Origin: a virus | Taxonomy: Duplodnaviria > Caudoviricetes | Length of the DNA: 64,000 bases | Virus record (IMG/VR): IMGVR_UViG_3300046318_000318 | Strand: one strand, 5' to 3' | Part shown: positions 1 through 64,000 of the stretch, one piece after another | How positions within the stretch are numbered: position 1 is the first letter of the stretch | Layout: the number at the start of each line of letters is the position of its first letter | Translations under genes and position numbers: made by a program | Notes under the pieces: generated by a model | Told to the model about the DNA's origin: nothing | Databases searched by the model: none | Seen by the model: the letters and a program-made list of their open reading frames with translations, nothing else

Positions 1-137
1 GCCTCATTAGCCATTGCAGCAGCTGTCTTGTGGACAAGATGCTGACAACCAGGTGGTGATGTCACTTGTACTGATAACGGGAAATTGTACTCCTCATACA
101 TAATCAGCGGTAGTATGGGAGCATCTGTAGGTAACAT
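1..137 (-). CDS. Partial CDS running off the window start; hypothetical protein (MLPTDAPILPLIMYEEYNF...)
   Basis: ATG at 137 preceded by AAGGAG; frame open to position 1 (translated by hand); follows the RNAP subunit gene on the same strand. Confidence 0.6.
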   Translation of the reverse strand, partial: MLPTDAPILPLIMYEEYNFPLSVQVTSPPGCQHLVHKTAAAMANE

Positions 138-180
138 TTGAACTCCTTGTGATTTACTCAACTAAAGTAAATGTTACCAA

Positions 181-1818
181 TTATTTTTCCAGGACCCTGT
201 TTGGAAGATAGAACATCTTCAAGGCTTTCTCTGTCTCAGAAAGAATATGCTCAAGCTCAGGGTTCTGAATGAAGTTTCCTGTGTTGATATCTATCTTTGC
301 ATATGGATTCAAGCGGTTAGTCGGTGACGGATTGCTTTTACCCAGAAAGAGAATACTTCCTGTACTGATCATACTGACATCCAAATGGTTGGCTTCAGAA
401 ATCACAGTTCTACCTTTACTCTCACGAGATCCATTACCTGTCGCTTCTTGCATGGCTGCTTTAGATGTGATCTTCAGGTACTTGTGGTCACCTGAGTACG
501 ACACTGCTTCAGCCACGATCCTTGACGATGCCAGTTTATAGATAGGTCCCGGATTGATCATTTTAGCCATGGTGGTGCGAACGTCCTGAAACAACAGACG
601 ATTCCTCTTTTGAAGGATCTTGTTGATTTCAAACATGCATTTAATCATGCTTGAGGTAATGTCGTACAGCATGTAGTACATGACATCCAGGTTCTTTAGC
701 CACATGTTGAGGTTACTGTTGGTATCCTCAAGCACCATCTGGTTAAAGCTCTTAACAATCACAGCCAACAGATCGTAATATGTGTCTACACAGATATCTC
801 TATCAGCCAACTTCTCAATAGCGATAGAGTCCATGCAATCATCCAGAGATATCAAGTGATCCTTGATATCCATGATCAGTTTACTATGAGAATGATTACC
901 CGAAAAGATAATGCTACCCAAAGTCATCATCCACTGTTCTCTGGTCTCCAGAAATGGAAGAGTCATCTGCAATGGGAAATGATCCACCACGTAAAAGAAA
1001 CCAGCACAGAACTCACGAATGTTGTCATTCCAAAGGTGTCTTGGAATAGCCAGTCGAATCTCAGTCGGTTTATAAAACTTATCCTTACTGGTCTTTGGCT
1101 GAATCTTGGTAGACTCAACAATCACCCAATCACTCTCAGGAAAAGTCTCTGCATTAATCTCAGACCCACCAGTTTTAGGTATACAGCCTGTATACCTTCT
1201 AAAGGTTTCTGAGAACCCATATTTAGCCAACAAGTAATGAATGTTGCAAGTGTTGGCTTTTGTAGTGGGTGGTAACTTTTTGGTGTTACTGTTTCTCCTA
1301 TACAGACTGGCCCAGATGACGTGTGTCGTGATACGGACACTATCCACGGTGATGGAATGGTAACACCGATAAAAACTGTTGCGATCACGAAGAACACGCA
1401 CAAACACACTGGACTGCCCAGGAGATATCACCTTGTCAGATATCACTGGAGTGACATGGTACATCGTACCGGACAAATGAAAAGTACCTGCTTCACCTAT
1501 AATAGGCAAAGACAGATACCGATCAGGTAAACGCTCGCCTTCAAACTCAAACATGAACTTTACCAGGTAAAGATCAGATTGAGAAATGTCAGCGGTGCGT
1601 TTGTTATTCTTTACCCGAGTGTATTCAGTATACTCCTCAAGAGGCGTGCACCTTTTACAACCCAGATAACGAAGTCCGGGGGGGTAACCTTTCAGATTCA
1701 TGAAGACCTTATGCAAGTAGTCCTCAGGTCTCTGCATCACTGCTTGACCAACACCGTTCATGATCAAGGGATTTACCGGTGGTGTGTTCTGCACCAGAAA
1801 ATCGTGAAATTGCCCCAT
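181..1818 (-). CDS. Non-virion RNA polymerase beta subunit, N-terminal part (phiKZ gp123-like)
   Basis: 545 aa; beta-N-like segment LSLPIIGEAGTFHLSGTMYHVTPVISDKVIS; size and position near capsid and helicase genes match the phiKZ gp118-gp123 block. Confidence 0.8.
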   Translation of the reverse strand: MGQFHDFLVQNTPPVNPLIMNGVGQAVMQRPEDYLHKVFMNLKGYPPGLRYLGCKRCTPLEEYTEYTRVKNNKRTADISQSDLYLVKFMFEFEGERLPDRYLSLPIIGEAGTFHLSGTMYHVTPVISDKVISPGQSSVFVRVLRDRNSFYRCYHSITVDSVRITTHVIWASLYRRNSNTKKLPPTTKANTCNIHYLLAKYGFSETFRRYTGCIPKTGGSEINAETFPESDWVIVESTKIQPKTSKDKFYKPTEIRLAIPRHLWNDNIREFCAGFFYVVDHFPLQMTLPFLETREQWMMTLGSIIFSGNHSHSKLIMDIKDHLISLDDCMDSIAIEKLADRDICVDTYYDLLAVIVKSFNQMVLEDTNSNLNMWLKNLDVMYYMLYDITSSMIKCMFEINKILQKRNRLLFQDVRTTMAKMINPGPIYKLASSRIVAEAVSYSGDHKYLKITSKAAMQEATGNGSRESKGRTVISEANHLDVSMISTGSILFLGKSNPSPTNRLNPYAKIDINTGNFIQNPELEHILSETEKALKMFYLPNRVLEK

Positions 1819-1836
1819 GTTACATTCCTTTGTTGG

Positions 1837-3063
1837 TTAAGAAAACTTACGCATAGCTGCCCATACACCCAGTCCAGTTACCAAGCCAGCTCCCGCCATC
1901 TTGAGATACTCACTGCTGTCCTTACGTTCAGCTGACCTACTGTCATAATAATCATCTCTGACTCTAGATTTTTGCTTAATATTATCTTCCAAAACCACAG
2001 TCTCGGTATTGAGTTTGTCTTTCAACATCTCATACTCCATTTTAGCCATCTTGGCTTTTGTCTCAAGCTCAGCGACTATCTTCTTGGTTTCAAGAAGAGT
2101 TTGTTCAAATGTGAAGCGTGTTTCGTTGAGTTCTGCTGTTTTCATTTCATTGGCTGCGCGCATAGATTCAGTTTCTTTTTTGGCCTGCTCAAGCAGAATG
2201 CTATTGCTTGCTTTTGAAGCCTCTAACTCATTTTGCATAATCAGAAGTTTCTGTTTGCTGAGTTGTTCAGCTTGGTCGTCAGACAAAGCTTGCTCAGCAG
2301 TTGGGTAAAGACCCAGTTTATCCTGAGCCTCATCCAAGCCCAGTATGCTAGGTATGGTGGTCATGCTACCATCTTTGGACTTCAGTTCTGTGTAATAGAC
2401 CCCGTTAGACCTGGATGGATCTTTAATAGGTTCAACCTCAATAAGAGACTTACCCATTTTTATGAACCTTTTACCATACCGGTTATCGTTGTCTACCACC
2501 TGTATGGTAGCGCCGCTGTAGATGTTTTCAAGACCCATGTCTTTAAACTGTCTAACGGTCCTACCTTCAGCACTGTAGGGATGGTGTATGTTAGCATGAT
2601 AATCTTTACTCATGAGTAACAGATCCACACATGGCGCGTAACAAACTTTCAGCTTCGAGAGATTAGAAATAGGATAACGACTATCCACCACAATCTCACA
2701 ACTGAAGATAGACCTGTTAGTGTCAAATGCTTCAGTCAGAACCAGACGGATGGTTTCCAGTTCCTCATTACCAGAACCATTCAACTTCTGATACTCAGTC
2801 AGCATGTTGATTACCTCAACGATAACCGCATTGTTCTGGAACTTGTAGATTGATCTGACGATAAACTCTTTGGAATGCACGACGCCATTAACAGCACGTC
2901 GAACAAACACAGGGAGATTATTCCTATTAACAACCACAACGTCTTCAGTTGTGTCGTTGATGAAGAACATTGTCTTGCGGAAAGGGCTGTGAAGCTCTTT
3001 CGTATTCTGTTCGTTTACCACCTTGGTTTCAGAACCGATATTTTGTACTTGGCTTGCCAGCAT
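1837..3063 (-). CDS. Conserved jumbo-phage protein (phiKZ gp122-like by synteny); C-terminal coiled coil and hydrophobic tail anchor
   Basis: 408 aa; AGAGLVTGLGVWAAM at C-terminus; GAGGAA RBS. Confidence 0.6.
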   Translation of the reverse strand: MLASQVQNIGSETKVVNEQNTKELHSPFRKTMFFINDTTEDVVVVNRNNLPVFVRRAVNGVVHSKEFIVRSIYKFQNNAVIVEVINMLTEYQKLNGSGNEELETIRLVLTEAFDTNRSIFSCEIVVDSRYPISNLSKLKVCYAPCVDLLLMSKDYHANIHHPYSAEGRTVRQFKDMGLENIYSGATIQVVDNDNRYGKRFIKMGKSLIEVEPIKDPSRSNGVYYTELKSKDGSMTTIPSILGLDEAQDKLGLYPTAEQALSDDQAEQLSKQKLLIMQNELEASKASNSILLEQAKKETESMRAANEMKTAELNETRFTFEQTLLETKKIVAELETKAKMAKMEYEMLKDKLNTETVVLEDNIKQKSRVRDDYYDSRSAERKDSSEYLKMAGAGLVTGLGVWAAMRKFS

Positions 3064-3130
3064 AAGTTCCTCTTTTTAAAAGTTGATTAAGCTCTTTGAG
3101 ACAGAGCGGTCAATTAAAGTATGTGTGACT
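3061..3130 (-). promoter_or_regulatory. Promoter-like motif, variant class (TCACACATA-CTTTAA-TTGACC), and leader of the 1837-3063 gene
   Basis: Shares the TCA..-N6-TTGA core with copies at 3291, 12817, 19351 and 58337; leader contains hairpin GCTCT-N7-AGAGC. Confidence 0.5.
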
Positions 3131-3151
3131 AACGATAGATACAAACAGAAC

Positions 3152-3198
3152 AAAAAAAAAATAACACCCCCGGCCTGTAAGGGCTAGGGGTGTTAATT
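3152..3198. terminator. Intrinsic terminator, repeated CACCC..GGCC/GGCT..GGGTG family
   Basis: GC-rich hairpin with a long T tract on the minus strand; nearly identical to 18839-18883. Confidence 0.8.
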
Positions 3199-3208
3199 TA
3201 CGCCTCGA

Positions 3209-3223
3209 TCACGCTCCAGCCAT
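3209..3223 (-). pseudogene. 4-codon mini-ORF (MAGA*) in an otherwise complete expression cassette; probable deleted-gene remnant
   Basis: TAAGGAGATAATC-ATG GCT GGA GCG TGA, followed about 15 nt later by the terminator. Confidence 0.5.
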
Positions 3224-3306
3224 GATTATCTCCTTAACTGATAGTGTCGTAGAAAGAACGACTTAAACTACAGCGATAGCTCAAATAGAATATATGTGAT
3301 TGAAAT
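3221..3306 (-). promoter_or_regulatory. Conserved putative early promoter + hairpin leader + RBS, copy A
   Basis: TCACATATA-TTCTAT-TTGA-GC-TATCG-CTGTA-GTTTAA-[GTCGT-N7-ACGAC]-ACTATCAGT-TAAGGAGATA-ATC-ATG; collinear with copies B and C. Confidence 0.7.
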
Positions 3307-3332
3307 TATTTACAAGAACTTATTTAGAAAAA

Positions 3333-3363
3333 AGATACACACAGCCTCATGGCTGTGTGTATT
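3333..3363. terminator. Hairpin terminator downstream of nrdB
   Basis: ATACACACAGCC-TCAT-GGCTGTGTGTAT flanked by A/T tracts. Confidence 0.7.
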
Positions 3364-3371
3364 TTAATCTA

Positions 3372-4502
3372 TCAGAAGTCAAACTCCATAGCCCCAGCTG
3401 GAACATCATGAGTATTCATACCCAGTAGATACCCACCTAAACGTTCTTCCTGAGCAGCACCTTGAATACCATCAATAGTAATCCAATCAGCTGTAAAGGC
3501 CAAAGGTAGTTTCTTAGGAATATCAAACTCAGGTTGGATGCCAAAGAAACTGTAAACTTCACCTGCGTAATAACAGACTTGTTGGCAAAGTTTCTCAGCT
3601 GTCAGACCAGATACTTCTCTTCCATTACGGAACAGAGTCTTATTAACCCAATCCAGTTCTGTCTGTATCACAGCTTTGATCATCTCAGCTATCTGTGTGC
3701 GACACTGATTAAAAGCCATCAGACCTTTAGAAGTACGCATCATGGCATCAAGGATGATCATATCACCTTTAGAGTGAATATGATATTCATCCTGACAGAT
3801 TTTCTGCACAGCTTTGGCAAATGGAATATATCTACCTGCTTCACCGTACGAGAAAGTCACTGTAAAGCTTGCCATGAACTGGATACGTTCCAGACACAAA
3901 AGAGCAGCTACATACATAAAGACCACGTTGTAGACTTCCTGACTGTTTCTATCCAGTTGGTTAAGAGCCAGTTTATGAGAGACCTCATAAGCTTTTTCAA
4001 GAACTGCGTTGATAACAGACATTCTTTCAAACGAAGGCTTTAGGGCCAGGATATCTCTCATGACCTTATCAGGATCATCAAAAGCATTCTTGACCATCTC
4101 GCTGTATGTCAAAGCATGCACTTGCTCATTGTCACCCACACGCTGCCAATATGACCACAGAGTCGTATCGCTGGTAAAGTTAGCTCCAATACCGGAGATA
4201 CCCTTACTCACCACACTGTCAGCTTCCCATTGCCAAGCAATAGTATCCAACATGATCTCGTAATCTGTGCGAGGGCAAGTCTTAAACTCTAACAAGCAAG
4301 ATTGGAAATCGAATTCCATCTCATCCCAGTCCTGAGCTTTGAGTTTCTTATACAGATCTCTCAGCTCAGGTAACTGTACATTGATAGAGTCTGTCAATCC
4401 AGCATCTTCACCAAGTACAAGCTCAGTGCCGATATAGTCTTTCTTTTCATTGTTGAAAATCTTACTAGAATAACTCATACTCACCTTTTTTAAAGTTTGC
4501 AA
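3372..4502 (-). CDS. nrdB: Ribonucleotide reductase class Ia, beta subunit
   Basis: Di-iron ligands and radical Tyr motifs: WEADS, NEQVHALTY, LERIQFMASF, QDEYHIH; adjacent to nrdA. Confidence 0.95.
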   Translation of the reverse strand: MQTLKKVSMSYSSKIFNNEKKDYIGTELVLGEDAGLTDSINVQLPELRDLYKKLKAQDWDEMEFDFQSCLLEFKTCPRTDYEIMLDTIAWQWEADSVVSKGISGIGANFTSDTTLWSYWQRVGDNEQVHALTYSEMVKNAFDDPDKVMRDILALKPSFERMSVINAVLEKAYEVSHKLALNQLDRNSQEVYNVVFMYVAALLCLERIQFMASFTVTFSYGEAGRYIPFAKAVQKICQDEYHIHSKGDMIILDAMMRTSKGLMAFNQCRTQIAEMIKAVIQTELDWVNKTLFRNGREVSGLTAEKLCQQVCYYAGEVYSFFGIQPEFDIPKKLPLAFTADWITIDGIQGAAQEERLGGYLLGMNTHDVPAGAMEFDF

Positions 4503-6934
4503 CTATCGCCGCAGTTCTCTTCCACAGCCATCTCTTGAACTTCCCCGGAACCATCTTTGCTGTTGGTGAGTGTGTTACTGTAATACTTAGACTTAACCCC
4601 ATACTTAATCATGGTAAAGTATTCAGTCAGAATCTGTTTATCACTGAGCATCACATTCTTAGATCTGTCTTTATAGGTATCCACGCTGATAGACTGATCA
4701 GTGAACTTTTGCATAACAGCATAAGCTTTGATCATATCCACACCAGGGATATCATAACCGATCTCGTACTTATCACCCAACAGATCGCTGTCAGTAGCTA
4801 CCCAATCCACTGTGTTGTTCTCATCAGACTTCTTCAAAGACAAAGCGCGGATAGGATAAGGACCGTTAGGCACACCTGAAGCTTTAGATGAGGATTCAGT
4901 AGGCATCAGGTTTATCAGACAGCTAAAACGAATACCGCCGTTTTTCACTATATCTGAACGAAGAGCTTCCCAATCATACTGAAGATCCACGGTAATCAAC
5001 TCATCTACAGCTTTCTTATAGCTATCAATAGGCAACCATCCATTAGCCCATTTTGTTTTATGGATCCAAGGAGCATTACCTTTTTCAATACCTAATTCAA
5101 GAGCTGCTCTAATGACAAAGTAAGCATGGCGTTCAGAGATACGATGAATCTCATTACGACCTTCAAGTGTACTATACTTAAGACCTTTACGAGCAAGTAG
5201 TGTAGCCAGACCAATGTGACCGACACCAGCATTCAAACGACTCTTAGCAGTGAATCCAATATGCGGCAAAGCATAAGTAGACAGATGAATACATCTATCA
5301 ATCATTCTCAGAGCTAGTTTACAGGTTTTATGGTATTGTTCGTCTGTATGAATGTTAGGAAGAACAACAGCACCAAGTGAACACAATGCTACCTCTCCTG
5401 GAATTTCTTTACTAACTATATCACCCACCACATAGTTCTTATAGGTGTTGCTATTAGGCACTGAGAAGAACTCACCTTTTGTCAAACTACCTGCATAAGT
5501 CCTACCTCTACCAGTCACAGACACTTCAAGATTGTAAGGAAGCTTAACTATGTTACCGTTGGTCTGTGAGAATGAAATATGACCGTAATCACCAGTTCTG
5601 TACAGGTCTTGCACCGAGTTATAACCAGCTGTCGATTCGCAAACTTCCAAGCAGAGATTTGAGCTATGGATGGGTTCTTGAAAAGGAGTATGGCGATTAG
5701 CTTCTTCAATGTTGAAGTGATACAGAGTAGACACCTCTTCAAACTGTGTCAGCATAGTCAAACACAGATCACGAGCACTCACGTACTCTTTAACAAAGTT
5801 ATCATCCTCTTCATACTTCTTATACAAAGCCTCAAACTTCTGAATATCACCGCTGAACATAGCTGCGTGAAGATCAGGAGCTGTATAACAATTAAAACAA
5901 AACATTTGTTCATCGTCTCTTGCTTTTCTAGCAAAGAAACTATTAGTCATCACCGCAAAGTGTACATCACGATTGCGTTTGGCTTCAGGAGTCCTTGGGT
6001 TCTGAAGCATGATGAGATCTTTGGCTTCTTTTTCAAAGATGTCAAAGTAAAACGTAGCAGCCCCAGCACGACCTGCTTGCACACCTTTAATAGTGTTCTT
6101 AGCTGTAGTAGCGAAGTAAGGACGCTTGCCACCATGAGGGAACCTACCACCGCGTACAGGATCACCGATAGATCTCAGATTATGATGAGTACCAATGCCA
6201 GCAGAAGCAGCTGTCATCTTAGAAGCGATCATGTCACCACAATCGATAGACTCGTTGTTATCGGACACCTCGACGAGGCAACAACTGGCGTAGCCATTTA
6301 GAGGACTGCCTAAGTTCACATAGTTGGGTGTAGGCGCATTAAGACGATTCAGGCTAAACTCATCGTAGTATTCTTGCACCAACTTAAGCTTCTCTTGACT
6401 GTCTTCGATATCATCAGACAAGCGCATAGCCATACGCATGAACGTATATTGAGGAGTCTCATACCTGATACCAGATACCAGATTAGAAATGCTGTACTTG
6501 TGATGGATTTGTTTGATCTGGCTGTGTGCGTAGTTAAAGTCACGCTTATGGTCTATGATACTTTCAATCGCTTCAAACTCAGCATCTGTATAACCCATGT
6601 CAATCACCAATCCGGTCTTAATAAGATCTTCATTGATCTTCTTAACCGAAGGCATCTCATCACCATAGAGAGCTTTATGTAACCAAGCAGCATACAATCG
6701 ACCAGCCATCACGTTATGCGGCCAATCTTTCTTATACAAACAAGCGTTGATCAACTCTTTCTGAAGACTCTGGCTGTTTTCAATCTCTTTACAGTTACTC
6801 AGAGCATCAAGCACCACACCTGACCAATCCACGCGATCGCCTAAACTGTCAGTAGCCCATATAGCCCATTTGTTGAGTTTAGAGGGTGTATATTCTTCTT
6901 TAGTTCCATCTCGCTTGATGATATACTTGATCAT
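4490..6934 (-). CDS. nrdA: Ribonucleotide reductase class Ia, alpha subunit with N-terminal ATP cone
   Basis: IIKRDG ATP-cone start; PTP..NLG, ASCCL, SNLCLE, EVALC, LMPTESSS, KYY and C-terminal CGDSC motifs; long insertion between catalytic cysteines. Confidence 0.96.
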   Translation of the reverse strand: MIKYIIKRDGTKEEYTPSKLNKWAIWATDSLGDRVDWSGVVLDALSNCKEIENSQSLQKELINACLYKKDWPHNVMAGRLYAAWLHKALYGDEMPSVKKINEDLIKTGLVIDMGYTDAEFEAIESIIDHKRDFNYAHSQIKQIHHKYSISNLVSGIRYETPQYTFMRMAMRLSDDIEDSQEKLKLVQEYYDEFSLNRLNAPTPNYVNLGSPLNGYASCCLVEVSDNNESIDCGDMIASKMTAASAGIGTHHNLRSIGDPVRGGRFPHGGKRPYFATTAKNTIKGVQAGRAGAATFYFDIFEKEAKDLIMLQNPRTPEAKRNRDVHFAVMTNSFFARKARDDEQMFCFNCYTAPDLHAAMFSGDIQKFEALYKKYEEDDNFVKEYVSARDLCLTMLTQFEEVSTLYHFNIEEANRHTPFQEPIHSSNLCLEVCESTAGYNSVQDLYRTGDYGHISFSQTNGNIVKLPYNLEVSVTGRGRTYAGSLTKGEFFSVPNSNTYKNYVVGDIVSKEIPGEVALCSLGAVVLPNIHTDEQYHKTCKLALRMIDRCIHLSTYALPHIGFTAKSRLNAGVGHIGLATLLARKGLKYSTLEGRNEIHRISERHAYFVIRAALELGIEKGNAPWIHKTKWANGWLPIDSYKKAVDELITVDLQYDWEALRSDIVKNGGIRFSCLINLMPTESSSKASGVPNGPYPIRALSLKKSDENNTVDWVATDSDLLGDKYEIGYDIPGVDMIKAYAVMQKFTDQSISVDTYKDRSKNVMLSDKQILTEYFTMIKYGVKSKYYSNTLTNSKDGSGEVQEMAVEENCGDSCKL

Positions 6935-7041
6935 GAATGACTTCCTTATTAGGGTTAAATCTGTTAGTTTTCTCTAAGTATTTTGTACTGAGCCAAACTA
7001 TAAGTCTGCTAGTTATTTAGATATTCGAGGCAAAAAAAAAA

Positions 7042-7065
7042 GATACCAGGGATGTCCCTGGTATC
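7042..7065. terminator. Inverted-repeat terminator
   Basis: GATACCAGGGA-TG-TCCCTGGTATC next to a 10-nt A tract (T tract on the minus strand). Confidence 0.7.
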
Positions 7066-7070
7066 CTTAA

Positions 7071-7517
7071 TTAAGATTCTGTCGGAAAGTCATATACCAA
7101 GGTTTCATCCTGTTTAGATACCTCAGGTGCCTTAGGCGTGATCTTAGTAACTTTCAGATCGATAGGTTCACAAGGCTTAGTGATATGCTCATACAAAGCA
7201 CTCTCAAAGGCTGTTAGCATATTCTTAAACTGAGTCTTCAGTTTTTTATAGATAAAGATCCTCTGTTCTTTATCCCTAACGATAATAGTGAAGACATCAC
7301 TGGTAACGTTGGCTGTGACGATGCTGTAGATATTCTTACGCTTCAGAAACTTATGTTCAGCTGAGTTAACTTTGATGCTTCTCATCATACCTACAGACAC
7401 AGGCTGTTTGTCATCGTAAGAGATAGAGATAGACATCTGATCGATATTCTTAACAGAAGCTTGAAACAGATTGCTAAAGGCCATTAAGTTAAGACCGTGA
7501 GATTTAAGGATTTGCAT
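7071..7517 (-). CDS. Hypothetical protein
   Basis: 148-aa ORF between two terminators; no motif recognised. Confidence 0.65.
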   Translation of the reverse strand: MQILKSHGLNLMAFSNLFQASVKNIDQMSISISYDDKQPVSVGMMRSIKVNSAEHKFLKRKNIYSIVTANVTSDVFTIIVRDKEQRIFIYKKLKTQFKNMLTAFESALYEHITKPCEPIDLKVTKITPKAPEVSKQDETLVYDFPTES

Positions 7518-7580
7518 AATATTTTACTAAGGATGAATTGAGACGACTAATCTATATAACTTTAGTCTAAATAAAAAAGG

Positions 7581-7617
7581 GAAAAAAGAAAAGGACCCCC
7601 GGAAGGGTCCTTTTCTT
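7581..7617 (-). terminator. Terminator of the major capsid protein transcript
   Basis: AAGAAAAGGACCC-N6-GGGTCCTTTTCTT; U-rich tail on the minus strand. Confidence 0.8.
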
Positions 7618-7648
7618 CTATTAGAGGCAATATTACTATCGCCTAAAC

Positions 7649-9790
7649 TCAAACGAGTTTGTAGTTGATTTGCACTTTATTAAGTACAGCAGGTACGTTG
7701 TTCACAACGAAGGTCGTCATGATAGGCAGGTGTGTCACGAATGCGTAACGTGGCTGCACAACGGTCTCTTTGCTGTAGGTGTTACCACGGCTCAGATTAG
7801 CAGTCATCACCAACTCAGGACCCCAGATCATGTTGCCGAAGTTCAATGGGTTAGGAGCAGTGTTACGCTGCTCGTTGAACACACCGAAGGTCATGAAGAT
7901 CTTACCAGCAACACGGCTATCAAGGGTAGAGACGATGCGAACATCAAACTCACCACCCAACGTACGCAGGTCACCAGACACGTTCAAGTAACGAGCCAAC
8001 ACTGGATCTGTGCCGATGATCACGACTGGTACAGCAGAGATACCACCGCTCAGAGCGTCGGCAGCAGCCTTGTACTCGGAGTCACGATACATGCGGTAAG
8101 CGTAATCACGCAGCTTGTTCACCAGAGCAGCTTGCATGTCTTGAGCGCGTTCGAACGACTTGATGGAGTCCACCATGGTCGCCATATCCAGAGTTTCCTG
8201 GAAGTAGGTAGGACGCACAAAGAAACGACCCACACCCAACACGTCAGGACCTTCACCCAACACGTCAGCAGCATCCACATATTGAGCCAAGGTACCAGCA
8301 GCGTCGATCAGAGCAGAAACTGCTTCGTTAGACACGCGGATACGAGTAGCGCTGATCAGAGCTTGCACGTCGGTAGCGTCGACAGAAGCGTCGACCACAG
8401 CAGGATGCATAGCAGAGATAGGCGAACGCAATGGCACAGCGTACAGTTGCGTGAACTTGGTCACGTCGATCAACTGACCGCGTTGACGACGGTTGATGTT
8501 CGTGTAGAAAGCAGTCAGGTCGTAACCTTCAATGGTACCAGCGTTGACCACTGCGACCACAGGAGCGGCAGGAGCAACAGCTTGATCCAATTGCTGACCA
8601 GTAGAGTCCAGAATGACGTGAGTCTGCACAGCGTTACCGTAGATAGAAGTCTTACCGGTTTCGATGTTCACAGAACCAGTCAACTTCAGCTCAACGCGAG
8701 CAATCAGGTTACCAGTAACCACACCAGCCAGATCCACCAGAGCAGAACCGTCAGCTTGCTTGGTATCGCGGTTGATCAGAACGCTCGTGGTTTCGAAGTT
8801 CAGAGTCATCACGCGATAATTGTTTTGCGTGCTGTATGTGAAGTTAGCCAAAGGTAGGTTCGACACATTGAAGCGCAGAACGTCAGCACCGAACTTGACA
8901 TACACGTTCTTGAGGTTCAAGAAGGTGTCCAGAGTGTCGGTGTTGTCCATCACGCCAGTGGCCAGCAGAGCATCAGTTTGACCCACGGCGATCAGGTTCA
9001 GTTCTTTACCGATCTTCAGAGGAGCGGTGGTGATAGATTGACCTTCGACGATCACAGCAGCAGGAGCTACGACAGCAGGATCCACGAACTGAGCGGCGTT
9101 TTGAGGACGCACAGCTGGAATCACGCGGGTCTGTTCTTTCTTCAGGATCGAAGCATCGGCCACAGCACGGATGATGTTCTTCTTACCAAAATCACGGAAT
9201 GCGCCGTCGATGTTGTGTTGAGTTGCGTCAAACACAGTCATCAGATCCACGGTCACGCCAAAACCAACTTGGTCAGGAGTCAGAACCAGAGTAGGGAAGA
9301 AGGTTTCGCCAAACTCGTCTTGACGAGCAGACTGCATGTTGTAAGCGATCGAGTAGATCGAAGCATTGCGGTTCTCGCGCTCGTCATAAGCTTCCAGACC
9401 GAATGCACGCTCAGACATACCTTCAGCAGCACCCATGGTTTGCACAACCACAGCACCTTCCATAGCCACAGGGCTAGAGATGGTCTTGCGGCTCAGCAGA
9501 TGGCGTGGGTCAGCAGCGATCATACCGCCGATAGAACCAGCAGCGATTTGAGCGGGGGTGAGTTTGTAACCCAGACCCAGGTCAGCCACGATCGATTCGA
9601 TAGCGGTGCTCAGACCTTCATGTACATTGTTCAGTTCAGCCAATTGGAAGTCTTGTGCAGATTCCAGGGCAAACATGGTCTTGGTAGACTCAGGAGTAAC
9701 CATGCGACCACCTTCAACGGTGTTACGCAGATGCACCAGCAGTTGCTGAACTTGGGTTTTTTGTTGACCCGTGGATTTACCAAATTTCAT
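7649..9790 (-). CDS. Major capsid protein (phiKZ gp120-like)
   Basis: 713 aa; GLE|AYD-type maturation site, QDEFGETFFPT and IGTDP..ARYL motifs; strongly biased GC-rich codon usage; AAGGAA RBS; synteny with helicase. Confidence 0.9.
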   Translation of the reverse strand: MKFGKSTGQQKTQVQQLLVHLRNTVEGGRMVTPESTKTMFALESAQDFQLAELNNVHEGLSTAIESIVADLGLGYKLTPAQIAAGSIGGMIAADPRHLLSRKTISSPVAMEGAVVVQTMGAAEGMSERAFGLEAYDERENRNASIYSIAYNMQSARQDEFGETFFPTLVLTPDQVGFGVTVDLMTVFDATQHNIDGAFRDFGKKNIIRAVADASILKKEQTRVIPAVRPQNAAQFVDPAVVAPAAVIVEGQSITTAPLKIGKELNLIAVGQTDALLATGVMDNTDTLDTFLNLKNVYVKFGADVLRFNVSNLPLANFTYSTQNNYRVMTLNFETTSVLINRDTKQADGSALVDLAGVVTGNLIARVELKLTGSVNIETGKTSIYGNAVQTHVILDSTGQQLDQAVAPAAPVVAVVNAGTIEGYDLTAFYTNINRRQRGQLIDVTKFTQLYAVPLRSPISAMHPAVVDASVDATDVQALISATRIRVSNEAVSALIDAAGTLAQYVDAADVLGEGPDVLGVGRFFVRPTYFQETLDMATMVDSIKSFERAQDMQAALVNKLRDYAYRMYRDSEYKAAADALSGGISAVPVVIIGTDPVLARYLNVSGDLRTLGGEFDVRIVSTLDSRVAGKIFMTFGVFNEQRNTAPNPLNFGNMIWGPELVMTANLSRGNTYSKETVVQPRYAFVTHLPIMTTFVVNNVPAVLNKVQINYKLV

Positions 9791-9826
9791 TTCGAGTTCC
9801 TTAGTTGGTTTCAGAAAAGTTAACTG

Positions 9827-10438
9827 TCACAAAACGCTACCTTGAAGTTCTTTCAGGTAAACAGAATAAATGCCGAGGCTGGATGCTCTGCCGGACGACA
9901 TCATAGAATAGAACTGATCGACGCATTTTTTAGAAAAGTTAAATGCGCCTTTCTTGGTTTGGAGAGTATTGATAATACCCTCGTCGACGATAATGTAAAC
10001 GACGTGAGTGTCTTTTACGAATGTGTAAGTTTTAGACTCTATACCGAAAGCATCTTCAATCTCCACAACAGGCATTCCATCCTGCATTGTGGTTAGTCTA
10101 TTTCTCATGTATAGTTTATTTTCTTCCATACCAACTAAGGGTTGAACGGAATACTCCAGCTCTTTTAATTGCTCTGTGGTGAGATTTTGGAAATGACAAG
10201 ACAGTTTAAATCCATCGAACCAAAACAGATTCTTATTTCTGTATGTGGTGTATAAAGGACTAAAAGCCTCATCGACATAGGCCCAATCTCTCAGATCATT
10301 AAGCGATAGAACACCACGGACTTTACCGTAGTTTCTAAAATCCATAATATCTATTTTATTACGTATCAATATCTGATATATCCATCTGGGGATTGGACAC
10401 ACAACAGATGAATTCAAAAAAGGTATGTCGGTACTCAT
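9827..10438 (-). CDS. Conserved hypothetical protein (phiKZ gp119-like by position)
   Basis: Start moved from the ORF-track 10498 to ATG 10438, which has a GAGGT RBS; lies between helicase and capsid genes. Confidence 0.6.
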   Translation of the reverse strand: MSTDIPFLNSSVVCPIPRWIYQILIRNKIDIMDFRNYGKVRGVLSLNDLRDWAYVDEAFSPLYTTYRNKNLFWFDGFKLSCHFQNLTTEQLKELEYSVQPLVGMEENKLYMRNRLTTMQDGMPVVEIEDAFGIESKTYTFVKDTHVVYIIVDEGIINTLQTKKGAFNFSKKCVDQFYSMMSSGRASSLGIYSVYLKELQGSVL

Positions 10439-10522
10439 GGTTAAACCTCGGTGAAGATTTTTATCAGATAGGGCTATGTTATGTCTCGATCGTACCAAAC
10501 ACTTAAATAAGAAGATAAGTCC

Positions 10523-12061
10523 ATGGATGATAAACTGCTGCTTGCCAAAAGCATTACCCTCTTGTTTCGTGAAAGCCAGCTGAAACAGAAAACAGAAAAC
10601 AGTTCAGATCTGGTCAGAACCGTACTGGAAAGCATCAAGATTATTGACGACGCTTCTACTTTGAATGTAAACACAGACAAAGAAATTATCGTTCGGTTAA
10701 AAACCACAGTCCTTGAGATGTGTGGTTATCCACCAGAACATGAATACGATACCAACGCTCTGATTCAAACCATTAAGCACAACTGCATGTATGACAACAA
10801 TCTGTTTGAAGTCATACAGTCTGGTTTGCAAGACAATATTCCTGAGAGCAATCTGAAGCGCTCTATCGTTAACATCAGGAAGACAATTAATAACTATTTC
10901 AGAGAACGTAAGATCGGTGAAGTACTGAGTAAGTACAGCATGGACTTTCGTTACAAAAGAGATAGTATCAAAGATATCAACGGATATATCGCTGAACTCA
11001 TTAGTCAACTAGAACCTTTACAGCTGAACACAAGCTCTAAAGATCCTGCTGTGATGGGTGAGGTGGATCTGGGTAGCGATGAATCTTTGAGGGAAGTGTT
11101 CTCAGCTATCAAGCAGAATAATGAAGGTACTCGTATCTATAAGACAGGTTGGACTGATCTTAACGATATGTTGCAAGGTGGTATACGCCCAGCTGAGTTT
11201 ATCATAACCCCGGCACTCCAACATAAATACAAGACAGGTTTTAATCTTTCTTTATTTGCCCAAATTGCTAGATTGAACCAACCTAACAATATAGATCCGG
11301 GTAAGAAACCTTTATTGTTGAGGATCTCTTTTGAGGATGAGCTTGTAAACAATCTTCAGTTCTTGTATCAGTATCTTAAGTACAACGAGACAAGAGAATA
11401 CGTAAGTATGAAAGATCTGTCTGTTGAGGAGATGGCGTCTTACGTAAAGAAAGAGTTGCAACAAACTGGTTTCCATGTTAAAATGATGCGAGTGGACCCT
11501 ACTCAGTGGTCTTATCGCAACATCTGTAACAAAGTTATTGAACTGGAAGCCCAGGGTTACAGCATCGAAGGTTTGTTTCTGGATTATTTAGCTATGGTGC
11601 CTACGACAGGATGTATTACATCTGGTCCTATCGGTACAGACATGAGAGATCTGATCAGACGAGTGAGAAACTTTTGCGCTCCTCGCGGTACATTCGTAGT
11701 TACGCCTCATCAACTTTCTCCTGAGGCTAAAGCTTTGGTAAGAGGTGGTGTTGCAGAAGATCAGTTTGTGAAAGAAGTGGCTGAGAAAGGTTATACCTCT
11801 GGAAGCAGGCAGCTAGATCAGGAAGTAGACTTAGAAATCTACATCCATCTGGTTAAACACAATAGAGAGACTTATTTGACAGTACAGCGTGGTAAACATC
11901 GTTTACCTACAGTGATCAACGACGACTATAAGTATTTCATTTTGAAGTTTCCTAAGGGCATGCCTATCCCTGAAGATATCAACGAAATACAACATATTCC
12001 AATTAGAAAGCTTAGGTCAGTAGCTACCAACACAGACGAATCTTTGTTTCTACCTAGCTAA
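10523..12061 (+). CDS. DnaB-like replicative helicase (phiKZ gp118-like)
   Basis: TGWTDLNDMLQGG, variant Walker A ALQHKYKTG, FLDYL Walker B, HQLS and QRGKHR motifs. Confidence 0.88.
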   Translation: MDDKLLLAKSITLLFRESQLKQKTENSSDLVRTVLESIKIIDDASTLNVNTDKEIIVRLKTTVLEMCGYPPEHEYDTNALIQTIKHNCMYDNNLFEVIQSGLQDNIPESNLKRSIVNIRKTINNYFRERKIGEVLSKYSMDFRYKRDSIKDINGYIAELISQLEPLQLNTSSKDPAVMGEVDLGSDESLREVFSAIKQNNEGTRIYKTGWTDLNDMLQGGIRPAEFIITPALQHKYKTGFNLSLFAQIARLNQPNNIDPGKKPLLLRISFEDELVNNLQFLYQYLKYNETREYVSMKDLSVEEMASYVKKELQQTGFHVKMMRVDPTQWSYRNICNKVIELEAQGYSIEGLFLDYLAMVPTTGCITSGPIGTDMRDLIRRVRNFCAPRGTFVVTPHQLSPEAKALVRGGVAEDQFVKEVAEKGYTSGSRQLDQEVDLEIYIHLVKHNRETYLTVQRGKHRLPTVINDDYKYFILKFPKGMPIPEDINEIQHIPIRKLRSVATNTDESLFLPS

Positions 12062-12063
12062 AC

Positions 12064-12108
12064 AAAAAAAAATAACACCCTGGCCTTTTGGGCTGGGGTG
12101 TTATTTTT
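12064..12108. terminator. Bidirectional terminator, repeated family
   Basis: CACCCTGGCCTTTTGGGCTGGGGTG core identical to 57639-57682; T tracts on both strands; sits between convergent genes. Confidence 0.85.
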
Positions 12109-12109
12109 A

Positions 12110-12751
12110 TCAGCAGAGCACAGGCTGCTGAGAAGCTTTGAACTTCTCACGCATAGCTTGTACTCGCTCTTCTAACGACTCCAGAATTTCTGGATGGCCC
12201 AGAAGAGTGTCCGTCATTACCTGACGAATTTCCATCAAAGCGTAATACGCTTGTTGGAAACCAACCACAGATGCTGCGTAAGCATCTGCTTCCAGCTCAA
12301 AACGTTGAACGGATTTTGTTAATCCAGCATTTTCAAGACGGAACATATGCTGGTCTTTGAGATGGCCAAACTCATGTTCCGTGATGAACCTCAGTGTCTC
12401 TTCGGTATAGAGACCTTTCATGGTCAATACCAGATCGACCTTACCGATCGACATGGTCATCCCACCACCGAAATTTTTAACAAGCTCTGTGAGGTTTGTC
12501 ACAAAGACTTTCCCTGTTACAGGATGTCTTACCATAGTGGTCAGCCAATACCAATTTGGCATCTCGACCCACTTCACTTTTCTCCCGTTAGGGAGCTTGG
12601 CGGTCTTGCACCACCAAGTGGTGCAGCAGATGGTCAGGACAAGCCTGACCACTTGACTCTCCTTCAACCGGTCCCCGAACAGGGACCAACCGGTGGTCAA
12701 AGCCACAGCCGTGAAGAAAGTAACGCCAAGTACCAAAGAAAACTGTTCCAT
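12110..12751 (-). CDS. Membrane-anchored zinc metallopeptidase-like protein (M48/HtpX-type zincin)
   Basis: HEFGH (HExxH) plus downstream ELEADAYA; hydrophobic N-terminus. True start is ATG 12751 after TAAGGAG, not 12769. Confidence 0.7.
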   Translation of the reverse strand: MEQFSLVLGVTFFTAVALTTGWSLFGDRLKESQVVRLVLTICCTTWWCKTAKLPNGRKVKWVEMPNWYWLTTMVRHPVTGKVFVTNLTELVKNFGGGMTMSIGKVDLVLTMKGLYTEETLRFITEHEFGHLKDQHMFRLENAGLTKSVQRFELEADAYAASVVGFQQAYYALMEIRQVMTDTLLGHPEILESLEERVQAMREKFKASQQPVLC

Positions 12752-12830
12752 AACTATCTCCTTAGTCACAAGTTCGAAAGATGTTTCGATTAAACTGTAA
12801 CGATAGTCAAGTTAAGTATATGTGACCAAA
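12749..12830 (-). promoter_or_regulatory. Conserved putative early promoter + hairpin leader + RBS, copy B
   Basis: TCACATATA-CTTAAC-TTGA-C-TATCG-TTACA-GTTTAA-[TCGAAA-CATC-TTTCGA]-ACTTGTGAC-TAAGGAGATA-GTT-ATG. Confidence 0.7.
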
Positions 12831-12896
12831 ATACTTTATAAGGATATCTAGTTAACCTGGATATCTTTTGACTATAAACCTTAAGGACTTTACAAT

Positions 12897-13820
12897 ATGA
12901 ACGGTAAACTATATCAAGAAGAACAAAGTACAGCTTCTTCTAATGGTAAAGAGTACGATCTAAATATTCTATTTAAGAGAATTAAGAATAAACAATCTAT
13001 AGACATACCTATTGATAAACTCATATGGGTGTTAGAATATACAGTTATAGACGAACTAAGAGTTAAAAACGCTGATGTCTCAATTCCTATATTGATTTAC
13101 AATGACAAAAAAGATGGATATGTGACTATAGACGGAGCGCACAGACTGACCAAAGCTTTTAGATTAAAGATGAAAGTTATACCTGGTGTGATGTTAAGTG
13201 ATGAGGATATGGAAGCAGCTGAGATAAATAAAAAGAAAATAGCTTTGCTATCCGATAGTAATAATGTTTGGCAAATAGATTTTGGTCCTTCTTACACACC
13301 CAAAGAGATGTTAGAACTGGGTGTTTTTGAAGGTAAGTATGTCAACAACGTGAAAGGCATACCAGCTGACTGGAAGAAAAGTGATAAAGTATTAGGCTCT
13401 GATGATGAACCTGATCCCAGTGTTAATAAGTACGGAGTTAAATCAAGACAACCTTTATCAGTTTGGAAAAAGAACGATTGGATAAAAACAGACCCTAACG
13501 GATGGTTCGCTTGGTACTGTAATTATTATCTAGGTAGAAGACTAGGTGAAGAAGATGAATGGCAGATCAAACGCTGGAGAAGTTTTGTAGCTAGACATCA
13601 GGCTCAGATCAAAGCAGATCCCAAAGGACATCTTAAAGACAGACGCTTAGCTCAAAAGCAAGGTTTGTTACAATGGGCGTGGGATTGGGAACAGAACTTC
13701 ACTGATAAGAACGTAACTATCAACGCTAAAAGAATAGCTAAGTCTGCTGGCGCTAAGCTAGATAAAGAAGAACCAGCTTTAGAAAATATGATTCTGCCTG
13801 CTTTTGCCAGGTGGATTTAA
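12897..13820 (+). CDS. ParB/Srx-like N-terminal domain fused to a conserved domain of unknown function
   Basis: PILI...TIDGAHRLTKA (ParB-like); TPKEMLELGVFEGKY...DPNGWFAWYCNYYLGRR...QIKRW second domain; C-terminal ALE...W. Confidence 0.6.
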   Translation: MNGKLYQEEQSTASSNGKEYDLNILFKRIKNKQSIDIPIDKLIWVLEYTVIDELRVKNADVSIPILIYNDKKDGYVTIDGAHRLTKAFRLKMKVIPGVMLSDEDMEAAEINKKKIALLSDSNNVWQIDFGPSYTPKEMLELGVFEGKYVNNVKGIPADWKKSDKVLGSDDEPDPSVNKYGVKSRQPLSVWKKNDWIKTDPNGWFAWYCNYYLGRRLGEEDEWQIKRWRSFVARHQAQIKADPKGHLKDRRLAQKQGLLQWAWDWEQNFTDKNVTINAKRIAKSAGAKLDKEEPALENMILPAFARWI

Positions 13821-13874
13821 ATATCAAATAGATCATATGCTCTCACCCTTTTCCATAACACGTAAGGTTTACAA

Positions 13875-14399
13875 ATGGCTAACGTTTTAAATTTCTCTAA
13901 AGTAACTGCACTGCCTGTTACTTTCAGTCCTTCCACTCTGTACCTTATTCCAGGTACCCTACCTGATGAGATGCATGTATATGTGTCTGATTCTACCGGT
14001 ACTTCTGTTAAGAAGATAATCGACAGAGATGACATCATCGGTCTGATTAACACCACAGCTCCCGCTGACAACATTGTCGGCATCATTAATTGCTTTGGTT
14101 CTAATGAGGTTGTTGCTACTGGTAATTACGTTGGGTTTTTAAATGCTCATAAAGTCTTTACCTTTGATAAAGTACGTGTGAGTCTTCGCACCCATAGCGC
14201 AGATGCTGATATTAACTTCACTCTTGAATCCAATATGGATCCAGCTTTTGCAGTAGGTACTTTACTAGCAGGTAATAAAACAGCTGAGTTAACAGGTCTT
14301 AACTACACCACGACTCTCAATGAGACTATCACTGTCTCTATAGCAAGCACAACCAATACCACAGGTAAAGGTTTGATAGCTCTTTTGATTAAATCATAA
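13875..14399 (+). CDS. Putative virion fibre/decoration protein
   Basis: N-terminal motif shared with the 30008-30436 and 30496-31080 products; beta-rich C-terminus. Confidence 0.5.
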   Translation: MANVLNFSKVTALPVTFSPSTLYLIPGTLPDEMHVYVSDSTGTSVKKIIDRDDIIGLINTTAPADNIVGIINCFGSNEVVATGNYVGFLNAHKVFTFDKVRVSLRTHSADADINFTLESNMDPAFAVGTLLAGNKTAELTGLNYTTTLNETITVSIASTTNTTGKGLIALLIKS

Positions 14400-14411
14400 T
14401 CAGACATAAAC

Positions 14412-14443
14412 TCCTATCTAGCTCCCTAGGGAGCTAGATAGGA
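14412..14443. repeat. Perfect 32-bp palindrome between convergent genes (terminator-like)
   Basis: TCCTATCTAGCTCCCTAGGGAGCTAGATAGGA equals its own reverse complement. Confidence 0.9.
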
Positions 14444-14455
14444 TTATGCTGTTAT

Positions 14456-14869
14456 TTAAAACGGTGGGTTGCTGTTCTGATGAGCGCGACGCATCAATTC
14501 ACTGAAAGAGATTTTGGCTCCATTCGAAGAACTATCTTGTTTGATAGCTTGACTAACAGGCGTCTGGATCTTGCTAGGTGGTACTTGCACGTATTCAGAA
14601 TCAGGCAATACTTTAGTTTCTTTGACCAAAGTCTTTACCTTGGGTTCTTTACGAGCCAGATCTTTAGCTGTTCGAGTAGGGGCTTTAGTGACCTCTACTT
14701 TAATAGCTTTTTTAGGGACTTTAGCAGCTGCTCCTAGTTTAGCAGCAGCTTTGACCACAGCTTTTTTCACAGCCGCTTTAGCAGCAGCTTTACTGATCTC
14801 ACTGATCATAGCTGCTTCGCTTACTTGTTTCTTAGCAGCTGGTTTAGCAATTTTCTTTGCGGTAGTCAT
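14456..14869 (-). CDS. Lys/Ala-rich histone H1-like basic protein
   Basis: AKKIAKPAAKK and KAAAKAAVKKAVVKAAAK runs in 137 aa. Confidence 0.55.
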   Translation of the reverse strand: MTTAKKIAKPAAKKQVSEAAMISEISKAAAKAAVKKAVVKAAAKLGAAAKVPKKAIKVEVTKAPTRTAKDLARKEPKVKTLVKETKVLPDSEYVQVPPSKIQTPVSQAIKQDSSSNGAKISFSELMRRAHQNSNPPF

Positions 14870-14870
14870 T

Positions 14871-15431
14871 TCATCTTCTCCTATAGGTGATGAAGTTATA
14901 TGTTAATAAGCCCTCACCTGTGAAGATAGGTGTTTGACTTTCCAGTTTAAAAAGATCATGAGGTACGGTAGGTACATAGACCGCATCCGTGAACATGTCT
15001 ACAAGATGTTGATGGTTCTTATAGATTTGTGTCAGATGTATAACATCTGCGTATTTAAATCCTTCATTGACAATCAGATCTCTACCGCCTATGATAAACA
15101 GCTTAGAGTCTTTACCCGTACGAGGGTTATTAGCAGTGAGTTTTAAAGCTTTGAACGCTTTGATGTATTCAACAGGATCACTTACTTTAAAAGTGAGTAA
15201 AGTGTTTACATTTTCATCTATGGGAATATCCCTAGATGTAACTATTGCATTTACACGATCTGGTAGAGATTTACCTATAGAGTCAAAGGTTTTTCTACCC
15301 ATCAAGACAGTTTCAAAAATAGTCATATCTTTGAAACGTTTGAGATCAGCAGATAGTTTCCAAGGGATCTTACCATCGATCCCTATAAGACCATCTACAT
15401 CCCTGGCGTAAATAAGTTCTACTGATGGCAT
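14871..15431 (-). CDS. folA: Dihydrofolate reductase
   Basis: GLIGIDGKIPWKLSADLKRFK, LMGRKTFDSIG, LPDRVN, FIIGG motifs; immediately downstream of thyA. Confidence 0.95.
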   Translation of the reverse strand: MPSVELIYARDVDGLIGIDGKIPWKLSADLKRFKDMTIFETVLMGRKTFDSIGKSLPDRVNAIVTSRDIPIDENVNTLLTFKVSDPVEYIKAFKALKLTANNPRTGKDSKLFIIGGRDLIVNEGFKYADVIHLTQIYKNHQHLVDMFTDAVYVPTVPHDLFKLESQTPIFTGEGLLTYNFITYRRR

Positions 15432-15432
15432 G

Positions 15433-15729
15433 TTAAGTAGCTACCGGGTAAGGTATGTGTGGATGTGGGTCGTATCCTTCCAGTTCAATATCTTCAGATT
15501 TGATCTTAAAGATATCTGTCTCGTCTGTTTTAAAGACAAGTCGTGGAAGAGATCTGGGCTCACGAGAGATTTGTTCATCTACCAAATGCAATTGATCTGT
15601 GTAGATATGTGTATCTCCAGTAGACCAAATGAACTCATTAGGTTCCATATCAACATGTCGGGCAATCAAATGCAACAGCAATGAATACTGAGCTATGTTG
15701 TAAGGGCTCCCTATAGGTGTATCGACTGA
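15433..15729 (-). CDS. thyA: Thymidylate synthase, exon 2
   Basis: SVDTPIGSPYNIAQY, GDTHIY, YPVA motifs; joins exon 1 in frame as QR|SVD after intron removal, giving 381 aa. Confidence 0.92.
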   Translation of the reverse strand, partial: SVDTPIGSPYNIAQYSLLLHLIARHVDMEPNEFIWSTGDTHIYTDQLHLVDEQISREPRSLPRLVFKTDETDIFKIKSEDIELEGYDPHPHIPYPVAT

Positions 15730-16861
15730 CATTAATTAACTTCGGTGTGGTAAAACCAATCTTTGTATTTATCCTTTTTAACCCTGTGTGTCACTAAACC
15801 TTGCGATATTTTGAAATATCTAGAAGCATCAGCACATGAGTTAAAAAGAATTCCACCTGCAAATACCTTACGAGTGTTTGTTGGTGGGATACCTATTCTG
15901 TTTTCCCTAAGTTTTCTTTTTGTTTCTTCAGTATGTTTTCTATTGAAGAAAGAATTCTTAGAACCGGTTCTTAAACGTTGACGTGCTCTGATTTTTTCAA
16001 TTTGTTCTTCAGAAAGTTTACAACCTTTGTTGTAGCTATGACCTTTATGCATTAAAGATATAAGCTTTCTGGTTTCAACTGAATGTTGTCTTCCAAACAT
16101 TCCATTAGCTGAACCATTTTTACCCCAAAGGTTTTTTCTTTCTAAAACAGACATTGACGCTATATTTTTAGCTTGTGTTTTGTTTCTTCTGTCTAATATG
16201 TCATCACGTTTTGGATGATTAGATAAAGAATTGCCAAATTTAGAATTTAAACTTATATTAGCCAGTAGGTTTTTATTCAGACCTGTGTATGACTTTATTA
16301 TAAGCTTTTCCTCTAATTGAAAAGCTTCTTCCCTAGAACTACACGGAATAGAGGAAACTTTATAATCAGTTCCTTCACACCATGCTTCTTGTAAACGCAG
16401 ATTATGGTGATTGTTTCTTTTCAACGACCTAAAATGAGTTCGAAGTCTTTTCTTTAAATTTGACGTACTACCTATATAAAACACACCTGTTTTTGTTAAT
16501 GTGAGTATATAAACACAAAAATCATTACTGTTCATATAGATTCCTCGTTAGGATTACCATATAATGAACACAGCACTGCTTTACATCTCTGTAAAGATAG
16601 ATCATATCACCACCTTCAGCCTTACCTGTTAAGGGTTCCCCGTTTCGAAGCGATTCACATCGGTTCTACGTCTTTCGACTGATCGTTGAACTTTCTCCAG
16701 TTTAAAGGAGCTTAGCTGCTGATTGTCTCTACCTACTAATTTTCAAACACGTTACGTATGTGTTTTCACACTCCGCTTTGGTTTAGTAGTCTAACAAGGG
16801 TTTCCAGCAATTAGAGGAATTTTCAAATAGGTATTTCTACCTATACAGCGCTCAGTTATTA
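15730..16861 (-). mobile_element. Group I self-splicing intron (IA-like) in thyA, 1132 nt
   Basis: P1: exon CAGCGU pairs with intron GCGCUG (U.G at the splice site). P10: ACUGA pairs with exon-2 UCAGU. Core elements AAUUGCUGGAAA, AAUCAGCAG, GAUCA/UGAUC (P7), UUCCUC/GGGGAA (P3). Terminal G at 15730. Confidence 0.92.
15732..16535 (-). CDS. Intron-encoded GIY-YIG homing endonuclease (I-TevI/I-BmoI-like)
   Basis: CVYILT...FYIGSTSNLKKR catalytic motif; NUMOD3-like repeats (RQHSVETRKLIS, RKHTEETKRKL); C-terminal HTH-like segment; GAGGA RBS. Confidence 0.92.
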   Translation of the reverse strand: MNSNDFCVYILTLTKTGVFYIGSTSNLKKRLRTHFRSLKRNNHHNLRLQEAWCEGTDYKVSSIPCSSREEAFQLEEKLIIKSYTGLNKNLLANISLNSKFGNSLSNHPKRDDILDRRNKTQAKNIASMSVLERKNLWGKNGSANGMFGRQHSVETRKLISLMHKGHSYNKGCKLSEEQIEKIRARQRLRTGSKNSFFNRKHTEETKRKLRENRIGIPPTNTRKVFAGGILFNSCADASRYFKISQGLVTHRVKKDKYKDWFYHTEVN

Positions 16862-17710
16862 ACGCTGGAACATAAGTAGGTTCAAACGCTTCTTACCACC
16901 TTCATTGAGAGCAGGTTGTACAAAGCATTGGAACATAACATGGCATGGTGCCAAAGCACCCATACCCAACAATACATTCAGATCAGGAGAAATCTTATTG
17001 TCAGGAATGAATTGTGGTAACCATGAGCTTACCACAAGACGTGAAGAATAAGGATTGTTTTTCAGTTCAGCCAGAAGAATACCTAATTGATCTACCTTAG
17101 AGACATAAGTCTTCTGAATGAAATCAGTCTCTGTGACGGGATCTGTTCCATCATCTTCTGCTTCTTTATAAGCAAGATATTCTTTATAAGCTTCTTTAAA
17201 AGCTTCTACTTTATCAGAAGGAATATCTTCGATAGGTGGTTTGTTTCTGAGAAGTTGGTGAATGTTACTCATCTCATCAGCAGGGGCATGGCGCCAGTTA
17301 AAGCCGTACAAAGGACCGATAGATCCGATACGCTCACTGATCTGTTCACGAAGTTTAGCCATGAGCATTTCATTACCGGCCATACTCTGACGATCTTCTT
17401 CTGATTCAAACTTAGACAAGAAATATTCCATGAACTTATCCACTGTTTTTTCAGTGACAGCCCAGTTATCCCAGATATGCACATTTGCTTCATTCAGCAA
17501 AGTGTTATCAATCTCACCAGCGATAAACCAAAGCAATTCTTCTTTCATACCTCGAAAGAAGATCTTACGAGTAGTGACCAAAGGAAAACCATCACTCATG
17601 TTGAATCGGACTTGTCTACCGAAGATAGATCGACGACCTACGCCGGTACGATCGGGATGATCATGTCCATTGTCACGGATATCCTTGAGGAGTTCTATAT
17701 AAGTCTTCAT
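16862..17710 (-). CDS. thyA: Thymidylate synthase, exon 1
   Basis: DRTGVG, FPLVTTRK, ELLWFIAG, GPLYG, LAPCH (catalytic Cys); ends at MFQR followed by the intronic TAA. Confidence 0.93.
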
Positions 17711-17716
17711 GGTGGT

Positions 17717-18040
17717 TTATATGTTTTTAAAGATGATGTAAGAACCAAGACTGATGATTATCCAAGACAACAACATCAGCCAATAAATCATTTTCTCTCT
17801 TTGGTCTAACAGATAGCTTATGTCATCTTTAAGATCCAAAAGCTGATTAAGATCAGCAAGTTGAGATTCAATTTCAACGATGTCTGATGTCAGAGCATCT
17901 ATTTTCTTGTAACTCTGATTGATTCTTGTGTCTATACGTTTGCTATCTTTACCAATAGCAGCTTTAAGACCAGCCATAGATCTCTGCAGAGATGTTACAT
18001 CTACACCCACGTCAGCTTTATAACGATGATGTCTGGACAT
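17717..18040 (-). CDS. Small coiled-coil protein with C-terminal transmembrane helix
   Basis: Heptad-like Leu/Ile pattern then IYWLMLLSWIIISLGSYIIF. Confidence 0.65.
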   Translation of the reverse strand: MSRHHRYKADVGVDVTSLQRSMAGLKAAIGKDSKRIDTRINQSYKKIDALTSDIVEIESQLADLNQLLDLKDDISYLLDQREKMIYWLMLLSWIIISLGSYIIFKNI

Positions 18041-18042
18041 AG

Positions 18043-18330
18043 TTAGTTAAAGTAAAGATTGACGACAAGAGCTGCAAAAATAGAACTTGTTATCGCCAGT
18101 GCAATAAGCATTCTTCTGACATTATCCAGCTGTTCCTGAAGAGCGTAGACGCTATTGCCCAATGATTCTAGTTTGAGGTTGGTACCTGCTTCAACAGTCG
18201 ACGCGTTGGTTTGGAGAATTATCAGCTTCGACTCCAGGTCTGTGATAGCTTTATTCAATTCTTCTTTACTAGCTGCTAAAGGTTTAGTTGTGGTGTTGCC
18301 GTTTGCTTCTTCAATAATGAGGTTTTCCAT
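18043..18330 (-). CDS. Small coiled-coil protein with C-terminal transmembrane helix
   Basis: Heptad pattern then MLIALAITSSIFAALVVNLYF; AAGGA RBS. Confidence 0.65.
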   Translation of the reverse strand: MENLIIEEANGNTTTKPLAASKEELNKAITDLESKLIILQTNASTVEAGTNLKLESLGNSVYALQEQLDNVRRMLIALAITSSIFAALVVNLYFN

Positions 18331-18340
18331 GATTGTTTCC

Positions 18341-18802
18341 TTAGGTTAAAAAACGTTTCCATTCATAAGGCATCCAGCATCTCTCTATGCCTTTAAACAT
18401 AGGAGCTATCTGCTCATGCTTATATCCAGCTAACCCTGTGCCTACCGCTGTGACAAAAAAAGTTTTGTCTTTGAGTATAGTGGTTACTATTCTAAAGGTC
18501 TCTACTCTTTTCTCTATTTCTTCTAGCGGTAGAGGTTGCAGCATATGTGACTTAGTAGGTAAGGCATAACAGTTACCCATTCTACCCTCACCTACACCGT
18601 AGATAGCTCCATAGTCTGTAGCAGCTTTAAGAGCAGCACCTTTACCATGTCTACCAGCTAGGTTAGAACCAAATACAAAAAGTATACTTGGGTAGAGGAT
18701 AATGTTGTTCTCAGGAAAGTAATATTTGACACCTTTTTCAATAGGTAGAAGTACAGTGTCATACTTCTTCATCATCTCAAAATCTATTTCAAAATTTGAC
18801 AT
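18341..18802 (-). CDS. Macro-domain-like protein (A1S_2505-type phage family)
   Basis: FVFGSNLAGRHGKGAA, YALPTK, FFVTAVGTGLAG motifs. Confidence 0.7.
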   Translation of the reverse strand: MSNFEIDFEMMKKYDTVLLPIEKGVKYYFPENNIILYPSILFVFGSNLAGRHGKGAALKAATDYGAIYGVGEGRMGNCYALPTKSHMLQPLPLEEIEKRVETFRIVTTILKDKTFFVTAVGTGLAGYKHEQIAPMFKGIERCWMPYEWKRFLT

Positions 18803-18838
18803 ATTTGTTTTCCATAATCAAAAAATGAAAGCTGTGAA

Positions 18839-18883
18839 TAAAAAAATAACACCCCCGGCCTGTGAGGGCTAGGGGTGTTATTT
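18839..18883. terminator. Intrinsic terminator, repeated family
   Basis: ATAACACCCCCGGCCTGTGAGGGCTAGGGGTGTTA, one base different from the 3161-3195 core. Confidence 0.85.
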
Positions 18884-18884
18884 A

Positions 18885-19283
18885 TCAAGCTTGATGTGTG
18901 ATCCAAGCTTGAAGAGCCTGACCCATGGCCAGCTCTTCAGCACGTCCTGATCTCACATCAGGGAACTTTACATGGACCATGAACCACTTGATCGTGGCTC
19001 CTTCGGGCAATGTGGTTGCCCCTTCGGGCAGTCGTGGTCCAGAATATTGACCAACAATGATTGTCTCATTGCTGGTCAGGTCCACGGTCACCCGTGCAGC
19101 GGGGATTTCCACCCCCAGCTGCTGAGAAAATACAGAAGCTGTGTCGGCATGACCGACACAGCTTTCCACCCCTACCTCCAAAAACTCCTTGACTTCAGCC
19201 GGAGTGATTTGGATCACTTTGATGTCGGCGATGAGCGCCGACACCATGTTGAGACTGAAAGCGTTGCAAATTTTAATTGCCAT
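18885..19283 (-). CDS. acrIII-1: DUF1874 / AcrIII-1-like ring nuclease (anti-type III CRISPR), STIV B116/YddF family
   Basis: NAFSLNM, VGHADTA (catalytic His), conserved Arg in ARV, and Q..GPRLPEG; order and spacing match SIRV1 gp29 as I recall it. Confidence 0.82.
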   Translation of the reverse strand: MAIKICNAFSLNMVSALIADIKVIQITPAEVKEFLEVGVESCVGHADTASVFSQQLGVEIPAARVTVDLTSNETIIVGQYSGPRLPEGATTLPEGATIKWFMVHVKFPDVRSGRAEELAMGQALQAWITHQA

Positions 19284-19366
19284 GAGTATCCCCTTAACCA
19301 GCAGTGTTACAGATGTGTAACTTAAACCACTAGCGATATCTCAAGTTAAGTTTATGTGATTGAAAT
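19281..19366 (-). promoter_or_regulatory. Conserved putative early promoter + hairpin leader + RBS, copy C
   Basis: TCACATAAA-CTTAAC-TTGA-GA-TATCG-CTAGTG-GTTTAA-[GTTACA-CATC-TGTAAC]-ACTGCTGGT-TAAGGGGATA-CTC-ATG. Confidence 0.7.
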
Positions 19367-19380
19367 ATTCTCTAAGGGAT

Positions 19381-19420
19381 ATAAGAGATATCCTACCCTT
19401 AAGGGTAGGATATCTCTTAT
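19381..19420. repeat. Perfect 40-bp palindrome at the end of the endolysin gene
   Basis: ATAAGAGATATCCTACCCTT-AAGGGTAGGATATCTCTTAT. Confidence 0.9.
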
Positions 19421-20106
19421 TCTTGAAAAGCTATTTTGTACTTAGGTAACTTAAGCTGTAGAACATCGTGTACGTGATGTCTATTGATATCGCAAGCAGA
19501 TCTTAATCCGTATAAAGCTTTCTTGCTTTTTAAACAATAGTTCTCTACGTTATTGAACCACTTGGTAGAATCACAACCCTTAGCCAATCCACAAGCTCTA
19601 CGCTCATTGAACAACCCACCGATACCGCCATTGTAAGCAGCATCAGCCATGGCTATACGATCCATGTTGTCAGGTATCATAGACAGCTTGTTAAAGTTAG
19701 TCTTAGTTAGCAACACCATAGCTCTGATCTGTAGATCAGGTCTTTGATATACGTTAGACCAACTCAGCTCTTTCAGATCACTATGTCTGGTTTTCATTTC
19801 TGATAACAGATCGAATCTGACAGATCCATCTTGATTATAGGCTTTGGTGATTTGGCCTAAACCTGCTCCTTCTTCTCTGTCTGTTTTAAGACGAGAAGCT
19901 GGATTCCAACATTTACTGTGCTTTAAGCTTATGCAGCTTTCATGTTCTATAAGAGCGCCGAAATATGCTTGAGGTTTAAATCCAGGCATATAAAGATTGG
20001 CTTGATCTTTTACAACAGGGAAATACTGTTTGGCTTGTTCAGGGATGTAAAGACTCTGAGAAAAGGCAAGGGCTGACGTCATGGTGAGAGTCAGCCCTAA
20101 TCCCAT
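19417..20106 (-). CDS. Endolysin, lytic transglycosylase (SLT-like) with signal-peptide-like N-terminus
   Basis: IEHES (catalytic Glu), GAGLGQIT, AAYNGG motifs. Start at 20106 forms a TGATG overlap with the upstream holin-like gene (ORF track gives 20148). Confidence 0.85.
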   Translation of the reverse strand: MGLGLTLTMTSALAFSQSLYIPEQAKQYFPVVKDQANLYMPGFKPQAYFGALIEHESCISLKHSKCWNPASRLKTDREEGAGLGQITKAYNQDGSVRFDLLSEMKTRHSDLKELSWSNVYQRPDLQIRAMVLLTKTNFNKLSMIPDNMDRIAMADAAYNGGIGGLFNERRACGLAKGCDSTKWFNNVENYCLKSKKALYGLRSACDINRHHVHDVLQLKLPKYKIAFQE

Positions 20107-20468
20107 CAGTGCACCGCTGCGAAGATAAGGATGGCGATAGCTAAACATACGACACTCATCGCTATAGCGATTTTACCAGATCCATCTGCTGTCGTGATAG
20201 CTTTCTTAAACACTCGCTCCATGTCGATATAATCGAAAAGAGCTTTGCGTGAAAGATGCAGGATGGCTACGTATACGATAACCTTGAGGGTAATTACGAT
20301 AGTAGCTAATGTAGACCCACCAAAAGGCAGGTTACCAAGGATACCCAGATCAGGATCTGTCAGCATCCAAATAGCTAATACCAGTAAAGAACCCACACCC
20401 ATGTAGTAATGACGAAAACGCATAGAAGGTTCCTTCTTGACTTTAGGTTTCTTAAATAAACCGATCAT
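20106..20468 (-). CDS. Putative holin (three predicted TM helices)
   Basis: Three hydrophobic stretches in 120 aa; translationally coupled to the endolysin. Confidence 0.6.
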   Translation of the reverse strand: MIGLFKKPKVKKEPSMRFRHYYMGVGSLLVLAIWMLTDPDLGILGNLPFGGSTLATIVITLKVIVYVAILHLSRKALFDYIDMERVFKKAITTADGSGKIAIAMSVVCLAIAILIFAAVH

Positions 20469-20477
20469 GCTCTAAAA

Positions 20478-21131
20478 TTAAGCTGCTTGGGTTGAATACT
20501 TCAGTTCAGGAAGCATGGTTGCAAACTCAAGCAGAGTCTTAGGCACAGGCTTAGCACCAGCACGCAACTCATTCTGCATAGTAATGCAGGTGGTCCACAT
20601 CAGATCACGAAGAACAATAAAGTCATTAGCCATACTTGCCCATTCTGGAACTGTAGAGTCTTTATAACTCACCAGAGAAATAACGCTGTCAAAACCGCTG
20701 GATTTGGCAAAGTCGTTCAGGATACCAGAAACATGCTTATCCACAGCAGTGGTCAATGCATCCATATAGCCTTCAGGAGCTGTAGAGATAAACTGATCAG
20801 CCACAGGGGCCACAGGAGAACCAGTGACAGGCAAAGCCATGCCAAAGCTGGTACCGTCCAAAGGACCTGGTATCCGATCACTGCGATTATACATCATGGA
20901 GAACAGATGTTCTAAACCATGATCCACCACGGTGTACTCCACAGCCACCGCATCACCAGCCAACTTCAAAGTCTCTTTGACGTATTGATAGATAGTGGTT
21001 ACAGGACGGACAGGTTTAACCACCTTTTTGTACCAGCTGAAAGGATGAGCGCGATTGCGGATGTGCATTTCATACACGGGGTACTCGATGATTTTGTCGT
21101 TATCGACACGAGCGTAAACGGTTTGTTCCAT
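20478..21131 (-). CDS. Putative tail fibre assembly chaperone
   Basis: Directly follows the fibre gene; LNDFAKSSGFDSVISLVSY...RDLMW resembles phage fibre-chaperone C-termini. Confidence 0.55.
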   Translation of the reverse strand: MEQTVYARVDNDKIIEYPVYEMHIRNRAHPFSWYKKVVKPVRPVTTIYQYVKETLKLAGDAVAVEYTVVDHGLEHLFSMMYNRSDRIPGPLDGTSFGMALPVTGSPVAPVADQFISTAPEGYMDALTTAVDKHVSGILNDFAKSSGFDSVISLVSYKDSTVPEWASMANDFIVLRDLMWTTCITMQNELRAGAKPVPKTLLEFATMLPELKYSTQAA

Positions 21132-21166
21132 TTGAAAATCCTTTTGGAGAAAGTTAAAGAGTTACT

Positions 21167-23125
21167 TTAAGCAAAGATATAGGCTTTGCTGTTTTTAGAC
21201 GCTATAGGTGCCACCACACTATCGCCTGAAAGAGAAACAGAAGTACCAAACTGTTTATTGGCAGCTTTGTCACTTGCAAATAAACGATTACGTTCTACCC
21301 AAGAAACTCCTACCTTACTAAAGATATAAGCTTCACCACATTCAAACATAGAAGGTATGCTTTGCTTAGGAGCACCAACAATCAAAACATTGCCTTCAAA
21401 GTTAGTCTTCATAGATAACCCAAACAGGTTACTCATCAGACCATCAGAAGCCTGTATCTTGTTAGACACGCTCCAACTAGAGCCAGATCTCACGTAGTTA
21501 TACACAGCACCAAATCTCAAAGGAGCTGAACTCTCAGTAAAGGGCTGGCCTGTTGCAGATACAAACATGCTGCTTCCATCACTGTTTATTTCTACGCACG
21601 AACCAAAACTTCCTCTGGAAATATTCTCAGCACCAGCAGGAGAAATTCTTTGCTCCAACAACCAGGACGAGGCACTAGCTACGTAGACATAAGCAGCGCC
21701 AGACTGTTGAATGCTATCGTTAGTTTCACCTGAAGATCCAAAGATGACTCTTAAACCATCGCCGGATACAGCAACTGATTGACCAGCTGAGAAAGGTGGG
21801 CTTGCGGCTATTACGCTATTAGGCAACAGTTTAATCTGTTCTTGCCAAGAAGAACCTGTGCGTTTGTACATAACGCAAGCGCCTATTTTCAAAGCACCTG
21901 AAGAAGTATGTGTTTGACCAGGCGCACCAGCTGCTAATACAGATCCATTTTCAGATAGATCTAAAGACCAACCAAAATAACTGCCTACCTGAGACTCACT
22001 AAAGGTTAACTTAGCTTGTTGGTTCCAGTTGGTTCCTGATCTTGCAAAGATGTAAACAGATCCACTGCTGTTATTGTCATAAGGACATCCCACAGCTATG
22101 GTGTTACCATCTCCGGAAATACCTACGGTGTGTCCAAACATATCGTAAGAACCACCGTCACCAGCCAATAACTTAGAAGACTGTATCCAGTTACTGCCAG
22201 ACTTGGTATAGATCAAAACAGCACCAGCGTCAAAACCATTACTGGTATCTGCAAAATTACCAAATACAACAGTATTACCATTGTCAGACACAGCAACGGA
22301 TACTCTGCTTCTATCTTCAGCCATGTAAGCTTGTATTTCTACAGTAGGTAGATAGCTGTCTTTGGTTCTGAATTGCACAGGTCTTGACCAAATGCTGTCT
22401 GTGTAACCAGAAGCTTTATATCTCACTCTTACCCAGAAGTCTGTGTTTGCTATTAAGCTTGCACTAAAACTGGTTAAGTTACTGTTAGAGTTGTAAGATG
22501 AAGCTACTATGTTAGCCAAACTAAAGTTAGAGTTCGTAGCCACTTCCCAATCAGATTGAGCATGTGTACCAGTGCCGCTATCTACTTCAAAAGGGGAAGA
22601 ATAGAATGTAACACCAGGACCTAAGCTACCAGTACCCATTTGAGGAGCCAATAGCTGGGGTTGTATAACTGCATTGCTACCACTGGCTTTAACAGTAACA
22701 TCTATAGCCCTACCGTTAATTAAAAAACCAGCTTGGCCCACTGCGCCAGGAGCTATATAAGTTATCTCACCTGGATTGGTAGTCGTATTTAAAGTCACAG
22801 TACCTGTAGGGGCTGTGACTGTATAGTCTTTATCACTGCTATAGTCTGTTATTAAGTAAGTATTGGTAGAAGAAATGACTACACTTCTTGGACCTTTAAC
22901 ACTTACAGATAACAAATAAAGAGGTAAAAGATGATTAGGTAAATTACCAGCGTTGTCCAAACGTATAGGTTTGTTGATGTTGTCTATTTCAGATAGAGGC
23001 ACACCACCCAGTTTGATCAACGCATTAGGAGCTGTAGATGCATCAGTACCACCTAAGTCGATACCTACTGTCACACCTGGATCAAAATCCAAACCAGCTC
23101 TTAAGATGCTGCGTTTCATTCCCAT
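21167..23125 (-). CDS. Tail fibre/adhesin with FN3-like domain and FG-GAP beta-propeller repeats
   Basis: About 6-7 repeats of FG..V.ISGDG...AVG....G.VYIF; SDWEV...WVRVRY FN3-like segment. Confidence 0.7.
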   Translation of the reverse strand: MGMKRSILRAGLDFDPGVTVGIDLGGTDASTAPNALIKLGGVPLSEIDNINKPIRLDNAGNLPNHLLPLYLLSVSVKGPRSVVISSTNTYLITDYSSDKDYTVTAPTGTVTLNTTTNPGEITYIAPGAVGQAGFLINGRAIDVTVKASGSNAVIQPQLLAPQMGTGSLGPGVTFYSSPFEVDSGTGTHAQSDWEVATNSNFSLANIVASSYNSNSNLTSFSASLIANTDFWVRVRYKASGYTDSIWSRPVQFRTKDSYLPTVEIQAYMAEDRSRVSVAVSDNGNTVVFGNFADTSNGFDAGAVLIYTKSGSNWIQSSKLLAGDGGSYDMFGHTVGISGDGNTIAVGCPYDNNSSGSVYIFARSGTNWNQQAKLTFSESQVGSYFGWSLDLSENGSVLAAGAPGQTHTSSGALKIGACVMYKRTGSSWQEQIKLLPNSVIAASPPFSAGQSVAVSGDGLRVIFGSSGETNDSIQQSGAAYVYVASASSWLLEQRISPAGAENISRGSFGSCVEINSDGSSMFVSATGQPFTESSAPLRFGAVYNYVRSGSSWSVSNKIQASDGLMSNLFGLSMKTNFEGNVLIVGAPKQSIPSMFECGEAYIFSKVGVSWVERNRLFASDKAANKQFGTSVSLSGDSVVAPIASKNSKAYIFA

Positions 23126-23135
23126 GACACTTACC

Positions 23136-24218
23136 TCAGTTAGACCATTCGTTATGACCGACGATAAACATCGTTTCAGGCGTAATGGCGATGTTGGGAC
23201 TCATCATACAACAAGCCATCATAGCTGCGATCTCATCTGTTTCAACAAAAGAACGCACTGTAATAGTGGTGGACTTAGCCAACACAGGTCCAGTAACACT
23301 TTGTTTACGCAATAAGATTCTGAACCTTTCTTCTTGTTCGCCTTCAAAACCAGGTCTTAAAGATACGTTAAAAGAAGCTCTGCCTGCTGTAATACCTAGA
23401 GGACCAGACAACATGTTAAAATCAGAAGCATCTGTCGTAACGTGTTCTATGGTCCAGAAGAGATTGGTACCGTCTGGTATGTTGGTACAAGAGATAGAAA
23501 CATTCAAGTTGTCATCATTAGACATTATAGTTTTACTATAAGTCCAAGTAACCCCATTGAAGTTAAGCTGATCTAAGGCAAACAACAATTTGTCAAACGT
23601 AACTACTTTTTCAACAGGCAAACTGTTTCTGATTTCTATTTCAGTCACAGCTTCATATCTGTTAGCCATCACCCAGTCTATCAATGCCTGGAATGCAGGT
23701 ACATCAGACAAAGTAATAGCGTTGCGTATGCGTTCAAGTGCTACAATAACAGGTTCAAATCCAACCACATCTTCCAGCATGTGTCTGTGAAGAGTTGGCG
23801 GGTATTCAAAAGGTTTATTTAAAACACTATCCCAAGGTACAGGACGATTGTCATTGATCAAAGTCTGATATAGACTCTCAACACCTTCAGCATTATGCTG
23901 AAACAATCCGCCTAGGACCTGGTAATTAATACGAACAGTAGAAGATACATCCGGTTTCTTAATGAGGATGACCTCACAAATTTCTTTACCGAATCTTAAC
24001 GTTGCTTCTTGCAACATCTGAACGCAGGAATAATCTACGTTCTTTACCAAAGGTGCGTTAGTAACAGTGTCTATAACGACCAACCCATCTGTATAGATAG
24101 GGCCGTAAGTAGGCACCACTGCTTTGACCTGTGTGTTGGCTAAAGTTTTAACTTCGCCAACGACCCTATTGTCTGGATTTAAACCAGTCGGGTCGAGAGG
24201 ATATCTTATCAGCGGCAT
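23136..24218 (-). CDS. Virion structural protein (phiKZ-like baseplate/fibre-attachment family)
   Basis: YPLDPTG.NPDN N-terminus typical of jumbo-phage structural proteins; Calx-beta-like C-terminal segment. Confidence 0.6.
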   Translation of the reverse strand: MPLIRYPLDPTGLNPDNRVVGEVKTLANTQVKAVVPTYGPIYTDGLVVIDTVTNAPLVKNVDYSCVQMLQEATLRFGKEICEVILIKKPDVSSTVRINYQVLGGLFQHNAEGVESLYQTLINDNRPVPWDSVLNKPFEYPPTLHRHMLEDVVGFEPVIVALERIRNAITLSDVPAFQALIDWVMANRYEAVTEIEIRNSLPVEKVVTFDKLLFALDQLNFNGVTWTYSKTIMSNDDNLNVSISCTNIPDGTNLFWTIEHVTTDASDFNMLSGPLGITAGRASFNVSLRPGFEGEQEERFRILLRKQSVTGPVLAKSTTITVRSFVETDEIAAMMACCMMSPNIAITPETMFIVGHNEWSN

Positions 24219-24286
24219 TGAATAACTCCGTTTGCTCTATGGCGACCATTCGATTTGTAGTTTAAACAGATCGTTTTACATCATAA

Positions 24287-24320
24287 GTTATAGAGTCGGT
24301 CCTAGGACCGACTCTATAAC
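24287..24320. repeat. Perfect 34-bp palindrome (terminator-like)
   Basis: GTTATAGAGTCGGTCCT-AGGACCGACTCTATAAC. Confidence 0.9.
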
Positions 24321-24328
24321 CATGACGA

Positions 24329-24847
24329 TTACTCTAATTCACTTTCGACAGCAGAAATCAAAAGACATGGATCGTATCTCCATGCATCTTTATAACCCAA
24401 CGCCATAGCGCAAATTTCAGAGCAAATAGTTTTACTCTTAGTATCACGCATCAGGAAGTTGATGTATCCAGATATCAATTTGTAATCATAACAAGATCCT
24501 TCATACTTACGAAATATTTCCGCAGCCGCGATAGGATTTTTACCTGATACATCTAAAATGATCCACTTAGACGGAGAAGGTTTGATTCGTTTGAATCTTA
24601 CACCACCAAACTTATTGGCTCGCCTGTTAGAGTAGAAAGGCATACGATCCATTCCACTACTAGAAGCACACCAATAACCATCTTCATTAGGTTCTAGATT
24701 ACCATCTGGCATGTATTGTTCTACACCGTCGCCTGGTTCAAACATAATCTCGGTATGAGAATATTTACCGTTTAAACGAAAGCGAATAAGTCTATCCACC
24801 AAACCAGATAGACCTTTGCCGGTGCCTTTAAATCCCAACAGTTTCAT
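24329..24847 (-). CDS. Permuted papain-like (NlpC/P60, YiiX-type) amidase/peptidase
   Basis: YSHTEI (His) precedes YDY and ICSEICA (Cys), the permuted order. Confidence 0.65.
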   Translation of the reverse strand: MKLLGFKGTGKGLSGLVDRLIRFRLNGKYSHTEIMFEPGDGVEQYMPDGNLEPNEDGYWCASSSGMDRMPFYSNRRANKFGGVRFKRIKPSPSKWIILDVSGKNPIAAAEIFRKYEGSCYDYKLISGYINFLMRDTKSKTICSEICAMALGYKDAWRYDPCLLISAVESELE

Positions 24848-24858
24848 TTAAGACTCAC

Positions 24859-27800
24859 TTATATAGATGCAGCTATAGCTACAGCTGTTTCAGCAGACGT
24901 CTTAGCACCCAACAAGTTATTCTCAGCTGTCAATCCGTTAGCTTGACTGAATGACCATACAGCAGCTGCAAAGTCATTGAGTGTATACACAGGTTGATTG
25001 TCGAGTTTATAGGTTCTCACAGACCTTGCTTTAAAGTCAATAGAACCGTTGGTCTCGTCATCAGGAGAGGCGTTGGGCTGGCCATCCACCACAGGCAGGG
25101 CATCTATACCAGCGCTTGTATAAGACAGAGAGCCTCTTCTGAATCTCCAGTTAGTAGGAAGAAGCAAATCGGTACCGTCAAATCTAAGCACTTCAGGGTA
25201 TCTCATACCCAAAGGAGTAGCTTGCCATTCAGCAATCACATCGTAAACATCTTCTGCGATAGCCTTACCATTACCGATATCGATACGTAAGTCTGTCGGA
25301 GAAAGAGTCACTAAGTGTTTGGTGGTGTTAGGACCTCGTCCAAAGACAGGTTGTCCAAAACCATCCTTATTTTCTTGCTGCGCTACAGGTATGCTGATCT
25401 CAACAAGGTTATCAAATACCAGAGAAAGTGTGTCGTAGCCTTTCTTGCGAATTTCTAATCTGCACTTCAGTCTGGCTTCATCATATTCGTAGACAAGTTT
25501 AGCACTTGTGGCTACGTTCTCCACTATAGTCAACGGTTGAGCACCAGGTGCTGCATTTTCATCAAAAACAGCCACTGTAGATCCAGCTACTAAACCCGAA
25601 AGAGTAAGTTCAGCTTCATCTAAAGGATACAGGGCTGCATTCTGTAAGGCAAGAGTAGTAGTTCCGTCTATACGGAATGCATCTAGTCTGTTTGTGAGGG
25701 CTGAAGTAACAGCAGCTATCTTAACAGAAAGCTTAAATCCATTTACTGGATCTATTGCTTCACTAGCCAGATTGGTAGGACTACAAGTTTTCCACACACC
25801 CGTAAAACCAGAACCTGTGTCTAAATCATACTCGTAAGAATGATTATTGACATTGATGCCTTGAGGAGTGCTGGAAGTCAATCCAGTCCATCCCAATATC
25901 TTCCAAGGCCATGTCCAGATGATAGAATCGCCCACAGTGTTCATAACCACGGCACCCTGGCTGGTAAATTCTGGCGTACCAGTAGCTACATAAGAACTAC
26001 CTGTATTGTTTGTCTTTTCGACAAATACCAAAGCAGCTCTGGCGGTGGTATCGCTTGTGAAGCTATCCCACATACAAGTACCGTAAACAGACAGATAAGA
26101 CATAGGTACACTACCGCCATTACCACGATTACCATGGTAATAAGATTCAAGCTGTTGAGGACCAATGGTCTTGGTTGCGTCTACTGTGTAGTTATTAACC
26201 ATCTCTAAGCCCTTGGTGGTGTTAGTACCACTAGAGATAGAGTTATTAAGAGCCGTTACCCAATTGCGTTTAACTTTAATGGTGTCGTTGTTACCACCAT
26301 CAGAAAAGATATACTTCATTAAGTTAATGGTACCGGCATTAAACGGTGCTGCTGCGGTGCCTGTATTTCTAAACTTAAGTTTCTTTCCACTGTTGGCAAA
26401 GAACAACCCGTTTAAAGGATGTGTATTAGGAGCATCTGGCCAGTTACATGTATTTGCAGAAACACAATCTTCACTCATGCCAGTGTATTCAATAGCATGT
26501 GTTGCTTGTGTTGTGCCTGTGGTGCCTAAAGGCACATCTGCATATGTGTGTTTAAGAATACGAAGCTTCTTACACGACATCACCAATATACGTTTAGTGG
26601 TAGTCAGAGCGTGTTCTATAAGTAGATCAGGACATGTGTTGATCTGAATAGCGCCGCTAATGGCAGTGGCCGGTCCTACGTTACCAGCTCTTACTTGTTT
26701 AAAGGTCCACTTACCATACAAGTTAACCAACACCATTGGGTAGCCACTTAAGCTGTTAGATTTCATTCTGAGAGCAGAAATGTTACCTACCTTACCACCG
26801 AAATAATTTTGCTGAAACAGAATACCGTAACCGTCAGCATATGTACCGCTGTAGTTACTAAGACCTTGATGAAGGTCGTCGATATCTGGCTCAGAATAGA
26901 TCTCCTGGATGACGGCTTGATCGGCGCAGTGTATGTGCCGCATGTAACAAGTATATGCCTGAGCCACTGTCCAAAACCAATCGCCAGTTACCCATTCAGC
27001 AGTCAAATTACCAGCACTTGTAAAGATACTCTTATATCTTTGCGACATGTTGGTGTCGGGTAATTTATTAACATTAAACGCTGTGTTGTTACTGGTTTGT
27101 GTGATAATAGTAGGTATTCTGATTTTACAACCGGACAATGGCATATGACCACACGGTTGGCCATCCAAACCCATACCTATAGTTAACACACCTGTATTAG
27201 AGATATGTACGTTGTTACATCTAGAATCTAAAGAATGATTAGCAGATGTGAAACTATTAGCAGCATTGGGCCAGAACGTGTAAGTATCACTTCCTGGGCT
27301 ATCTTCTATTTCTACGCCAGGATAGGCTATTATAGATTCAGCCACTATGTATGGCAACTGATGAGTTTGACCTCTGGAACCTGTGGTTAAACCTATTTCA
27401 AAAGGGTGTCCTTTAAAGACACAAGTACCTAACCTAGGATGGCTATGGCCTTTTTGCTCAACACCTGTAATAAAGATCCAGCCTTGCTCATCAGCAGCTA
27501 TGGCATTGCATCCGATGCCTGAAATAGAACCAGCTGTAAAATCACCACTGATTTTTCTTACTTTCAGATAACCAGATGTTGGCATGGGTTGACCAGGGGT
27601 ATAAACTATTCCTCCAGTCCTGGCTGACATCACTAATAGTAACTGCCCGTCTGCACCAGCTTGAGACAATGTAGTTTCATATGCAGGTACAGTGCCAGAC
27701 CCACCGTTGAAAGGTATGAGTCTGCACTGAGTAGTATCTACTCTAAAGTTACCAGCCAAAGAAGCTGACACTGTGATGCTTCCAAAAGGACAAGTGTTAC

Positions 27801-27942
27801 CGCCTGTACTTAAAGAGTTTTTACCGTAACGAGTATCGCTATCTAACAACAACGTACCGCCGTTGATGTTATATGTATCGTTACCTGTTTTCAACGTAAG
27901 ATCGGTAAAGTTCTTAGCGTCTGTGATGGTATATGTAGTCAT
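24859..27942 (-). CDS. Large tail spike/fibre protein with probable beta-helix
   Basis: 1027 aa, Thr/Gly/Asn-rich with alternating beta pattern; lies in the fibre module. Confidence 0.55.
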   Translation of the reverse strand: MTTYTITDAKNFTDLTLKTGNDTYNINGGTLLLDSDTRYGKNSLSTGGNTCPFGSITVSASLAGNFRVDTTQCRLIPFNGGSGTVPAYETTLSQAGADGQLLLVMSARTGGIVYTPGQPMPTSGYLKVRKISGDFTAGSISGIGCNAIAADEQGWIFITGVEQKGHSHPRLGTCVFKGHPFEIGLTTGSRGQTHQLPYIVAESIIAYPGVEIEDSPGSDTYTFWPNAANSFTSANHSLDSRCNNVHISNTGVLTIGMGLDGQPCGHMPLSGCKIRIPTIITQTSNNTAFNVNKLPDTNMSQRYKSIFTSAGNLTAEWVTGDWFWTVAQAYTCYMRHIHCADQAVIQEIYSEPDIDDLHQGLSNYSGTYADGYGILFQQNYFGGKVGNISALRMKSNSLSGYPMVLVNLYGKWTFKQVRAGNVGPATAISGAIQINTCPDLLIEHALTTTKRILVMSCKKLRILKHTYADVPLGTTGTTQATHAIEYTGMSEDCVSANTCNWPDAPNTHPLNGLFFANSGKKLKFRNTGTAAAPFNAGTINLMKYIFSDGGNNDTIKVKRNWVTALNNSISSGTNTTKGLEMVNNYTVDATKTIGPQQLESYYHGNRGNGGSVPMSYLSVYGTCMWDSFTSDTTARAALVFVEKTNNTGSSYVATGTPEFTSQGAVVMNTVGDSIIWTWPWKILGWTGLTSSTPQGINVNNHSYEYDLDTGSGFTGVWKTCSPTNLASEAIDPVNGFKLSVKIAAVTSALTNRLDAFRIDGTTTLALQNAALYPLDEAELTLSGLVAGSTVAVFDENAAPGAQPLTIVENVATSAKLVYEYDEARLKCRLEIRKKGYDTLSLVFDNLVEISIPVAQQENKDGFGQPVFGRGPNTTKHLVTLSPTDLRIDIGNGKAIAEDVYDVIAEWQATPLGMRYPEVLRFDGTDLLLPTNWRFRRGSLSYTSAGIDALPVVDGQPNASPDDETNGSIDFKARSVRTYKLDNQPVYTLNDFAAAVWSFSQANGLTAENNLLGAKTSAETAVAIAASI

Positions 27943-27948
27943 GTGCTA

Positions 27949-28158
27949 TCACCACTTAGGGACTTTATCAGGACAAGTACTAGATTGAAAGTAAGACTTG
28001 GTTGCCAAAGGACAACTACACAAGCCACATACTTCAACCTCTCGTTTGATGTAAGGTATCGTTGTGATTTTGATATTCACACATGCCTTACATATAGCTA
28101 ACCTATTAGCTACAGTCTCAGCCGAAGCTGGTCTGGGATCTAAAATAGCATTTAACAT
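27949..28158 (-). CDS. Small Cys-rich metal-binding protein
   Basis: RLAICKAC...CGLCSC...CP..VPKW in 69 aa. Confidence 0.6.
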   Translation of the reverse strand: MLNAILDPRPASAETVANRLAICKACVNIKITTIPYIKREVEVCGLCSCPLATKSYFQSSTCPDKVPKW

Positions 28159-28838
28159 CTCATGTTTCCTTTATAGACCACATTCTTTTCATTTTCATAA
28201 GATGGCATGTTTATCATATTTACATACCTAAAGAAGTAATTTGACACAACATAATGTAACATTCTGTCTTTGGTATGTAAATTGTCATGACCTATTATCC
28301 ACTCATATGTAACAAACGGATAATAAGTCCAACCTGATTCTAAACTTATAAGAACCCTGAACACATAATCGAATACATTGTCAGGCCATCCTTTATAAAC
28401 CAATAACTCTTTTGTCATTCTCAGATAACAAATAGAGTCATCTTTTTTAAGTATCATGGTCTGATGAGGCTTGGTCTTTTTTGTTTTTTCATTCTCAAAA
28501 GACCAATGTTTGATTCGCTCATCTGTTAAAAGCTCTTTACCGTGACTGTATACTTTGTAGCTGTTGGTATAAACAGGTCTTATATATTCAGGTAGTATCA
28601 TGTCTAAATGTTCAGGAGCGAGTAAACTGATATCATCATCATCTACAAACGAAACATATTTACTATCTGTTTCGCTATAGCCTTTTTCCCGACCGTAAGC
28701 CACAGACTTATTCTTATTATCTATAACGCTAAAAGGGATCTGTAAAGAATCAAAATGTTCTTTATTCTTAGTGACTGTATTTAGCTCTCTGGTCACTAAG
28801 GTGAAAATTGAAAATTGCGTCATAATAAAAAACCCCAC
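28152..28838 (-). CDS. Glycosyltransferase, GT-A fold (family 2-like)
   Basis: GREKG...YVSFVDDDD (DxD motif); start may be 28823. Confidence 0.65.
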   Translation of the reverse strand: MGFFIMTQFSIFTLVTRELNTVTKNKEHFDSLQIPFSVIDNKNKSVAYGREKGYSETDSKYVSFVDDDDISLLAPEHLDMILPEYIRPVYTNSYKVYSHGKELLTDERIKHWSFENEKTKKTKPHQTMILKKDDSICYLRMTKELLVYKGWPDNVFDYVFRVLISLESGWTYYPFVTYEWIIGHDNLHTKDRMLHYVVSNYFFRYVNMINMPSYENEKNVVYKGNMRC

Positions 28839-28863
28839 CCCCCTGTTACAGAGGATGGGGTTT
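28827..28863 (-). terminator. Intrinsic terminator
   Basis: AAACCCCA...TGGGGTTT imperfect hairpin with T tract on the minus strand. Confidence 0.6.
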
Positions 28864-28870
28864 AAGTTAC

Positions 28871-29695
28871 TTAGTAACCACCGGCTTTGCCAAGGGTGAT
28901 ACCAGCTTCGAACATACCACGCAGGTTGGTGCAGCTCTGGTTCAGGAAAGCAGTTTTAAATGCTTGCAAGCTGGCGATCTGACCACCGTGGTTGTTGTGG
29001 TTGCTGTGCTCACGAGCATCCAAGGATGCGATAGCTGTAGCGTTGGCGTCAGCCGTAGCCTGAGCTGCGGCGGCTGCAGAAGCAGCAGCAGAAGCAGTAG
29101 CTTGAGCAACAGCAGCGGCAGTAGCAGCGGCAGTGATCTGAGCAGACAAGTCACCGATGGAAGTCTGCAGAGCAGCGATCTGAACAGCGGTCTGTGCGTC
29201 AGCAGCTTGCAGGTTGGTGATGGTGGTTTGCAGAGCAGTGATCTGAGCCTGCAGAGCAGCGCAGTCACAACCGTTGCCGGCGGGCAGGTTGTCAAGAGCG
29301 GTTTGCAGAGTCGTGACTTGCGTTTGCAGGCCGTCGATCAGGTCTTGCAGAGCTTGCTCAGCAGCTTGAGCACGGTTGACTTCAGCAGCCAGATCCACAG
29401 CCAGGCTGTTGACCATGGTTTGCAGAGTGGCAACGACGGTGTCGTTTTCCAGAGCGGTGATGCGATCGCCCAGACTAACCAGTTGGGTGATGATGTTCTG
29501 ACCAACTTGGAAGCCTTCGGTGTTAGGATCAGCATCCAGCAGAGCTTGGATCTGAGTAACAGCAGCTTGCAGAGCAGTGATGTTTACGTTAGGCAAGCCC
29601 AACAGCGCATCAATCTCAGACTTGATGGCGGCGCCAGTGGCGATACCGAATTGCGTGGCAATACAGCCAAACAGTTCTTCAACAGTTTGTTCCAT
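28871..29695 (-). CDS. Ala/Gln-rich long coiled-coil protein (putative fibre/whisker)
   Basis: Continuous heptads (LQAQITALQTTITNLQ); capsid-like GC-rich codon bias; AAGGA RBS. Confidence 0.6.
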   Translation of the reverse strand: MEQTVEELFGCIATQFGIATGAAIKSEIDALLGLPNVNITALQAAVTQIQALLDADPNTEGFQVGQNIITQLVSLGDRITALENDTVVATLQTMVNSLAVDLAAEVNRAQAAEQALQDLIDGLQTQVTTLQTALDNLPAGNGCDCAALQAQITALQTTITNLQAADAQTAVQIAALQTSIGDLSAQITAAATAAAVAQATASAAASAAAAAQATADANATAIASLDAREHSNHNNHGGQIASLQAFKTAFLNQSCTNLRGMFEAGITLGKAGGY

Positions 29696-29749
29696 TTGAA
29701 ATCCTTAATATTAAAGAGAGGTACCTTACCCCCATCTGATAATAGGTAT

Positions 29750-30004
29750 TTATTCAGAAGGTGGTGTAGGAGTGGGTTGTGGGTTACAAAGCGACGCAGG
29801 ATCGATCAACGGACCGTTTAAAGTGGTAATGACCTGCTTTAAATTATCTATAGAGGATTGATGATTAGCGATTTGGAGTTGCAACATTTCTCTTATCTGT
29901 TTACCAGTTTCTACGCCTATGGCAAAGAAAGCTCGTTCTAGACAAGAGCAGTTTTCAAGATCAACGACAGGCAGAGGTGGATTAGTGGTTGTTTCGCCGG
30001 ACAT
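29750..30004 (-). CDS. Hypothetical protein with coiled coil and Pro-rich tail
   Basis: 84-aa ORF in the minus-strand operon. Confidence 0.55.
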   Translation of the reverse strand: MSGETTTNPPLPVVDLENCSCLERAFFAIGVETGKQIREMLQLQIANHQSSIDNLKQVITTLNGPLIDPASLCNPQPTPTPPSE

Positions 30005-30007
30005 TTC

Positions 30008-30436
30008 TTAACTCACTGTTTCGTTTACTCTATTCAGAGTACCGTTTGTATTATAAAGGAAGTCTTTAACAATGGTGAAATATGTGCCAAATGTAGATAT
30101 CTTCTTAACGTTGTTGTTAGGAAAATATTCAAAGGTTTTATAAACACCGTTGCTATAGTCTATGCGTATAGCGTTCTTACTATTAGCACCAGATCCATAC
30201 GTGTAGATCGGATTGGGATTCCGCATCATCAAGTAAGGATGACTGTTGATAAGGTTCGTAACGGCTGTTAACACATCTGTGCTATTGTTGGTCTTGTAAT
30301 ATACAGTACCATTAGCATCTGTCATGTAAATAGTCAATTCACTATTTACATCGTTTTTAACAAAGTATACACTTGAAGGTTCTGGATTAACAGGAACTGT
30401 GTTAACTTTGTAGAACTTAAGTTCTTGTAAAGCCAT
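30008..30436 (-). CDS. Putative virion fibre/decoration protein
   Basis: Shared LKFxKV..P...YxV N-terminal motif; RHS-like C-terminal segment. Confidence 0.55.
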   Translation of the reverse strand: MALQELKFYKVNTVPVNPEPSSVYFVKNDVNSELTIYMTDANGTVYYKTNNSTDVLTAVTNLINSHPYLMMRNPNPIYTYGSGANSKNAIRIDYSNGVYKTFEYFPNNNVKKISTFGTYFTIVKDFLYNTNGTLNRVNETVS

Positions 30437-30495
30437 TTTTGTTATAACTCAGTTTAAAAGCATCAGAGAACCGAAGTTCTCTGATGCAATTATTT

Positions 30496-31080
30496 TTACC
30501 AAGCTTCTTCTTCGAGGAAGCCACGGATAGGCTCGCCACCAGACAACAGACGGTTAGAACCACCCGAAGCGATAGACAGACCATCCAACACAGGCTTGTT
30601 ACCGTGGTTGTGGTTACCGGTCACAGCTGCATCGATCTGAGCAGGAGTGGACGTAGGACGACCCACGATGTTAGACCATTGCAGAACCACATCCAGCGAT
30701 TCATATTCAGCAATCTTGATCCAGGCGGTGGTGGCGGTGTTGTACACATAAGTAGCAGCACCGTTAGCCACGCTAGTGTCAGCAGTGGCGTTCAGCACCA
30801 AAGCCAGAGACACAGTAGCTGGGTTCAGAGCATCACGAGCAGCGATGTCGGTCACCACAGACATGGTGCCCATACCAGCGATACTACCAGCCACGCTGGT
30901 GTTGATCATGGTCTGGATTTCAGACTTGTTCAACAGATGACGAACCGTCGTGCCATCAGCAGACGACAAATACATTTCAAACAGAGCGGCGTTGACACTG
31001 TCAGCCACCATGTACATCGTTGAGCCTTCATACGTGGCTGGCAACGAGGCTACTTTACGAAACTTCAAAACTTGATCCAT
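30496..31080 (-). CDS. Putative virion fibre/decoration protein
   Basis: Shared N-terminal motif; VVTDIAARDAL and AWIKIAEYESLD; GC-rich codon bias; AAGGA RBS. Confidence 0.6.
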   Translation of the reverse strand: MDQVLKFRKVASLPATYEGSTMYMVADSVNAALFEMYLSSADGTTVRHLLNKSEIQTMINTSVAGSIAGMGTMSVVTDIAARDALNPATVSLALVLNATADTSVANGAATYVYNTATTAWIKIAEYESLDVVLQWSNIVGRPTSTPAQIDAAVTGNHNHGNKPVLDGLSIASGGSNRLLSGGEPIRGFLEEEAW

Positions 31081-31116
31081 GATTGGTCCTTGTTAAAAGA
31101 GAGAGAAAACAGAAAA

Positions 31117-31365
31117 TCACCACGCTTCTTCATGCATGTGTGTAGCTACCGCCACACCATTCACCAAGAGCTTATTTTGCGGTGTTATAGACAAGTCATC
31201 TAATAAGGGCTTATTGGCGTGAGTATGATTAGTACCACTTCCGCCAGTTCCACCTGTGCCATTAGACCCAGATTCACCTTCTATGTTCTTGGCTGAGTCA
31301 TCAGTAGGCTTGATAACTCCAGAACGAAGTATGCGCCTTCTGCCAGAGTCGTATCGTATATACAT
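31117..31365 (-). CDS. Small Gly-rich protein sharing its C-terminus with the 30496-31080 product
   Basis: NHTHANKPLLDDLSI...EEAW versus NHNHGNKPVLDGLSI...EEAW. Confidence 0.6.
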   Translation of the reverse strand: MYIRYDSGRRRILRSGVIKPTDDSAKNIEGESGSNGTGGTGGSGTNHTHANKPLLDDLSITPQNKLLVNGVAVATHMHEEAW

Positions 31366-31376
31366 ACAAAACTCCT

Positions 31377-31778
31377 TTAAGCAGCAGGTCTGTCATCAAA
31401 GCCATCTAATCTGATAACATTATCAGCCACATCACACACAGCGAACAAAGCTTCATTTCTGGAGAGAAGAATAAAGCTTCTGTTATAAACGGCATCAGGG
31501 TCTAGAATGATACCGCTTTCATACAAATCTTCTAAAGTAGGCTGGGTCTTATCACTGACCCAGATTTTTACTTTAGACTGATTGGTATTGGCATTGGTGA
31601 TGTTGATGGTTACATACACACTTAAAGACAACGCGTGTGTTCTGTAAATTTCTTCGATCTGATTAACAGGTAAGACAGCCTTAGCTAAAAGACCTGTCTT
31701 GTTCTTATAGTCTTCAGAATCTATCTTGGTTACTCTAGAAGTAAACGGATCTTGATATCTAGAATTCAAACTACTCAT
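31377..31778 (-). CDS. Putative virion structural protein (beta-sandwich)
   Basis: 133 aa; alternating beta pattern; first gene of the fibre operon. Confidence 0.5.
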   Translation of the reverse strand: MSSLNSRYQDPFTSRVTKIDSEDYKNKTGLLAKAVLPVNQIEEIYRTHALSLSVYVTINITNANTNQSKVKIWVSDKTQPTLEDLYESGIILDPDAVYNRSFILLSRNEALFAVCDVADNVIRLDGFDDRPAA

Positions 31779-31834
31779 AGGGATCCTTTTGTTTTAAACG
31801 TCAGGTTTTCTTAAATTTGTCATAAGATTGATTA

Positions 31835-32437
31835 TTAAGACATGAACTTATGCGAACCAAACAGCACCGCAGTATCATGATCAAAGTGTATTCTTGATCT
31901 GATATCGTCTAGTATATCCATGCTTAACCAAGAATGAGTAGATGGATCATAGTTTTGACTGTCAGATACCTGACTTATATCCACAGGTAAAGTCAAAGCT
32001 AGAGTAAGATCTATACTCTCATTGGTGGGTTTCTTCTTATCAACATACAGCGCATAGTTGAGGCTTTCCAACTTATCTGTAATTACCTTCTCTATTGCAG
32101 AGTGAGGTATGCCATAACGGTCATTTAAGTCTTTAGTGACGTTGTGAGTTATCAGGAACGTAAGATCGTCGTTGCTTACTAAGTTATGCTGGATATCCTT
32201 AGCAAAGCAGATGGTGACCATAGGTTCTGGTTTGTCTTTAAAGACCGCCAACACCCTCTGACTTACTTTATCGAAAAGAGTCGTAACTATAGATAGTTTA
32301 AAATGTTTATTTCTAACCATTTTATTCTTGTGTACAAGTTTAAACTCTAGATACTTCAGTGAGTCAGGCATTAAAAAATGCAGATCATTGTTTTTGACTT
32401 TCTGAAGTCTTTTGTCAGAGGTGGTGAGTGTTGGCAT
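31835..32437 (-). CDS. Hypothetical protein
   Basis: 200-aa ORF; no motif recognised. Confidence 0.55.
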   Translation of the reverse strand: MPTLTTSDKRLQKVKNNDLHFLMPDSLKYLEFKLVHKNKMVRNKHFKLSIVTTLFDKVSQRVLAVFKDKPEPMVTICFAKDIQHNLVSNDDLTFLITHNVTKDLNDRYGIPHSAIEKVITDKLESLNYALYVDKKKPTNESIDLTLALTLPVDISQVSDSQNYDPSTHSWLSMDILDDIRSRIHFDHDTAVLFGSHKFMS

Positions 32438-32445
32438 GGTGCTTA

Positions 32446-33822
32446 TTAACGAGATTCTGTTTGACTTTGCTTAACAGCGGTTTTATGAACGTCGATAATT
32501 TCTTTTAGTAAATCTCTAACGTCTGCAAGAGTTCGATTGCAATATGTAACATACAACGTAAAAACTTTACTATGATCAGCTGAAAAACTCGCTACAGCAG
32601 TCATCACTTTTGTGACAATGTGTTTCACACTATCGCTTGCCTCTTTAAATGCTTCCATATTTGACAGAGCTTCCAAACTTTTCTCAACTGCTGCGTATTT
32701 TATCTGCGAGGCAGTTATTTGCTGTGCTAAGCCTAAGTTAAAGATTCCTAAATCATGAATAGCCGTTTCCAAACGGTTGTAAACACTCTCGGCTTCATGC
32801 AGTGTCATTGCGTGACTTACAGTATCGCTATATGAAACCTTAGCTTTATCATCGGTAACTTTAAAATTAAGTCCGGTGTATAAATAACATTCATCTATGG
32901 CGGGAACTTTTCTTTTTACATAAGCTATAATTTCATTTCTTGAAAACATATTAAGAGCTTTAATAGTTTCAGGAATGAAGATGAAACTTTGACCGATATG
33001 CTCTTCTACTTTTTTATGAAAGTCTGTCTGCGATTTAAAACCATCTAACGTGCGAGCAAAGCTACTATGTCCGTCTACACTACTGAAATATTCCTGTAAT
33101 GTGGCGAATTGTACAAGCATTTCACCTTCAGGAGTTGGTATATTATCTTTTAATTTTGAGATAAAAGTTTCAAAATCCCTAGACAACTCTTTTATAAGAT
33201 TATGACCAGAATAAACATCTTCAATAATCTTAAGTAAATCAGAAATATTTATTTGTTTATTTAAGATATCAAAATGCCTGAGTTTAGAATTTTCATCGGC
33301 ATTTTTAATCTGTAAAGCACTATTGATTCTTGATATGATATCAGGATCGTAATGATTACCTGCTTGCTGCATCAAAGTTTTTAAAGCTTCGGCGTCTCGT
33401 TTTGTGACCTCTTCATTTTTCTTGATGTCGTCTTTTTTCTTAGAGAACAAACCTTTAATCCAACCCCAGATCTTGGCAAAAAAGTTTTTGATGGCTTTCC
33501 AAACTCTGGTAAAGAACCCATCTTCATTCTTCTCGTCTTTGTCTTCATCATCACTTTCAAGACTGACAGACGTAGCAGGTATATTCAATCTGGCTCTTAT
33601 AGACTCTATAGCGATATCTGCGATCTGTTGAGCTTGATCAGAAGGATTATCACCAAGGGCGTTTTGGATATCGTAATAGGTATCAGCCCCTTCAGACATA
33701 TCTTCCATTTCCATATAGTCGTCAAAGATAGCATCTAAACTATCATCGGTGTCTATAACGGGTCTGGAATCGGCTTCTGTCAATTCTACTTCTTCTAAAG
33801 CAACGGTATCAAAGAGTTTCAT
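32446..33822 (-). CDS. Internal head protein paralog (phiKZ gp93-97 / phiKZ_IP-like)
   Basis: Acidic propeptide with ALE/SLE protease sites followed by amphipathic GFFTRVWKAIKNFFAKIWGWIKGLF. Confidence 0.7.
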   Translation of the reverse strand: MKLFDTVALEEVELTEADSRPVIDTDDSLDAIFDDYMEMEDMSEGADTYYDIQNALGDNPSDQAQQIADIAIESIRARLNIPATSVSLESDDEDKDEKNEDGFFTRVWKAIKNFFAKIWGWIKGLFSKKKDDIKKNEEVTKRDAEALKTLMQQAGNHYDPDIISRINSALQIKNADENSKLRHFDILNKQINISDLLKIIEDVYSGHNLIKELSRDFETFISKLKDNIPTPEGEMLVQFATLQEYFSSVDGHSSFARTLDGFKSQTDFHKKVEEHIGQSFIFIPETIKALNMFSRNEIIAYVKRKVPAIDECYLYTGLNFKVTDDKAKVSYSDTVSHAMTLHEAESVYNRLETAIHDLGIFNLGLAQQITASQIKYAAVEKSLEALSNMEAFKEASDSVKHIVTKVMTAVASFSADHSKVFTLYVTYCNRTLADVRDLLKEIIDVHKTAVKQSQTESR

Positions 33823-34133
33823 TTTTTCACCTTAATTTTTACGAACAGCAAATCAAAAGCTGTCTTGTCGATACAAATTATTTCACCTGTCTCTACACAA
33901 CGAAGTTCATAGATAGATTTTCCTGAACCATTTCGCTTCATACTCACCAGCTCAAAATAGATATCCATAGCTTTGGTATCTACTTCATACTTAGCGCTAT
34001 ACGAAGAAACAGGCAGAGCTTTGGCAGAAGCCAGTGTTTCACCAGATATCTTGTCTGAATTGAAACTGACAGATATACCCATATCCACAGGTTTACCTGT
34101 CAAGTGACTTTGAAGTCTTTTTATAAAATTCAT
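33819..34133 (-). CDS. Conserved hypothetical protein
   Basis: 104-aa ORF overlapping the next gene (ATGA). Confidence 0.55.
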   Translation of the reverse strand: MNFIKRLQSHLTGKPVDMGISVSFNSDKISGETLASAKALPVSSYSAKYEVDTKAMDIYFELVSMKRNGSGKSIYELRCVETGEIICIDKTAFDLLFVKIKVKK

Positions 34134-34135
34134 GA

Positions 34136-35545
34136 TCAGAACTTACCTAAGGTTTCGCCAAAGACTTTTTTAGGTTTCTTTGGGTTGGGTTTCACAGCCA
34201 GAGTCAATGAAGCTGATGTGGCATGTTTGTATGAGGTTGATATGTTACCAGATAGACTTATCATCACATGCACATGTAATACCACACCTTCTAACTGAAC
34301 CAGATCGTCGCCCTCATAGTAAACATATTTACATGGCATGCCAGGATAAATCAATTCATGTTTACAGTTTTCCCACACTAGATCTAACCTAGCTGTGCTT
34401 TTATAAGCTAGCTTGGTGTATTCTAAGTATGGATTCTGAGAGATTCTTCCAGAAGTCACAGGACCATAGTTCAGATCATCATCTCTTTCTTTTATAGCTG
34501 ACTCGTGGTTAAGAGAAGCCCTCTTACCTATAGGACCCTCTTCCTGCATTTCTACAGGCTTAGTCATAAAGGCTCTGGCGTCAGCCATCCTAAATCCCAC
34601 CCCTTGGTTCATATAGTTGACTTCAGCATCATCAGAGTATTGCTTACTAGATGTAGCTATGATCTTCAACCCATCGCCTTCTTTCTTGAAGGTTCTGTTT
34701 ATACCAGGTAGTTTAAAGTTAGGTACAGAGAAGATAGTCAGATTAGGTTTACCTGATTTAAATCTACCTGTGTCGTACAGAGGATAGACAAACCAAAGTC
34801 TTTTATCATCCCACACTTGAAAATACGTACCTAAACCTTCAGGATAAACACCACCCATTTTCTCTTGTAGAAACGTAGGTAATGCTGTTATGCCAGTAAA
34901 GCTAGGTATGGTGACGTGATCACGTTTGGCTGAGTTATTGCTCTTGATGATATCTAAGCCATCCAAAGCAGGTTTACCATCTATAGTGATCTTTTTACTT
35001 TCACTTACAAGTACGGCTTCAAGCACATCGGCTGTGCTTGTTTTTTTGAACACGCCGGATGTGGTCTTGATACGGAGTACTTCTAGAGATCTGTTATAGA
35101 TCTCTAGCTTAACAGTAGTGAAATCACTGCGGTTAAGAGTATCTATAGACATTCCGTCGTACTGGGAACCTGATACCTTCATATTAGCATCAGTTAGGAA
35201 TATAGCTTTATATTTCTCTATTCTAATCTTTTCATCAGGTCTAACAGAAGCTGACTCATCTTCAAGCTGTATTCTCTTTACAGTAACTTCAAGGTTATTC
35301 CTAAAAGGGAATACTCTTTTAACGTAGTCACCAAGAGGCACTTGCATCTGGATGATAGTCCTGTCAGCTATGTTGTTGACATAGTCTCTCTCTATATCCA
35401 GAGACACAAGTTTATGTACATTGATGTCATCTACTTCTGTACTGATGATAACTCTGTATTCAAAAGATGTCTTACCTGTGCCATTACCCAATATAGCAGA
35501 CACATCTTTCCATATGGGTGTTTGTTCTATGCTTTCATAAGGCAT
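34136..35545 (-). CDS. Virion structural protein, baseplate-hub-like (phiKZ gp101-like)
   Basis: 469 aa; LPTFLQEKMGGVYPEGLG, WFVYPLY, LIYPGMPC motifs and synteny. Confidence 0.7.
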   Translation of the reverse strand: MPYESIEQTPIWKDVSAILGNGTGKTSFEYRVIISTEVDDINVHKLVSLDIERDYVNNIADRTIIQMQVPLGDYVKRVFPFRNNLEVTVKRIQLEDESASVRPDEKIRIEKYKAIFLTDANMKVSGSQYDGMSIDTLNRSDFTTVKLEIYNRSLEVLRIKTTSGVFKKTSTADVLEAVLVSESKKITIDGKPALDGLDIIKSNNSAKRDHVTIPSFTGITALPTFLQEKMGGVYPEGLGTYFQVWDDKRLWFVYPLYDTGRFKSGKPNLTIFSVPNFKLPGINRTFKKEGDGLKIIATSSKQYSDDAEVNYMNQGVGFRMADARAFMTKPVEMQEEGPIGKRASLNHESAIKERDDDLNYGPVTSGRISQNPYLEYTKLAYKSTARLDLVWENCKHELIYPGMPCKYVYYEGDDLVQLEGVVLHVHVMISLSGNISTSYKHATSASLTLAVKPNPKKPKKVFGETLGKF

Positions 35546-36159
35546 CAGTATCTCCTATACCCTATCATGCGATCTTTAAAGAACTCACCCAGACTTTCTC
35601 TTTCCGGTACTTTTTCTTGTTCATTAATATTGCTGATATGAGTTACACCATTTTCATCTACTTTGACATTATCAGTACCTAGGTACTTATTCAGACTATC
35701 CTGTCTAAAGAAGTTCTGTCTGGTAACAGCTGACAAACCAGCCATATGTCTGGCTATCAAAGAGTTAGCCTGGTCTCTTGAAAATTGATGCACAGCATGC
35801 TCATAGACAGCTGTGGCAAAGGTATCCATGTCAACAAGATCATCTATAGGAGCGTTACCTATATTGATACCATACTCCAACTGTTCTTTCCAAGCAGATA
35901 GATGCTTGCTGATAAAGTCATAGATGATAGGTAGATCAGAGTAATTAACTATCTTAACCAAAGTACCTTCTCGATGGTAATCCACCATCTTAGAGATAGA
36001 TAGGTAAGTAGTCAACCACTCTTTCTTGATGTTTTCATCATCTCTTTTATTACCAGAGACTCTGACACCAGTTCTCCTCAGTTGTTCCACAGACATGGAT
36101 TCCAACAAAGGCACCCTGGCCAAAAATAAATATTCCCAGATGTTCTTTGTGGTATCCAT
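35545..36159 (-). CDS. Conserved jumbo-phage protein (phiKZ gp100-like)
   Basis: 204 aa; synteny between gp99- and gp101-like genes. Confidence 0.6.
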   Translation of the reverse strand: MDTTKNIWEYLFLARVPLLESMSVEQLRRTGVRVSGNKRDDENIKKEWLTTYLSISKMVDYHREGTLVKIVNYSDLPIIYDFISKHLSAWKEQLEYGINIGNAPIDDLVDMDTFATAVYEHAVHQFSRDQANSLIARHMAGLSAVTRQNFFRQDSLNKYLGTDNVKVDENGVTHISNINEQEKVPERESLGEFFKDRMIGYRRY

Positions 36160-36167
36160 GATTGATC

Positions 36168-37541
36168 TTAGCTGTAAAGTGAAATGGAAGCTTCTTTCAG
36201 AAGTGTTAACAGGATAGGTCCGTAATAGAACTGCTCCAAACGAGACCAGCTTCTGTACTTGTCTATCAGTTTCTGTAACATATCCATATCCAAAGCGTTT
36301 CCCTGTAGATAATCTTTAGTGAGTATCTCAAGTACAGACTTTGAAGCTGTGTTGTTATAGAACGCAGCAGACAGCACATAGTAGTCATCTATCAATACAG
36401 GATGGATGACAGGTATAGAAGCTGTAGCTGTTACGTAGCTATCTGTGATCAGACTAGCTAAAGATCCCTGACGACTCTTGGTTTCTTTGATCAGAAGAGT
36501 TGCATCTACAGTCTTAGGTAAGACATCGTAGGTTCCAAAAGTAGTTTCATCTGGTTGAACAGGGTAAACTAACTGCTGAATGCTGCTCAAAGCAAAACCG
36601 TGTAGATAACTGTTTCTGGTCAGTATTTTCTTACTTATCAGACCCATACGGGCATTACCATAAGAGAGTAGGTCAAAGTCTCTCTCAACCATGGCTTTCC
36701 AGAACTGATTTTGAGACATGTAGTATTCACGCTCATTAGGTAATTCTCTCAGTTCTTTAAGCTCAGGTGCGTCTTGACTGTCTACTATCTGTGTCAGATA
36801 GCCTACTATAAAAGTATCGTAGATAGATACCTCTTGACCAGGTAATACCAGAGTACCATGTTTAATGCTAAAGAACTGTTTGAAGTAGTCTCTTACAATA
36901 GTTACGTAAGCATCAGATACATTCAGCAGTTTTTGATTTTCTTCAGCTTTCAATAGAGGCTGGAGTCCATCTATCAGTCTGTCTTTTCTGAAAAAGAATT
37001 CTCTGGTAACTTTATTACCAAGAGAAGTAACCAGATCAGCTATGGTAGTAGAGTCTGTATATCCTACCATCACGTAATCCATGTAAAACACAGAGTCTCT
37101 GTTAAAAGACTTTCTCTCTGTGTTAGTTACACGGAACAGACCCATCTTCTTATCGCCAGCGTCTGATGTGAAGTAGTCATTCACATTAGGTAGCACAGAT
37201 CCATACACGTTACCGCTGCCAGTCACTGACATAAAACCAGTGGTGGTATCGTTAGATTCTGTCAGAGGTGTAGTTACCCTGATTTCAAAATTATGGATCT
37301 TGGTGTATTGTTGGTAGATATCTGGTTCAGCAGCATCTACCTCTCTAAGGTCATTGTGCTCAGCTACCACTTGACTGAAGTAATCCACAGTCCATGGGGC
37401 ACCTTCTACATAAGCTATCAGTGATTTAACAGCCGTTACTTTATCATCTGTGACAAGACCTTGATAGCTTGTAGGTTCTATCTTAGGTATATTAATCTTG
37501 ACACTGGGGGATGATGCAGGGTTGTGTTTAGCGATACCCAT
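36168..37541 (-). CDS. Virion structural protein, neck/head-closure-like (phiKZ gp99-like)
   Basis: 457 aa; YVEGAPWTVDYFSQ and PNVNDYF motifs; synteny. Confidence 0.65.
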   Translation of the reverse strand: MGIAKHNPASSPSVKINIPKIEPTSYQGLVTDDKVTAVKSLIAYVEGAPWTVDYFSQVVAEHNDLREVDAAEPDIYQQYTKIHNFEIRVTTPLTESNDTTTGFMSVTGSGNVYGSVLPNVNDYFTSDAGDKKMGLFRVTNTERKSFNRDSVFYMDYVMVGYTDSTTIADLVTSLGNKVTREFFFRKDRLIDGLQPLLKAEENQKLLNVSDAYVTIVRDYFKQFFSIKHGTLVLPGQEVSIYDTFIVGYLTQIVDSQDAPELKELRELPNEREYYMSQNQFWKAMVERDFDLLSYGNARMGLISKKILTRNSYLHGFALSSIQQLVYPVQPDETTFGTYDVLPKTVDATLLIKETKSRQGSLASLITDSYVTATASIPVIHPVLIDDYYVLSAAFYNNTASKSVLEILTKDYLQGNALDMDMLQKLIDKYRSWSRLEQFYYGPILLTLLKEASISLYS

Positions 37542-37590
37542 ATCTCGTCCTTTAAAAATACGTCATAACATTGCTGGACTCAATAAAGAA

Positions 37591-37634
37591 ATTAAAGACA
37601 CACCCGGCCTCTATGGCTCGGGTGTGTCTTTAAT
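37591..37634. terminator. Hairpin terminator, repeated family variant
   Basis: ACACCCGGCCTCTATGGCTCGGGTGT core, one base different from the 52833-52872 copy. Confidence 0.75.
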
Positions 37635-39313
37635 CAGTCGTTGAGATGATTATCTCTAATAGTGATAATGCCGTTTACTTGAACAGTGTTAAAACCTATT
37701 CGATTACGTCTGTAGTTTTCCACCATAAGTGGATCCAGTCCGTCAAATATAGAATTAAACTGAGTGCTCGGGAAATAGTTACCCTGCAATCCAGTTCCGT
37801 GATAGTTAGCACCAGGGTTAATCTGATAATTATTATTACCAGGTCTATATCCTGTCAGTATGCGATAGGTCTCACTAAAGTGGAAATCAGAGATTCTATT
37901 TAAATCACCAAGATTATTAAAATCAGGATGGTTTTTCAGAAGTTCATTCAGAGCACCTATGATCTTAACAAAGACTTTGGGATTGTTCCTTAGCCTTCGT
38001 ATGGCATCACTATCTAAGTAACTGATGTCAGTCACTAAAGACAGCCTGATGCGATGTTGGTTTCTGAGATTAAGGTCAGTAAGTGATTTTATATTTAAAC
38101 TGCTATCACATGTCAGAATAGGTGACGTGGTTAAAGTATCATTTCTATACAGATTCACTTGAACTATAGACCTAAACCTCTGGCATATGTACTGATACTC
38201 ACCAGCTATTAACCAATCTAAAAGATCCTGATCTAAGACTATTGGATCTAGTTCTTTTAAATTCAGTAAAGTTTTTCTATCATTCTCTACTTGAGTAAGA
38301 GCCATTAGGACAGTACCTGTACCAGGCATAGCCTGAGGTATGACATAATCATCAAACTCAGGTAGCTTAATATAAGCTTGTGGATCTACTATGGCATTCA
38401 TAGTGGTATCGTATTCGAAGGCTCTCATGGCGTAGAGACTGCCTTGGAAACTCAAAACCATCTTATTCAAATCCACACTTGTGTCTGTAAAGGCTGTATA
38501 GGCAAAGGGTAGTAACTGGTTATGCACCATGACTGGATATCTTACATGACAAGCATAAGGTTTGTCATACGTAAGCTTATAGTTCAAAGTAACAGTCCAG
38601 ATACCTTTGTCATTATCTTTCTCTGGTTTGTCAGGTAAAGGTTCAAAATCGTAATAACCAAAGACCCTGGTTTGAGTTTCAGCTATGCCTAATCTGGCAT
38701 CTTTACCTACCAGATCACCTATCAGGGTAAGTCTATCTGTGGATTTACTCTTAAAGTATTCCACAAAACCTTCGTTATAGGGTTCTATGGCTTCTCTCTG
38801 AGTGTAGATATCTTTAAGCAATATCAGTATTTCAGCAGGTAATAGATAGTGATACTTGATCACATGTGTATTGACATCCCTCATCTGAGATATCCTTAAC
38901 CGCATGTCATCTCTCCACCTCATAGCCTCAGTCCTGCTATGAGTCCTGTACCGCATGGTGATCTTAAGCTCTACCTTGGTATATAGAGGTACCACAGCCA
39001 CGCCTAGGGCTTTGTCTAAGAAAACAGGCTGAGCGCCATAACCATGCACAGACGAAGTAGCTACGTTATCTATGTCGTGATCTTCTTCTACTTCAATAAA
39101 GATAGCTTTAGTAGTATCGAAAGAAGCAAATCTATCAGCAGATGAGTTTAACTCACTACCTGCTGTCCTCATACGCTCAGTTTCACCAGGATAAAACACA
39201 GGTGTATCGGTGGGTATCTTGGTGACAGCTTTAACTTGATTAACGATATCTATAACCACAGGTCTGGATATAGCCTGAGATGTCTCAGGTAAAGTCATGC
39301 TGATCTTAGGCAT
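37634..39313 (-). CDS. Virion structural protein (phiKZ gp98-like)
   Basis: 559 aa; ISRPVVIDIV and YPVMVHNQLLP motifs; synteny. Confidence 0.65.
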   Translation of the reverse strand: MPKISMTLPETSQAISRPVVIDIVNQVKAVTKIPTDTPVFYPGETERMRTAGSELNSSADRFASFDTTKAIFIEVEEDHDIDNVATSSVHGYGAQPVFLDKALGVAVVPLYTKVELKITMRYRTHSRTEAMRWRDDMRLRISQMRDVNTHVIKYHYLLPAEILILLKDIYTQREAIEPYNEGFVEYFKSKSTDRLTLIGDLVGKDARLGIAETQTRVFGYYDFEPLPDKPEKDNDKGIWTVTLNYKLTYDKPYACHVRYPVMVHNQLLPFAYTAFTDTSVDLNKMVLSFQGSLYAMRAFEYDTTMNAIVDPQAYIKLPEFDDYVIPQAMPGTGTVLMALTQVENDRKTLLNLKELDPIVLDQDLLDWLIAGEYQYICQRFRSIVQVNLYRNDTLTTSPILTCDSSLNIKSLTDLNLRNQHRIRLSLVTDISYLDSDAIRRLRNNPKVFVKIIGALNELLKNHPDFNNLGDLNRISDFHFSETYRILTGYRPGNNNYQINPGANYHGTGLQGNYFPSTQFNSIFDGLDPLMVENYRRNRIGFNTVQVNGIITIRDNHLND

Positions 39314-39314
39314 A

Positions 39315-39830
39315 TCACCAACTTTCTAAGGCTGTTTGTGTTTTCTGTACAAACGGAGAAGACTTGGTCACACCGTAGTTTTCCCTGTCTTTGATATTTA
39401 CTTCACAGAGATTCAACTTCTTAAAGACTTTTTTGAAAAAAGAAATGTCGTAGATCTCTGGAAAATCGAATTGACCTGAAGTCAAATCATAGATGGTCGT
39501 ATTGATTAAAACCACTACGTGACCTGATCTAGGGTTAAGCCTACCAAACTTAAGAGCGTCGTTCTTAACTCTAACCAATCTTTTATTCTCATCGTCATCT
39601 GGTATCTCAGTGATGAGTTTAAAAGCATAGTCGTGAGCTGCTTCACCTTCAATTGTTTTATTAAAAGAAGATCCGCCTAATATGTCACAGGGTATGTCTT
39701 TAGTGACTAACTTTCTTCTGAGATATTCGGATGCATAAGAGCAGTAACCGGTACCTCTGTGATCTGCTATATAAGGATGTTCTTCCCTGACTTCTTTCAT
39801 AGAAGCAAGGACTTCTTCGTGTTGTATCAT
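39315..39830 (-). CDS. Transglutaminase/papain-like Cys-His-Asp protein with C-terminal ALESW
   Basis: GYCSYAS, GHVVVLI, YDLTSGQF in the expected order. Confidence 0.55.
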   Translation of the reverse strand: MIQHEEVLASMKEVREEHPYIADHRGTGYCSYASEYLRRKLVTKDIPCDILGGSSFNKTIEGEAAHDYAFKLITEIPDDDENKRLVRVKNDALKFGRLNPRSGHVVVLINTTIYDLTSGQFDFPEIYDISFFKKVFKKLNLCEVNIKDRENYGVTKSSPFVQKTQTALESW

Positions 39831-39878
39831 GTCTATCCAAGCCTATTAGATTTGTTCATAGGATAGCTTAGAAATAAA

Positions 39879-39916
39879 TGACTGTAAAGAGACGGATATC
39901 CGTCTCTTTACAGTCA
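39879..39916. repeat. Perfect 38-bp palindrome (terminator-like)
   Basis: TGACTGTAAAGAGACGGAT-ATCCGTCTCTTTACAGTCA. Confidence 0.9.
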
Positions 39917-41299
39917 GTGTTTAGCAAGTGCTAGCTCTATTTCGTGTCTGTCTTCTAATAAATGAACTAAAGGTCCAAGTATACTTGACATCATAAGATT
40001 CTGTTCTTGTATAATAGCCACTATGTGAAGTATGGAAACCAGTATGTTCAGATTTTGTCTGACTCTAGCGGCTATATACTGACCTGTAAATGTTTCATCT
40101 ATCTTTGCCTTATCAGACATTTTTTCTAATTCTTTTTGACAGTCTTTTAACAAAGGCAGAGTATATTTGGTCGCATCATTTATTTCATTTTGATTTTCTT
40201 GTATAGTCCTGATTCGATCTATAATGGTTAGTCTCATGGGGCTGATTCCATTACCATTATGCAAATCAGGTAAATGTTTATAAATAACCTCACCTATTTT
40301 ATAAATGTCATCGTTTTTAGGATCAGCTCTGAGTTTTTTAAACTCCAATCTAGAGACAGGATTTTTATTTTCATTGATGCATGTCAGTTGACACCATCCA
40401 AATACATCTGGTAAATAAAATACAATTTTTTTACCATTTGTTACATTTTCCAATTTGCTGTCTTTTATTCTGCTTAAGGCTTCGAACACAACAGCCGCCA
40501 CTTGCAGGTTCTTGCTATATGCAAACTCTCCACCTCTGAAACTCTCTAATTTACCGTGTTGTGTATATATGTCAGATTCTTTTAAATAATTTTCATAGTT
40601 AAAAGGAATAGTTTTCACCAGACTCAGAAGCGGTTTAATTTCCTTAACCAAAGCTTCTAATCTGTTAATAGAAAGATTAAAACTTTTATGGGGATCATTA
40701 TCATGTTCTCTTAGGTAATCTCTGAATCTAGAAAGACCTCTGATAGTTATATCTTTTTCTTTGAGAAGATCTTCCTTGCTTCTTTCAGCGCGTGGTTTCC
40801 AGTCAGAATCTGAATTTTTACCAGCTGATGGTTTGGCGTGTGAGGTATTTTTAGAACTGCTTTTTTCAGTTTTCCTAACAACTTCCTCAGCTTTTTTTAA
40901 ATTTTTATCAACCTTTTCAGACGGAGATCCACCACCGCCCCCGCCACCAGACGATCCACCACCGAATAAATTAGCAAACCAATCTATAATTTTAGATATA
41001 ATTGAGACTATTGTGTCCCAAACACCTTTTAGAAAAGTACCTATACCTTCTTCAGCATAGCTTAAATCAGTATTGAGTCCGTATTTACCACCGATCTCTT
41101 TCAGCTGATTACATTCCGATTCTAAAGATAAATTATTTTTAGCATCTGTTTTAAACTCACAAAGTCTATTCAGATCGGATATAGACTCCATCATTAAGTT
41201 ATAATTAGTTGTAATTTCTTCAGAGGTGTCAACATAGTTTTCTAATGATGTATTAATCTGAGAAATTTCTTCTTGAAACATAGTTGTAAACTTTAACAT
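39914..41299 (-). CDS. Internal head protein paralog
   Basis: SLE/AEE sites, then GIGTFLKGVWDTIVSIISKIIDWFANLF and poly-Gly. Confidence 0.7.
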   Translation of the reverse strand: MLKFTTMFQEEISQINTSLENYVDTSEEITTNYNLMMESISDLNRLCEFKTDAKNNLSLESECNQLKEIGGKYGLNTDLSYAEEGIGTFLKGVWDTIVSIISKIIDWFANLFGGGSSGGGGGGGSPSEKVDKNLKKAEEVVRKTEKSSSKNTSHAKPSAGKNSDSDWKPRAERSKEDLLKEKDITIRGLSRFRDYLREHDNDPHKSFNLSINRLEALVKEIKPLLSLVKTIPFNYENYLKESDIYTQHGKLESFRGGEFAYSKNLQVAAVVFEALSRIKDSKLENVTNGKKIVFYLPDVFGWCQLTCINENKNPVSRLEFKKLRADPKNDDIYKIGEVIYKHLPDLHNGNGISPMRLTIIDRIRTIQENQNEINDATKYTLPLLKDCQKELEKMSDKAKIDETFTGQYIAARVRQNLNILVSILHIVAIIQEQNLMMSSILGPLVHLLEDRHEIELALAKH

Positions 41300-41347
41300 G
41301 TCGAGTTCTTTCTTTGAAATTGAGAGAGGATCATAAAATACAGATAG

Positions 41348-41389
41348 GTAAAATAAACATCTGGATATTTATCCAGATGTTTATTTTAC
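41348..41389. terminator. Inverted repeat, bidirectional terminator-like
   Basis: 20-bp arms with a 2-nt centre. Confidence 0.75.
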
Positions 41390-41402
41390 AAGTAAATAGT
41401 TT

Positions 41403-42794
41403 TCACTTAACTAAATTAACGTAACATTTTGCCAGACCATTTAATATTTCTATTATCTTTCTCAGTTCACTGACAAGTAGTGTATTCATTTTTATCCCTA
41501 TAGTTAACCCAGATAATCTTTCATGCAAAGCTTCTTTCAGCGCTGTTGTTTCCCCGTTGTTATCTTGGAAACGATCTTCTTTTAGCAATGATTCTATTTC
41601 CTTTTGCTGTCTTTTAAGTCCTGTTGAGAATTTCACACCATCTATTTTTAAACCCTTACTAAATTCTCTTAAATGACTTACTGCATCTTTAAACGAGTTG
41701 CTATTAGAGTCAACTGAAAAATGTTGAAAATCGCTAAAATTGACACTTAGTTTAGATATGTTAGCAAGACCGATTGGAGTTATTTCTAATGTTGTCTGTG
41801 CGGTGTTGTTATCTTTTTCAGTAATGTTAAAGTTACAATTATGAAATACTGAGCTGAAGCTGGCGCCTGTTTCAGTACGATGAAAATCCGGTAGTTTACT
41901 TAGTTCGTCAGTAATACCTATATTAATATCTCGTTCACTGTCAACCGATATATCTTGAATCTTGAAGCTGTCGTACACAACACAAATAGTACCCACAGCT
42001 GTCTGAAGTTTCGCGTATTTTTCTAAAGCGGTCGTTACAGAATCTTTCACATTGTATGTTATTCCTAATTTTTTCATTAGGTTGGTATAGACAGCATATT
42101 GTTTCGATATAACACCAGTGTCATTTCCGTTAACATCATGTCCTTCTTTAGGACCACCGTTAACCAAATCTACAGTAGTCAGCGGTCCGGCTTCGGCTCG
42201 CTTTTTATTCATAGCTTCAGTTTGTCTTTTCATCTCAGGGGCTTCAAGCTCCATTTGCTGACGACAGCGGTCTACAGCTTCTTGATCTATTTCTTTTATC
42301 TCCTGAGTGGTATTTTCCACCTCTTCTATTTTTCTCTCTATTACAGCTATAGAAGAACCACCACCGCCACCACCGGACGACCCACCACCGAATAAATTAC
42401 TCATCCAGTCTATCATTCGTTTTATGGCTGAGATAATAGCGTCCCAGATGGATTTTAGAAAACTACCGATACCTTCAACCGCATAATTAATACCCCCATT
42501 TATGTTTTCAAGTGCAAAATAACTAGGTTTATAATCCATACCCTGGCGTTGACAAATACTCCCAACTGTTATTCCAATTTGCTCTAAACCAAATTTGTCG
42601 ATATTTTGCTTTTCAACTAAATGAGATAACCTCATAAGCGTATTTGCGTCTTCTACCGCGACATCCACCATGGTAGACAGAGTTTGAATATTCTGAATAT
42701 CGCTATTTACATTCTCTTCTTCAATTAACTGTTCTATAGCTAGTTGGAAATCAGATTTATTATGGACAAACAAAGTGTTAAATGACTTATTCAT
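41403..42794 (-). CDS. Internal head protein paralog
   Basis: ALE/AVE sites, then GIGSFLKSIWDAIISAIKRMIDWMSNLF and poly-Gly; tandem paralog of 39914-41299. Confidence 0.7.
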   Translation of the reverse strand: MNKSFNTLFVHNKSDFQLAIEQLIEEENVNSDIQNIQTLSTMVDVAVEDANTLMRLSHLVEKQNIDKFGLEQIGITVGSICQRQGMDYKPSYFALENINGGINYAVEGIGSFLKSIWDAIISAIKRMIDWMSNLFGGGSSGGGGGGSSIAVIERKIEEVENTTQEIKEIDQEAVDRCRQQMELEAPEMKRQTEAMNKKRAEAGPLTTVDLVNGGPKEGHDVNGNDTGVISKQYAVYTNLMKKLGITYNVKDSVTTALEKYAKLQTAVGTICVVYDSFKIQDISVDSERDINIGITDELSKLPDFHRTETGASFSSVFHNCNFNITEKDNNTAQTTLEITPIGLANISKLSVNFSDFQHFSVDSNSNSFKDAVSHLREFSKGLKIDGVKFSTGLKRQQKEIESLLKEDRFQDNNGETTALKEALHERLSGLTIGIKMNTLLVSELRKIIEILNGLAKCYVNLVK

Positions 42795-42819
42795 GATTTT
42801 GTATAAAAAAGTTTAGGAA

Positions 42820-42853
42820 ATAAAGAGTTAGACCCAAGGGTCTAACTCTTTAT
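42820..42853. terminator. Inverted repeat, terminator-like
   Basis: ATAAAGAGTTAGACCC-AA-GGGTCTAACTCTTTAT. Confidence 0.75.
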
Positions 42854-42867
42854 ATTTTTATAAAGAC

Positions 42868-44250
42868 TTAAGCGTCTTTATACTGAGCCATAGATTGAGC
42901 GCAATAGCTCAAAGCCTCTTTACCGGCCTTAACGTTCCATGCAGGCGTTTGTGTATAAACACGAGTCAGGGTAGCGTTCAGTCCGTTGAACAAGTCACGA
43001 ATGTCACCAGTAGCTTTTTTAGCATCGTAATGCTCTTTGGTAGCCGTGGCATCAGCATCACTCTTAAGTTGGTTGACAACATCGGCTCTGCTAATTGCTA
43101 CGTCAACAGTTTTACTCAGTTGTGTGGAAAGTTTTTCAATATCGGCTTTCTTTTTACCAAAACTGATAGTCTCGTCCATCAACTTAATGACGCTATCACA
43201 AATATTGAAAATACCACTGCTGTCTAAAGTCTTGACAGTTTTCTCACCCTGAGATTCAACAGGTCGGGTAGCAAACTCAACAGTAAAAGACGCCACGTCA
43301 ACATTATTGTTTTTGGTGGTAGATTTGATAAAGTTAAGTGTGGCACCACCCACGTAACCACCCACGGAAGACACTTCCACAAGTTTCTTATCGTTAGATG
43401 CTTTATTGTCTTTTGTGTAAGCGACAGTGTGTTCACCAGCTTTCATGATGCCGCCTACGTACGCTTCAGCAGCTTTAGACGCGTTCTCAACCTTGTCACC
43501 GGTCGCACTGCCTTGTGCTGTGATGGCGACTTCGAGAGTACTGATGTTTTTATACGCATCAGCGCTACTATCGCTAACAGATTTCGTCAGCTTAAAATGA
43601 TTTTCAAGAACTGTTGTCACGCTATTGTCTGCTATTTTACCACCTTGTGCAAAGGCAGCGAAAACAGACTTTGAGGTAAAAGTGTCTTTTTCTTTACGCT
43701 TACTACCCATTTTGGAAGCTTTTTCCTTCATAGCTTCAGCAGCTTTTTTAACTTTCTCAGCATTCACGAAAAAGCGAGAGAAGAAGTCTTTGATTTTCGT
43801 CCAGGTATTCTTGACGAATTTCTTGATGGCTTCCCAGATACGCTTGATGGTGTCGGTGAAACCGTTTTCCAGAGCGACTTTGGTGGCAGCCAGACGGGTG
43901 TTGCTGGAACCGAAAGATTCGGTAGCAGGCATCAGACGATGTGCGTGTGGGATACCCAGGCGGTTGCAGATCGACTCAACGACCACTTGAGCCACTTGAG
44001 CGGTGGTCTCGTCCATACCTTGACCAGACTGAACAGTCTGAGCCACCACGTCCTGAACTTTTTCCAGGGTTTCAGCATCAGCAGCAGCAGCGACGGTGTC
44101 GTCAGCAGCTTGTGCGATTTCTTGTGCTTCGGTAGCCACTTCTTGAGCAGCGTCCGTTGCCTCAGCCATGGCTTGTGCGACGCCTTCGTCGGTACCAACC
44201 ACTTGAGACACTTCATCGTTTTCCATTGCGAAAACTAAACCTTTAGCCAT
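42868..44250 (-). CDS. Abundant internal head/inner-body protein (phiKZ gp93-like)
   Basis: Acidic Ala-rich propeptide with AME, ATE and ALE sites, then GFTDTIKRIWEAIKKFV; start at 44250 has a GGAG RBS (ORF track 44334). Confidence 0.75.
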   Translation of the reverse strand: MAKGLVFAMENDEVSQVVGTDEGVAQAMAEATDAAQEVATEAQEIAQAADDTVAAAADAETLEKVQDVVAQTVQSGQGMDETTAQVAQVVVESICNRLGIPHAHRLMPATESFGSSNTRLAATKVALENGFTDTIKRIWEAIKKFVKNTWTKIKDFFSRFFVNAEKVKKAAEAMKEKASKMGSKRKEKDTFTSKSVFAAFAQGGKIADNSVTTVLENHFKLTKSVSDSSADAYKNISTLEVAITAQGSATGDKVENASKAAEAYVGGIMKAGEHTVAYTKDNKASNDKKLVEVSSVGGYVGGATLNFIKSTTKNNNVDVASFTVEFATRPVESQGEKTVKTLDSSGIFNICDSVIKLMDETISFGKKKADIEKLSTQLSKTVDVAISRADVVNQLKSDADATATKEHYDAKKATGDIRDLFNGLNATLTRVYTQTPAWNVKAGKEALSYCAQSMAQYKDA

Positions 44251-44355
44251 TTTGAGCACTCCAAAATTAAAATTTAACAAACGTTTGTCGGCTAACTTAA
44301 CAAATAAAGCATAGATCTTTATCTGCTCTATCACCAGCCATGTAATAGATAAAAA

Positions 44356-45852
44356 TCACTGAAGGTGCGTCAGATTGTCTTGAGCGAACTTAATATTTGC
44401 TTTCAAAACTCTAACAGCAAAATCATGGATATCCATACTGCCCTTGATATAAACCTTTTCAGCGAAGATGGTCTTAACGTAAATTAGCTCTATGAGACTT
44501 GTCTTTACGTCCAACTTATTAGAAGAGTGGAAGATTTGATTTAGATAAGCTTTGAAGCTATACCTTAATTTCATCTTGCTGCTCATAAGCTGTTCAAACA
44601 ACTTCTTATGTTCTATACAAGCCAGCATCAGTTTATTCAATTCTTCTAAGTAAGCTTTTAACTCACTCTTAGAAAGATAAGCTATGCTATTAACATGCTT
44701 ATAACTGCTGGTGTCTGCAACCAAAGCTGCATAACTATGCTGGTATGCTTTTACATAAGCATCTTCATCTGCTATACCGTTAACAGGCACCACGAGCATT
44801 AACTTGACATCGCCAGGTAGAATTGCATCGCTTATTAAGCTATGTGTGTTCTCTGGTATGTCTGTATAACCCTCTAGGTTACCTGGCTTCACTATAGATC
44901 CAAGTTCATTCAGCTTCAATATATTAGAAGGTTTTGCATTTACAGTACCAAGATCTTGTTGTACAAAGTTCATGGTCTGTGTGAAATCATCTAAAGAAGA
45001 CTTCACCAAAACACTCATTGTGTTGTTCATGAAAGAAGAAAAAGCTTTGTTGTTTGCTTTTAAATCTACTGAACTTCCTATCTTAAGCTGATCTATGACT
45101 TTGGCTGAGGTGTAACTTCCTTCGGCTTTGTCTTTTTTAACGCTATCCAGGCTTTTATGCAAAGCCACAAGTTGGTGTTGTAGATCTTCATAGCTATCAA
45201 ACCTTCTGCTAATATAGTCTTTAAGATCACCCATGCTGTTAAACAGAAACTTTACCAAATGCACCGCAGTGAATAACACGGCTGACCCCACATTCTTAAG
45301 CACGACCAAGCCGTACTTAAGTCCTAACATACCGAACCATTTCATGAAGTCAAGCGTCTTACTGCCTAACTCCTGATCGTCCATGTATTCTTTAGCGATC
45401 TGAGCTTTAGGTAAGACATAGGCTTCAGAAGCCACTTGAGCTTTCTGAGGCGTGCTAACAGGCTCTTCTGTGTCCTGAGCTTTGTCTTTATCTTTACCGT
45501 CTTCAGACTTATCCTTTTCACCATCCTGAGTTTTCTGAGTCTTCTCAGGTTCTTGAGCTTTCTGACTTTCGTCACCAGCGTCTTGGCCAGCTGGCTCCTG
45601 TGCAGACTGACCAGTCTGAGCAGAACCATCTTGACTACCAGCATCCTGAGCATTAGCGTCTTGTGATCCTGTATCCTGCGTTGGTTGTGCAGTCTGTCCT
45701 GCATCAGGCTCTTCAGCAGCCTGTTGAGCTTTAGAGGATTCTTCTATGTCGAAAGCCAGCAAATGAGAAGAACTGGTCTTGCGGGCCAGTTCTTCTTGTT
45801 TTTCTAGTTCGTCGACAGCAAGTTCCTCTATGACGTATTTGAATTGTGTCAT
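44356..45852 (-). CDS. Internal head protein (phiKZ gp92-like) with low-complexity QDAG-repeat propeptide
   Basis: QDAGSQDANAQDAGSQDGS repeats, ASE site; synteny. Confidence 0.65.
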   Translation of the reverse strand: MTQFKYVIEELAVDELEKQEELARKTSSSHLLAFDIEESSKAQQAAEEPDAGQTAQPTQDTGSQDANAQDAGSQDGSAQTGQSAQEPAGQDAGDESQKAQEPEKTQKTQDGEKDKSEDGKDKDKAQDTEEPVSTPQKAQVASEAYVLPKAQIAKEYMDDQELGSKTLDFMKWFGMLGLKYGLVVLKNVGSAVLFTAVHLVKFLFNSMGDLKDYISRRFDSYEDLQHQLVALHKSLDSVKKDKAEGSYTSAKVIDQLKIGSSVDLKANNKAFSSFMNNTMSVLVKSSLDDFTQTMNFVQQDLGTVNAKPSNILKLNELGSIVKPGNLEGYTDIPENTHSLISDAILPGDVKLMLVVPVNGIADEDAYVKAYQHSYAALVADTSSYKHVNSIAYLSKSELKAYLEELNKLMLACIEHKKLFEQLMSSKMKLRYSFKAYLNQIFHSSNKLDVKTSLIELIYVKTIFAEKVYIKGSMDIHDFAVRVLKANIKFAQDNLTHLQ

Positions 45853-45864
45853 AGAGCCTCTTTC

Positions 45865-46509
45865 TTAATAACCACGGATATTGTTAGACACATCCACGAT
45901 ATCATATCTGCTACCAAAGATAGTAAACAGAGACAACAACATATCAGCAAATCGTTCAGTATCCCCAGACCAATGCTGCACCAACTCTAAAGTAGTGATG
46001 TTTTCAAGCACTGCTTGATTATGCGTAAAAGCGTTCTTATACTTACCAGCATAAGTATTCTTAAAGTAATAATCAAAGTCAACCAACGTAGCTTTACTAG
46101 CCAAGTTGTTTTCAAGCATACGATGCCATTGAACAGCCTGTATTTTACGCGGCTGTTTGTAAATGGCAAACTCAATAGTCTCAGTTAAGAAAACTGTGTG
46201 TAGTTGAGATATGTTTCCCGATTTATACTGAATATTAATCCAGTCGTAGAAATACATCTTTGGGAATTGTCCAAAAGCAAATTTTAAAACACTCTCGATA
46301 AACTCAGTAGAATTTAACAGCTGTTTATTCTTAGATGCTCTTTTGTAAAAGTTAGTAATCTCTTCACTGTAAAAGAAATCATTTCTGTTTTTCAAATGAT
46401 CTTTATTAAGAGTGAAGTCAACAAAGGGGTCTTTTTCCATTTGGGTTTTGGTCAGACCTTTTTCCCGCATGGCTATAAACCCTGATTGAAGTATGGCGTA
46501 TCGTTCCAT
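45865..46509 (-). CDS. Conserved jumbo-phage protein (phiKZ gp91-like)
   Basis: FYDWINIQ motif; 214 aa; synteny. Confidence 0.6.
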   Translation of the reverse strand: MERYAILQSGFIAMREKGLTKTQMEKDPFVDFTLNKDHLKNRNDFFYSEEITNFYKRASKNKQLLNSTEFIESVLKFAFGQFPKMYFYDWINIQYKSGNISQLHTVFLTETIEFAIYKQPRKIQAVQWHRMLENNLASKATLVDFDYYFKNTYAGKYKNAFTHNQAVLENITTLELVQHWSGDTERFADMLLSLFTIFGSRYDIVDVSNNIRGY

Positions 46510-46518
46510 TTATATACC

Positions 46519-47430
46519 TCAATCTTCGTTAAGATCTTCTTCCACACGCTTCAGTTCGCGTTCGATCTTGTCGATACGACTCTGAAGATATGTGATTTCC
46601 TGTTCCAGTTTAGGGTCGCTTTTGTTCTCAGCTTTTAATTTTAGATGCAGAAGACGAAGTTCAAGGACTTTCTTTTTGTCCTTGTTAGCCTTATAACGAC
46701 CGGCTTGCCATTCAGAGATAGCCAAACGAACATGATAGATAGGGTTGTAATAGAACCCGGACATCATATACCCTGTGCTAAAAGGATCTAAAGTAGATTC
46801 CTTGTAGACGCCAGACACAGACATCTGAGTCTTTTCATTTACAACCACCTCAGGAATCTCTTTGATGACTTTTCTGAACTCATTAGGTTGAACAGCATAC
46901 TCACCCAGAACCTTAGCAAAGCGACTCATGTTGTTTTCGACGTGTTTGATCTTAACAACAGAGAGATCAAAAGCATCGCTGTCTTCAGAAACCACAGCAG
47001 TTTCCTGAACATAAGCATAGTTCAACAGATCGAGCATGTAGCCAGATAAGAAAGAAATGCTTTCAGCAGCTCTGACCATCAAGACTTTACGAGCCGTCAT
47101 GCCATCACGTATAACGTCTTGTTCCATCTCAGCTTCTATAAGAGTAGCCAGATACTTGGTGTTTTCCACCAGGTTAGGCAAACGTCTATAGATATCAGCG
47201 ATAACACTGCTTTGCTTAATAGACTTGTCGTTGATATTTCTATAGAACTCATCAGAGATATCTTTGACTTCAGAAGATTTGACTCTGTTCATCTTAAAGA
47301 ACTCTGTAGCTACAGAGTAATTAGGAACCACAGAGTTCTCGATCTCAGCCAGAGTCACACGCAGATCTTCTATGATCCTATTCTTTTCTAAGCTGGGTAG
47401 AAGACGTTTTGCAAAATCGTACAGTTTCAT
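46519..47430 (-). CDS. Inner-body protein (phiKZ gp90-like)
   Basis: 303 aa; YNPIYHVRL and LELRLLHLK...DPKLEQEI motifs; synteny. Confidence 0.7.
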   Translation of the reverse strand: MKLYDFAKRLLPSLEKNRIIEDLRVTLAEIENSVVPNYSVATEFFKMNRVKSSEVKDISDEFYRNINDKSIKQSSVIADIYRRLPNLVENTKYLATLIEAEMEQDVIRDGMTARKVLMVRAAESISFLSGYMLDLLNYAYVQETAVVSEDSDAFDLSVVKIKHVENNMSRFAKVLGEYAVQPNEFRKVIKEIPEVVVNEKTQMSVSGVYKESTLDPFSTGYMMSGFYYNPIYHVRLAISEWQAGRYKANKDKKKVLELRLLHLKLKAENKSDPKLEQEITYLQSRIDKIERELKRVEEDLNED

Positions 47431-47449
47431 TTTTTAACTTTCTTTTGAT

Positions 47450-48598
47450 TTAGAACACAGGAGCATGACCGGTGTTCAACGACTTCAGGATATCCATGAT
47501 GTCAGGACCTTTGTCTTTACCGACAGACTTCAGTTCTTTATAAGACAGATCAGTATAGGACTGGATACCGCGTGTGTAGAAAGTCACACGCTGCCATTCA
47601 CGGTCGATCACCACGATAACCATGGCGTAGGTGTTCTCAAATGCTTGTTCGCGGGTCTTGAAGTTAGTCAGGCGACCGCCTAACTTACCTTCTAGTTCAC
47701 GAGCGATTTCTTCAGTCACCACAAACAGATTAGAAGCAGAAACCAAAGAAGGGTTCTTGGTCAGAAGACCGTACTTCTTAGAGTTATTCACACGACGCAT
47801 GATTTCAAGCATGGTGCCTGTCTCATCACCGATCATAGCGCGTTTGTTCTCATCTATCAAATCTTGACAGAAAATCAAATCACGAATGAAAGAGATGCGG
47901 CCGGATCTCCAAGCATGGAAACGTTCTACGATAGAAGTATCGTCCTTATGCACAGCCAGCAAATGTCCAATCGTGCTATTAGGTACAGCAGAAACCATCA
48001 ATCTGAAGTTAACAGGGATTGTAACCTGACTAGCACAATCATCTTTAACACCTTCAACAGACTTGTTATAGGTGATGCTGATGTTAACCAGCTTGCCCAC
48101 AGACAAGTTAGAGATATCCATGATGACTTCACTGGGGTCTTTACCTTTAGGGCCAGAAGGACCTTTACCACCGTCTTTGTCACCTGGGGCTTCTAAAGCC
48201 AATCGAGTAGAGGTAGGCAAGCTATATTTATAAGACTCTAGAGAAAGAGTAGATAAAGACTCACGAGAGACTTTCTCTTCTAACAGAAAACCTGTCTCAT
48301 CCCGATCTGGGTTGAGCTTATCCAGAATTCTAACTACTTCTACATCGTTCACTGTGGTCAACATGTGTACAGCTTGCAGGTAGTAACCAGCAAACATATT
48401 CAACAAAACATTGTTGACATCAGACATGCATTCAATATTAAGGCAGTCTTTAGATACTATAGTCAATGGCTCCACTCTGGTCAGCCGGGTTGCATCTGAA
48501 AGCGATTTTGTCGTGTAGTAATTTGTGAAGCTGTCTTTGACTGTATTGATCGCTTTAGCGATCGAGGTCAAAGCCGTATTGATAAGACCTAGTTCCAT
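47450..48598 (-). CDS. Inner-body protein (phiKZ gp89-like)
   Basis: TRVEPLTIV, FAGYYLQA, SLE/ALE sites, GRISFIRDLIFCQDLI. Confidence 0.72.
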   Translation of the reverse strand: MELGLINTALTSIAKAINTVKDSFTNYYTTKSLSDATRLTRVEPLTIVSKDCLNIECMSDVNNVLLNMFAGYYLQAVHMLTTVNDVEVVRILDKLNPDRDETGFLLEEKVSRESLSTLSLESYKYSLPTSTRLALEAPGDKDGGKGPSGPKGKDPSEVIMDISNLSVGKLVNISITYNKSVEGVKDDCASQVTIPVNFRLMVSAVPNSTIGHLLAVHKDDTSIVERFHAWRSGRISFIRDLIFCQDLIDENKRAMIGDETGTMLEIMRRVNNSKKYGLLTKNPSLVSASNLFVVTEEIARELEGKLGGRLTNFKTREQAFENTYAMVIVVIDREWQRVTFYTRGIQSYTDLSYKELKSVGKDKGPDIMDILKSLNTGHAPVF

Positions 48599-48628
48599 GT
48601 TGACTCCGATTTCAGAAAGAATGAAAAA

Positions 48629-49888
48629 ATGGCAAAAACGATTGTTCCGTATACGTTAGATGATTACTTTGCATCTACGCCTATAGGATCTGTGGATAGG
48701 GCGTCTGGTAATAACCTTTTCGGTATCAATCATCAGCAAACACCTGGTGCGGTACCTGCTAATAAAGATACTTTTGGTCTGACTTTTTTCACCAGACCTC
48801 AGTTGAATCTTCAAGCTGATAACTTAAGAAATGAAAGAAGATTCTATTCTTTATTGACTAATCAACCTTTGAGCATACAACGGTATATACGCTGTATGTT
48901 GGATCCCAGAGCGCAATTAGGTCATCAACCCAAGTCTTCAAATAACGTTGAAGCTTTATATCCGCCTATACCATGTCCTTTGGTGGATTCTTCACAGGCG
49001 TTTATACCTGTGCTTACAAACAATTTACTCACATTATCAGGCTGGCCTGATGTGGTAGCTCCTGTCTTTGAATCTGAAAGTGGGATGTATAAAGAATCTT
49101 ACGCTCAGGTTGATGGGCTGTCAAGGAATTACGAGTCATTCGATTTGGACGCTTCCTTTAGAAATACCAGAGGAGATCCTATCCTCTATATGTTCTACAT
49201 ATGGTTACAGTACATGAGTGATGTCTTTGAAGGTAAACTTGTACCTTACATGGACTATCTGGTAGAAAACGTTATTGACTACAACACTAGGATCTACAGA
49301 TTGGTTTTAGATGTCAATAAACAGAAGGTCAAAAAGATAGCCGCCACAGGCGCTTCGTTTCCTGTCTCTGTACCCACAGGCAGTTTCTTTGACTTTAACT
49401 CTGAGACACCTTACTCTGACCAGAATAAGGATATCACGATTCGATTCAGATGTATGGGTGCTGACTATTTAGACGATATACTAATCAAAGAGTTTAACGA
49501 CACAGTCAAGATCTTCAATCCTTCTATGTTTAATAGATACAGAGATCAAGAGATGGTAAGAGTCAGTCAGAAGACTTTACCTTTGTTTAACAACAGAGGT
49601 TACCCAAGGATAGATGAAACCACCTATGACCTAGAGTGGTGGGTCAGTAAAGATATGTATGCTTCTGTGATAACTGGCACACATCCAGATCTTCTGTCCT
49701 TCTATCCTTCAGCATCTGTAGGTAGTGATACTGAAAGAAATGCTGATATAGATGTGCCTATGGATACAGCTGATCAGACTTATCAGGACATAGAGAAAGC
49801 TGCTGGGACAAATAGTCCAGCTATACAAGCTGCTAAAGATGCAGCTACTCAAGCAGCTAAAGATGAATATGACAACACAGGCGAATAA
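48629..49888 (+). CDS. Baseplate/tail-tube-initiator-like structural protein (phiKZ gp88-like)
   Basis: FGLTFFTRPQLNL and DYNTRIYRLVLD motifs; divergent orientation as in phiKZ-like genomes. Confidence 0.7.
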   Translation: MAKTIVPYTLDDYFASTPIGSVDRASGNNLFGINHQQTPGAVPANKDTFGLTFFTRPQLNLQADNLRNERRFYSLLTNQPLSIQRYIRCMLDPRAQLGHQPKSSNNVEALYPPIPCPLVDSSQAFIPVLTNNLLTLSGWPDVVAPVFESESGMYKESYAQVDGLSRNYESFDLDASFRNTRGDPILYMFYIWLQYMSDVFEGKLVPYMDYLVENVIDYNTRIYRLVLDVNKQKVKKIAATGASFPVSVPTGSFFDFNSETPYSDQNKDITIRFRCMGADYLDDILIKEFNDTVKIFNPSMFNRYRDQEMVRVSQKTLPLFNNRGYPRIDETTYDLEWWVSKDMYASVITGTHPDLLSFYPSASVGSDTERNADIDVPMDTADQTYQDIEKAAGTNSPAIQAAKDAATQAAKDEYDNTGE

Positions 49889-49897
49889 GGAATAAAC

Positions 49898-52822
49898 ATG
49901 CCAACTTTAACAGATCTGCAAGCAGGTGTGGAAAGATACAAATTCAGTCCTGTGGATATACAGAGAACTGTACTTGAACATCTTGACGCAGTCACAGACG
50001 GTAAAATCAATCTGGTAGATGCCACCTCACCTTTTATGTTTCTTCTGGATGCAAGCTGTGTTAATACAGCTACAGCCATACAAGAATATGAAATTAACCT
50101 CAGAAGACAATATCCTAGTTTAGCACAAACTGAATTAGATCTCTATAGCCATATGGCTGATGTAGACTATTTAGATAGATTCGCCAAACCATCTTCTGTG
50201 ACCTATACATTAGCTATCTCTGTAGCCGACATCAAATCTAAATTGGTCAGAAATGATGCTGAAGAGTGCTACCAGGCTACTATACCTAGGGATACCTATT
50301 TCACAGTAGATGAATATACCTTTACTTTGGAATACCCTATAGACATCAGAAGGTTCTCTAACGGAGCCTATCAGTTTAGTTATAACGGAGAATTAGAATC
50401 TCCTTTGGGTCCTCTGACCAACAACATCATAGACTACGTGGTCAGAAGAGACGCAGACGGTAATGATTGGGTGTTTCTGACTGTTCCTTTGAAACAGTTC
50501 AAGATAGAAACGCACTATCAGACTGTGCTCAGATCCACACCTTACGAAGAAAATATTGTATTTAACGATCAGTATTATTACTGCCGTGTGTTCTACAAGA
50601 ATGAAAACACCCCAACGTGGGTGGAGATGAAGACCACTCACAGCGACCAGATCTTTGACCCTTACCATCCAACAGCTTTACTGAGTGTTATAAACAACCA
50701 GGTTACTGTATCTGTACCTATGGTCTATATCACCACAGAACAAGTCTATGGTAATGTTCGTGTGGATGTTTATACAACCAAAGGACCTATAGCAGTTAAC
50801 ATGTCGAACTATAAGGTGAACTTCTTTGGTTATAAGCTTAAGGCTATAAACGAAGAAAGAGACCTGAATATATATACAGCGGCTATGACTGAAATAGGTC
50901 TGTTGTCGTTTAGTGATCAGATCACTTATGGCGGTAGTGACCAAATTGAATTCTTAGAGCTTAGAGATCGTGTCATACAGAACTCTATCGGTGACAGACA
51001 GCTACCTGTCACTAATGCACAAGCTACCAGCTATATAGAGAACAGAGGTTTTGAATTAGTGAAGAACGTGGATGTGGTTACTAACCGTGTCTTCTTAGCT
51101 ATTAAGAAACTACCTATACCTAATAACCTTAAGTTGCTGACATCTGCTAACATCGGTATGTCCACAACCAACATGGATTTAGGCTATATCAGAACTCTTG
51201 AAACAGCCACAGATAACTTCAACAGAATCACAGTACATAGCAACAACCTGTTCATCAACGAAAACGGTGTGGTGCGTATCGTGACTGCTTCTGAGTTGAT
51301 TAGTTTAAGAGGTATGTCTAAAACAGCTTTGGCTGTGGAAGTCAATAGTAAACAGTATATCTATAACCCTTTCTACTACGTGCTTGATAGTTCTGAATCT
51401 GAGTTTGATTCAAGAGCCTATCATCTAGATCAACCTTTTGCCAAGAACTTAAGTTTCATTTACCAGAATGAAACCATGATGTTGCCTGTCAATACCAAGA
51501 CTTTCAGTTTGACAAAGACATCTGTGGGTTATAATCTTATTATCAGTACCAAGTCTGGTAATCAATACAAAGCCGTGGCTGATAACGACATAACCGTGGT
51601 GCTAGGTTATGTACCTGTCAATGAAACCAATGCAGCTTTTATTAAAGGTATCTATCAAGGTAGAAGCGACGCAGCTTCTGGTAATGAGCGTATCTTTAAA
51701 TTTGAGATCAAGACCAACCACGATATAGATACAGATGACTATATCACTTTGACATCAGGTAAGATGTTCTCTACTTCAGAGATCAAAACCAAATGTCTGT
51801 TGAGTAAGTCGTTTAAAATCTACCACATGTCGTCTTCCATTACCGTAGGGTTTAAACCCAGCGAAGCGGATGGTGATGCTCCTATATTCCTAACAGGACC
51901 AGGCTTTAAGGTTATCACACACGAAACCTTAGATCTTACCTTTGGTTATGCTTTAAAGAACCTCTGGTCCAGATCAAGGACTCTACCAGGCGGTACTGTA
52001 TATAAAAAGCACTCTGCAGACATACCTCTTTTATACACAGAAGATGTTTACAGAACAGATCCTATCACAGGTTCTATCTTTAGTATAAATGCATCTGGTA
52101 ATGTGGTTTACGATAAACTTCATACAGCTGGAGATATAGTAAGAGATAACTCTGGTGCTGTGATATATAAATACAAAGCTGGCGATACAGTCATAGATGC
52201 TGATGGTAACCCTGTACCTGATGAGATAGCTTCTATGGATAAAGAGTTAGACATCCTCTTTGTGGATGGTCGATACTACTTTACGACAGATGCTAACTTT
52301 ATAGCATACAGAGCTGAGATAGCTGAAACTATCAGAACCTGGATCACTGAAGATCTTAAAGAAAGTCAAAAGAAACTGTTAGAGCAGACTAAGTTGTTCT
52401 TCTATCCTAAGACTACCTTAGGTAAAGTAAGAGTCTATCCAGACAGTTACACAGAAGACATCGTAGACGCTGAACAGTCTTTGACTATAGATCTCTATGT
52501 AAATAACAAAGTCTATCACGACAATGATATTAGAAACAGATTGACGTCTGGTATCGTTAAGCTGGTAGATGAGTGGATAGATGATCCTGTTGTTAATATA
52601 ACTGAGCTGCATAAACAGATCACGGTATTCTCAAGCGCCTCTGTGGTGAGTGTGAGTATCAAAGGTTTGGCTGGTGATAAGAACTATCAGATATTGACTC
52701 TGGCGCAGAACGAAAGTCGTTTATGTGTTAAGAAGAAACTGTTTGTTCAACCAGATGGTACGACTATTATTAAAGAAGACATCACAGTCAACTTCACTAA
52801 CGTAGAAAAACTGGCAGTTTAA
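49898..52822 (+). CDS. Baseplate wedge-like structural protein (phiKZ gp87-like)
   Basis: 974 aa; DATSPFMFLL, LYSHMADVDY, DVVTNRVF motifs; synteny. Confidence 0.75.
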   Translation: MPTLTDLQAGVERYKFSPVDIQRTVLEHLDAVTDGKINLVDATSPFMFLLDASCVNTATAIQEYEINLRRQYPSLAQTELDLYSHMADVDYLDRFAKPSSVTYTLAISVADIKSKLVRNDAEECYQATIPRDTYFTVDEYTFTLEYPIDIRRFSNGAYQFSYNGELESPLGPLTNNIIDYVVRRDADGNDWVFLTVPLKQFKIETHYQTVLRSTPYEENIVFNDQYYYCRVFYKNENTPTWVEMKTTHSDQIFDPYHPTALLSVINNQVTVSVPMVYITTEQVYGNVRVDVYTTKGPIAVNMSNYKVNFFGYKLKAINEERDLNIYTAAMTEIGLLSFSDQITYGGSDQIEFLELRDRVIQNSIGDRQLPVTNAQATSYIENRGFELVKNVDVVTNRVFLAIKKLPIPNNLKLLTSANIGMSTTNMDLGYIRTLETATDNFNRITVHSNNLFINENGVVRIVTASELISLRGMSKTALAVEVNSKQYIYNPFYYVLDSSESEFDSRAYHLDQPFAKNLSFIYQNETMMLPVNTKTFSLTKTSVGYNLIISTKSGNQYKAVADNDITVVLGYVPVNETNAAFIKGIYQGRSDAASGNERIFKFEIKTNHDIDTDDYITLTSGKMFSTSEIKTKCLLSKSFKIYHMSSSITVGFKPSEADGDAPIFLTGPGFKVITHETLDLTFGYALKNLWSRSRTLPGGTVYKKHSADIPLLYTEDVYRTDPITGSIFSINASGNVVYDKLHTAGDIVRDNSGAVIYKYKAGDTVIDADGNPVPDEIASMDKELDILFVDGRYYFTTDANFIAYRAEIAETIRTWITEDLKESQKKLLEQTKLFFYPKTTLGKVRVYPDSYTEDIVDAEQSLTIDLYVNNKVYHDNDIRNRLTSGIVKLVDEWIDDPVVNITELHKQITVFSSASVVSVSIKGLAGDKNYQILTLAQNESRLCVKKKLFVQPDGTTIIKEDITVNFTNVEKLAV

Positions 52823-52832
52823 AAATTAAAAA

Positions 52833-52872
52833 TATCTATACACCCGGCCTATATGGCTCGGGTGTATAGATA
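52833..52872. terminator. Bidirectional terminator between convergent genes, repeated family variant
   Basis: ACACCCGGCCTATATGGCTCGGGTGT core. Confidence 0.8.
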
Positions 52873-52879
52873 AATCTTT

Positions 52880-53986
52880 TTAAGCTCTTTTAAGCTCTTC
52901 AAATAATACGTGTGTGTTAAAGTTCAATTGACCTAAGCTGTATAAAGCACTAGCAGCTGAGACAGAAGCACGTATAGTGCGCATCAACTCAGCATTGTGC
53001 GTTAACAGATAGTTATGTAATTCAGCTGGTGTGGCAGTATCTACATTAGCACTGTTCTTCATGAACTCAAGCTTACCAGCTATATCGTTCAAACAAGTAC
53101 CTATAGATTCTAACAAAGAAGCATACTTTTCACTGGTGTAGAACGTTAACAGATCTTTAAACGTCAGATCGTGTACAGTTTCACCGCGCATGTTCTCATC
53201 GCTGAATAGATTATCCATAGACTTACCGTAGATAACAGTAGCTATACACATCTTTAAAGCTCTGCATTCATAAGCTGTCTTTATATTTAAAACAGCTTTA
53301 GTGAACTCAGCTCCATCCATGGTACCACCCTTGAACATATCTGGGATAAGTTCAGACACAGGTATCTCTAAGAAAGATTTGAACTCTTCCTTGTACTGCA
53401 CTATGGTGTTTTTAGATCCCTCTAATTTAGAAGAGATATCTTTTCCATTGACATGCAGATCGTTACCTGTAGCTCTGATAGCTGGAAGATGTTCACCTGA
53501 AAGCACACTTACAGTAGCTATAGCTGCTTCAAGTGGTTCTTTTAAGAATGTCTTTGCGTCTTCAAATAACAAAGCTTGTTCAACAGCAATAGAACGTTTC
53601 ATATTAGAAACAGTCGCATCAAAGTTGACTTTGGTTTTATTGACGGAGAATTGCTCAAGTGTAAGTCTTGTACCCAGTAGAGCTGGAAACTGTTCAAGAG
53701 CATATGAAACATCTGCTCTACATACAGCACCTTCTGTACTGATCTCATCATGTACAGCTTGCATTTCTACTATTTTAACTGTCTTACCATCTAAAGCAGC
53801 AAAGTTAACTTGAGCTGTAGCTAAAGCTTGACCTGCTTGAGTAGTCGTTTGTGGATTAACAGGTTGGGAAGGAGCACCGACTATGACTGTGGACTTATCT
53901 GTGGATTGCACAGAAGATGGACCTTTGATTAAATCATGATCCACCACAGTGTTGTCGATGTCGTCCATGACGTCATCATTTAACAT
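52880..53986 (-). CDS. Internal virion protein (phiKZ gp86-like)
   Basis: 368 aa; acidic N-terminus; synteny. Confidence 0.55.
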   Translation of the reverse strand: MLNDDVMDDIDNTVVDHDLIKGPSSVQSTDKSTVIVGAPSQPVNPQTTTQAGQALATAQVNFAALDGKTVKIVEMQAVHDEISTEGAVCRADVSYALEQFPALLGTRLTLEQFSVNKTKVNFDATVSNMKRSIAVEQALLFEDAKTFLKEPLEAAIATVSVLSGEHLPAIRATGNDLHVNGKDISSKLEGSKNTIVQYKEEFKSFLEIPVSELIPDMFKGGTMDGAEFTKAVLNIKTAYECRALKMCIATVIYGKSMDNLFSDENMRGETVHDLTFKDLLTFYTSEKYASLLESIGTCLNDIAGKLEFMKNSANVDTATPAELHNYLLTHNAELMRTIRASVSAASALYSLGQLNFNTHVLFEELKRA

Positions 53987-53987
53987 A

Positions 53988-54452
53988 TCAGACGACCTTC
54001 TTACTGAGTTGTTCCAACACCTTCTTAAAGCCGTTGTTCATCACAGAGACTTCAGTAGCATTGTCTTTCATGAAACAAAGAGTTTCTTCAGAGAAGTGTT
54101 TATACAGCTTGAAGATATCTACGATACCGTTGGCTGTACCACTTTGACTGTGGAACATGCTGTTGTCGTAGCAGCTCTGGTATCTGAACATATAGAAAGA
54201 TATAACCTCCTTCATGACAGCGTCTGTGTCTAACAAACAGACTTCCATGATGCGACCCACCAAAGTAGATACAGTCTGAAGGTGTTCAGATCTGTAGTAC
54301 ATGTGAGGATCTTCAACAGGAGCCTGTGGTAATTCAAGATCGTAAGCCAAGACACGAGCTAAACCCAAAGTCACAGACTTGGTCTTAGATTTACCTGTAG
54401 AACCAATGCCTACCAGAAAGGTATTGGATTCTTGATTGATAGAAAGCAACAT
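53988..54452 (-). CDS. Conserved jumbo-phage protein (phiKZ gp85-like)
   Basis: 154 aa; LARVLAYDL motif; synteny. Confidence 0.55.
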   Translation of the reverse strand: MLLSINQESNTFLVGIGSTGKSKTKSVTLGLARVLAYDLELPQAPVEDPHMYYRSEHLQTVSTLVGRIMEVCLLDTDAVMKEVISFYMFRYQSCYDNSMFHSQSGTANGIVDIFKLYKHFSEETLCFMKDNATEVSVMNNGFKKVLEQLSKKVV

Positions 54453-54467
54453 TTTTAATTTTCCTTA

Positions 54468-55793
54468 TCAGGACTGAAGTCTTAACTCAGCAGATTTAAT
54501 AAACAAAGGATTCGCCGAAAGCTCTTCCAACAACTGTTCTTCACGGATGCTTCTACCTGCATTGCGATCAGAAGACCAGAACACATTTAAGAATCCATCT
54601 AGGATAGTGTTGTATTCCATCGTGTCTTTTATGATACCGTCCATGACGTAGATGTTATCCACGATAGGCTTCATCTCTTTAGGAGACAACTTCTGGTCTT
54701 TCAAAGACTCGATCATGTCGTTACGCAGCCTCACATACCGAAGTTTAAGCTTGTCGTATGTGTAATCTCTTCCAGATTCGCCTGAATCACCAAGCATACT
54801 TGTTACAATAAGCGCAGAGATGATAGCATAAAAGATCCAACCGCTGCCAATAGCAACAGCTAAGCAAGTAACACCCAAGCAGAACCAAAGAAGATTTAAC
54901 AGCTGGAAGAACACCCAAGCAGATCTTTGTTTCTCAGGACTCCAGCCAGCTTTGGTTAGTTTATCTAAAGCGATAGTAACTTCTCTGCCGTATCCAAATC
55001 TGCTGGAGAAAGTATCCGCCATCTGTTCAAAGCTGGTTTTAGAATAAGTGCCATTATCCATCTGTGTACCAGTGCCTGTGTCAGCAGCATCCACAATGAA
55101 CTTAAACCAGTGATAAGAAGCGATAGTTCTGTTGTCAGACATCATCTTATCGACTTCCTCACGCTTGATCTTAGGCGTTACGGTCTTCAGTTCTCTGAAG
55201 ATATAGTCAGAATCTGCTTTAGACTTCTTACCTAAGCAAACTTTAGCCGTATTAGCTAAGACTTGGTTGTTGGTGTCAAGACGATCAGAGTATTCAAATG
55301 CATAGAAAGCATGACCTAATTCATGAAGGATCACACCAGTAGTTTCAGCTGGTGTTAGTTTATAATCACGCTTAAGGCTAGTGAAATTAAGATACAGGTT
55401 TACCACCACATCAGAGAATACACCACCCACAGTAGCATCAGCTACATTAACACTACCTTTGACCTTACCCTTTTTCAGAAGATCACCTATTTGCTCTTGA
55501 ACATAGTCTTCAGCTGGTTTACCTTGCCACATCTTAGGTATAAATACATGATGAGACTGAGCATAGAAAGGCTGAACAGCTGCTAGAGCCAGAATAGTAT
55601 TTATTTTAACACCAAAGCCTAAACGGCTCTTTACCAACATTTCCAACTGTTTAGTCTCAGGCCACATAGCCAGCTCTTCAGCGTTGACAGCCACAGAAGT
55701 CTCAATCTTCTTATAGATATCAGATACGATAACTTCTATCCGACTACCGAAGTTATCTTTTTGGAAATCGATCGTTTCCATAGCGAAGCTCAT
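54468..55793 (-). CDS. Virion protein with M48-like zincin motif and TM helices (phiKZ gp84-like)
   Basis: AME|TIDFQ N-terminus, ILHELGH, EQMADTFSSRFGYG, hydrophobic hairpin near the C-terminal third; likely start 55793 (ORF track 55895). Confidence 0.7.
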   Translation of the reverse strand: MSFAMETIDFQKDNFGSRIEVIVSDIYKKIETSVAVNAEELAMWPETKQLEMLVKSRLGFGVKINTILALAAVQPFYAQSHHVFIPKMWQGKPAEDYVQEQIGDLLKKGKVKGSVNVADATVGGVFSDVVVNLYLNFTSLKRDYKLTPAETTGVILHELGHAFYAFEYSDRLDTNNQVLANTAKVCLGKKSKADSDYIFRELKTVTPKIKREEVDKMMSDNRTIASYHWFKFIVDAADTGTGTQMDNGTYSKTSFEQMADTFSSRFGYGREVTIALDKLTKAGWSPEKQRSAWVFFQLLNLLWFCLGVTCLAVAIGSGWIFYAIISALIVTSMLGDSGESGRDYTYDKLKLRYVRLRNDMIESLKDQKLSPKEMKPIVDNIYVMDGIIKDTMEYNTILDGFLNVFWSSDRNAGRSIREEQLLEELSANPLFIKSAELRLQS

Positions 55794-55912
55794 TAGCTTC
55801 TTTCTCTTGTTAAAAAACATGGGTGTAACTCCTGCGGCGTGGGTGTTTGGAAAAAAAGAAAAACCAGGTTTCGGCGAGATGTTATGTATTAACACCCAAC
55901 CTATTCTGTACC

Positions 55913-57640
55913 ATGGCTAATATCAAAGGCAAAGAATGTAAATTTGTCGTACACGTTCCGAGTAATCACCCGGATGTGGAAGACGTCCATTTGATTAAAG
56001 AAGTCACTCATTATGATGATGGTAGCACCATACCTGGTATCAGGATGATTAAAAATTACAAGAGACCTTTCTATGTAACTAAGAGATCTTACAGAAATCA
56101 CAAACAGAAAAAAGAATGTGAGCATATCTCTAAGTTGGATAGGTTTGATTGTACTGAATCAGAGCTGAGAAACCAAATAGCTAGAGTTCTTGATAAAGCT
56201 TGGTCTAAGGATCATCTTAAAGAACTGTTGGTTTCACCATACATCTACGGAGCTGATGTAACTTCTACTTCGTTTATCAAGAATGATTATAAGAACAAGT
56301 ACCCTGGTATAGCTTCTGCCAACTCTTTGGCTTTTCTTGATATTGAGACTGACATGGTGCATGGACACAAGAAAACTGTGTTGATCACTGTTGTTATGAA
56401 AGGTATCTGCTTTACAGCTGTGACAGAAGAGTTTGCCAAAGGGATAGGGGATATCCAATCTCTCTACAACCTGGGTAAAAAGAAGTATATACAAGAGTAC
56501 ATAGATAAACATCAACTTGAATGTCAGTTGGTTGTGGTCAAAGACAACATCGAAGCTATTAAAGCCGCTTTTAAATTACTCCATGAAAAGAAACCAGATC
56601 TTCTTGCTATCTGGAACATCAACTACGACGTTCCTAAGATGATAGGTGAGATAGAGGATGAAGGTTTGGACCCTGCTGATATCTTTTGTGATCCTGCTGT
56701 GCCTAAGGCTTATAGACTCTGTAAGTACAAGATGGGGAAAACCAAAAAGGTCACAGCCTCTGGTAAAGTATCGGGCATCAACATCGCTGCTCAGTGGCAT
56801 ACATTGTTTCTGACAGCTTCTTTCTATATGGTAGATGCCATGTGTATCTATAAACTACTTAGATTGGCTAAGGCTGAACAACCTCATTACTCCTTAGATT
56901 GGATACTTGGTGTTGAGCTAGGGATCAGAAAACTTAAGTTCAAAGAAGCTGATGGTTATGAAAAGGAACAATGGCACAGCTTTATGCAGTCTCAATATAA
57001 AGTAGAATACATCATCTACAACATGTTTGACTGTATATCCATGATGGAATTAGATGCCAAGACCACAGACATGGCTTTTGCGTTTACATCTTCTTGCGAT
57101 ACCACTGACTTCAGTAAGTTTAACTCACAACCTAAGAAGATCGCTGATGCTTTTTATTACTTCATTCAGGAAAAGAAAGGATTCATATTAGGTACTGTTG
57201 GATTCAGTAAAGAGTCTAACGTCAGTGATGACACAGATCCTGATGTGGTCTTGGATGATGATGACGGTGGTGATGAAGACAGTATGACTTATGACGATGG
57301 GGCTAGATGCCTATCTTTAGCAGGATGGATCGTCACACTACCTTCTTATATGTCAGTGCTGGGTTTGAACATCATTGAAGAAGACCCTACCATCAAAACT
57401 AACATCAGAGCTTTTGTATACGACTCAGATAGCAGTGCTGCTTATCCAAGTGCTACTTCAGTCTGTAATGTAAGTAAAGCTACCACACACAGAGAGATCA
57501 TTGAGATATCTGGTATAGACGAGAATGTATTCAGGGCTCAAAATCTGAATATTGTTCTAGGCTCTACCAACTCTCTAGAATACTGTGTGAATATGTTCGG
57601 TATGCCTGAACCACATAAGCTCTTAGATCTGATAGACTAA
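55913..57640 (+). CDS. Split family-B DNA polymerase: 3'-5' exonuclease and motif-A subunit (phiKZ gp82-like)
   Basis: ExoI LDIETD, ExoII WNINYD, ExoIII YNMFD, pol motif A YDSDSSAAYPS; no motif B or C. Start moved from 55847 to MANIKGKECKF. Confidence 0.85.
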   Translation: MANIKGKECKFVVHVPSNHPDVEDVHLIKEVTHYDDGSTIPGIRMIKNYKRPFYVTKRSYRNHKQKKECEHISKLDRFDCTESELRNQIARVLDKAWSKDHLKELLVSPYIYGADVTSTSFIKNDYKNKYPGIASANSLAFLDIETDMVHGHKKTVLITVVMKGICFTAVTEEFAKGIGDIQSLYNLGKKKYIQEYIDKHQLECQLVVVKDNIEAIKAAFKLLHEKKPDLLAIWNINYDVPKMIGEIEDEGLDPADIFCDPAVPKAYRLCKYKMGKTKKVTASGKVSGINIAAQWHTLFLTASFYMVDAMCIYKLLRLAKAEQPHYSLDWILGVELGIRKLKFKEADGYEKEQWHSFMQSQYKVEYIIYNMFDCISMMELDAKTTDMAFAFTSSCDTTDFSKFNSQPKKIADAFYYFIQEKKGFILGTVGFSKESNVSDDTDPDVVLDDDDGGDEDSMTYDDGARCLSLAGWIVTLPSYMSVLGLNIIEEDPTIKTNIRAFVYDSDSSAAYPSATSVCNVSKATTHREIIEISGIDENVFRAQNLNIVLGSTNSLEYCVNMFGMPEPHKLLDLID

Positions 57641-57682
57641 AAAAATAAACACCCTGGCCTTTTGGGCTGGGGTGTTTATTTT
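57639..57682. terminator. Bidirectional terminator, repeated family
   Basis: Core identical to the 12064-12108 copy. Confidence 0.85.
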
Positions 57683-57683
57683 G

Positions 57684-58298
57684 TCATCGCTTACTCAGTT
57701 CAATGCGGTGGATATCGGAATCAGTAACCTCACACCAAATTGCTTCTTCCTCTTTATCAACCAAGCTGAATTGATGCCAGTATCCATTCCCTGAGTAATT
57801 ATACCCACGGTAAATCAGACGCTCTGACTGACCCTTCCAGTTACATCGATCACCTACATTAAAGCGAGTGATGTTACCGTTGCTATCAAACCCCAGTTCT
57901 TTCAGTAATTCTACTACACTCCAAACAATCTTACTATCTTTATCAAATACCTTTTCGTAGGTTTCGAAATCATCAATTAGTCCAGACGGACATTCTTCAC
58001 GAGGTGTCACCCACAGTGGAAAATAAGACGTCGACGCTACATGACTCACAGTAAAGCCGGATGATTGATTTTTACTGGTGGTTAAATCTAGTTTATAACC
58101 AAACATGTGATTGTCATTATGGAACAGCACGCGTTTTTCATTATCACCTGACTTGATGTAAAGACAATGAGTGGCCAGGCGATGCTTTTGGGTAACTAAA
58201 CTCTTTACTTTTTCTCTGGACATAACAATATCCTCTGGATGGCGTGTATGTTCGTTATGGTTAAAATACATAGCCTGCACAATACTAACTTGATTCAT
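57684..58298 (-). CDS. Accessory hypothetical protein with small SH3-like C-terminal domain
   Basis: FNVGDRCNWKGQSERLIY...WHQF...WCEV; standalone gene with its own promoter-like motif and family terminator. Confidence 0.6.
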   Translation of the reverse strand: MNQVSIVQAMYFNHNEHTRHPEDIVMSREKVKSLVTQKHRLATHCLYIKSGDNEKRVLFHNDNHMFGYKLDLTTSKNQSSGFTVSHVASTSYFPLWVTPREECPSGLIDDFETYEKVFDKDSKIVWSVVELLKELGFDSNGNITRFNVGDRCNWKGQSERLIYRGYNYSGNGYWHQFSLVDKEEEAIWCEVTDSDIHRIELSKR

Positions 58299-58348
58299 GA
58301 CACATTCCTTTAAAAAGTTGTTAAGGTCAAATAAAGTTTAAATGACTC
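58296..58348 (-). promoter_or_regulatory. Promoter-like motif, variant class (TCATTTAAA-CTTTAT-TTGACC)
   Basis: Resembles the 3120-3128 copy, including TTAA.CAACTTTT downstream. Confidence 0.4.
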
Positions 58349-58373
58349 AAATGTTTTATAAAACCTATACTAT

Positions 58374-58490
58374 GGCTGAGTGTTAATATTGGTTATCCGA
58401 TATGGTCACGATGCTCCTTGAGGTGGACTCGGTGGTCAAACGCCGTTTATGTCTCCATGATTTGTTAACTCGGGTCGTGGAGACTTTTTT
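58374..58490 (+). ncRNA. Candidate structured small RNA
   Basis: CTATACTATG (TATG late-promoter-like) at 58365-58374, three hairpins, then a plus-strand terminator GTCTCCATGA..TCGTGGAGAC-TTTTTT; both neighbouring genes are on the minus strand. Confidence 0.45.
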
Positions 58491-58527
58491 CCTCGTGAAT
58501 GGTTGGAAGTTAAAAGTGCAGCATAGT

Positions 58528-58557
58528 ACCTTATCCACCTTAACGGGTGGATAAGGT
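58528..58557. terminator. Hairpin downstream of the 58566-58904 ORF
   Basis: ACCTTATCCACC-N6-GGTGGATAAGGT. Confidence 0.65.
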
Positions 58558-58565
58558 TTCTATGT

Positions 58566-58904
58566 TTAGCTTTTTAAATCCTTCTCTATGTCTGCCATAG
58601 CTGAAGACTTCTTCTTGATTTGATCCAAGGCTATTTGGTTCATCATCTCGTGTACATCTCTAGGGACAGCTAAGTACTCTTCAAACGACAACCCAAAATG
58701 CTCTCGAATATTACTATCTATATAAACACGCATAGCTAACTGTAAGCCACTGCCGTCGTTGACGTCTTCGATGTTGTGAAAAGCCACCGAGGCTAATGGG
58801 CGTGTCTTGTTGGATTGACCGAAATGATTGTAGATCCCTATTTCTGTTTCATAGAGATCCCCAAGCACTATTTTTACATCTGTTCTGTCCAGCTTAGGTA
58901 GCAT
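58566..58904 (-). CDS. Conserved small ORF; probable C-terminal extension (T-like part) of the upstream chaperone via -1 frameshift
   Basis: Frame stays open upstream to the T7 run at 59022-59028; FGLSFEEYLAVP motif. Confidence 0.65.
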   Translation of the reverse strand: MLPKLDRTDVKIVLGDLYETEIGIYNHFGQSNKTRPLASVAFHNIEDVNDGSGLQLAMRVYIDSNIREHFGLSFEEYLAVPRDVHEMMNQIALDQIKKKSSAMADIEKDLKS

Positions 58905-58974
58905 GGAGAAGAGTTTGTCCCTGAACTTATCTATGCTAAAGTCAGCTCCAAACTCTGGATGTGTGATGTTGTTA

Positions 58975-59027
58975 ATACTCAGCGTTCGGTCAATCTCGTT
59001 AGACGTTGAGTATAGAGGTCGAAAAAA
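58975..59027 (-). promoter_or_regulatory. Putative -1 programmed ribosomal frameshift signal
   Basis: In-frame heptamer T TTT TTC (59027-59021), 7-nt spacer, stem ATACTCA/TGAGTAT (59013-59007 with 58981-58975). Confidence 0.7.
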
Positions 59028-60493
59028 ACTGTCATGGTATCCAACGGAATGATGTTGGTGTGACGTGGCAGCTTATGTTCGACTTCTTGTTTCTTACCGC
59101 AAGCAGGGCAGTCATAAACAGGAATGCCGATTACAGAGATGGTGCTTTCTCCGATGTATTTGATGATCTCTTTGATGAAGTCTGACAGAATCACATCTTC
59201 ACTAGAAAGAACATCTAAACATTGAGAGAGAGTCTCAGGATCAGAAATCACATTACTATCGATCTCCACACACTCCACCCAATGACGGTACTGTCGCATA
59301 GCCGATGCTTGACCGTATTTAGTCAGCAAAGACTCACGTTCCGTTTGGGAAGTCTCTGTGGTGATGGCTTTCTCCATGATCTCTACCATATCAGAGATCC
59401 AGACATGACCAGCATCCACATATTCTTTAATAGAGGGCGTTCTCAAAGTAAAGAAGATCTTGCTGCCGTTAACTGTATCGATAGATACTTTTTTGTTATT
59501 GGCTACGGCAAGTTCTTCTTTATAACGAGTTACTGATGCAAGATCTTTGCTTCTGGCTTGTCTTGAAGCCATGTGTGATTTTTGCCAATCAGTGAGCGGA
59601 GCAGTGTTGACCCACTGAAGCTTAGACAAATTAAGAGTTTCTTCAAGAACATGGTGACACTTCTCAGGATCAGCAACACAAGCTCGTTGATATTTAAACC
59701 CACGAGGATAGACAGAACACATCAAACCCCAGATCAATGTAGGGATGTCTTGTGAGACTATGATGTTCTTCAGAAGTTCTGTATTAAGATCTTCTGATTT
59801 CAGAGTCGTGTCATAAACATGACTCAGCACAAAGTCAGTAAGACGATCTGTGGTGTAGGAGCTGGTGTTGGAAAATGCCAAACTGTGAGTGAAACGACCA
59901 AAACGGATCTTGTCACTCAGCATCAGTCGATTCAACTCCAGCAGTTCAGCTTCACTTGGTGGTTTGATTGTTACCCAAATGCCTGTGTGCCACAGAGGCA
60001 CCTGAATCAAAGTACCCAGACCCAACTGAGTAATCATTCGAATGATAGCTCGTTCACCTTTGATCTGTTGATTCTCAAGAGGTTTGAACCGAGGAGCCGC
60101 CGCATTCAGGTTGATGCCTTTATACTCTACCTTTTGTGTGAAGTTAGATCCAGGTTTAGTAACTGTATCACCAAAGACATCTGAATACATGGTCCTGGTC
60201 AGACCTTCCGTCAAAGCGGTTGCCCACTTTCGAGACTCAGGGTTGTCCAGCATGTTGACGTTAGGAATATTAGAAACAATATCCCGAGTGCGTTTGGCTG
60301 TATCAGAAGGTAGAGCGATATTATCTACAGCTCCTTGAATGTTACTGGAATATTCTACTTCCAAAAGACAGTTACCATCTCCATGAATAACAGTCTCTGC
60401 CACAGGAGCTGTCTCATGTTCTGGTTCATCTACAACAGGAACACCTTGTGGATGAACCTCAGTTGTTTCAACTTTGACTTCTTCACTGTTCAT
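58979..60493 (-). CDS. Putative tail/baseplate-hub assembly chaperone (T4 gp26/gp51-like)
   Basis: C-terminal CPACG followed by ...VFF; start 60493 has an AAGGA RBS (ORF track 60532). Confidence 0.55.
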   Translation of the reverse strand: MNSEEVKVETTEVHPQGVPVVDEPEHETAPVAETVIHGDGNCLLEVEYSSNIQGAVDNIALPSDTAKRTRDIVSNIPNVNMLDNPESRKWATALTEGLTRTMYSDVFGDTVTKPGSNFTQKVEYKGINLNAAAPRFKPLENQQIKGERAIIRMITQLGLGTLIQVPLWHTGIWVTIKPPSEAELLELNRLMLSDKIRFGRFTHSLAFSNTSSYTTDRLTDFVLSHVYDTTLKSEDLNTELLKNIIVSQDIPTLIWGLMCSVYPRGFKYQRACVADPEKCHHVLEETLNLSKLQWVNTAPLTDWQKSHMASRQARSKDLASVTRYKEELAVANNKKVSIDTVNGSKIFFTLRTPSIKEYVDAGHVWISDMVEIMEKAITTETSQTERESLLTKYGQASAMRQYRHWVECVEIDSNVISDPETLSQCLDVLSSEDVILSDFIKEIIKYIGESTISVIGIPVYDCPACGKKQEVEHKLPRHTNIIPLDTMTVFFDLYTQRLTRLTER

Positions 60494-61064
60494 TTGCGGT
60501 TCCTTCAGCAACAGGGGTTTTAACTTCAGCATCAGAAATTACAGTTGGATCTACCAAATCTTTCTGTTTCTGAGCTTCAATTGTTTCTTGATCGCGCTTT
60601 TTCAATTCATCCTGCATGGCGATCAGATGATCAGTCACCGTCAACATAGGTGAAACCAACAAAGATTGAATGCGCAAAGCCGATGTTTTGTAGTCCTCGC
60701 CGATAGTAAGGTAAGCAGAGATATCTGCATCTTCTACTTTACCTGTCTTATCAACATGTCCTTTATGGATGGTAACCAGTTCTTGAGTGAGGGTTTCAAT
60801 ATCAGAAGACAAACCTTTGATAGTCACAGACAACTCATTGTTAACTGGAACAGCATGCATTTTGAACAAAGTGATGGCGCGTTCGACAGAGATAGCCTGA
60901 TCTACCAGACCACCGGCTACTGTCTTGTAAAGTTCTTCGAGTTCTTCCCAAGTCATCGAGAAGGGTTTTTCTTCAGCAGTGATACCTGCACGATCCATCA
61001 GCTGGTTCAGCAGAGGAAAAGTCACAGGTCCTTGGGAATTTTGCTGGGGGATGTTTTGTGCCAT
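60483..61064 (-). CDS. Conserved helical hypothetical protein
   Basis: 193 aa; AAGGA RBS; stop codon overlaps the start of the next gene. Confidence 0.6.
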   Translation of the reverse strand: MAQNIPQQNSQGPVTFPLLNQLMDRAGITAEEKPFSMTWEELEELYKTVAGGLVDQAISVERAITLFKMHAVPVNNELSVTIKGLSSDIETLTQELVTIHKGHVDKTGKVEDADISAYLTIGEDYKTSALRIQSLLVSPMLTVTDHLIAMQDELKKRDQETIEAQKQKDLVDPTVISDAEVKTPVAEGTANEQ

Positions 61065-61104
61065 GTTGGTTCCTTATATATAGAAAAGTTTTTAAGCCCT
61101 GAAG

Positions 61105-61114
61105 CTATACTATG
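61105..61114 (+). promoter_or_regulatory. Putative late promoter (TATG motif)
   Basis: CTATACTATG, identical to 58365-58374; phiKZ late promoters carry TATG at the start site. Short motif, so weak evidence. Confidence 0.4.
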
Positions 61115-61160
61115 ATTCCACAGCTTATTTTTTAGACTAAGTAGAAAAAAGGTAACCACC

Positions 61161-62021
61161 ATGAACGAATTGGTGTCAGAATTTATAAGTCAACAGTTTG
61201 CACCAGAAGCTGTTGAAGATTTTAAAAGAGCTTTTGAACTTTTCAATGCGTTTAACAGTCTTGACGATGATGAAAAGTTAATCGATATCCTGACTGATAG
61301 CAGCTTGACATCTATAGATCAAAAGGACGCTATATATAAAGCAGTGAATGATTCGGCTGATAAGATCTTATCGGCACACACCATCCGTACTTACGATGAT
61401 GTAAGTTTAGCTGTTAAGAATGAGATACTGTCTGCTTTATTTCTTGTTCAGCATTTAGAAGATTCCAAACCTTTTCAGATAGCTTTAGAATCGCCTGAGA
61501 ACGATGATGAGATTCTGGCTTTTATCATCAGTGAACTATCTACTCTAGATAAACTGGATGTTATGTCTGCAATAGCTGACTTTAGACCATCAGTTCTGAA
61601 ACAGTTAAAAGCTTACCTACTCTCTAAAGAAACAGAAGATAGCAGCCCTGTGGTGGATAAGTATATTAAGATACTTAAAGAATTTAAAGTATTTTCCAAA
61701 AAAGACGACCTTATAGGTTTACAACTGACTGAGAGCGGTATGCTCTTGGGTCAGAGATTAGAGACGTACGCTGGATACATATCTAATATAGAGGTCAGAG
61801 ATTTAGATACTTTGAGTTATCACATACTCTCTTTGCTGTACATGACACCTGAAGGTATCAACAGCCCTATCCTGGCTTATAGAAGATCAAGCCATGTTCT
61901 GTTTGATGATCTGGCTGTGGTCAGTAACGTAGAAAATAAATTGGCTTCCTTAGTGGCCAATTTCAATGAATACCAGAAAGCCTTAAATGAAAAGATTAGA
62001 CTATCTGAAACTGGCTCTTAA
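61161..62021 (+). CDS. Conserved jumbo-phage protein upstream of the virion RNAP subunit
   Basis: 286-aa helical acidic ORF overlapping the RNAP subunit start. Confidence 0.65.
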   Translation: MNELVSEFISQQFAPEAVEDFKRAFELFNAFNSLDDDEKLIDILTDSSLTSIDQKDAIYKAVNDSADKILSAHTIRTYDDVSLAVKNEILSALFLVQHLEDSKPFQIALESPENDDEILAFIISELSTLDKLDVMSAIADFRPSVLKQLKAYLLSKETEDSSPVVDKYIKILKEFKVFSKKDDLIGLQLTESGMLLGQRLETYAGYISNIEVRDLDTLSYHILSLLYMTPEGINSPILAYRRSSHVLFDDLAVVSNVENKLASLVANFNEYQKALNEKIRLSETGS

Positions 62022-63318
62022 GAATAGAGCTTACGCAACACAGGACTGGATCATACGTTGTTTTGCGATCATGCGTCCTAAAACAGAAGCTGAGTTAGCA
62101 GGTAATACGTATTACCTCATGCCTGTGCTCCTGCCTTTTGCTTACGGGTTCATCAATGAAGAAAATGTCTTTGTTAAGTTTGATGAGGATCTGGATGTCA
62201 AACAACCTTTGTTTTCTTTTAGTGAAAGACTCACTATAGATAACACATGGGCTGATAATGTCAAACAACCAACAGAGACTTGCATAGGCAATGTGCTGGT
62301 TAATGCAATAGGTGTGCTTGAGTGTTTTGGTTCTAAGTTTCCTTTTCAGACAGGTTCTTTGTCCATGGGGAGTTTTGAATCTCTTATAGTCGACAAGCTA
62401 AGAGACACACCAAAAACAGAAACAGAAAGATCTACTGAGTATTATTACGTTGATGAATATGTTAAGTTCATCAACGCTATGTCTTATATAAGGGACTTCT
62501 CACACTTAGTTTCCATATCAGCTACCAGAAAGAACATACGTAAGCCAGACGGCATAGAAGCTTTTAAGAAACAATTGCTTGTTAAATATGAAGGTAAGTT
62601 AACAGATCCTGTTGAGCTTTCTAAATTTGAAGGTGAGTTGAAAGCTTTTGACGATGCTTACATGGCAGATGACCCAAGTAACAATAAGTTTGTTAAAGGT
62701 AAGATTAAGAACATTGCTAGAAAGAAATTGTTTCTTACGCTAGGTCAAGGACTGTCCTTTAATGAAGGTGGTGAACAAAATCCTATTGTCGGTTCTTTAA
62801 CAGAAGGTTGGTCAACAGATCCTAAAGATATAACAGCCATGGTGAATGATACACGTATGGCCAGTTATTACCGAGGTTCCGAAACTGTTAAAGGTGGTGT
62901 GTCAGCTAAAACCTTACTCAGAGCCGCTAATAATTTCAAAATCTGGAAAGACAGAAGTGGTTCACCCACAGACTGTGGTTCTAAGCTTGGTTTGAAAAGA
63001 ATCTATACGTCTGGCAATATCTCTCAACTACCTGGTAAAACTTTACTGTTAGGATCTTCTTCTAAGTTAATAGAGAACGATCAAGAGGCAGGTGTCTATC
63101 TGGGTAAAACTTTGACTGTCAGATCTCCTATGTATTGCACACTGTCGGGTGATGTTATATGTGAGGTCTGTGCCGGTAAGAAACTTTCTACTTTACCCAC
63201 AGGTCTGTCCATCCCTCTGACAGAAATTTCAGCCATCATCATGACATCTTCTATGAAACGTATGCATGGTGTGGTATTGTCAACAGCAAAAATAACTTTA
63301 GAAGACCACTTCTCTTAA
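61987..63318 (+). CDS. Virion RNA polymerase beta-prime subunit, middle/C-terminal fragment (phiKZ gp80-like)
   Basis: Second Zn site DCGS...RSPMYC...ICEVCAG, bridge-helix-like SYYRGSETVKGG and trigger-loop-like MKRMHG. Confidence 0.88.
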   Translation: MKRLDYLKLALKNRAYATQDWIIRCFAIMRPKTEAELAGNTYYLMPVLLPFAYGFINEENVFVKFDEDLDVKQPLFSFSERLTIDNTWADNVKQPTETCIGNVLVNAIGVLECFGSKFPFQTGSLSMGSFESLIVDKLRDTPKTETERSTEYYYVDEYVKFINAMSYIRDFSHLVSISATRKNIRKPDGIEAFKKQLLVKYEGKLTDPVELSKFEGELKAFDDAYMADDPSNNKFVKGKIKNIARKKLFLTLGQGLSFNEGGEQNPIVGSLTEGWSTDPKDITAMVNDTRMASYYRGSETVKGGVSAKTLLRAANNFKIWKDRSGSPTDCGSKLGLKRIYTSGNISQLPGKTLLLGSSSKLIENDQEAGVYLGKTLTVRSPMYCTLSGDVICEVCAGKKLSTLPTGLSIPLTEISAIIMTSSMKRMHGVVLSTAKITLEDHFS

Positions 63319-63327
63319 GGATAAATC

Positions 63328-64000
63328 ATGAACTTCTTCGAGCAGCGTGAAAGCACACAGCAATCAAGCAATCAAAACCGTGAAATGCGTTCTGAAAATT
63401 CTGAACAATCTGGCGGTCAGTATAATCAGAATTATAATTCTGGTGAGCGACAACCCTATAACAACTCTGGTAATAATTCCGGTGGTGGTTATCAAGGCGG
63501 GCAAGGCGGCTATCAGAAGAAACCTTATACACCAGGTGGTGGCTATCAGAAACAAGGCGGTTATCAAGGTGGTCAAGGCGGTGGATTTAAAAATCGACCA
63601 CCAGCTGAGCAGGAAGATCCTTATTTGTATCTACCTTACGCAGCTACAGGTAACAAGGACATGCCTGAAAGTTTCAAACCTATGATTCAACGCATCGGAA
63701 GAAACCTTCAGGAAGCCGGACTGATTCTTCGTACTGGTGGTATGGAAGGTCTTGAGGATGTGATTGAAAAATCAGCTACCAAGCTTGAAGTCCATCTTCC
63801 TTTTAAAGACTTTGACGGAAAACAGAGTAAGTTTACTTACACTTCTGATTTCGTTAAAGGCATTGCTAAGATGTTCCATACATCTTTTGACACACTAAAA
63901 CCAGTCGTGCAAACGTTTCTTGCTAAGAACGTGCGATTGGTTTTGGGTAAAGATGGTAAGAGTCCTGCTTTGTTTTTGGTGGTTTGGACTGAAGATGGTG
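63328..64000 (+). CDS. Partial CDS: G/Q/N/Y-rich low-complexity N-terminus plus SLOG/DprA-like domain
   Basis: Hand-translated from ATG 63328 (AAGGA RBS) and open to the window end; YAATGNK, LRTGGMEG, EVHLPF, KNVRLVLG, FLVVWTEDG follow the DprA/SLOG pattern. Absent from the ORF track because it runs off the edge. Confidence 0.7.
   Translation, partial: MNFFEQRESTQQSSNQNREMRSENSEQSGGQYNQNYNSGERQPYNNSGNNSGGGYQGGQGGYQKKPYTPGGGYQKQGGYQGGQGGGFKNRPPAEQEDPYLYLPYAATGNKDMPESFKPMIQRIGRNLQEAGLILRTGGMEGLEDVIEKSATKLEVHLPFKDFDGKQSKFTYTSDFVKGIAKMFHTSFDTLKPVVQTFLAKNVRLVLGKDGKSPALFLVVWTEDG

Follow-up and report, generated by a model that had tools for sequence, protein, structure and literature searches.

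Regulatory cassettes in the phage genome

The window, that is, the whole stretch of 64,000 nucleotides that was analysed, derives from an uncultured freshwater giant phage and encodes a phiKZ-type major capsid protein, phiKZ_IP proteins and an RNA-polymerase-subunit-like ORF. The capsid protein of the closest cultured phage is just 42% identical. The original prediction had described three minus-strand elements that combine shared sequence blocks with a hairpin ahead of a single accessory unit, and all three were found in place with their common blocks and hairpins. The features of the window are as follows:

3279..3320, minus strand: promoter module of cassette 1, a 42-nt motif (PWM score 49.9), with a predicted start at TTGA(G) near 3282
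3221..3282, minus strand: structured 5' leader of cassette 1; outer helix UAUC/GAUA, followed by the Shine-Dalgarno (SD) bulge, middle helix, UUUAA/A loop and apical GUCGU/ACGAC, leading to the AUG at 3223-3221
3209..3223, minus strand: remnant ORF of 4 codons (MAGA*) in the 'empty' slot 1; in the relative G002, the same slot holds a DUF1874 gene of 112 aa
3152..3194, minus strand: terminator of cassette 1, shared family (AACACCCC...GGGGTGTT plus a T run)
3335..3362, minus strand: terminator of the upstream nrdB, about 15 nt ahead of the cassette-1 promoter module
12805..12846, minus strand: promoter module of cassette 2 (PWM score 44.9)
12749..12808, minus strand: structured 5' leader of cassette 2, apical hairpin UCGAAA/UUUCGA; the MFE fold is the three-helix rod
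12110..12751, minus strand: cargo 2, 213 aa, with a zincin HEFGH motif, a weak Peptidase_M48 match and hydrophobic N-terminal stretches
12064..12102, minus strand: terminator of cassette 2, shared family
19339..19380, minus strand: promoter module of cassette 3 (PWM score 42.5)
19281..19342, minus strand: structured 5' leader of cassette 3, apical GUUACA/UGUAAC; MFE -17.9 kcal/mol (z -2.3), with a helix from the first predicted nucleotide
18885..19283, minus strand: cargo 3, 132 aa, DUF1874 / STIV B116-like (AcrIII-1 family)
18840..18880, minus strand: terminator of cassette 3, 97.6% identical to the cassette-1 terminator
3108..3149, minus strand: promoter of the same family with another, shorter leader (PWM 32.9), ahead of a 408-aa ORF (1837-3063) and the RNA-polymerase-subunit-like ORF (181-1818)
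58325..58366, minus strand: promoter of the same family with a short 'AAGGAA..GTCAUG' leader (PWM 40.2), ahead of the ORF 57684-58298

The nrdB terminator and the cassette-1 promoter module form a composite terminator-promoter unit.

The cargo calls of the original prediction were borne out: slot 1 is empty (MAGA*), slot 2 holds a zincin and slot 3 an AcrIII-1-like gene. The HEFGH-containing product of slot 2 matches Peptidase_M48 at 22.3 bits (cut-off 20.3). The slot 3 protein is a candidate cA4 ring nuclease and carries a GHADTA motif, in line with the GH..T conserved in the AcrIII-1 family; it matches PF08960 (STIV_B116-like) at 32.5 bits (cut-off 26) and has sequence matches in the PDB (2j6b, 2x4i and 6scf), with AFV3-109 and SIRV1 gp29 among the matches. 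The shared terminator was likewise observed after all three cassettes, and the copies after slots 1 and 3 are identical at 97.6% over 41 nt.

A multi-copy family in nucleus-forming jumbo phages

The pattern TCACATAWA-N5-8-TTGA-N1-3-TATCG has three exact matches in the window, compared with none in 100 dinucleotide shuffles. With a covariance model trained on 9 copies, the three window elements score 96–101 bits (E about 1e-16), while the next-best window match reaches 25 bits. Scanning relatives with this model revealed far more copies than the three first noticed. The family comprises at least 30 members, of which the window has 3, three IMG/VR contigs have 13, 10 and 3, and a metagenome contig has 1. 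The window and the relatives G001 and G002 together contain 26 copies at E<=1e-4, every one on the gene strand, and further copies are located in G003 (3) and L262 (1). A pattern search of viral contigs with the loose leader GTTTAA-N-ACT-N-AAGGAGATA returned mainly single chance matches, G003 being the sole gain. Megablast and blastn searches against 50,697 phage records gave no match. The phage is present in 20-odd freshwater runs. In two metatranscriptome runs, parts of the region were recovered as assembled contigs that leave the leaders uncovered.

The assignment to a chimallivirus-like clade also held. In G001, a relative with about 70% identity, a chimallin homolog (phiKZ gp54 match at E 2e-17) lies beside a homolog of the nvRNAP gene gp55, and homologs of gp71, gp73 and gp74 are present too; no chimallin homolog was seen within the window itself. 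Chimallin and split multisubunit RNA polymerases, the features by which Chimalliviridae are recognised, are thus both found in G001.

A covarying three-helix leader

The leader is about 58 nt long and folds from 0–4 nt after the predicted 5' end. Its rod consists of the UAUC/GAUA outer helix, a 6-nt bulge with the Shine-Dalgarno sequence UAAGGA(G), a 7-bp middle helix, an internal loop and an apical hairpin. The internal loop (5x1, UUUAA/A) is near-invariant, and the apical hairpin has 5–7 bp and a U-C-U loop. The hairpins GUCGU/ACGAC, UCGAAA/UUUCGA and GUUACA/UGUAAC were correctly identified in the original prediction; they are not free-standing, however, but cap a three-helix leader with a built-in Shine-Dalgarno sequence.

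The predicted covariation of the hairpin lost no support with the additional copies and was strong. In the model-fitted alignment, 92% of cells are paired, 14 of the 17 pairs have changed on both sides, and none of 500 shuffles reaches the observed values. A structure-blind MAFFT alignment of 27 copies gave a similar picture, with 87.9% of cells paired against 74.4% in shuffles, compensatory changes in 14/17 pairs and again 0/500 shuffles reaching these values; such shuffle tests overstate independence, because many copies are paralogs or orthologs. Slid controls on the structure-blind alignment pair at 26–54%. Single leaders have modest folding energies (z-scores -0.5 to -3.2). Single-sequence MFE folding recovers the same rod in 4 of 6 leaders, and the MFE fold of the window leader at 3221 differs from the rod. 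For the lower helix, the RNAalifold register was set aside for the one with more compensatory pairs, a choice that does not fully separate the two.

Covariation extends to the 5' strands of the outer and middle helices, which would therefore be transcribed; this places the predicted start upstream of TATCG. The shared blocks TTGA...TATCG...GTTTAA, although present as described, do not belong to the promoter; they supply the 5' helix strands and the internal loop of a more extended RNA fold.

G-U pairs account for 59 of the 378 paired cells (16%), so the structure needs the sense strand. This bears on whether the inverted repeats act as DNA hairpins or cruciforms in promoter recognition or escape, in the style of phage N4, with no RNA structure involved. 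The N4 vRNAP reportedly uses hairpin promoters, and in most leaders the start of the helix coincides with the predicted transcription start. In DNA, however, the G-U cells would be weak G-T pairs, with A-C mismatches on the other strand, and the structure reaches about 58 nt downstream, taking in the Shine-Dalgarno sequence. The virion polymerases of chimalliviruses, moreover, are multisubunit enzymes and not of the N4 type. We consider a role as DNA hairpins extremely unlikely.

Among 48 non-redundant leaders, the first helix starts at T38 or G39 of TTGA in 29, with at most 17 at each of the other offsets, and no more than 2 free 5' nucleotides precede it in 78% of leaders against 38% in shuffles. 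Outside the structured class, this was observed in 23 of 31 leaders (10.7 expected). Leaders that lack the conserved loops thus also begin with a 5' helix, and sealing of the 5' end appears to be the common feature.

Conservation in the leader is highest at unpaired positions, with G-UUUAA, A-C-U and the loop U showing little or no variation, whereas the sequence of the helices is free to vary. This pattern also suits a leader that serves mainly as a cis-acting operator or processing site rather than as a stabiliser, with a protein bound at the UUUAA/A and U-C-U loops or RNase III acting on the rod of about 20 bp. Candidate readers would be a RegA-like translational repressor, a ribosome-associated factor, or an export or localisation factor. 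As the structure encloses the Shine-Dalgarno sequence, binding of a factor would block access to it, and the translation of all cassette genes could be switched jointly. The T7 early R sites, which are cut by RNase III, have a similar rod-with-internal-loop geometry. Against this, the rod has just 17 pairs and is broken by loops, leaders of the same promoter without the conserved loops still open with a 5' helix, and no candidate binding protein was identified. An operator or processing function is compatible with the portable-module interpretation given below; as the main role of the leader, we regard it as possible, though doubtful.

A scan of the window with Rfam 15 gave a group I intron as the sole match above the gathering score, and the best E value on element 1 was 4.3. 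No description of such a leader in jumbo phages was found in the literature. The leader is an undescribed, well-supported RNA motif.

A phage-specific promoter module

The promoter module spans about 42 nt with the consensus cTTGTAAA-N9-TCACATATACTTTAYTTGAG and is phage-specific. PWM matches number 6 in the window, 28 in G001 and 19 in G002, on a single strand throughout. In Burkholderia phage FLC9 (50 kb searched) and phiKZ (30 kb searched), the PWM gave no match, the best scores in these unrelated chimalliviruses being -6 and +2, respectively, and no cultured model phage with the motif was found. The motif occurs with other leaders in at least 10 further metagenome contigs; among the matches listed for a 19-nt promoter pattern in such contigs, most were noise, and the PWM filter left at least about 12 true relatives.

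In G001, a strong match (32.9) lies upstream of the gp71-74 nvRNAP operon. Matches upstream of the chimallin and gp55 homologs are marginal (13.8 and 16.0, with a top shuffle score of 13.9) and could be due to chance. The AT-rich promoter core is centred about 10 nt upstream of the start predicted within TTGA(G), and early promoters of jumbo phages are described as AT-rich motifs of about 10 nt centred near -10 (PMC7598289). Early expression with the virion RNA polymerase as reader is plausible, given the motif ahead of nvRNAP and chimallin genes and the lack of a canonical sigma-70 match.

Some features of the module would also fit a bacterial-type holoenzyme, and the host sigma-70 holoenzyme, which serves true PeSLs, might read the promoter instead of the virion RNA polymerase. 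The -10-like TATAYT keeps T, A and T at -12, -11 and -7, with a purine 7 nt downstream and TTGTAA upstream. The Ralstonia phages RP12 and RP31, whose capsid protein is about 40% identical to that of the source phage, are said to depend partly on the host polymerase. However, TTGTAA and the -10-like hexamer are separated by 15 nt, and a sigma-70 scan with 16–18-nt spacers flags none of the elements. The region has fewer sigma-70-like sites than expected (26 against 44), and conservation extends over about 40 nt, far more than sigma-70 requires. The location of the motif ahead of nvRNAP and, with marginal matches, chimallin genes in the nucleus-forming phage G001 further argues against host reading, which we consider unlikely. 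A Bacteroidota-type promoter (TTTG / TAnnTTTG), compared by eye, was a poor fit, and the strong Shine-Dalgarno sequences speak against such a host.

Cassette cargo and shuffling between relatives

At least 19 of the 26 cassettes consist of a single ORF and a terminator, and the shared terminator family was observed in about 11 of the 26. The cargo includes unrelated genes, among them DUF1874, a zincin, small hydrophobic peptides, an 18-aa micro-ORF and ORFans. A counter-defence function, proposed for the cargo in the original prediction, is plausible for the DUF1874 gene only, as most cargo consists of ORFans.

The idea of modular slots analogous to PeSLs was upheld by comparison with the relatives: cargo at orthologous slots is not identical, one leader is recombinant, and the zincin family occupies different slots. 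At slot 1, the 112-aa DUF1874 gene is present in G002 and absent from the window, with junctions within the leader and the terminator; on this comparison, the empty slot of the window is a loss of the DUF1874 gene. The window leader at this slot differs at 2/56 positions from the paralog G2_84186, compared with 13/56 from its positional ortholog. Where G002 has two cassettes (1.8 kb), G001 has a gap of just 69 nt, and the cargo of the 62.6-kb slot of G002 is unrelated to that of the 0.24-kb slot of G001. The zincin cassette is found at different loci, a 36% identical homolog of cargo 2 residing in another G001 slot. These alignments indicate that the relatives have swapped, gained or lost genes between common cassette ends.

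The similarity among copies could instead be a relic of tandem or dispersed gene duplication, with paralogs keeping their upstream regions and the module having no shuffling role of its own. At least 8 copies in G001 do precede one paralogous repeat-protein family (N-terminus MTIVTN). The remaining copies, by contrast, precede unrelated cargo, and recombination junctions fall inside the modules, which makes this origin very improbable.

Relation to known systems

The closest parallel is with the promoter-early stem-loop cassettes (PeSLs) of T4-type phages (Arbiol et al. 2010, PMC2839356; Comeau et al. 2014, PMC4122927). Both systems have a conserved composite regulatory motif of about 100 nt that ends in a Shine-Dalgarno sequence and start codon, lies mostly ahead of ORFans and at times between core genes, and is proposed to carry its own promoter and terminator. 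In both, the motif bounds indels or replacements of ORFans between close relatives, and homologous recombination is the proposed mechanism. PeSLs are further characterised by excised mini-circles that bear a single chimeric motif. The two differ in their parts. The PeSL promoter matches sigma-70, whereas here it is phage-specific and failed the sigma-70 scan. The PeSL stem-loop is a G/C-rich terminator or attenuator in or beside the promoter, while here it is a covarying three-helix 5' UTR that follows the predicted start and lacks a U tract. The terminator forms its own 3' module in our cassettes, upstream terminators having their own hairpins (e.g. 3335-3362), and the carrier is a nucleus-forming jumbo phage.

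The phiKZ-like early promoters, found bioinformatically ahead of early operons (PMC7598289; PMC8244752), are similarly multi-copy, phage-specific and AT-rich, located near -10 with conserved upstream elements. Their sequence is unrelated, however, as the PWM stays at background in phiKZ and FLC9, and the start is a predicted one here. The 5' UTRs of phiKZ are typically 31–40 nt, with no conserved structured leader reported (PMC7598289; PMC8244752). The ompA-type 5' stabiliser stem-loops (Emory et al. 1992), as far as the account given of them in PMC7509114 goes, resemble the leader in having a helix a few nucleotides from the (here predicted) 5' end and a strong ribosome-binding site downstream; in our leader, in contrast, the Shine-Dalgarno sequence is a bulge within the structure, the internal and apical loops are conserved in sequence, and the stabiliser role is putative. 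Finally, phiKZ also reuses one intrinsic terminator motif many times per genome (PMC10914365), whereas the family described here, AACACCCC...GGGGTGTT-A-T run, frames single-gene cassettes with a conserved 5' module.

Proposed model and significance

Taken together, each element is probably a portable expression module, composed of a phage-specific promoter and a structured leader, whose cargo is exchanged by recombination within a nucleus-forming jumbo phage clade. The promoter of about 42 nt would most likely be an early promoter, with the virion RNA polymerase as its reader. The transcript is predicted to start within TTGA(G), and its leader would fold into the three-helix rod. This rod would most likely seal the 5' end against 5'-end-dependent decay while the ribosome-binding site stays exposed, and its invariant loops are probably also bound by a trans-acting factor. 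Downstream of most copies, one ORF is followed by an intrinsic terminator. The 5' module (about 95 nt) and the 3' terminator (about 45 nt) may serve as DNA homology arms, so that homologous recombination among copies would insert, delete or swap cargo between core genes.

A more speculative possibility, which we regard as rather improbable, is that the leader is an address tag of early mRNAs. The UUUAA/A and U-C-U loops would then be recognised by a factor, either phage-encoded or associated with the ribosome, that selects these transcripts for privileged translation, for timed shut-off or for trafficking out of the early phage compartment, and the +1 helix would be a requirement for initiation or release by the virion polymerase. 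If so, the leaders would constitute a promoter-coupled RNA regulon for the plug-in accessory genes of nucleus-forming phages.

As a portable module, the element would carry the PeSL idea, in which conserved regulatory ends are recombination handles, beyond the T4-type phages and their use of the host polymerase to nucleus-forming jumbo phages, which have polymerases of their own. A promoter, a structured leader and a terminator together make up a compact portable unit that is reused for unrelated genes, including an AcrIII-1-like one, and that may be a template for gene expression from jumbo-phage genomes. Candidate functions of the leader lie in mRNA stability or in translation. For this promoter class, most transcripts seem to carry a helix from +1 onwards, which offers a start-site prediction from sequence only and may be a general rule for early mRNAs.

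Three cassettes and their relatives

The minus strand carries the three elements of the original prediction: the shared blocks are present, the hairpins differ in sequence yet are fully paired, and the exact pattern matched three times in the window versus none in 100 dinucleotide shuffles. The ORFs behind the elements agree with the accessory units claimed for them (empty, zincin and AcrIII-1-like).

3221-3306, minus strand: element of cassette 1; cargo a four-codon ORF (MAGA*)
12749-12830, minus strand: element of cassette 2; cargo a 213-aa protein with a HEFGH motif and a weak Peptidase_M48 match
19281-19366, minus strand: element of cassette 3; cargo a 132-aa PF08960 protein (STIV B116-like, AcrIII-1 family) that matches PDB sequences and contains GHADTA

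All three cassettes are closed, as described, by a common type of terminator, AACACCCC...GGGGTGTT followed by a T run, and over 41 nt the copies of cassettes 1 and 3 share 97.6% identity.

A nucleotide search of phage records returned no similar phage at the DNA level. Among the window's products are a major capsid protein of the phiKZ type, which shares 42% identity with its counterpart in Burkholderia phage FLC9, and internal head proteins of the same type; NrdA/B, a DnaB-like helicase and a protein resembling an RNA polymerase subunit are encoded as well. Three related IMG/VR contigs were identified: G002 (120 kb, ~90-94% identical to window 1-23682), G001 (113 kb, ~70% identical to window 52879-63998) and G003 (36 kb). 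Because G001 carries a chimallin homolog (phiKZ gp54, E 2e-17) adjoining a gp55 homolog, as well as gp71, gp73 and gp74 homologs, the clade is chimallivirus-like, in line with the proposed affiliation. DNA of this phage is abundant in freshwater metagenomes.

A leader RNA of three helices

The predicted leader hairpin is real and covaries; it is not the whole structure but caps a longer fold. Starting at the 5' side, the leader comprises:

outer helix, UAUC/GAUA
6-nt bulge, UAAGGA, holding the Shine-Dalgarno sequence
7-bp middle helix, most commonly GCUGUAG/CUA-u-CAGC
5x1 internal loop, UUUAA/A, almost invariant
apical hairpin of 5-7 bp, with U-C-U in its loop

Scanning with a covariance model trained on nine copies (cut-off E<=1e-4), as the original prediction had suggested, detected 26 copies across the window, G001 and G002, every one of them on the gene strand; three more occur in G003 and one in a metagenome contig (L262). 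Covariation with more copies, set beforehand as the test of the hairpin, held in two alignments: 92% of cells are paired in the model-fitted alignment and 87.9% in a structure-blind MAFFT alignment of 27 copies (74.4% in shuffles), and in each, 14 of 17 pairs show changes on both sides and none of 500 shuffles reached the observed values. Sliding the partners by 1-3 columns on the MAFFT alignment, as a control, gave only 26-54% pairing. Compensatory changes in that alignment affect 6/6 apical and 6/7 middle-helix pairs, and at least 12 distinct apical stems were found. The rod is the minimum-energy fold in four of six single leaders, with modest energies (-14 to -20 kcal/mol).

G-U pairs fill 59 of 378 paired cells, which places the structure on the sense strand and hence in the transcript. 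Since covariation includes the 5' strands of both the outer and the middle helix, these must be transcribed, with the start upstream of TATCG; judged from sequence, the originally listed TTGA-TATCG-GTTTAA blocks are RNA, not promoter. The conserved three-helix leader, which matches no Rfam family, is an undescribed part of the system.

A reusable promoter and its predicted start

Weaker covariance-model matches showed the upstream half reused ahead of quite different downstream sequence, so that the element consists of a promoter module plus one particular leader class. A 42-nt weight matrix for the promoter half (consensus TCTTTTTGTAAAATATTTCAGTCACATATACTTTATTTGAGC) matched 6 sites in the window, 28 in G001 and 19 in G002, always on a single strand and 5' of ORFs. 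It also matched about ten more metagenome contigs among the matches listed, and stayed at background level in 50 kb of FLC9 and 30 kb of phiKZ. The promoter appears to be common to a wider phage clade. In the window, it precedes other leaders at three sites:

3108-3149, same promoter, other leader
58325-58366, same promoter, other leader
156-197, same promoter, other leader (weak match)

Metagenome loci L173:253-320, L163, L178, L188, L205, L221, L236, L240 and L243 likewise combine the 42-nt promoter, ending in TTGAGG, with unrelated leaders. In several of these leaders a short hairpin comes first; one leader, with GAGG-N6-CCUC and a U run, resembles a promoter-proximal attenuator.

The best-conserved promoter positions are TATAYT and, six nucleotides further, TTGA. 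Early promoters of jumbo phages have been described as AT-rich motifs of ~10 nt centred near -10 (PMC7598289; PMC8244752), a description that this core fits. In 29 of 48 non-redundant leaders, drawn from all classes, the first helix of the predicted fold starts at T or G within TTGA, any other offset accounting for at most 17; 78% of leaders have at most two free 5' nucleotides, versus 38% of shuffles. The excess extends beyond the structured class (31 leaders; 23 observed, 10.7 expected). We infer that transcripts begin within TTGA(G) and that a 5'-terminal helix would be a common property of this promoter class, an apparent rule that is undescribed too. In the ompA case, protection comes from a helix at the very 5' end. 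Stem-loops are listed among the features shielding bacterial mRNAs from RNase cleavage (PMC7509114).

Several observations suggest that the promoter is early and read by the virion polymerase, as originally proposed. In G001, the motif gives a strong match 5' of the gp71-74 operon of the non-virion RNA polymerase and marginal matches (13.8 and 16.0) 5' of the chimallin and gp55 homologs; in the window, it heads the operon whose last gene is RNA-polymerase-subunit-like. Conservation spans ~40 nt, no element passed a sigma-70 scan, and sigma-70-like sites are depleted in window 1-20000 (26 versus 44.4 +/- 6.8 expected from dinucleotide shuffles). What tempers this reading is that a bacterial-type -10 element would also fit the core, that the marginal scores lie near the top shuffle score of 13.9, and that the assembled RNA contigs from the region span none of the leaders. 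Early reading by the virion polymerase remains a putative assignment. Terminator-like hairpins are enriched in window 1-20000 (24 versus 13.0 +/- 3.4 expected from dinucleotide shuffles).

Cargo turnover at the slots

In at least 19 of the 26 copies with the structured leader, one ORF (4-229 codons) comes next, and a terminator-like hairpin plus T run closes the unit; the hairpin belongs to the AACACCCC/GGGGTGTT family or its covarying variants in about 11 of the 26. Different copies carry unrelated cargo, which includes:

two DUF1874 paralogs
a zincin whose N-terminal part has hydrophobic stretches
a repeat-protein family (at least 8 copies in G001)
short hydrophobic peptides (26-30 aa)
an 18-aa micro-ORF kept in both G001 and G002
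several ORFans without Pfam or PHROG family

Comparison of orthologous slots, also part of the original prediction, revealed different cargo. At slot 1, G002 has a 112-aa DUF1874 gene and the window a four-codon remnant, identity being lost within the leader and regained at the terminator. The window leader differs from a G002 paralog at 84 kb at 2 of 56 positions, versus 13 of 56 for its positional ortholog, which points to recombination between module copies. The slot ahead of a syntenic block (G002 62.9 kb, G001 0.7 kb) holds unrelated cargo and different apical stems. In G002, a two-cassette block of 1.8 kb separates the terminator of a conserved gene from a conserved promoter; G001 has 69 nt at this place. 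A homolog of the zincin cassette (36% identity), behind the same class of leader, occupies another locus in G001.

The G001 repeat-protein paralogs (32207-33984, 46164-46790, 68411-68554, 73196-73684, 97185-97604 and 113104-end; tiles L046-L050) are built of ~23-aa HREDGPA..NG.K.W repeats, MORN-variant-like with only a sub-threshold DUF6745 match. Every paralog comes with a separate promoter-leader copy and with an ACACAGC/GCTGTGT terminator; some are truncated or partly duplicated. The 18-codon micro-ORF (MEAYEIILTEEEWNFFFG / MEVHEITLTEVEWLFYFG; L047:6929-6985 in G001, L044:11890-11946 in G002) has a structured-leader variant 5' and a strong terminator directly 3'; G001 and G002 are themselves ~70% identical. 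Its product could act as a leader peptide or micro-protein.

Introns, insertions and a repeat protein

A group I intron (Rfam RF00028, 67.4 bits, 16579-16871) splits the thymidylate synthase gene (15732-17710, minus strand), as in the T4 td gene, followed by a GIY-YIG/NUMOD3/I-TevI-type homing endonuclease ORF (15732-16535). G002 keeps this intron without the ~850-nt endonuclease segment. Its DnaB-like helicase gene has another group I intron (85 bits, L039:10262-10563), with ~500 nt of extra DNA at the junction, absent from the window at ~11685 in gene 10523-12061 (plus strand). Further G002 insertions of ~1.0 kb (17724-18728; window ~5650, nrdA) and ~0.9 kb (14818-15708; window ~7570-7667, end of the major capsid gene region) gave no Rfam intron match. 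A further window product, encoded at 21167-23125 (minus strand), is 652 aa long, contains five FG-GAP repeats (PF14312, E 1.5e-42), falls in no PHROG family and is, to our knowledge, unusual in a jumbo phage.

Relation to T4-type promoter-early stem-loop cassettes

The proposed slot system resembling promoter-early stem-loop cassettes (PeSLs) is borne out by slot 1, the two-cassette block, the orthologous slot and the zincin cassette; cassette turnover of this kind has been described for PeSLs (PMC2839356; PMC4122927). In contrast to PeSLs, the promoter here does not resemble a sigma-70 promoter, and the stem-loop serves as a transcribed leader, not for termination, which is left to a separate 3' module. 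The system functions like PeSLs yet is not a PeSL. The mechanism with the best support combines three parts: a promoter, phage-specific and probably early, would drive the cassette; a 5'-sealing leader would present a strong ribosome-binding site, its invariant loops probably binding a factor; and the conserved cassette ends would act as recombination handles.

What the first reader, a model, noticed from the sequence alone, without database searches (positions are those of the whole stretch)
18885..19283. AcrIII-1-like ring nuclease in a nucleus-forming jumbo phage
Seen: all hallmark DUF1874 motifs (NAFSLNM, GHADTA, R, Q..PRLPEG), a ~27-aa C-terminal extension, and a dedicated early cassette with its own terminator. 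Established: AcrIII-1 proteins degrade cyclic tetra-adenylate and neutralise type III CRISPR signalling; the phage nucleus blocks DNA-targeting CRISPR but not RNA-targeting type III systems. Inference: this gene covers the main known gap in nucleus-based protection, giving layered shell-plus-signal-destruction immunity evasion. I cannot check whether this pairing has already been reported.
Basis: partly seen in the sequence, partly recalled or inferred. Interest (0 to 1): 0.88.

Follow-up and report, generated by a model that had tools for sequence, protein, structure and literature searches.

The report
Ring-nuclease anti-CRISPR cassette in giant phage
An uncultured freshwater giant phage of the phiKZ (nucleus-building) type carries a small self-contained gene for an AcrIII-1-type enzyme that should destroy cyclic tetra-adenylate, the alarm molecule of type III CRISPR, which is the one CRISPR type known to get past the phage nucleus.

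Summary
ORF 18885-19283 (-) encodes a 132-aa member of the DUF1874/AcrIII-1 family: Pfam scores above its cut-off, the fold matches only AcrIII-1/Crn2 structures (Z 14-15), and the catalytic His and seven of eight cA4-contact side chains are conserved. A homodimer is predicted. Residues 107-132 are a real extra helix under moderate constraint.

The gene is a self-contained unit: a promoter-like block, a covarying 5' hairpin, a strong ribosome-binding site, the ORF and a terminator. The same promoter block heads the operon holding a non-virion RNA polymerase subunit gene, which supports early expression.

The window is clearly phiKZ-like (capsid, internal head proteins, both split RNA polymerases). 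No chimallin or PhuZ lies in it, so nucleus formation is inferred.

Homologues occur in four divergent uncultured phiKZ-like lineages, one 2.3 kb from a chimallin gene. The cassettes recombine between phages. No deposited phage genome of jumbo type has a homologue, nor do 17 chimallin-positive IMG/VR contigs.

Enzyme activity and anti-CRISPR effect are untested. AcrIII-1 is cA4-specific and would not stop cA3/NucC immunity. A 2025 survey already mentions "anti-CRISPR III" genes in six nucleus-forming phages. This is a new member of a known kind, of moderate interest.

The parts
18966..19283 (-). AcrIII-1/DUF1874 core domain, residues 1-106. Catalytic H45; cA4-contact positions N7, S10, N12, T48, R64, Q79 and R84.
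   Evidence: Pfam PF08960 32.5 bits against a cut-off of 26. PDB sequence hits 2j6b, 2x4i and 6scf with residue alignment. AF2 model pLDDT 87. Foldseek top 17 hits are all AcrIII-1/Crn2. VIA Z 14.4-14.7 over model residues 1-106. These residues are invariant in 59 homologues. dN/dS 0.04-0.17.
18885..18965 (-). C-terminal extension, residues 107-132 plus the stop codon. Predicted amphipathic helix at 114-131 with conserved core GRAEELA.GQ.LQAW.
   Evidence: No counterpart in any solved family member. Helix predicted at lower confidence, pLDDT 58-74. Present in homologues P0001-P0007 and absent from P0008-P0010 and most others. dN/dS 0.24-0.56. Not part of the confident dimer interface.
19341..19361 (-). 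Promoter-like block AATCACATAAACTTAACTTGA (clade consensus about RTCACATATACTTNAAYTGA), 58 nt upstream of the ATG.
   Evidence: Four copies in the window against 0.52 in shuffles; all are intergenic, on the coding strand and upstream of genes. Eight copies on one strand and none in the reversed control in a 120-kb relative. Also conserved upstream of the DUF1874 gene of a phage whose capsid is only 37% identical.
19297..19334 (-). Two-tier hairpin in the 5' leader.
   Evidence: RNAalifold on 9 leader copies. 97.4% of cells paired against 18-48% in slid controls; 8 of 13 pairs change on both sides.
19286..19295 (-). Ribosome-binding site TAAGGGGATA (TAAGGAGATA in other leader copies), 2 nt before the ATG.
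   Evidence: Conserved block at the 3' end of all leader copies.
18838..18879 (-). Intrinsic terminator: hairpin AACACCCC...GGGGTGTT followed by a T-run.
   Evidence: Terminator scan. A near-identical copy lies at 3163-3194. It is identical downstream of the non-syntenic L008 copy and is also found upstream of that cassette. phiKZ terminators share a similar CCCC...GGGG TTAT motif (PMC10914365).
19383..19418 (-). Long perfect hairpin at the end of the upstream endolysin-like gene; it insulates the cassette from upstream transcription.
   Evidence: Read directly from the sequence. Conserved in the syntenic relatives.
3163..3314 (-). Second copy of the leader, followed only by ATG-GCT-GGA-GCG-TGA and the same terminator hairpin: an 'empty cassette' or a small RNA gene.
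   Evidence: nhmmer E 6e-24. Sequence read. Hairpin copy found.
3110..3130 (-). Promoter-like block heading the operon 1837-3063 / 181-1818; the second gene is the homologue of phiKZ nvRNAP subunit gp123.
   Evidence: for the motif. for homology to gp123 (E 1.5e-52). gp123 is a subunit of the non-virion RNA polymerase, which is made from early genes (PMC8287921; PMC7598289).
12807..12827 (-). Promoter-like block with a weaker leader copy upstream of gene 12110-12769 (weak M48-peptidase-like match).

Best explanation
The ORF encodes a catalytically competent homodimeric AcrIII-1-type ring nuclease. It binds cyclic tetra-adenylate (cA4) at its dimer interface and cleaves it by in-line attack of the 2'-OH, with H45 acting as general acid. 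It is carried by an uncultured freshwater phiKZ-like phage, presumed to build a nucleus. It sits on its own transcription unit, driven by a phage-RNA-polymerase promoter of the class that also drives a non-virion RNA polymerase subunit gene, so it is probably made early. The enzyme would work in the cytoplasm, where Cas10 detects exported phage mRNA and makes cA4. There it would remove the signal before CARF or SAVED effectors (Csx1/Csm6, Can1/2, Cam1, CalpL and similar) are activated. This would blunt the arm of type III CRISPR that a DNA-shielding shell cannot stop. What is shown: family membership, conserved active-site and ligand residues, the fold, a predicted dimer, purifying selection, the cassette anatomy, and recurrence and recombination among phiKZ-like phages. 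What is inferred: cA4 cleavage, early timing, nucleus formation by this phage, and the in vivo anti-CRISPR effect.
For: Family and fold: PF08960 above its cut-off. The top 17 Foldseek hits are all AcrIII-1/Crn2. VIA Z is 14.4-14.7 against 3.0 for the next unrelated chain. Residues, mapped from SIRV1 gp29 via the 2x4i/6scf alignment and the contact list in 10.1101/778746: H47->H45, N8->N7, S11->S10, N13->N12, T50->T48, R66->R64, Q81->Q79, R85->R84. All are invariant or nearly invariant in 59 homologues. The protein is 44% identical to the THSA-485A protein, which abolished cA4-dependent immunity experimentally. Homodimer: ipSAE 0.69 against a best control of 0.01; this mark was reached by 20 of 30 proteins solved as pairs of one chain and 1 of 23 solved as single chains; the interface includes residues 8-12 and 77-81. 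Core dN/dS is 0.04-0.17. Phage type: PhiKZ_MCP 593 bits and divDNAB 368 bits; three phiKZ_IP proteins; a homologue of vRNAP subunit gp80; a homologue of nvRNAP subunit gp123. The closest cultured relative, FLC9, encodes chimallin. A 74%-identical cassette lies 2.3 kb from a chimallin gene on a 201-kb contig. Timing: the promoter block is shared with the gp123-like operon. In these phages the bioinformatically detectable upstream motif has always proved to be the early promoter, and nvRNAP genes are early. Metatranscriptome contigs cover the whole ORF but not the three genes downstream. Type III immunity through a cA4 effector (TtCsm6) protects against a nucleus-forming phage.
Against: No enzymology has been done. 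One SIRV1 contact, S49, is D47 here, although D is the rule in this clade. Chimallin and PhuZ were not found in the window, in 120 kb of a close relative, or in about 5.5 kb beyond either end of the window. The host is unknown, and so is whether it has a cA4-type type III system. The natural Serratia-PCH45 case uses cA3/NucC, which is outside AcrIII-1 specificity. SIRV2 gp37 shows that a ring nuclease may not act as an Acr in its native setting if it is expressed late, and that it can have another role. A syntenic natural variant (P0007) has lost the catalytic His and S10 yet stays under purifying selection, which hints at a second function. RNA-library coverage could be DNA carry-over.
Confidence: 0.62

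Rival explanations
1. The protein's main selected role in these phages is not signal destruction. It acts instead through a binding function, such as a cA4 sponge or an inhibitor of a host protein, as reported for SIRV2 gp37 with a host lysine methyltransferase. The added C-terminal helix would be the interaction surface.
For: The SIRV2 gp37 precedent. The natural syntenic variant P0007 carries H45V plus an in-frame loss of S10, occurs on five contigs, and still has core dN/dS of 0.04-0.17. The extension helix is constrained (dN/dS 0.24-0.56) but lies outside the dimer interface and has no structural counterpart.
Against: The window protein and nearly all relatives keep the complete catalytic and ligand-binding set. 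Short forms without the helix occupy the same locus in sister phages, so the helix is dispensable for whatever keeps the gene there.
Confidence: 0.15
2. It is an active cA4 ring nuclease, but its target is a cA4-using defence other than type III CRISPR, for example CBASS-like or other SAVED/CARF effector systems.
For: The host and its defence repertoire are unknown. Jumbo phages are already known to counter cyclic-nucleotide signalling in general; phiKZ Tad1 is an example.
Against: Every experimentally characterised role of this family concerns type III CRISPR cA4. I tested nothing that points to another source of cA4.
Confidence: 0.1
3. It is a neutral passenger of a mobile promoter-ORF-terminator cassette and gives this phage no current benefit.
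For: The cassette is mobile and recombining. An apparently empty cassette exists at 3163-3314. The gene is absent from cultured jumbo phages and from 17 chimallin-positive contigs.
Against: Strong purifying selection. Retention in four lineages whose capsids are only 37-47% identical. Presence across many freshwater samples.
Confidence: 0.05

Closest known systems
AcrIII-1 of Thermoanaerobacterium phage THSA-485A (DUF1874), shown to abolish cA4-dependent type III immunity (10.1101/778746)
   Same: 44% identity over 102 residues. Same Pfam family. A bacterial-phage origin, a stand-alone small gene, and the same catalytic His and cA4-contact set.
   Different: The window protein has 26 extra C-terminal residues that form a predicted helix. 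Its carrier is a phiKZ-like jumbo phage rather than a 42-kb phage. The window protein has not been assayed.
SIRV1 gp29 (PDB 2X4I, and 6SCF with cA4); STIV B116 (2J85); AFV3-109 (2J6B)
   Same: Same fold: Z 14.4-14.7, rmsd 1.9-2.3 A over 100-106 residues. H47, N8, S11, N13, T50, R66, Q81 and R85 are all conserved. A dimer is predicted through the equivalent surface.
   Different: Only 21-25% identity. S49 is D47 here. The lid region carries a duplicated LPEGAT motif typical of the bacterial clade. The extra helix at 114-131 is absent from all solved members.
Crn2 and Csx1-Crn2 fusion (Marinitoga, PDB 8Y7F/8Y7G)
   Same: Same domain fold: Z 13.3-13.4.
   Different: Crn2 is a host-encoded regulator, fused to or adjacent to CRISPR effectors. 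The window gene is phage-borne, with no cas genes nearby.
The 'anti-CRISPR III' genes reported in 6 of 406 chimallin/PhuZ-encoding phages (PMC12625630, BMC Genomics 2025)
   Same: The same general pairing: a nucleus-forming phage with an anti-type III gene.
   Different: That report is a single sentence based on an automated anti-defence finder. The text I could read does not name the Acr family and gives no residues, structure, cassette, promoter or evolutionary analysis. I could not check whether their phages overlap the freshwater lineages found here.
Tad1 of phiKZ (a cyclic-nucleotide sponge against CBASS and Thoeris)
   Same: A jumbo-phage counter to a nucleotide second messenger that the shell cannot block.
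   Different: Tad1 has an unrelated fold, acts as a sponge rather than a nuclease, and targets different signals and defence systems.

Membership tests
AcrIII-1 / DUF1874 (Pfam PF08960) ring nucleases | Sequence match to the family profile above the curated threshold | tested here: met
   32.5 bits against a cut-off of 26, E 9.7e-8, covering profile positions 3-87 of 101. phrog_5063 E 8.7e-14.
AcrIII-1 / DUF1874 (Pfam PF08960) ring nucleases | The family's distinctive non-CARF fold | tested here: met
   AF2 model with pLDDT 87.3 and pTM 0.77. The top 17 Foldseek PDB hits are all family members. VIA Z 14.4-14.7, with the next unrelated chain at 3.0.
AcrIII-1 / DUF1874 (Pfam PF08960) ring nucleases | The absolutely conserved catalytic histidine (H47 of SIRV1 gp29) | tested here: met
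   H45 in GHADTA aligns with H47, and with A47 in the 6scf mutant. It is invariant in 59 homologues.
AcrIII-1 / DUF1874 (Pfam PF08960) ring nucleases | cA4-contacting side chains N8, S11, N13, S49, T50, R66, Q81 and the lid arginine R85 | tested here: met
   N7, S10, N12, T48, R64, Q79 and R84 are conserved. S49 is D47, which is at least 90% D in this clade. Seven of eight are identical.
AcrIII-1 / DUF1874 (Pfam PF08960) ring nucleases | A homodimer with the ligand site at the interface | tested here: met
   This is a prediction only. ipSAE is 0.69 against a best control of 0.01; the mark was reached by 20 of 30 proteins solved as pairs of one chain and 1 of 23 solved as single chains. The interface is residues 8-12, 14, 16-25, 77, 79, 81, 99, 101 and 103. 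The result may partly reflect the model's memory of solved family dimers.
AcrIII-1 / DUF1874 (Pfam PF08960) ring nucleases | Specific cleavage of cA4 to A2>P | not testable with these tools
   Requires purified protein and an HPLC, LC-MS or TLC assay.
AcrIII-1 / DUF1874 (Pfam PF08960) ring nucleases | Anti-CRISPR activity in infection, which requires early expression (caveat from 10.1101/2023.01.10.523387) | tested here: inconclusive
   The promoter block is shared with the operon of the nvRNAP gp123 homologue. Conserved upstream motifs in these phages have so far always been early promoters. RNA-library contigs cover the ORF. There are no time-resolved data.
Chimalliviridae (nucleus-forming phiKZ-like phages) | phiKZ-type major capsid protein and internal head proteins | tested here: met
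   PF25620 at 593 bits. PF12699 in three proteins. The best cultured relative is FLC9 at 42.5% identity.
Chimalliviridae (nucleus-forming phiKZ-like phages) | Two split multisubunit RNA polymerases (virion and non-virion) | tested here: met
   A gp80 (vRNAP) homologue at 61987-63318. A gp123 (nvRNAP) homologue at 181-1818, E 1.5e-52.
Chimalliviridae (nucleus-forming phiKZ-like phages) | Chimallin (ChmA, PF25677) shell protein | tested here: inconclusive
   Not found in the window, in 120 kb of a close relative, or in about 5.5 kb beyond each end. The model does detect phiKZ (1121 bits) and FLC9 (166 bits). Roughly 100 kb of the genome was out of reach. A homologous cassette lies 2.3 kb from chimallin in another phage.
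Chimalliviridae (nucleus-forming phiKZ-like phages) | PhuZ tubulin | tested here: inconclusive
   tblastn with phiKZ PhuZ finds nothing in the window. The rest of the genome was not searched.
DUF1874 RNA motif (Weinberg et al. 2017, PMC5737381) | A multistem structure in consecutive intergenic regions flanking DUF1874 and other ORFs | tested here: not met
   No Rfam family matches the leader at gathering thresholds or at E up to 10. The leader here is a single two-tier hairpin. Only the arrangement in consecutive intergenic regions is similar.

The most novel reading that the evidence does not exclude
Freshwater phiKZ-like phages may keep a standardised, swappable early-gene cassette made of a vRNAP promoter block, a covarying 5' hairpin, a fixed ribosome-binding site, an ORF and a clade-typical terminator. 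Such cassettes would move accessory and anti-defence genes between co-infecting phages. The AcrIII-1 gene would be one cargo: it is found at non-syntenic sites, it is recombined within the gene itself, and an emptied cassette sits elsewhere in the genome. Its lineage-specific C-terminal helix and the naturally His-less variants would point to a second, non-catalytic activity, such as sponging or effector binding.
Probability: 0.25. Interest if true: 0.7.

Novelty: new member of a known kind. Interest (0 to 1): 0.55.

Why it matters
Type III CRISPR, together with Cas13, is the established weak point of the phage nucleus, because phage mRNA has to leave the shell. A 2026 review states that Tad1 is the only anti-defence protein described so far in jumbo phages. 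A 2024 comparative study found no verified Acrs in ChmA/PhuZ phages. Here, four divergent natural phiKZ-like lineages keep a ring nuclease with an intact active site, under strong purifying selection, and apparently behind an early promoter. That argues that cA4-based type III signalling is a real selective pressure on these phages in nature. It also supplies a concrete gene for testing shell-plus-signal-destruction evasion. The result is relevant to phage therapy with phiKZ-like phages and to the idea that ring nucleases push hosts towards cA3 or cA6 effectors. It is not a new mechanism: the enzyme family is well known and widespread in phages.

Tried and rejected
- **Parent record:** I looked for it with megablast of 15000-25000 against 50,697 phage records (no match) and with an exact 40-mer in IMG/VR (no match).
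- **Chimallin hunt:**
  - The 652-aa ORF at 21167-23125 is an FG-GAP repeat protein.
  - phiKZ gp54 and PhuZ tblastn find nothing in the window.
  - The 120-kb relative has no PF25677 match.
  - The 612-aa gene just beyond the left end is not chimallin: no Pfam hit, and hhalign probability 0.2%.
  - A metagenome scan returned 13 chimallin loci, none linkable to this phage.
  - Walking rightward gained under 1 kb per step, so I stopped.
- **GC content as evidence of recent transfer (rejected):** the gene is 51.9% GC against 40.6 +/- 4.4% for the window's genes, but the capsid gene is equally high. The gene is also 57-59% GC in every lineage, whether the background is 40% or 51%. High GC is a property of this gene clade.
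- **Leader as the published DUF1874 RNA motif (rejected):** no Rfam hit.
- **Recurring hairpin as an attC-like site (not supported):** phiKZ terminators share a similar conserved hairpin, and no integrase was seen.
- **NCBIfam:** no model matches the protein.
- **Empty-site relative:** I searched for a relative lacking the cassette between the endolysin-like and 153-aa genes, and only the same IMG/VR relative came back.
- **Sigma-70 promoter scan:** nothing upstream of the gene, as expected for a phage that does not use host RNA polymerase.

Full report
**Observation**

The minus-strand ORF at 18885-19283 is real and encodes 132 aa.

The match to Pfam PF08960 (STIV_B116-like, formerly DUF1874) scores 32.5 bits against a curated cut-off of 26. 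The ORF also matches phrog_5063 (E 8.7e-14). A sequence search of the PDB finds AFV3-109, SIRV1 gp29 (2x4i, and 6scf with cA4) and STIV B116. The large protein collection holds 885 homologues, all carrying PF08960.

**Family membership**

The founding AcrIII-1 paper (10.1101/778746) gives the defining features: the absolutely conserved general-acid His47, the lid Arg85, and cA4 contacts from N8, S11, N13, S49, T50, R66 and Q81. In the phmmer alignment to 2x4i/6scf these map to H45, R84, N7, S10, N12, D47, T48, R64 and Q79. Only S49 differs, and D is the norm at that position in this bacterial/phage clade. H45, N7, S10, T48, R64, Q79 and R84 are invariant across 59 homologues, and N12 and D47 are at least 90% conserved.

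An AF2 model (pLDDT 87.3) matches only AcrIII-1 and Crn2 structures. The top 17 Foldseek hits are all family members. VIA-align gives Z 14.4-14.7 for 2j6b, 6scf, 2x4i and 2j85, and 13.3-13.4 for Csx1-Crn2. The next unrelated chain scores Z 3.0.

A homodimer is predicted with ipSAE 0.69 against a best control of 0.01. In the tool's calibration that mark was reached by 20 of 30 proteins solved as pairs of one chain and 1 of 23 solved as single chains. The interface includes residues 8-12 and 77-81, which hold cA4-contact positions. This is a prediction and may partly reflect the model's memory of solved family dimers.

The closest experimentally characterised relative is the THSA-485A protein, at 44% identity over 102 residues. 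That protein abolished cA4-dependent but not cA6-dependent type III immunity. Cleavage of cA4 by the window protein is therefore very likely, but it has not been shown.

**The C-terminal extension**

Structural alignment places model residues 1-106 over the whole solved domain, so residues 107-132 are a true addition. They are predicted as a helix at 114-131 with lower confidence.

The extension occurs only in the closest homologues, P0001-P0007. Sister phages carry 107-109-aa forms at the same locus. Comparing four long-form genes, dN/dS is 0.24-0.56 in the extension and 0.04-0.17 in the core. The extension is thus translated and moderately constrained. It is not part of the confident dimer interface, and its role is unknown.

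**The cassette**

The gene is insulated on both sides. Upstream, a long perfect hairpin sits at the end of the preceding endolysin-like gene (about 19383-19418). Downstream, an intrinsic terminator lies at 18838-18879.

Between them is a 92-nt leader with three parts:
- a promoter-like block at 19341-19361;
- a two-tier hairpin at 19297-19334;
- a fixed ribosome-binding site.

The hairpin is supported by covariation across nine copies: 97.4% of cells are paired against 18-48% in slid controls, and 8 of 13 pairs change on both sides.

A 74%-identical gene on a 201.5-kb contig (L008) sits in a completely different neighbourhood but shares the leader and an identical terminator. There the terminator flanks the cassette on both sides.

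The window holds a second strong leader copy at 3224-3314. It is followed only by a four-codon ORF and the same terminator hairpin, so it is an apparently empty cassette.

The short-form gene of a syntenic sister phage is a recombinant. Its first ~120 nt are 93-98% identical to the window, and the rest is 90-100% identical to the non-syntenic L008 copy. A DNA run shows the same 3' replacement. These cassettes therefore move and recombine among co-circulating phages.

The leader is not the published DUF1874 RNA motif, since no Rfam family matches it. The recurrent terminator resembles the conserved terminator class described for phiKZ.

**Expression timing**

Timing matters because SIRV2 gp37 fails as an Acr in its native setting when it is expressed late.

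The promoter-like block (consensus about RTCACATATACTTNAAYTGA) occurs four times in the window against 0.52 expected by chance. All four copies are intergenic, on the coding strand, and 38-218 nt upstream of a start codon. A 120-kb relative has eight copies on one strand and none in the reversed-pattern control. The block is recognisable even upstream of the DUF1874 gene of a phage whose capsid is only 37% identical.

One copy, at 3110-3130, heads the operon that contains the homologue of phiKZ gp123 (E 1.5e-52). gp123 is a beta-like subunit of the non-virion RNA polymerase, which is made from early genes. In every RNA-polymerase-encoding jumbo phage studied so far, the conserved upstream motif that can be found bioinformatically has proved to be the early promoter recognised by the virion polymerase.

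This is indirect but coherent support for early expression. In addition, metatranscriptome contigs cover the whole ORF but not the three genes downstream. That is only suggestive, because DNA carry-over cannot be excluded.

**Is the phage nucleus-forming?**

The window is unmistakably phiKZ-like:
- PhiKZ_MCP at 593 bits and divDNAB at 368 bits;
- three phiKZ internal head proteins;
- homologues of vRNAP gp80 and gp77 and of nvRNAP gp123.

The closest cultured relative is Burkholderia phage FLC9, at 42.5% capsid identity. FLC9 encodes a chimallin detectable with PF25677.

However, no chimallin or PhuZ is present in the window, in a 120-kb relative record that extends about 97 kb past the left end, or in about 5.5 kb beyond either end. 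Nucleus formation by this phage is therefore an inference. It rests on family membership and on a homologous cassette lying 2.3 kb from a chimallin gene in another phage. Earlier notes on the same genome place a gp55-like nvRNAP gene about 20 kb past the window. I did not verify those notes.

**Distribution**

The phage comes from freshwater metagenomes and recurs in many samples. DUF1874 genes occur in four divergent uncultured phiKZ-like lineages:
- the window clade;
- L008;
- L018, a 207-kb contig with capsid 37% identical to the window's;
- L059, with capsid 47% identical.

In three of these lineages the gene lies in the same ThyA ... divDNAB-MCP-RNR neighbourhood.

By contrast, tblastn of all 50,697 deposited phage records finds the family only in THSA-485A, a fusellovirus and a Methanobacteriales virus, and in no cultured jumbo phage. 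None of 17 chimallin-positive IMG/VR contigs has a PF08960 match, five of them at least 90% complete, and the positive control rang. The gene is thus an accessory trait of a freshwater subgroup and not a family-wide feature.

**Prior knowledge**

No paper in the library links Chimalliviridae with AcrIII-1, Crn2 or ring nucleases. A 2026 review calls Tad1 the only anti-defence protein described in jumbo phages. A 2024 study found no verified Acrs in ChmA/PhuZ phages.

However, PMC12625630 (2025) states that 6 of 406 chimallin/PhuZ phages carry an 'anti-CRISPR III' system. The pairing has therefore been noted, without detail.

**Limits of the interpretation**

AcrIII-1 is specific for cA4. Natural Serratia type III immunity against phage PCH45 acts through cA3 and NucC. 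The same study showed that a cA4 effector (TtCsm6) also protects. The gene would therefore close only the cA4 part of the gap.

**Verdict**

This is a genuine and probably active AcrIII-1-type ring nuclease on a mobile, probably early, cassette in a phiKZ-like phage. It is a new member of a known kind. It has ecological and arms-race interest, but it is neither a new mechanism nor the first mention of the pairing.

Noticed in passing
window 15433-17710 (-): thyA exons 16859-17710 and 15433-15732; intron core 16579-16871; ORF 15732-16535: The thymidylate synthase gene is split by a group I intron (Rfam RF00028, 67.4 bits). The intron carries a GIY-YIG/NUMOD3/I-TevI-type homing endonuclease gene. 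Relatives have the intron with or without the endonuclease, or an uninterrupted thyA (L017). Parts of the intron also match L008.
   Followed up: partly
window 3163-3314 (-): An 'empty cassette': a full-strength copy of the leader (promoter block, hairpin, ribosome-binding site), then only ATG-GCT-GGA-GCG-TGA and the clade terminator. It could be a relic of a deleted cargo gene, a small RNA, or a landing site.
   Followed up: partly
L009:7495-7890 (protein P0007; also L010 and L011): A syntenic long-form homologue has GVADTA instead of GHADTA (loss of the catalytic His through a multi-base codon change) and an in-frame deletion of the cA4-contact Ser in NAFSLNM. Its core is still under strong purifying selection. 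It may be a non-catalytic, sponge-like or moonlighting variant.
   Followed up: partly
L005:4400-4729 compared with window and L008: Mosaicism within the gene: the 5' ~120 nt are window-like (93-98% identical) and the remainder is L008-like (90-100%). The breakpoint is near the conserved GHADTA-coding stretch.
   Followed up: yes
window 17717-18330 and 19417-20468 (-): The cassette sits inside a co-oriented string that looks like a lysis module. It includes an endolysin-like protein with an N-terminal signal-like segment (19417-20148, phrog_669), a multi-TM 120-aa protein (20106-20468), and two small coiled-coil proteins with C-terminal TM segments (18043-18330 and 17717-18040).
   Followed up: no
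window 21167-23125 (-): A 652-aa FG-GAP repeat protein (PF14312, E 1.5e-42). Its nearest phage relatives are in Vibrio phage nt-1 and cyanophages, where such proteins are annotated as virion structural proteins. It is chimallin-sized but is not chimallin.
   Followed up: partly
window 12110-12769 (-): A gene with a weaker copy of the same leader and promoter block encodes a protein with a weak M48 peptidase match. Its orthologue in a relative has a faint Peptidase_U49 (Lit-like) hit on record.
   Followed up: no
L008:1429-2280: On the chimallin-bearing 201-kb contig, about 8 kb upstream of the DUF1874 cassette, a 283-aa product has a weak precomputed hit to PF26125 (AcrVA2-like). This may be another anti-CRISPR-related gene in a nucleus-forming phage.
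   Followed up: no
window 28964-29821 (+) and 30496-31080 (-): Two other genes of unknown function with unusually high GC (53.7% and 52.0%, against a gene mean of 40.6%). Neither has a Pfam match.
   Followed up: no
window 18341-18802 (-): The gene immediately downstream of the cassette belongs to the 'A1S_2505 family phage non-structural protein' (NCBIfam NF049995, 122.5 bits; phrog_2072). Its function is unknown, and it is conserved next to the cassette in all syntenic relatives.
   Followed up: no

What the first reader, a model, noticed from the sequence alone, without database searches (positions are those of the whole stretch)
58365..58490. Candidate late structured small RNA antisense to its neighbourhood
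Seen: a 267-bp gap between two minus-strand genes holds a plus-strand unit. It starts at CTATACTATG (identical to the 10-mer upstream of the RNAP operon at 61105), has hairpins ATATTGG-TTAT-CCGATAT, GTCAC..GTGGAC and CGGTG-GTCAAA-CGCCG, and ends in a one-directional terminator with T6. The only ORF at the start is ATG GCT GAG TGT TAA, without an RBS. Inference: a ~117-nt noncoding RNA, such as an sRNA, a tRNA-like decoy for anticodon nucleases, or an assembly RNA.
Basis: partly seen in the sequence, partly recalled or inferred. Interest (0 to 1): 0.62.

Follow-up and report, generated by a model that had tools for sequence, protein, structure and literature searches.

The report
Conserved small RNA gene, jumbo phage
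The gap holds a real, folded non-coding RNA gene of about 117 bases, kept in shape by matching mutations in related uncultured freshwater giant phages; it adds a well-supported member to the known but functionally unexplained class of jumbo-phage small RNAs.

Summary
The 267-bp gap (58299-58565) between two minus-strand genes carries a plus-strand unit: CTATACTATG (58365-58374), a structured stretch, and a one-directional terminator with T6 (58451-58490).

Three distinct metagenomic relatives keep the unit at the same place:
- The gap is 69-74% identical, like the well-conserved 112-aa gene. The adjacent 204-aa gene is only 43-54% identical.
- 97.8% of structure cells stay paired, and 14 pairs changed on both sides (shuffles 6.0 +/- 1.7).
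- There are 19 G.U cells against 1 A.C, so the plus strand is the folded one.
- The G of TATG closes the 5' helix. This fits the phiKZ rule that late promoters start at that G.

A 20-nt core (58415-58434, 19 of 20 bases invariant) sits between the 5' domain and the third hairpin.

There is no Rfam, tRNA or paralogue match. The unit and the neighbouring fast-evolving protein gene are both absent from more distant relatives, so the two look like one accessory module.

Function is unknown. No target was found, and the Shine-Dalgarno-like GAGGUGG is not exceptional. Metatranscriptome contigs cover the region, but strand is unproven.

The scan has noted jumbo-phage small RNAs before on other DNA, but not this sequence family. 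Verdict: new member of a known kind, moderate interest.

The parts
58365..58374 (+). Promoter core CTATACTATG; predicted +1 is G58374
   Evidence: An exact second copy lies at 61105, upstream of the gp79/gp80-like operon. That copy is conserved in L001, L003 and L004. YTATNYTATGR gives 4 hits against 1.3 expected, and the two hits in co-directional contexts point with their genes. phiKZ late promoters are TATG with G as +1 (PMC4666361). The motif is kept as CTATATTATG in L001 and TTATACTATG in L004.
58374..58490 (+). Predicted small RNA, about 117 nt
   Evidence: Plus-strand fold -43.0 kcal/mol (z -4.1) against -19.8 for the minus strand. The covariance model finds L001 at 73 bits and L004 at 65 bits, with no paralogue. 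97.8% of cells are paired and 14 pairs changed on both sides.
58374..58415 (+). 5' domain: a three-part stem-loop closed by the first nucleotides. It contains hairpin 58386-58403.
   Evidence: The pair at position 2 is G-C in the window, A-U in L001 and G.U in L004. GUG/CAC is kept through wobble changes. The hairpin has 3 pairs with changes on both sides.
58415..58434 (+). Conserved core TCCTTGAGGTGGAYTCGGTG (one Y position). UCC/GGA closes a 7-nt loop UUGAGGU.
   Evidence: Identical in all four sequences apart from the single Y position. No second copy in the window.
58430..58445 (+). Hairpin 3: CGGUG, 6-nt loop, CRCCG
   Evidence: The stem is kept (U.G changes to U-A) while the loop varies.
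58451..58490 (+). Terminator T1: 14-bp stem plus U6, one-directional
   Evidence: Found by the scan. The stem sequence is replaced in relatives while the hairpin and the T run are kept, with 11 of 14 pairs changed on both sides. The window stem has four U.G pairs that would be mismatches on the minus strand.
58491..58527 (+). Conserved spacer with CGTGA (58494-58498) and AAGTGCAGCATAGTACC
   Evidence: Kept in all relatives. RNAalifold pairs CGUGA with UCACG at 58406-58410. Its role is unexplained.
58528..58557 (.). Hairpin T2. It is probably a bidirectional phiKZ-type terminator: the stop for the 112-aa gene and a back-up stop for the RNA.
   Evidence: Found by the scan. One pair takes three Watson-Crick forms: U-A, C-G and G-C. 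On both strands it is followed by a TATG-containing tail, like the phiKZ hairpin-YTTATKYYGT terminator motif (PMC10914365).
58325..58364 (-). AT-rich early-type promoter motif for the 204-aa gene, back to back with the RNA promoter
   Evidence: The same roughly 38-nt motif precedes four other minus-strand units, in gaps 3064 (twice), 12752 and 19284. It is kept in L001 and L004.
57684..58298 (-). Divergently transcribed 204-aa gene of unknown function that co-occurs with the RNA
   Evidence: Homologues sit beside the RNA in L001, L003 and L004 at only 25-30% amino-acid identity in L001 and L004. Both the RNA and the protein are absent from G002 and G003.

Best explanation
This is a stand-alone small non-coding RNA gene of an uncultured freshwater nucleus-forming (phiKZ-like) jumbo phage.

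Inferred transcription. The phage's non-virion RNA polymerase starts at G58374 of a TATG-type middle/late promoter and stops at the intrinsic terminator T1, giving an RNA of about 117 nt. Any read-through would be caught by hairpin T2, giving about 190 nt.

Shown. The RNA folds on the plus strand into four parts:
- a 5'-terminal three-part stem-loop that begins at +1;
- a 20-nt core with a single variable base;
- a short hairpin;
- the terminator.

Inferred function.
- The 5' stem protects the end of the RNA.
- The conserved, weakly structured core is the working surface, for base pairing with a target RNA or for binding a protein.
- The RNA is one half of an accessory two-gene module. The other half is the divergently transcribed, early-promoter, fast-evolving 204-aa gene. 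The RNA probably acts on that protein or on its pathway later in infection.
For: Phage identity:
- Split multisubunit RNA polymerase and phiKZ gp77-gp80 synteny.

Conservation:
- The homologous unit sits at the same place in L003, L001 and L004.
- Gap identity is 69-74%, against 43-54% for the adjacent gene.

Structure:
- 97.8% of cells are paired. 14 pairs changed on both sides against 6.0 +/- 1.7 in shuffles (0 of 500), and slid controls give 0-4.
- 19 G.U cells against 1 A.C.
- The plus strand folds far better than the minus strand in the window and L004.
- The 5' helix closes at the G of TATG, and the pair at position 2 covaries.

Promoter and terminator:
- The terminator is one-directional, with T6 kept in all relatives.
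- The promoter core is shared with a conserved operon promoter.
- The phiKZ rule for late promoters is TATG with G as +1.

Non-coding:
- The ORF behind GAGGUG is 41, 21 and 44 aa in the three sequences, with no conservation after residue 6.

Expression and module:
- RNA-library contigs cover 58397-58520 and 58484-58563.
- The RNA and the 204-aa family are present together or absent together.
Against: - No strand-resolved or 5'-end data. The RNA-library evidence is unstranded contigs that may include DNA.
- Only three distinct sequences. Most covariation sits in the terminator stem, and the alignment was fitted to the model.
- Plain TATG is not enriched. The strict extended motif finds only the RNA's own site and one intragenic site in the relative's 113-kb record.
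- One RNA contig crosses T1, so termination there is incomplete or the opposite strand is also transcribed.
- No target was found.
- The partner protein has no recognisable fold: pLDDT 54.6 and no family hits.
Confidence: 0.6

Rival explanations
1. Transcription furniture only. The plus-strand promoter and the tandem terminators are real, but the short transcript is a by-product. The unit would work in cis, for example by promoter competition with the back-to-back early promoter of the 204-aa gene, or by shielding the minus-strand cluster from antisense transcription.
For: - The two promoters are back to back within about 10 nt.
- Two terminators stand in a row.
- Most compensatory changes are in the terminator.
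- No trans target was found.
Against: - A by-product needs neither a near-invariant 20-nt core nor compensatory changes in the 5' domain.
- The gap is as conserved as a constrained gene.
Confidence: 0.15
2. The conserved structure belongs to a minus-strand transcript. This would be a long 5' leader of the 204-aa gene that starts at the TATG just after hairpin T2 (G at 58522), or read-through from the 112-aa gene.
For: - Hairpin followed by TATG is a common joint between minus-strand genes here.
- GGTACTATGCTGCAC is kept in all relatives.
- The RNA contig 58397-58520 stops matching 2 nt from that G.
Against: - 19 G.U cells would become A.C mismatches on the minus strand.
- The minus-strand fold is -19.8 against -43.0 kcal/mol in the window.
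- T1 with its T run has no role on the minus strand.
- In phiKZ the hairpin-TTATG tail is a terminator motif, not necessarily a promoter.
- The 204-aa gene has its own early-type promoter.
Confidence: 0.07
3. It is a small protein gene. GAGGUG (58420-58425) would serve as the ribosome-binding site for GUG 58432, 6 nt downstream, giving a 41-aa peptide.
For: The Shine-Dalgarno-like sequence, the spacing and the GUG are kept in all three sequences, and the frame is open in all three.
Against: - The peptides are 41, 21 and 44 aa and unrelated after MxxxRL.
- The changes preserve base pairs, not amino acids (R to H in hairpin 3, and the whole T1 stem replaced).
- T1 would end the message before a stop codon.
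- The GUG lies inside hairpin 3.
Confidence: 0.05
4. It is a DNA-level element, such as a protein-binding site, a replication site or a packaging site, rather than an RNA.
For: A near-invariant 20-mer and palindromes such as GTTTTATAAAAC at 58353-58364.
Against: - DNA sites do not explain G.U-specific compensation.
- They do not explain a U-tract terminator.
- They do not explain a helix that closes at a promoter's +1.
Confidence: 0.05

Closest known systems
Short promoter-to-terminator RNAs of phiKZ and 201phi2-1, found by ONT-cappable-seq (PMC10914365, PMC11512511)
   Same: - Nucleus-forming jumbo phage.
- A unit under 250 nt bounded by a phage promoter and an intrinsic terminator.
- Structured, with unknown function. 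Three of the eleven 201phi2-1 RNAs are intergenic, and phiKZ has a 141-nt intergenic RNA.
   Different: - No sequence or structure relation: model R2 finds nothing in phiKZ.
- Those RNAs were seen as transcripts; this one is inferred from comparative data.
- This one points against its gene cluster and is tied to a clade-specific protein gene.
Lambda OOP RNA and P22 sar RNA (own knowledge)
   Same: A small phage RNA with its own promoter and terminator, set against the flow of the neighbouring genes.
   Different: OOP and sar overlap the coding or ribosome-binding region of their target. This RNA overlaps no ORF. It would be antisense only to read-through or a long leader on the minus strand, which has not been shown.
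Jumbo-phage small RNAs with a 17-21-nt complement of the 16S rRNA 3' end
   Same: - Chimallivirus small RNA whose predicted +1 closes a stem.
- One unchanging open stretch. Here that stretch contains GAGGUGG.
   Different: - The complement is only 7 nt.
- It ranks 24th of 56 comparable sites in the window, and no such site is found in L004.
- The defining feature is not met.
Type III toxin-antitoxin RNAs (ToxI-like; own knowledge)
   Same: A structured RNA genetically linked to a fast-evolving protein gene.
   Different: - No tandem repeats.
- The RNA is divergent from the protein gene, not upstream on the same strand.
- The protein matches no PADLOC or Pfam model at a meaningful score; one member has a single weak PADLOC hit, E 0.022.

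Membership tests
Chimallivirus short promoter-to-terminator ncRNAs | Encoded by a phiKZ-like phage with split multisubunit RNA polymerases | tested here: met
   phrog_2962 RNA polymerase beta. Homologue of phiKZ gp80, with gp77-gp80 synteny.
Chimallivirus short promoter-to-terminator ncRNAs | Mapped transcription start with a phage promoter motif | tested here: inconclusive
   Motif evidence only. No 5'-end data. Plain TATG is not enriched.
Chimallivirus short promoter-to-terminator ncRNAs | Terminator less than 250 nt downstream of the start | tested here: met
   T1 stem at 58451-58484 plus U6, 117 nt from the predicted +1, conserved.
Chimallivirus short promoter-to-terminator ncRNAs | Discrete abundant transcript observed | tested here: inconclusive
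   RNA-library contigs cover 58397-58520 and 58484-58563, but they are unstranded and DNA carry-over is possible.
Chimallivirus short promoter-to-terminator ncRNAs | No conserved ORF with a ribosome-binding site | tested here: met
   The GUG ORF is 41, 21 and 44 aa and is not conserved. The 4-codon ATG ORF would lie upstream of +1.
Any Rfam family, including phage pRNA | Covariance-model match | tested here: not met
   Nothing in the gap at the gathering score. At E<=10 there are only chance miRNA-hairpin hits on T2.
tRNA or tRNA-like | Cloverleaf detected by ARAGORN | tested here: not met
   0 genes in the window. The 7-nt loop UUGAGGU has only a 3-4-bp stem.
Cis-antisense phage RNAs (OOP or sar type) | Overlaps a target mRNA on the opposite strand | tested here: inconclusive
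   No ORF overlap. Overlap with a minus-strand leader or read-through is possible but not shown.
16S-tail-complement small RNAs of jumbo phages (notes of this scan) | Invariant complement of the 16S 3' end, at least 17 nt | tested here: not met
   Only GAGGUGG. The best site, -13.4 kcal/mol, overlaps hairpin 3 and ranks 24th of 56. L004 has none at or below -12.5.

The most novel reading that the evidence does not exclude
The RNA and the divergent, fast-evolving 204-aa early protein form one RNA-protein accessory module. The protein is made early from the virion-polymerase promoter. The RNA is made later from the non-virion-polymerase promoter and binds, neutralises or redirects the protein through its conserved core. 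That would make it a timer or an antitoxin-like switch, possibly in an anti-defence role. This would be a new kind of RNA-protein pair in nucleus-forming phages.
Probability: 0.12. Interest if true: 0.7.

Novelty: new member of a known kind. Interest (0 to 1): 0.42.

Why it matters
Small RNAs of nucleus-forming jumbo phages have been catalogued by transcript mapping, but none has a known function. This unit brings four things to that class:
- comparative proof of selection on the structure;
- a defined start;
- a conserved candidate working surface;
- a linked protein partner.

These make it a concrete candidate for functional work once a host or a tractable relative is found. It also helps annotation of this freshwater clade. 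It points to three signal types to look for: an AT-rich early-type motif, a TATACTATG-type motif, and hairpin-TATG terminators.

Tried and rejected
Homologue and family searches:
- Close phage relatives by DNA: none.
- Rfam at the gathering score and at E<=10: nothing relevant.
- ARAGORN: none.
- Paralogues in the window and in relatives' records: none.
- phiKZ and pEa_SNUABM_54 scanned with model R2: nothing significant.
- Syntenic site in more distant relatives (L008-L010, pEa_SNUABM_54): only a convergent gene and a short gap.
- The phiKZ gap between gp75 and gp76 holds an ordinary terminator plus an early promoter, unrelated to this unit.

More homologues:
- Viral-contig pattern and protein scans gave only L001 plus chance hits.
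- The genome-contig scan gave one chance hit in an actinobacterial MAG.
The contigs encoding P0002, P0005, P0006 and P0009-P0014 could therefore not be fetched.

Target search:
- The reverse complement of the core has no second site.
- The core against 61 translation-start regions scores no better than a shuffled core.
- A shared complementary site in the 517-aa gene uses different registers in the window and G001 and is missing in L004.

Other ideas:
- A role through the Shine-Dalgarno-like GAGGUGG or the 16S tail: not exceptional.
- The strict promoter motif in G001: uninformative.

The 204-aa protein:
- No Pfam match. PHROGs gives only a weak C-terminal hit to an unknown-function family.
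- Nothing meaningful from PADLOC, PDB sequences or the Atlas.
- The AlphaFold model was too poor to search.

RNA-library contigs:
- The ends at 58364 and 58520, and the A/G-rich stretches after 58563 (plus strand) and before 58800 (minus strand), may hint at strand. They are not evidence.

Full report
**Setting**

The window comes from an uncultured phiKZ-like jumbo phage.
- It encodes a split multisubunit RNA polymerase subunit (61987-63318, phrog_2962).
- That subunit is the homologue of phiKZ gp80. It is preceded by a gp79-like gene and by divergent gp78- and gp77-like genes.
- No sequenced phage is close at the DNA level.
- Runs that hold the stretch are freshwater metagenomes.

**The observation**

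ORFs 57684-58298 and 58566-58904 are both on the minus strand and leave a 267-bp gap. On the plus strand the gap holds:
- CTATACTATG at 58365-58374, with one other exact copy at 61105;
- the tiny ORF ATG GCT GAG TGT TAA;
- hairpins at 58386-58403 and 58430-58445;
- a 14-bp stem at 58451-58484 followed by T6.

The 128-nt stretch folds at -43.3 kcal/mol, z -3.7, and none of 200 shuffles does as well. The proposed GTCAC..GTGGAC hairpin is not what forms. CAC pairs with the 5' GUG, and GGA pairs with UCC.

**Relatives**

The 112-aa protein led to three loci with the same gene order:
- L003, nearly identical;
- L001, an IMG/VR contig of 113 kb;
- L004, an ENA contig.

All three carry a homologous gap. 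Gap identity is 69-74%. The 112-aa gene is 74-82% identical. The 204-aa gene on the other side is only 43-54% identical at the DNA level and 25-30% at the protein level. The gap is therefore under purifying selection.

**Structure and strand**

Folding from the G of TATG gives the same architecture in all three distinct sequences:
- The first nucleotides close a three-part stem-loop. The pair at position 2 is G-C, A-U or G.U. GUG(A) pairs with (U)CRY. Hairpin 1 is at the tip.
- Next comes the core UCCUUGAGGUGGAYUCGGUG, invariant apart from the Y position.
- Then a 5-bp hairpin with a variable 6-nt loop.
- Then the terminator, whose stem sequence is entirely replaced while the hairpin and the U6 run are kept.

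On an alignment made with a covariance model:
- 97.8% of cells are paired.
- 14 of 34 pairs changed on both sides, against 6.0 +/- 1.7 in shuffles (0 of 500 reach the observed value). Slid registers give 0-4.
- The alignment was fitted to the model, and 11 of the 14 pairs are in the terminator. The support is good but not overwhelming.

Strand:
- 19 cells are G.U and one is A.C.
- The plus strand folds at -43.0, -47.3 and -40.7 kcal/mol against -19.8, -28.3 and -35.6 for the minus strand.
- T1 has a T run on the plus side only.

**Promoter**

In phiKZ the late promoter is TATG with G as the start (PMC4666361).

Plain TATG is uninformative here: 10 in the sense orientation and 8 antisense in co-directional gaps.

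The longer core is more telling:
- YTATNYTATGR occurs four times against 1.3 expected.
- The two copies in co-directional contexts (39856 and 9901) point the same way as their genes.
- The copy at 61105 sits in a block conserved in all relatives, upstream of the gp79/gp80-like operon. Virion polymerase genes are middle genes in phiKZ (abstract of PMC4666361).

The RNA is therefore probably made by the non-virion polymerase in the middle or late phase. This is an inference from motifs.

Immediately to the left, on the minus strand, lies an AT-rich motif of about 38 nt. It also precedes four other minus-strand units. It fits the early-promoter type described for these phages (PMC11512511).

**Downstream of T1**

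- The spacer keeps CGTGA and AAGTGCAGCATAGTACC. These are unexplained.
- Hairpin T2 (58528-58557) has one pair in three Watson-Crick forms.
- T2 is followed on both strands by a TATG-containing tail, like the phiKZ terminator motif, a hairpin followed by YTTATKYYGT (PMC10914365).
- I read T2 as a bidirectional terminator.

**Coding tests**

- Behind GAGGUG, a GUG opens a frame in all three sequences. The products are 41, 21 and 44 aa and are unrelated after six residues.
- The substitutions preserve base pairs rather than amino acids.
- The ATG of TATG would lie upstream of the transcript.

**Expression**

Four metatranscriptome runs, available only as unstranded contigs, were laid on the stretch.
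- The pieces cover 58176-58364, 58397-58520 (across T1) and 58484-58563.
- One run shows an A/G-rich extension after 58563 on the plus strand. The same run shows a similar extension on the minus strand after a fragment of the minus-strand 112-aa gene.
- If these are 3' tails, they give the expected strands. They may equally be assembly artefacts.
- Transcription of the plus strand is therefore not demonstrated.

**Distribution**

- Model R2 finds the RNA in the L001 record only. It is absent from two 210-216-kb records of more distant relatives, from phiKZ and from an Erwinia phage.
- At the syntenic site those phages have a convergent gene after a short gap.
- The 204-aa protein family is missing from the same two metagenomic records.
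- RNA and protein thus come and go together.
- The protein has no recognisable family or confident fold.

**Function**

- No second site complementary to the core exists in the window.
- Pairing of the core with 61 translation-start regions is no better than for a shuffled core.
- The only shared candidate site in a relative is not conserved in register.
- Earlier notes of this scan describe jumbo-phage RNAs with a 17-21-nt complement of the 16S tail. Here the complement is 7 nt and unexceptional, so this RNA is not of that type.
- My best mechanistic guess is that a 5'-protected, terminator-ended RNA presents the conserved core to a partner, possibly the linked protein. This is inference only.

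**Verdict**

This is a genuine, conserved, plus-strand structured RNA unit and a new member of the known class of jumbo-phage small RNAs. Its function is open.

Noticed in passing
window 3150-3300 (minus strand), in the gap 3064-3371: A second mini transcription unit. It has an early-type AT-rich promoter motif, a 5' hairpin, a strong ribosome-binding site (TTAAGGAGATAATC), ATG plus three codons (MAGA, then stop), and a strong terminator. It contains the strongest predicted complement of the 16S tail in the window (-16.2 kcal/mol at 3204).
   Followed up: partly
window gaps 3064-3371 (two copies), 12752-12896, 19284-19416 and 58325-58364: A family of AT-rich motifs of about 38 nt (consensus near TTATAAAGTATTTNNGTCACATATACTTAACTTGAC on the gene strand). 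In three cases it is followed by a conserved leader hairpin and TTTAA. These are probably the phage's early promoters.
   Followed up: partly
window 16579-16871 (minus strand): A group I intron (Rfam RF00028, 67.4 bits) between ORFs 15732-16535 and 16859-17710, which are presumably the two exons of one gene.
   Followed up: no
window 57684-57850, the C-terminal 56 aa of the 204-aa protein: This C-terminal extension matches a protein of Shewanella phage 1/41 at 52% identity. It is missing from the L001 and L004 homologues, so the protein is a fusion in some strains.
   Followed up: partly
window 27943-28151: A 209-nt gap between minus-strand genes with no ORF. It was not examined for RNA structure.
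   Followed up: no
window 8001-10000: A local rise in G+C to 0.51 against about 0.40 elsewhere.
   Followed up: no
window 58520: An RNA-library contig of run X20 matches 58397-58520 exactly and then continues with 49 unrelated letters that occur nowhere else in the window. It is a chimera or a variant junction.
   Followed up: partly
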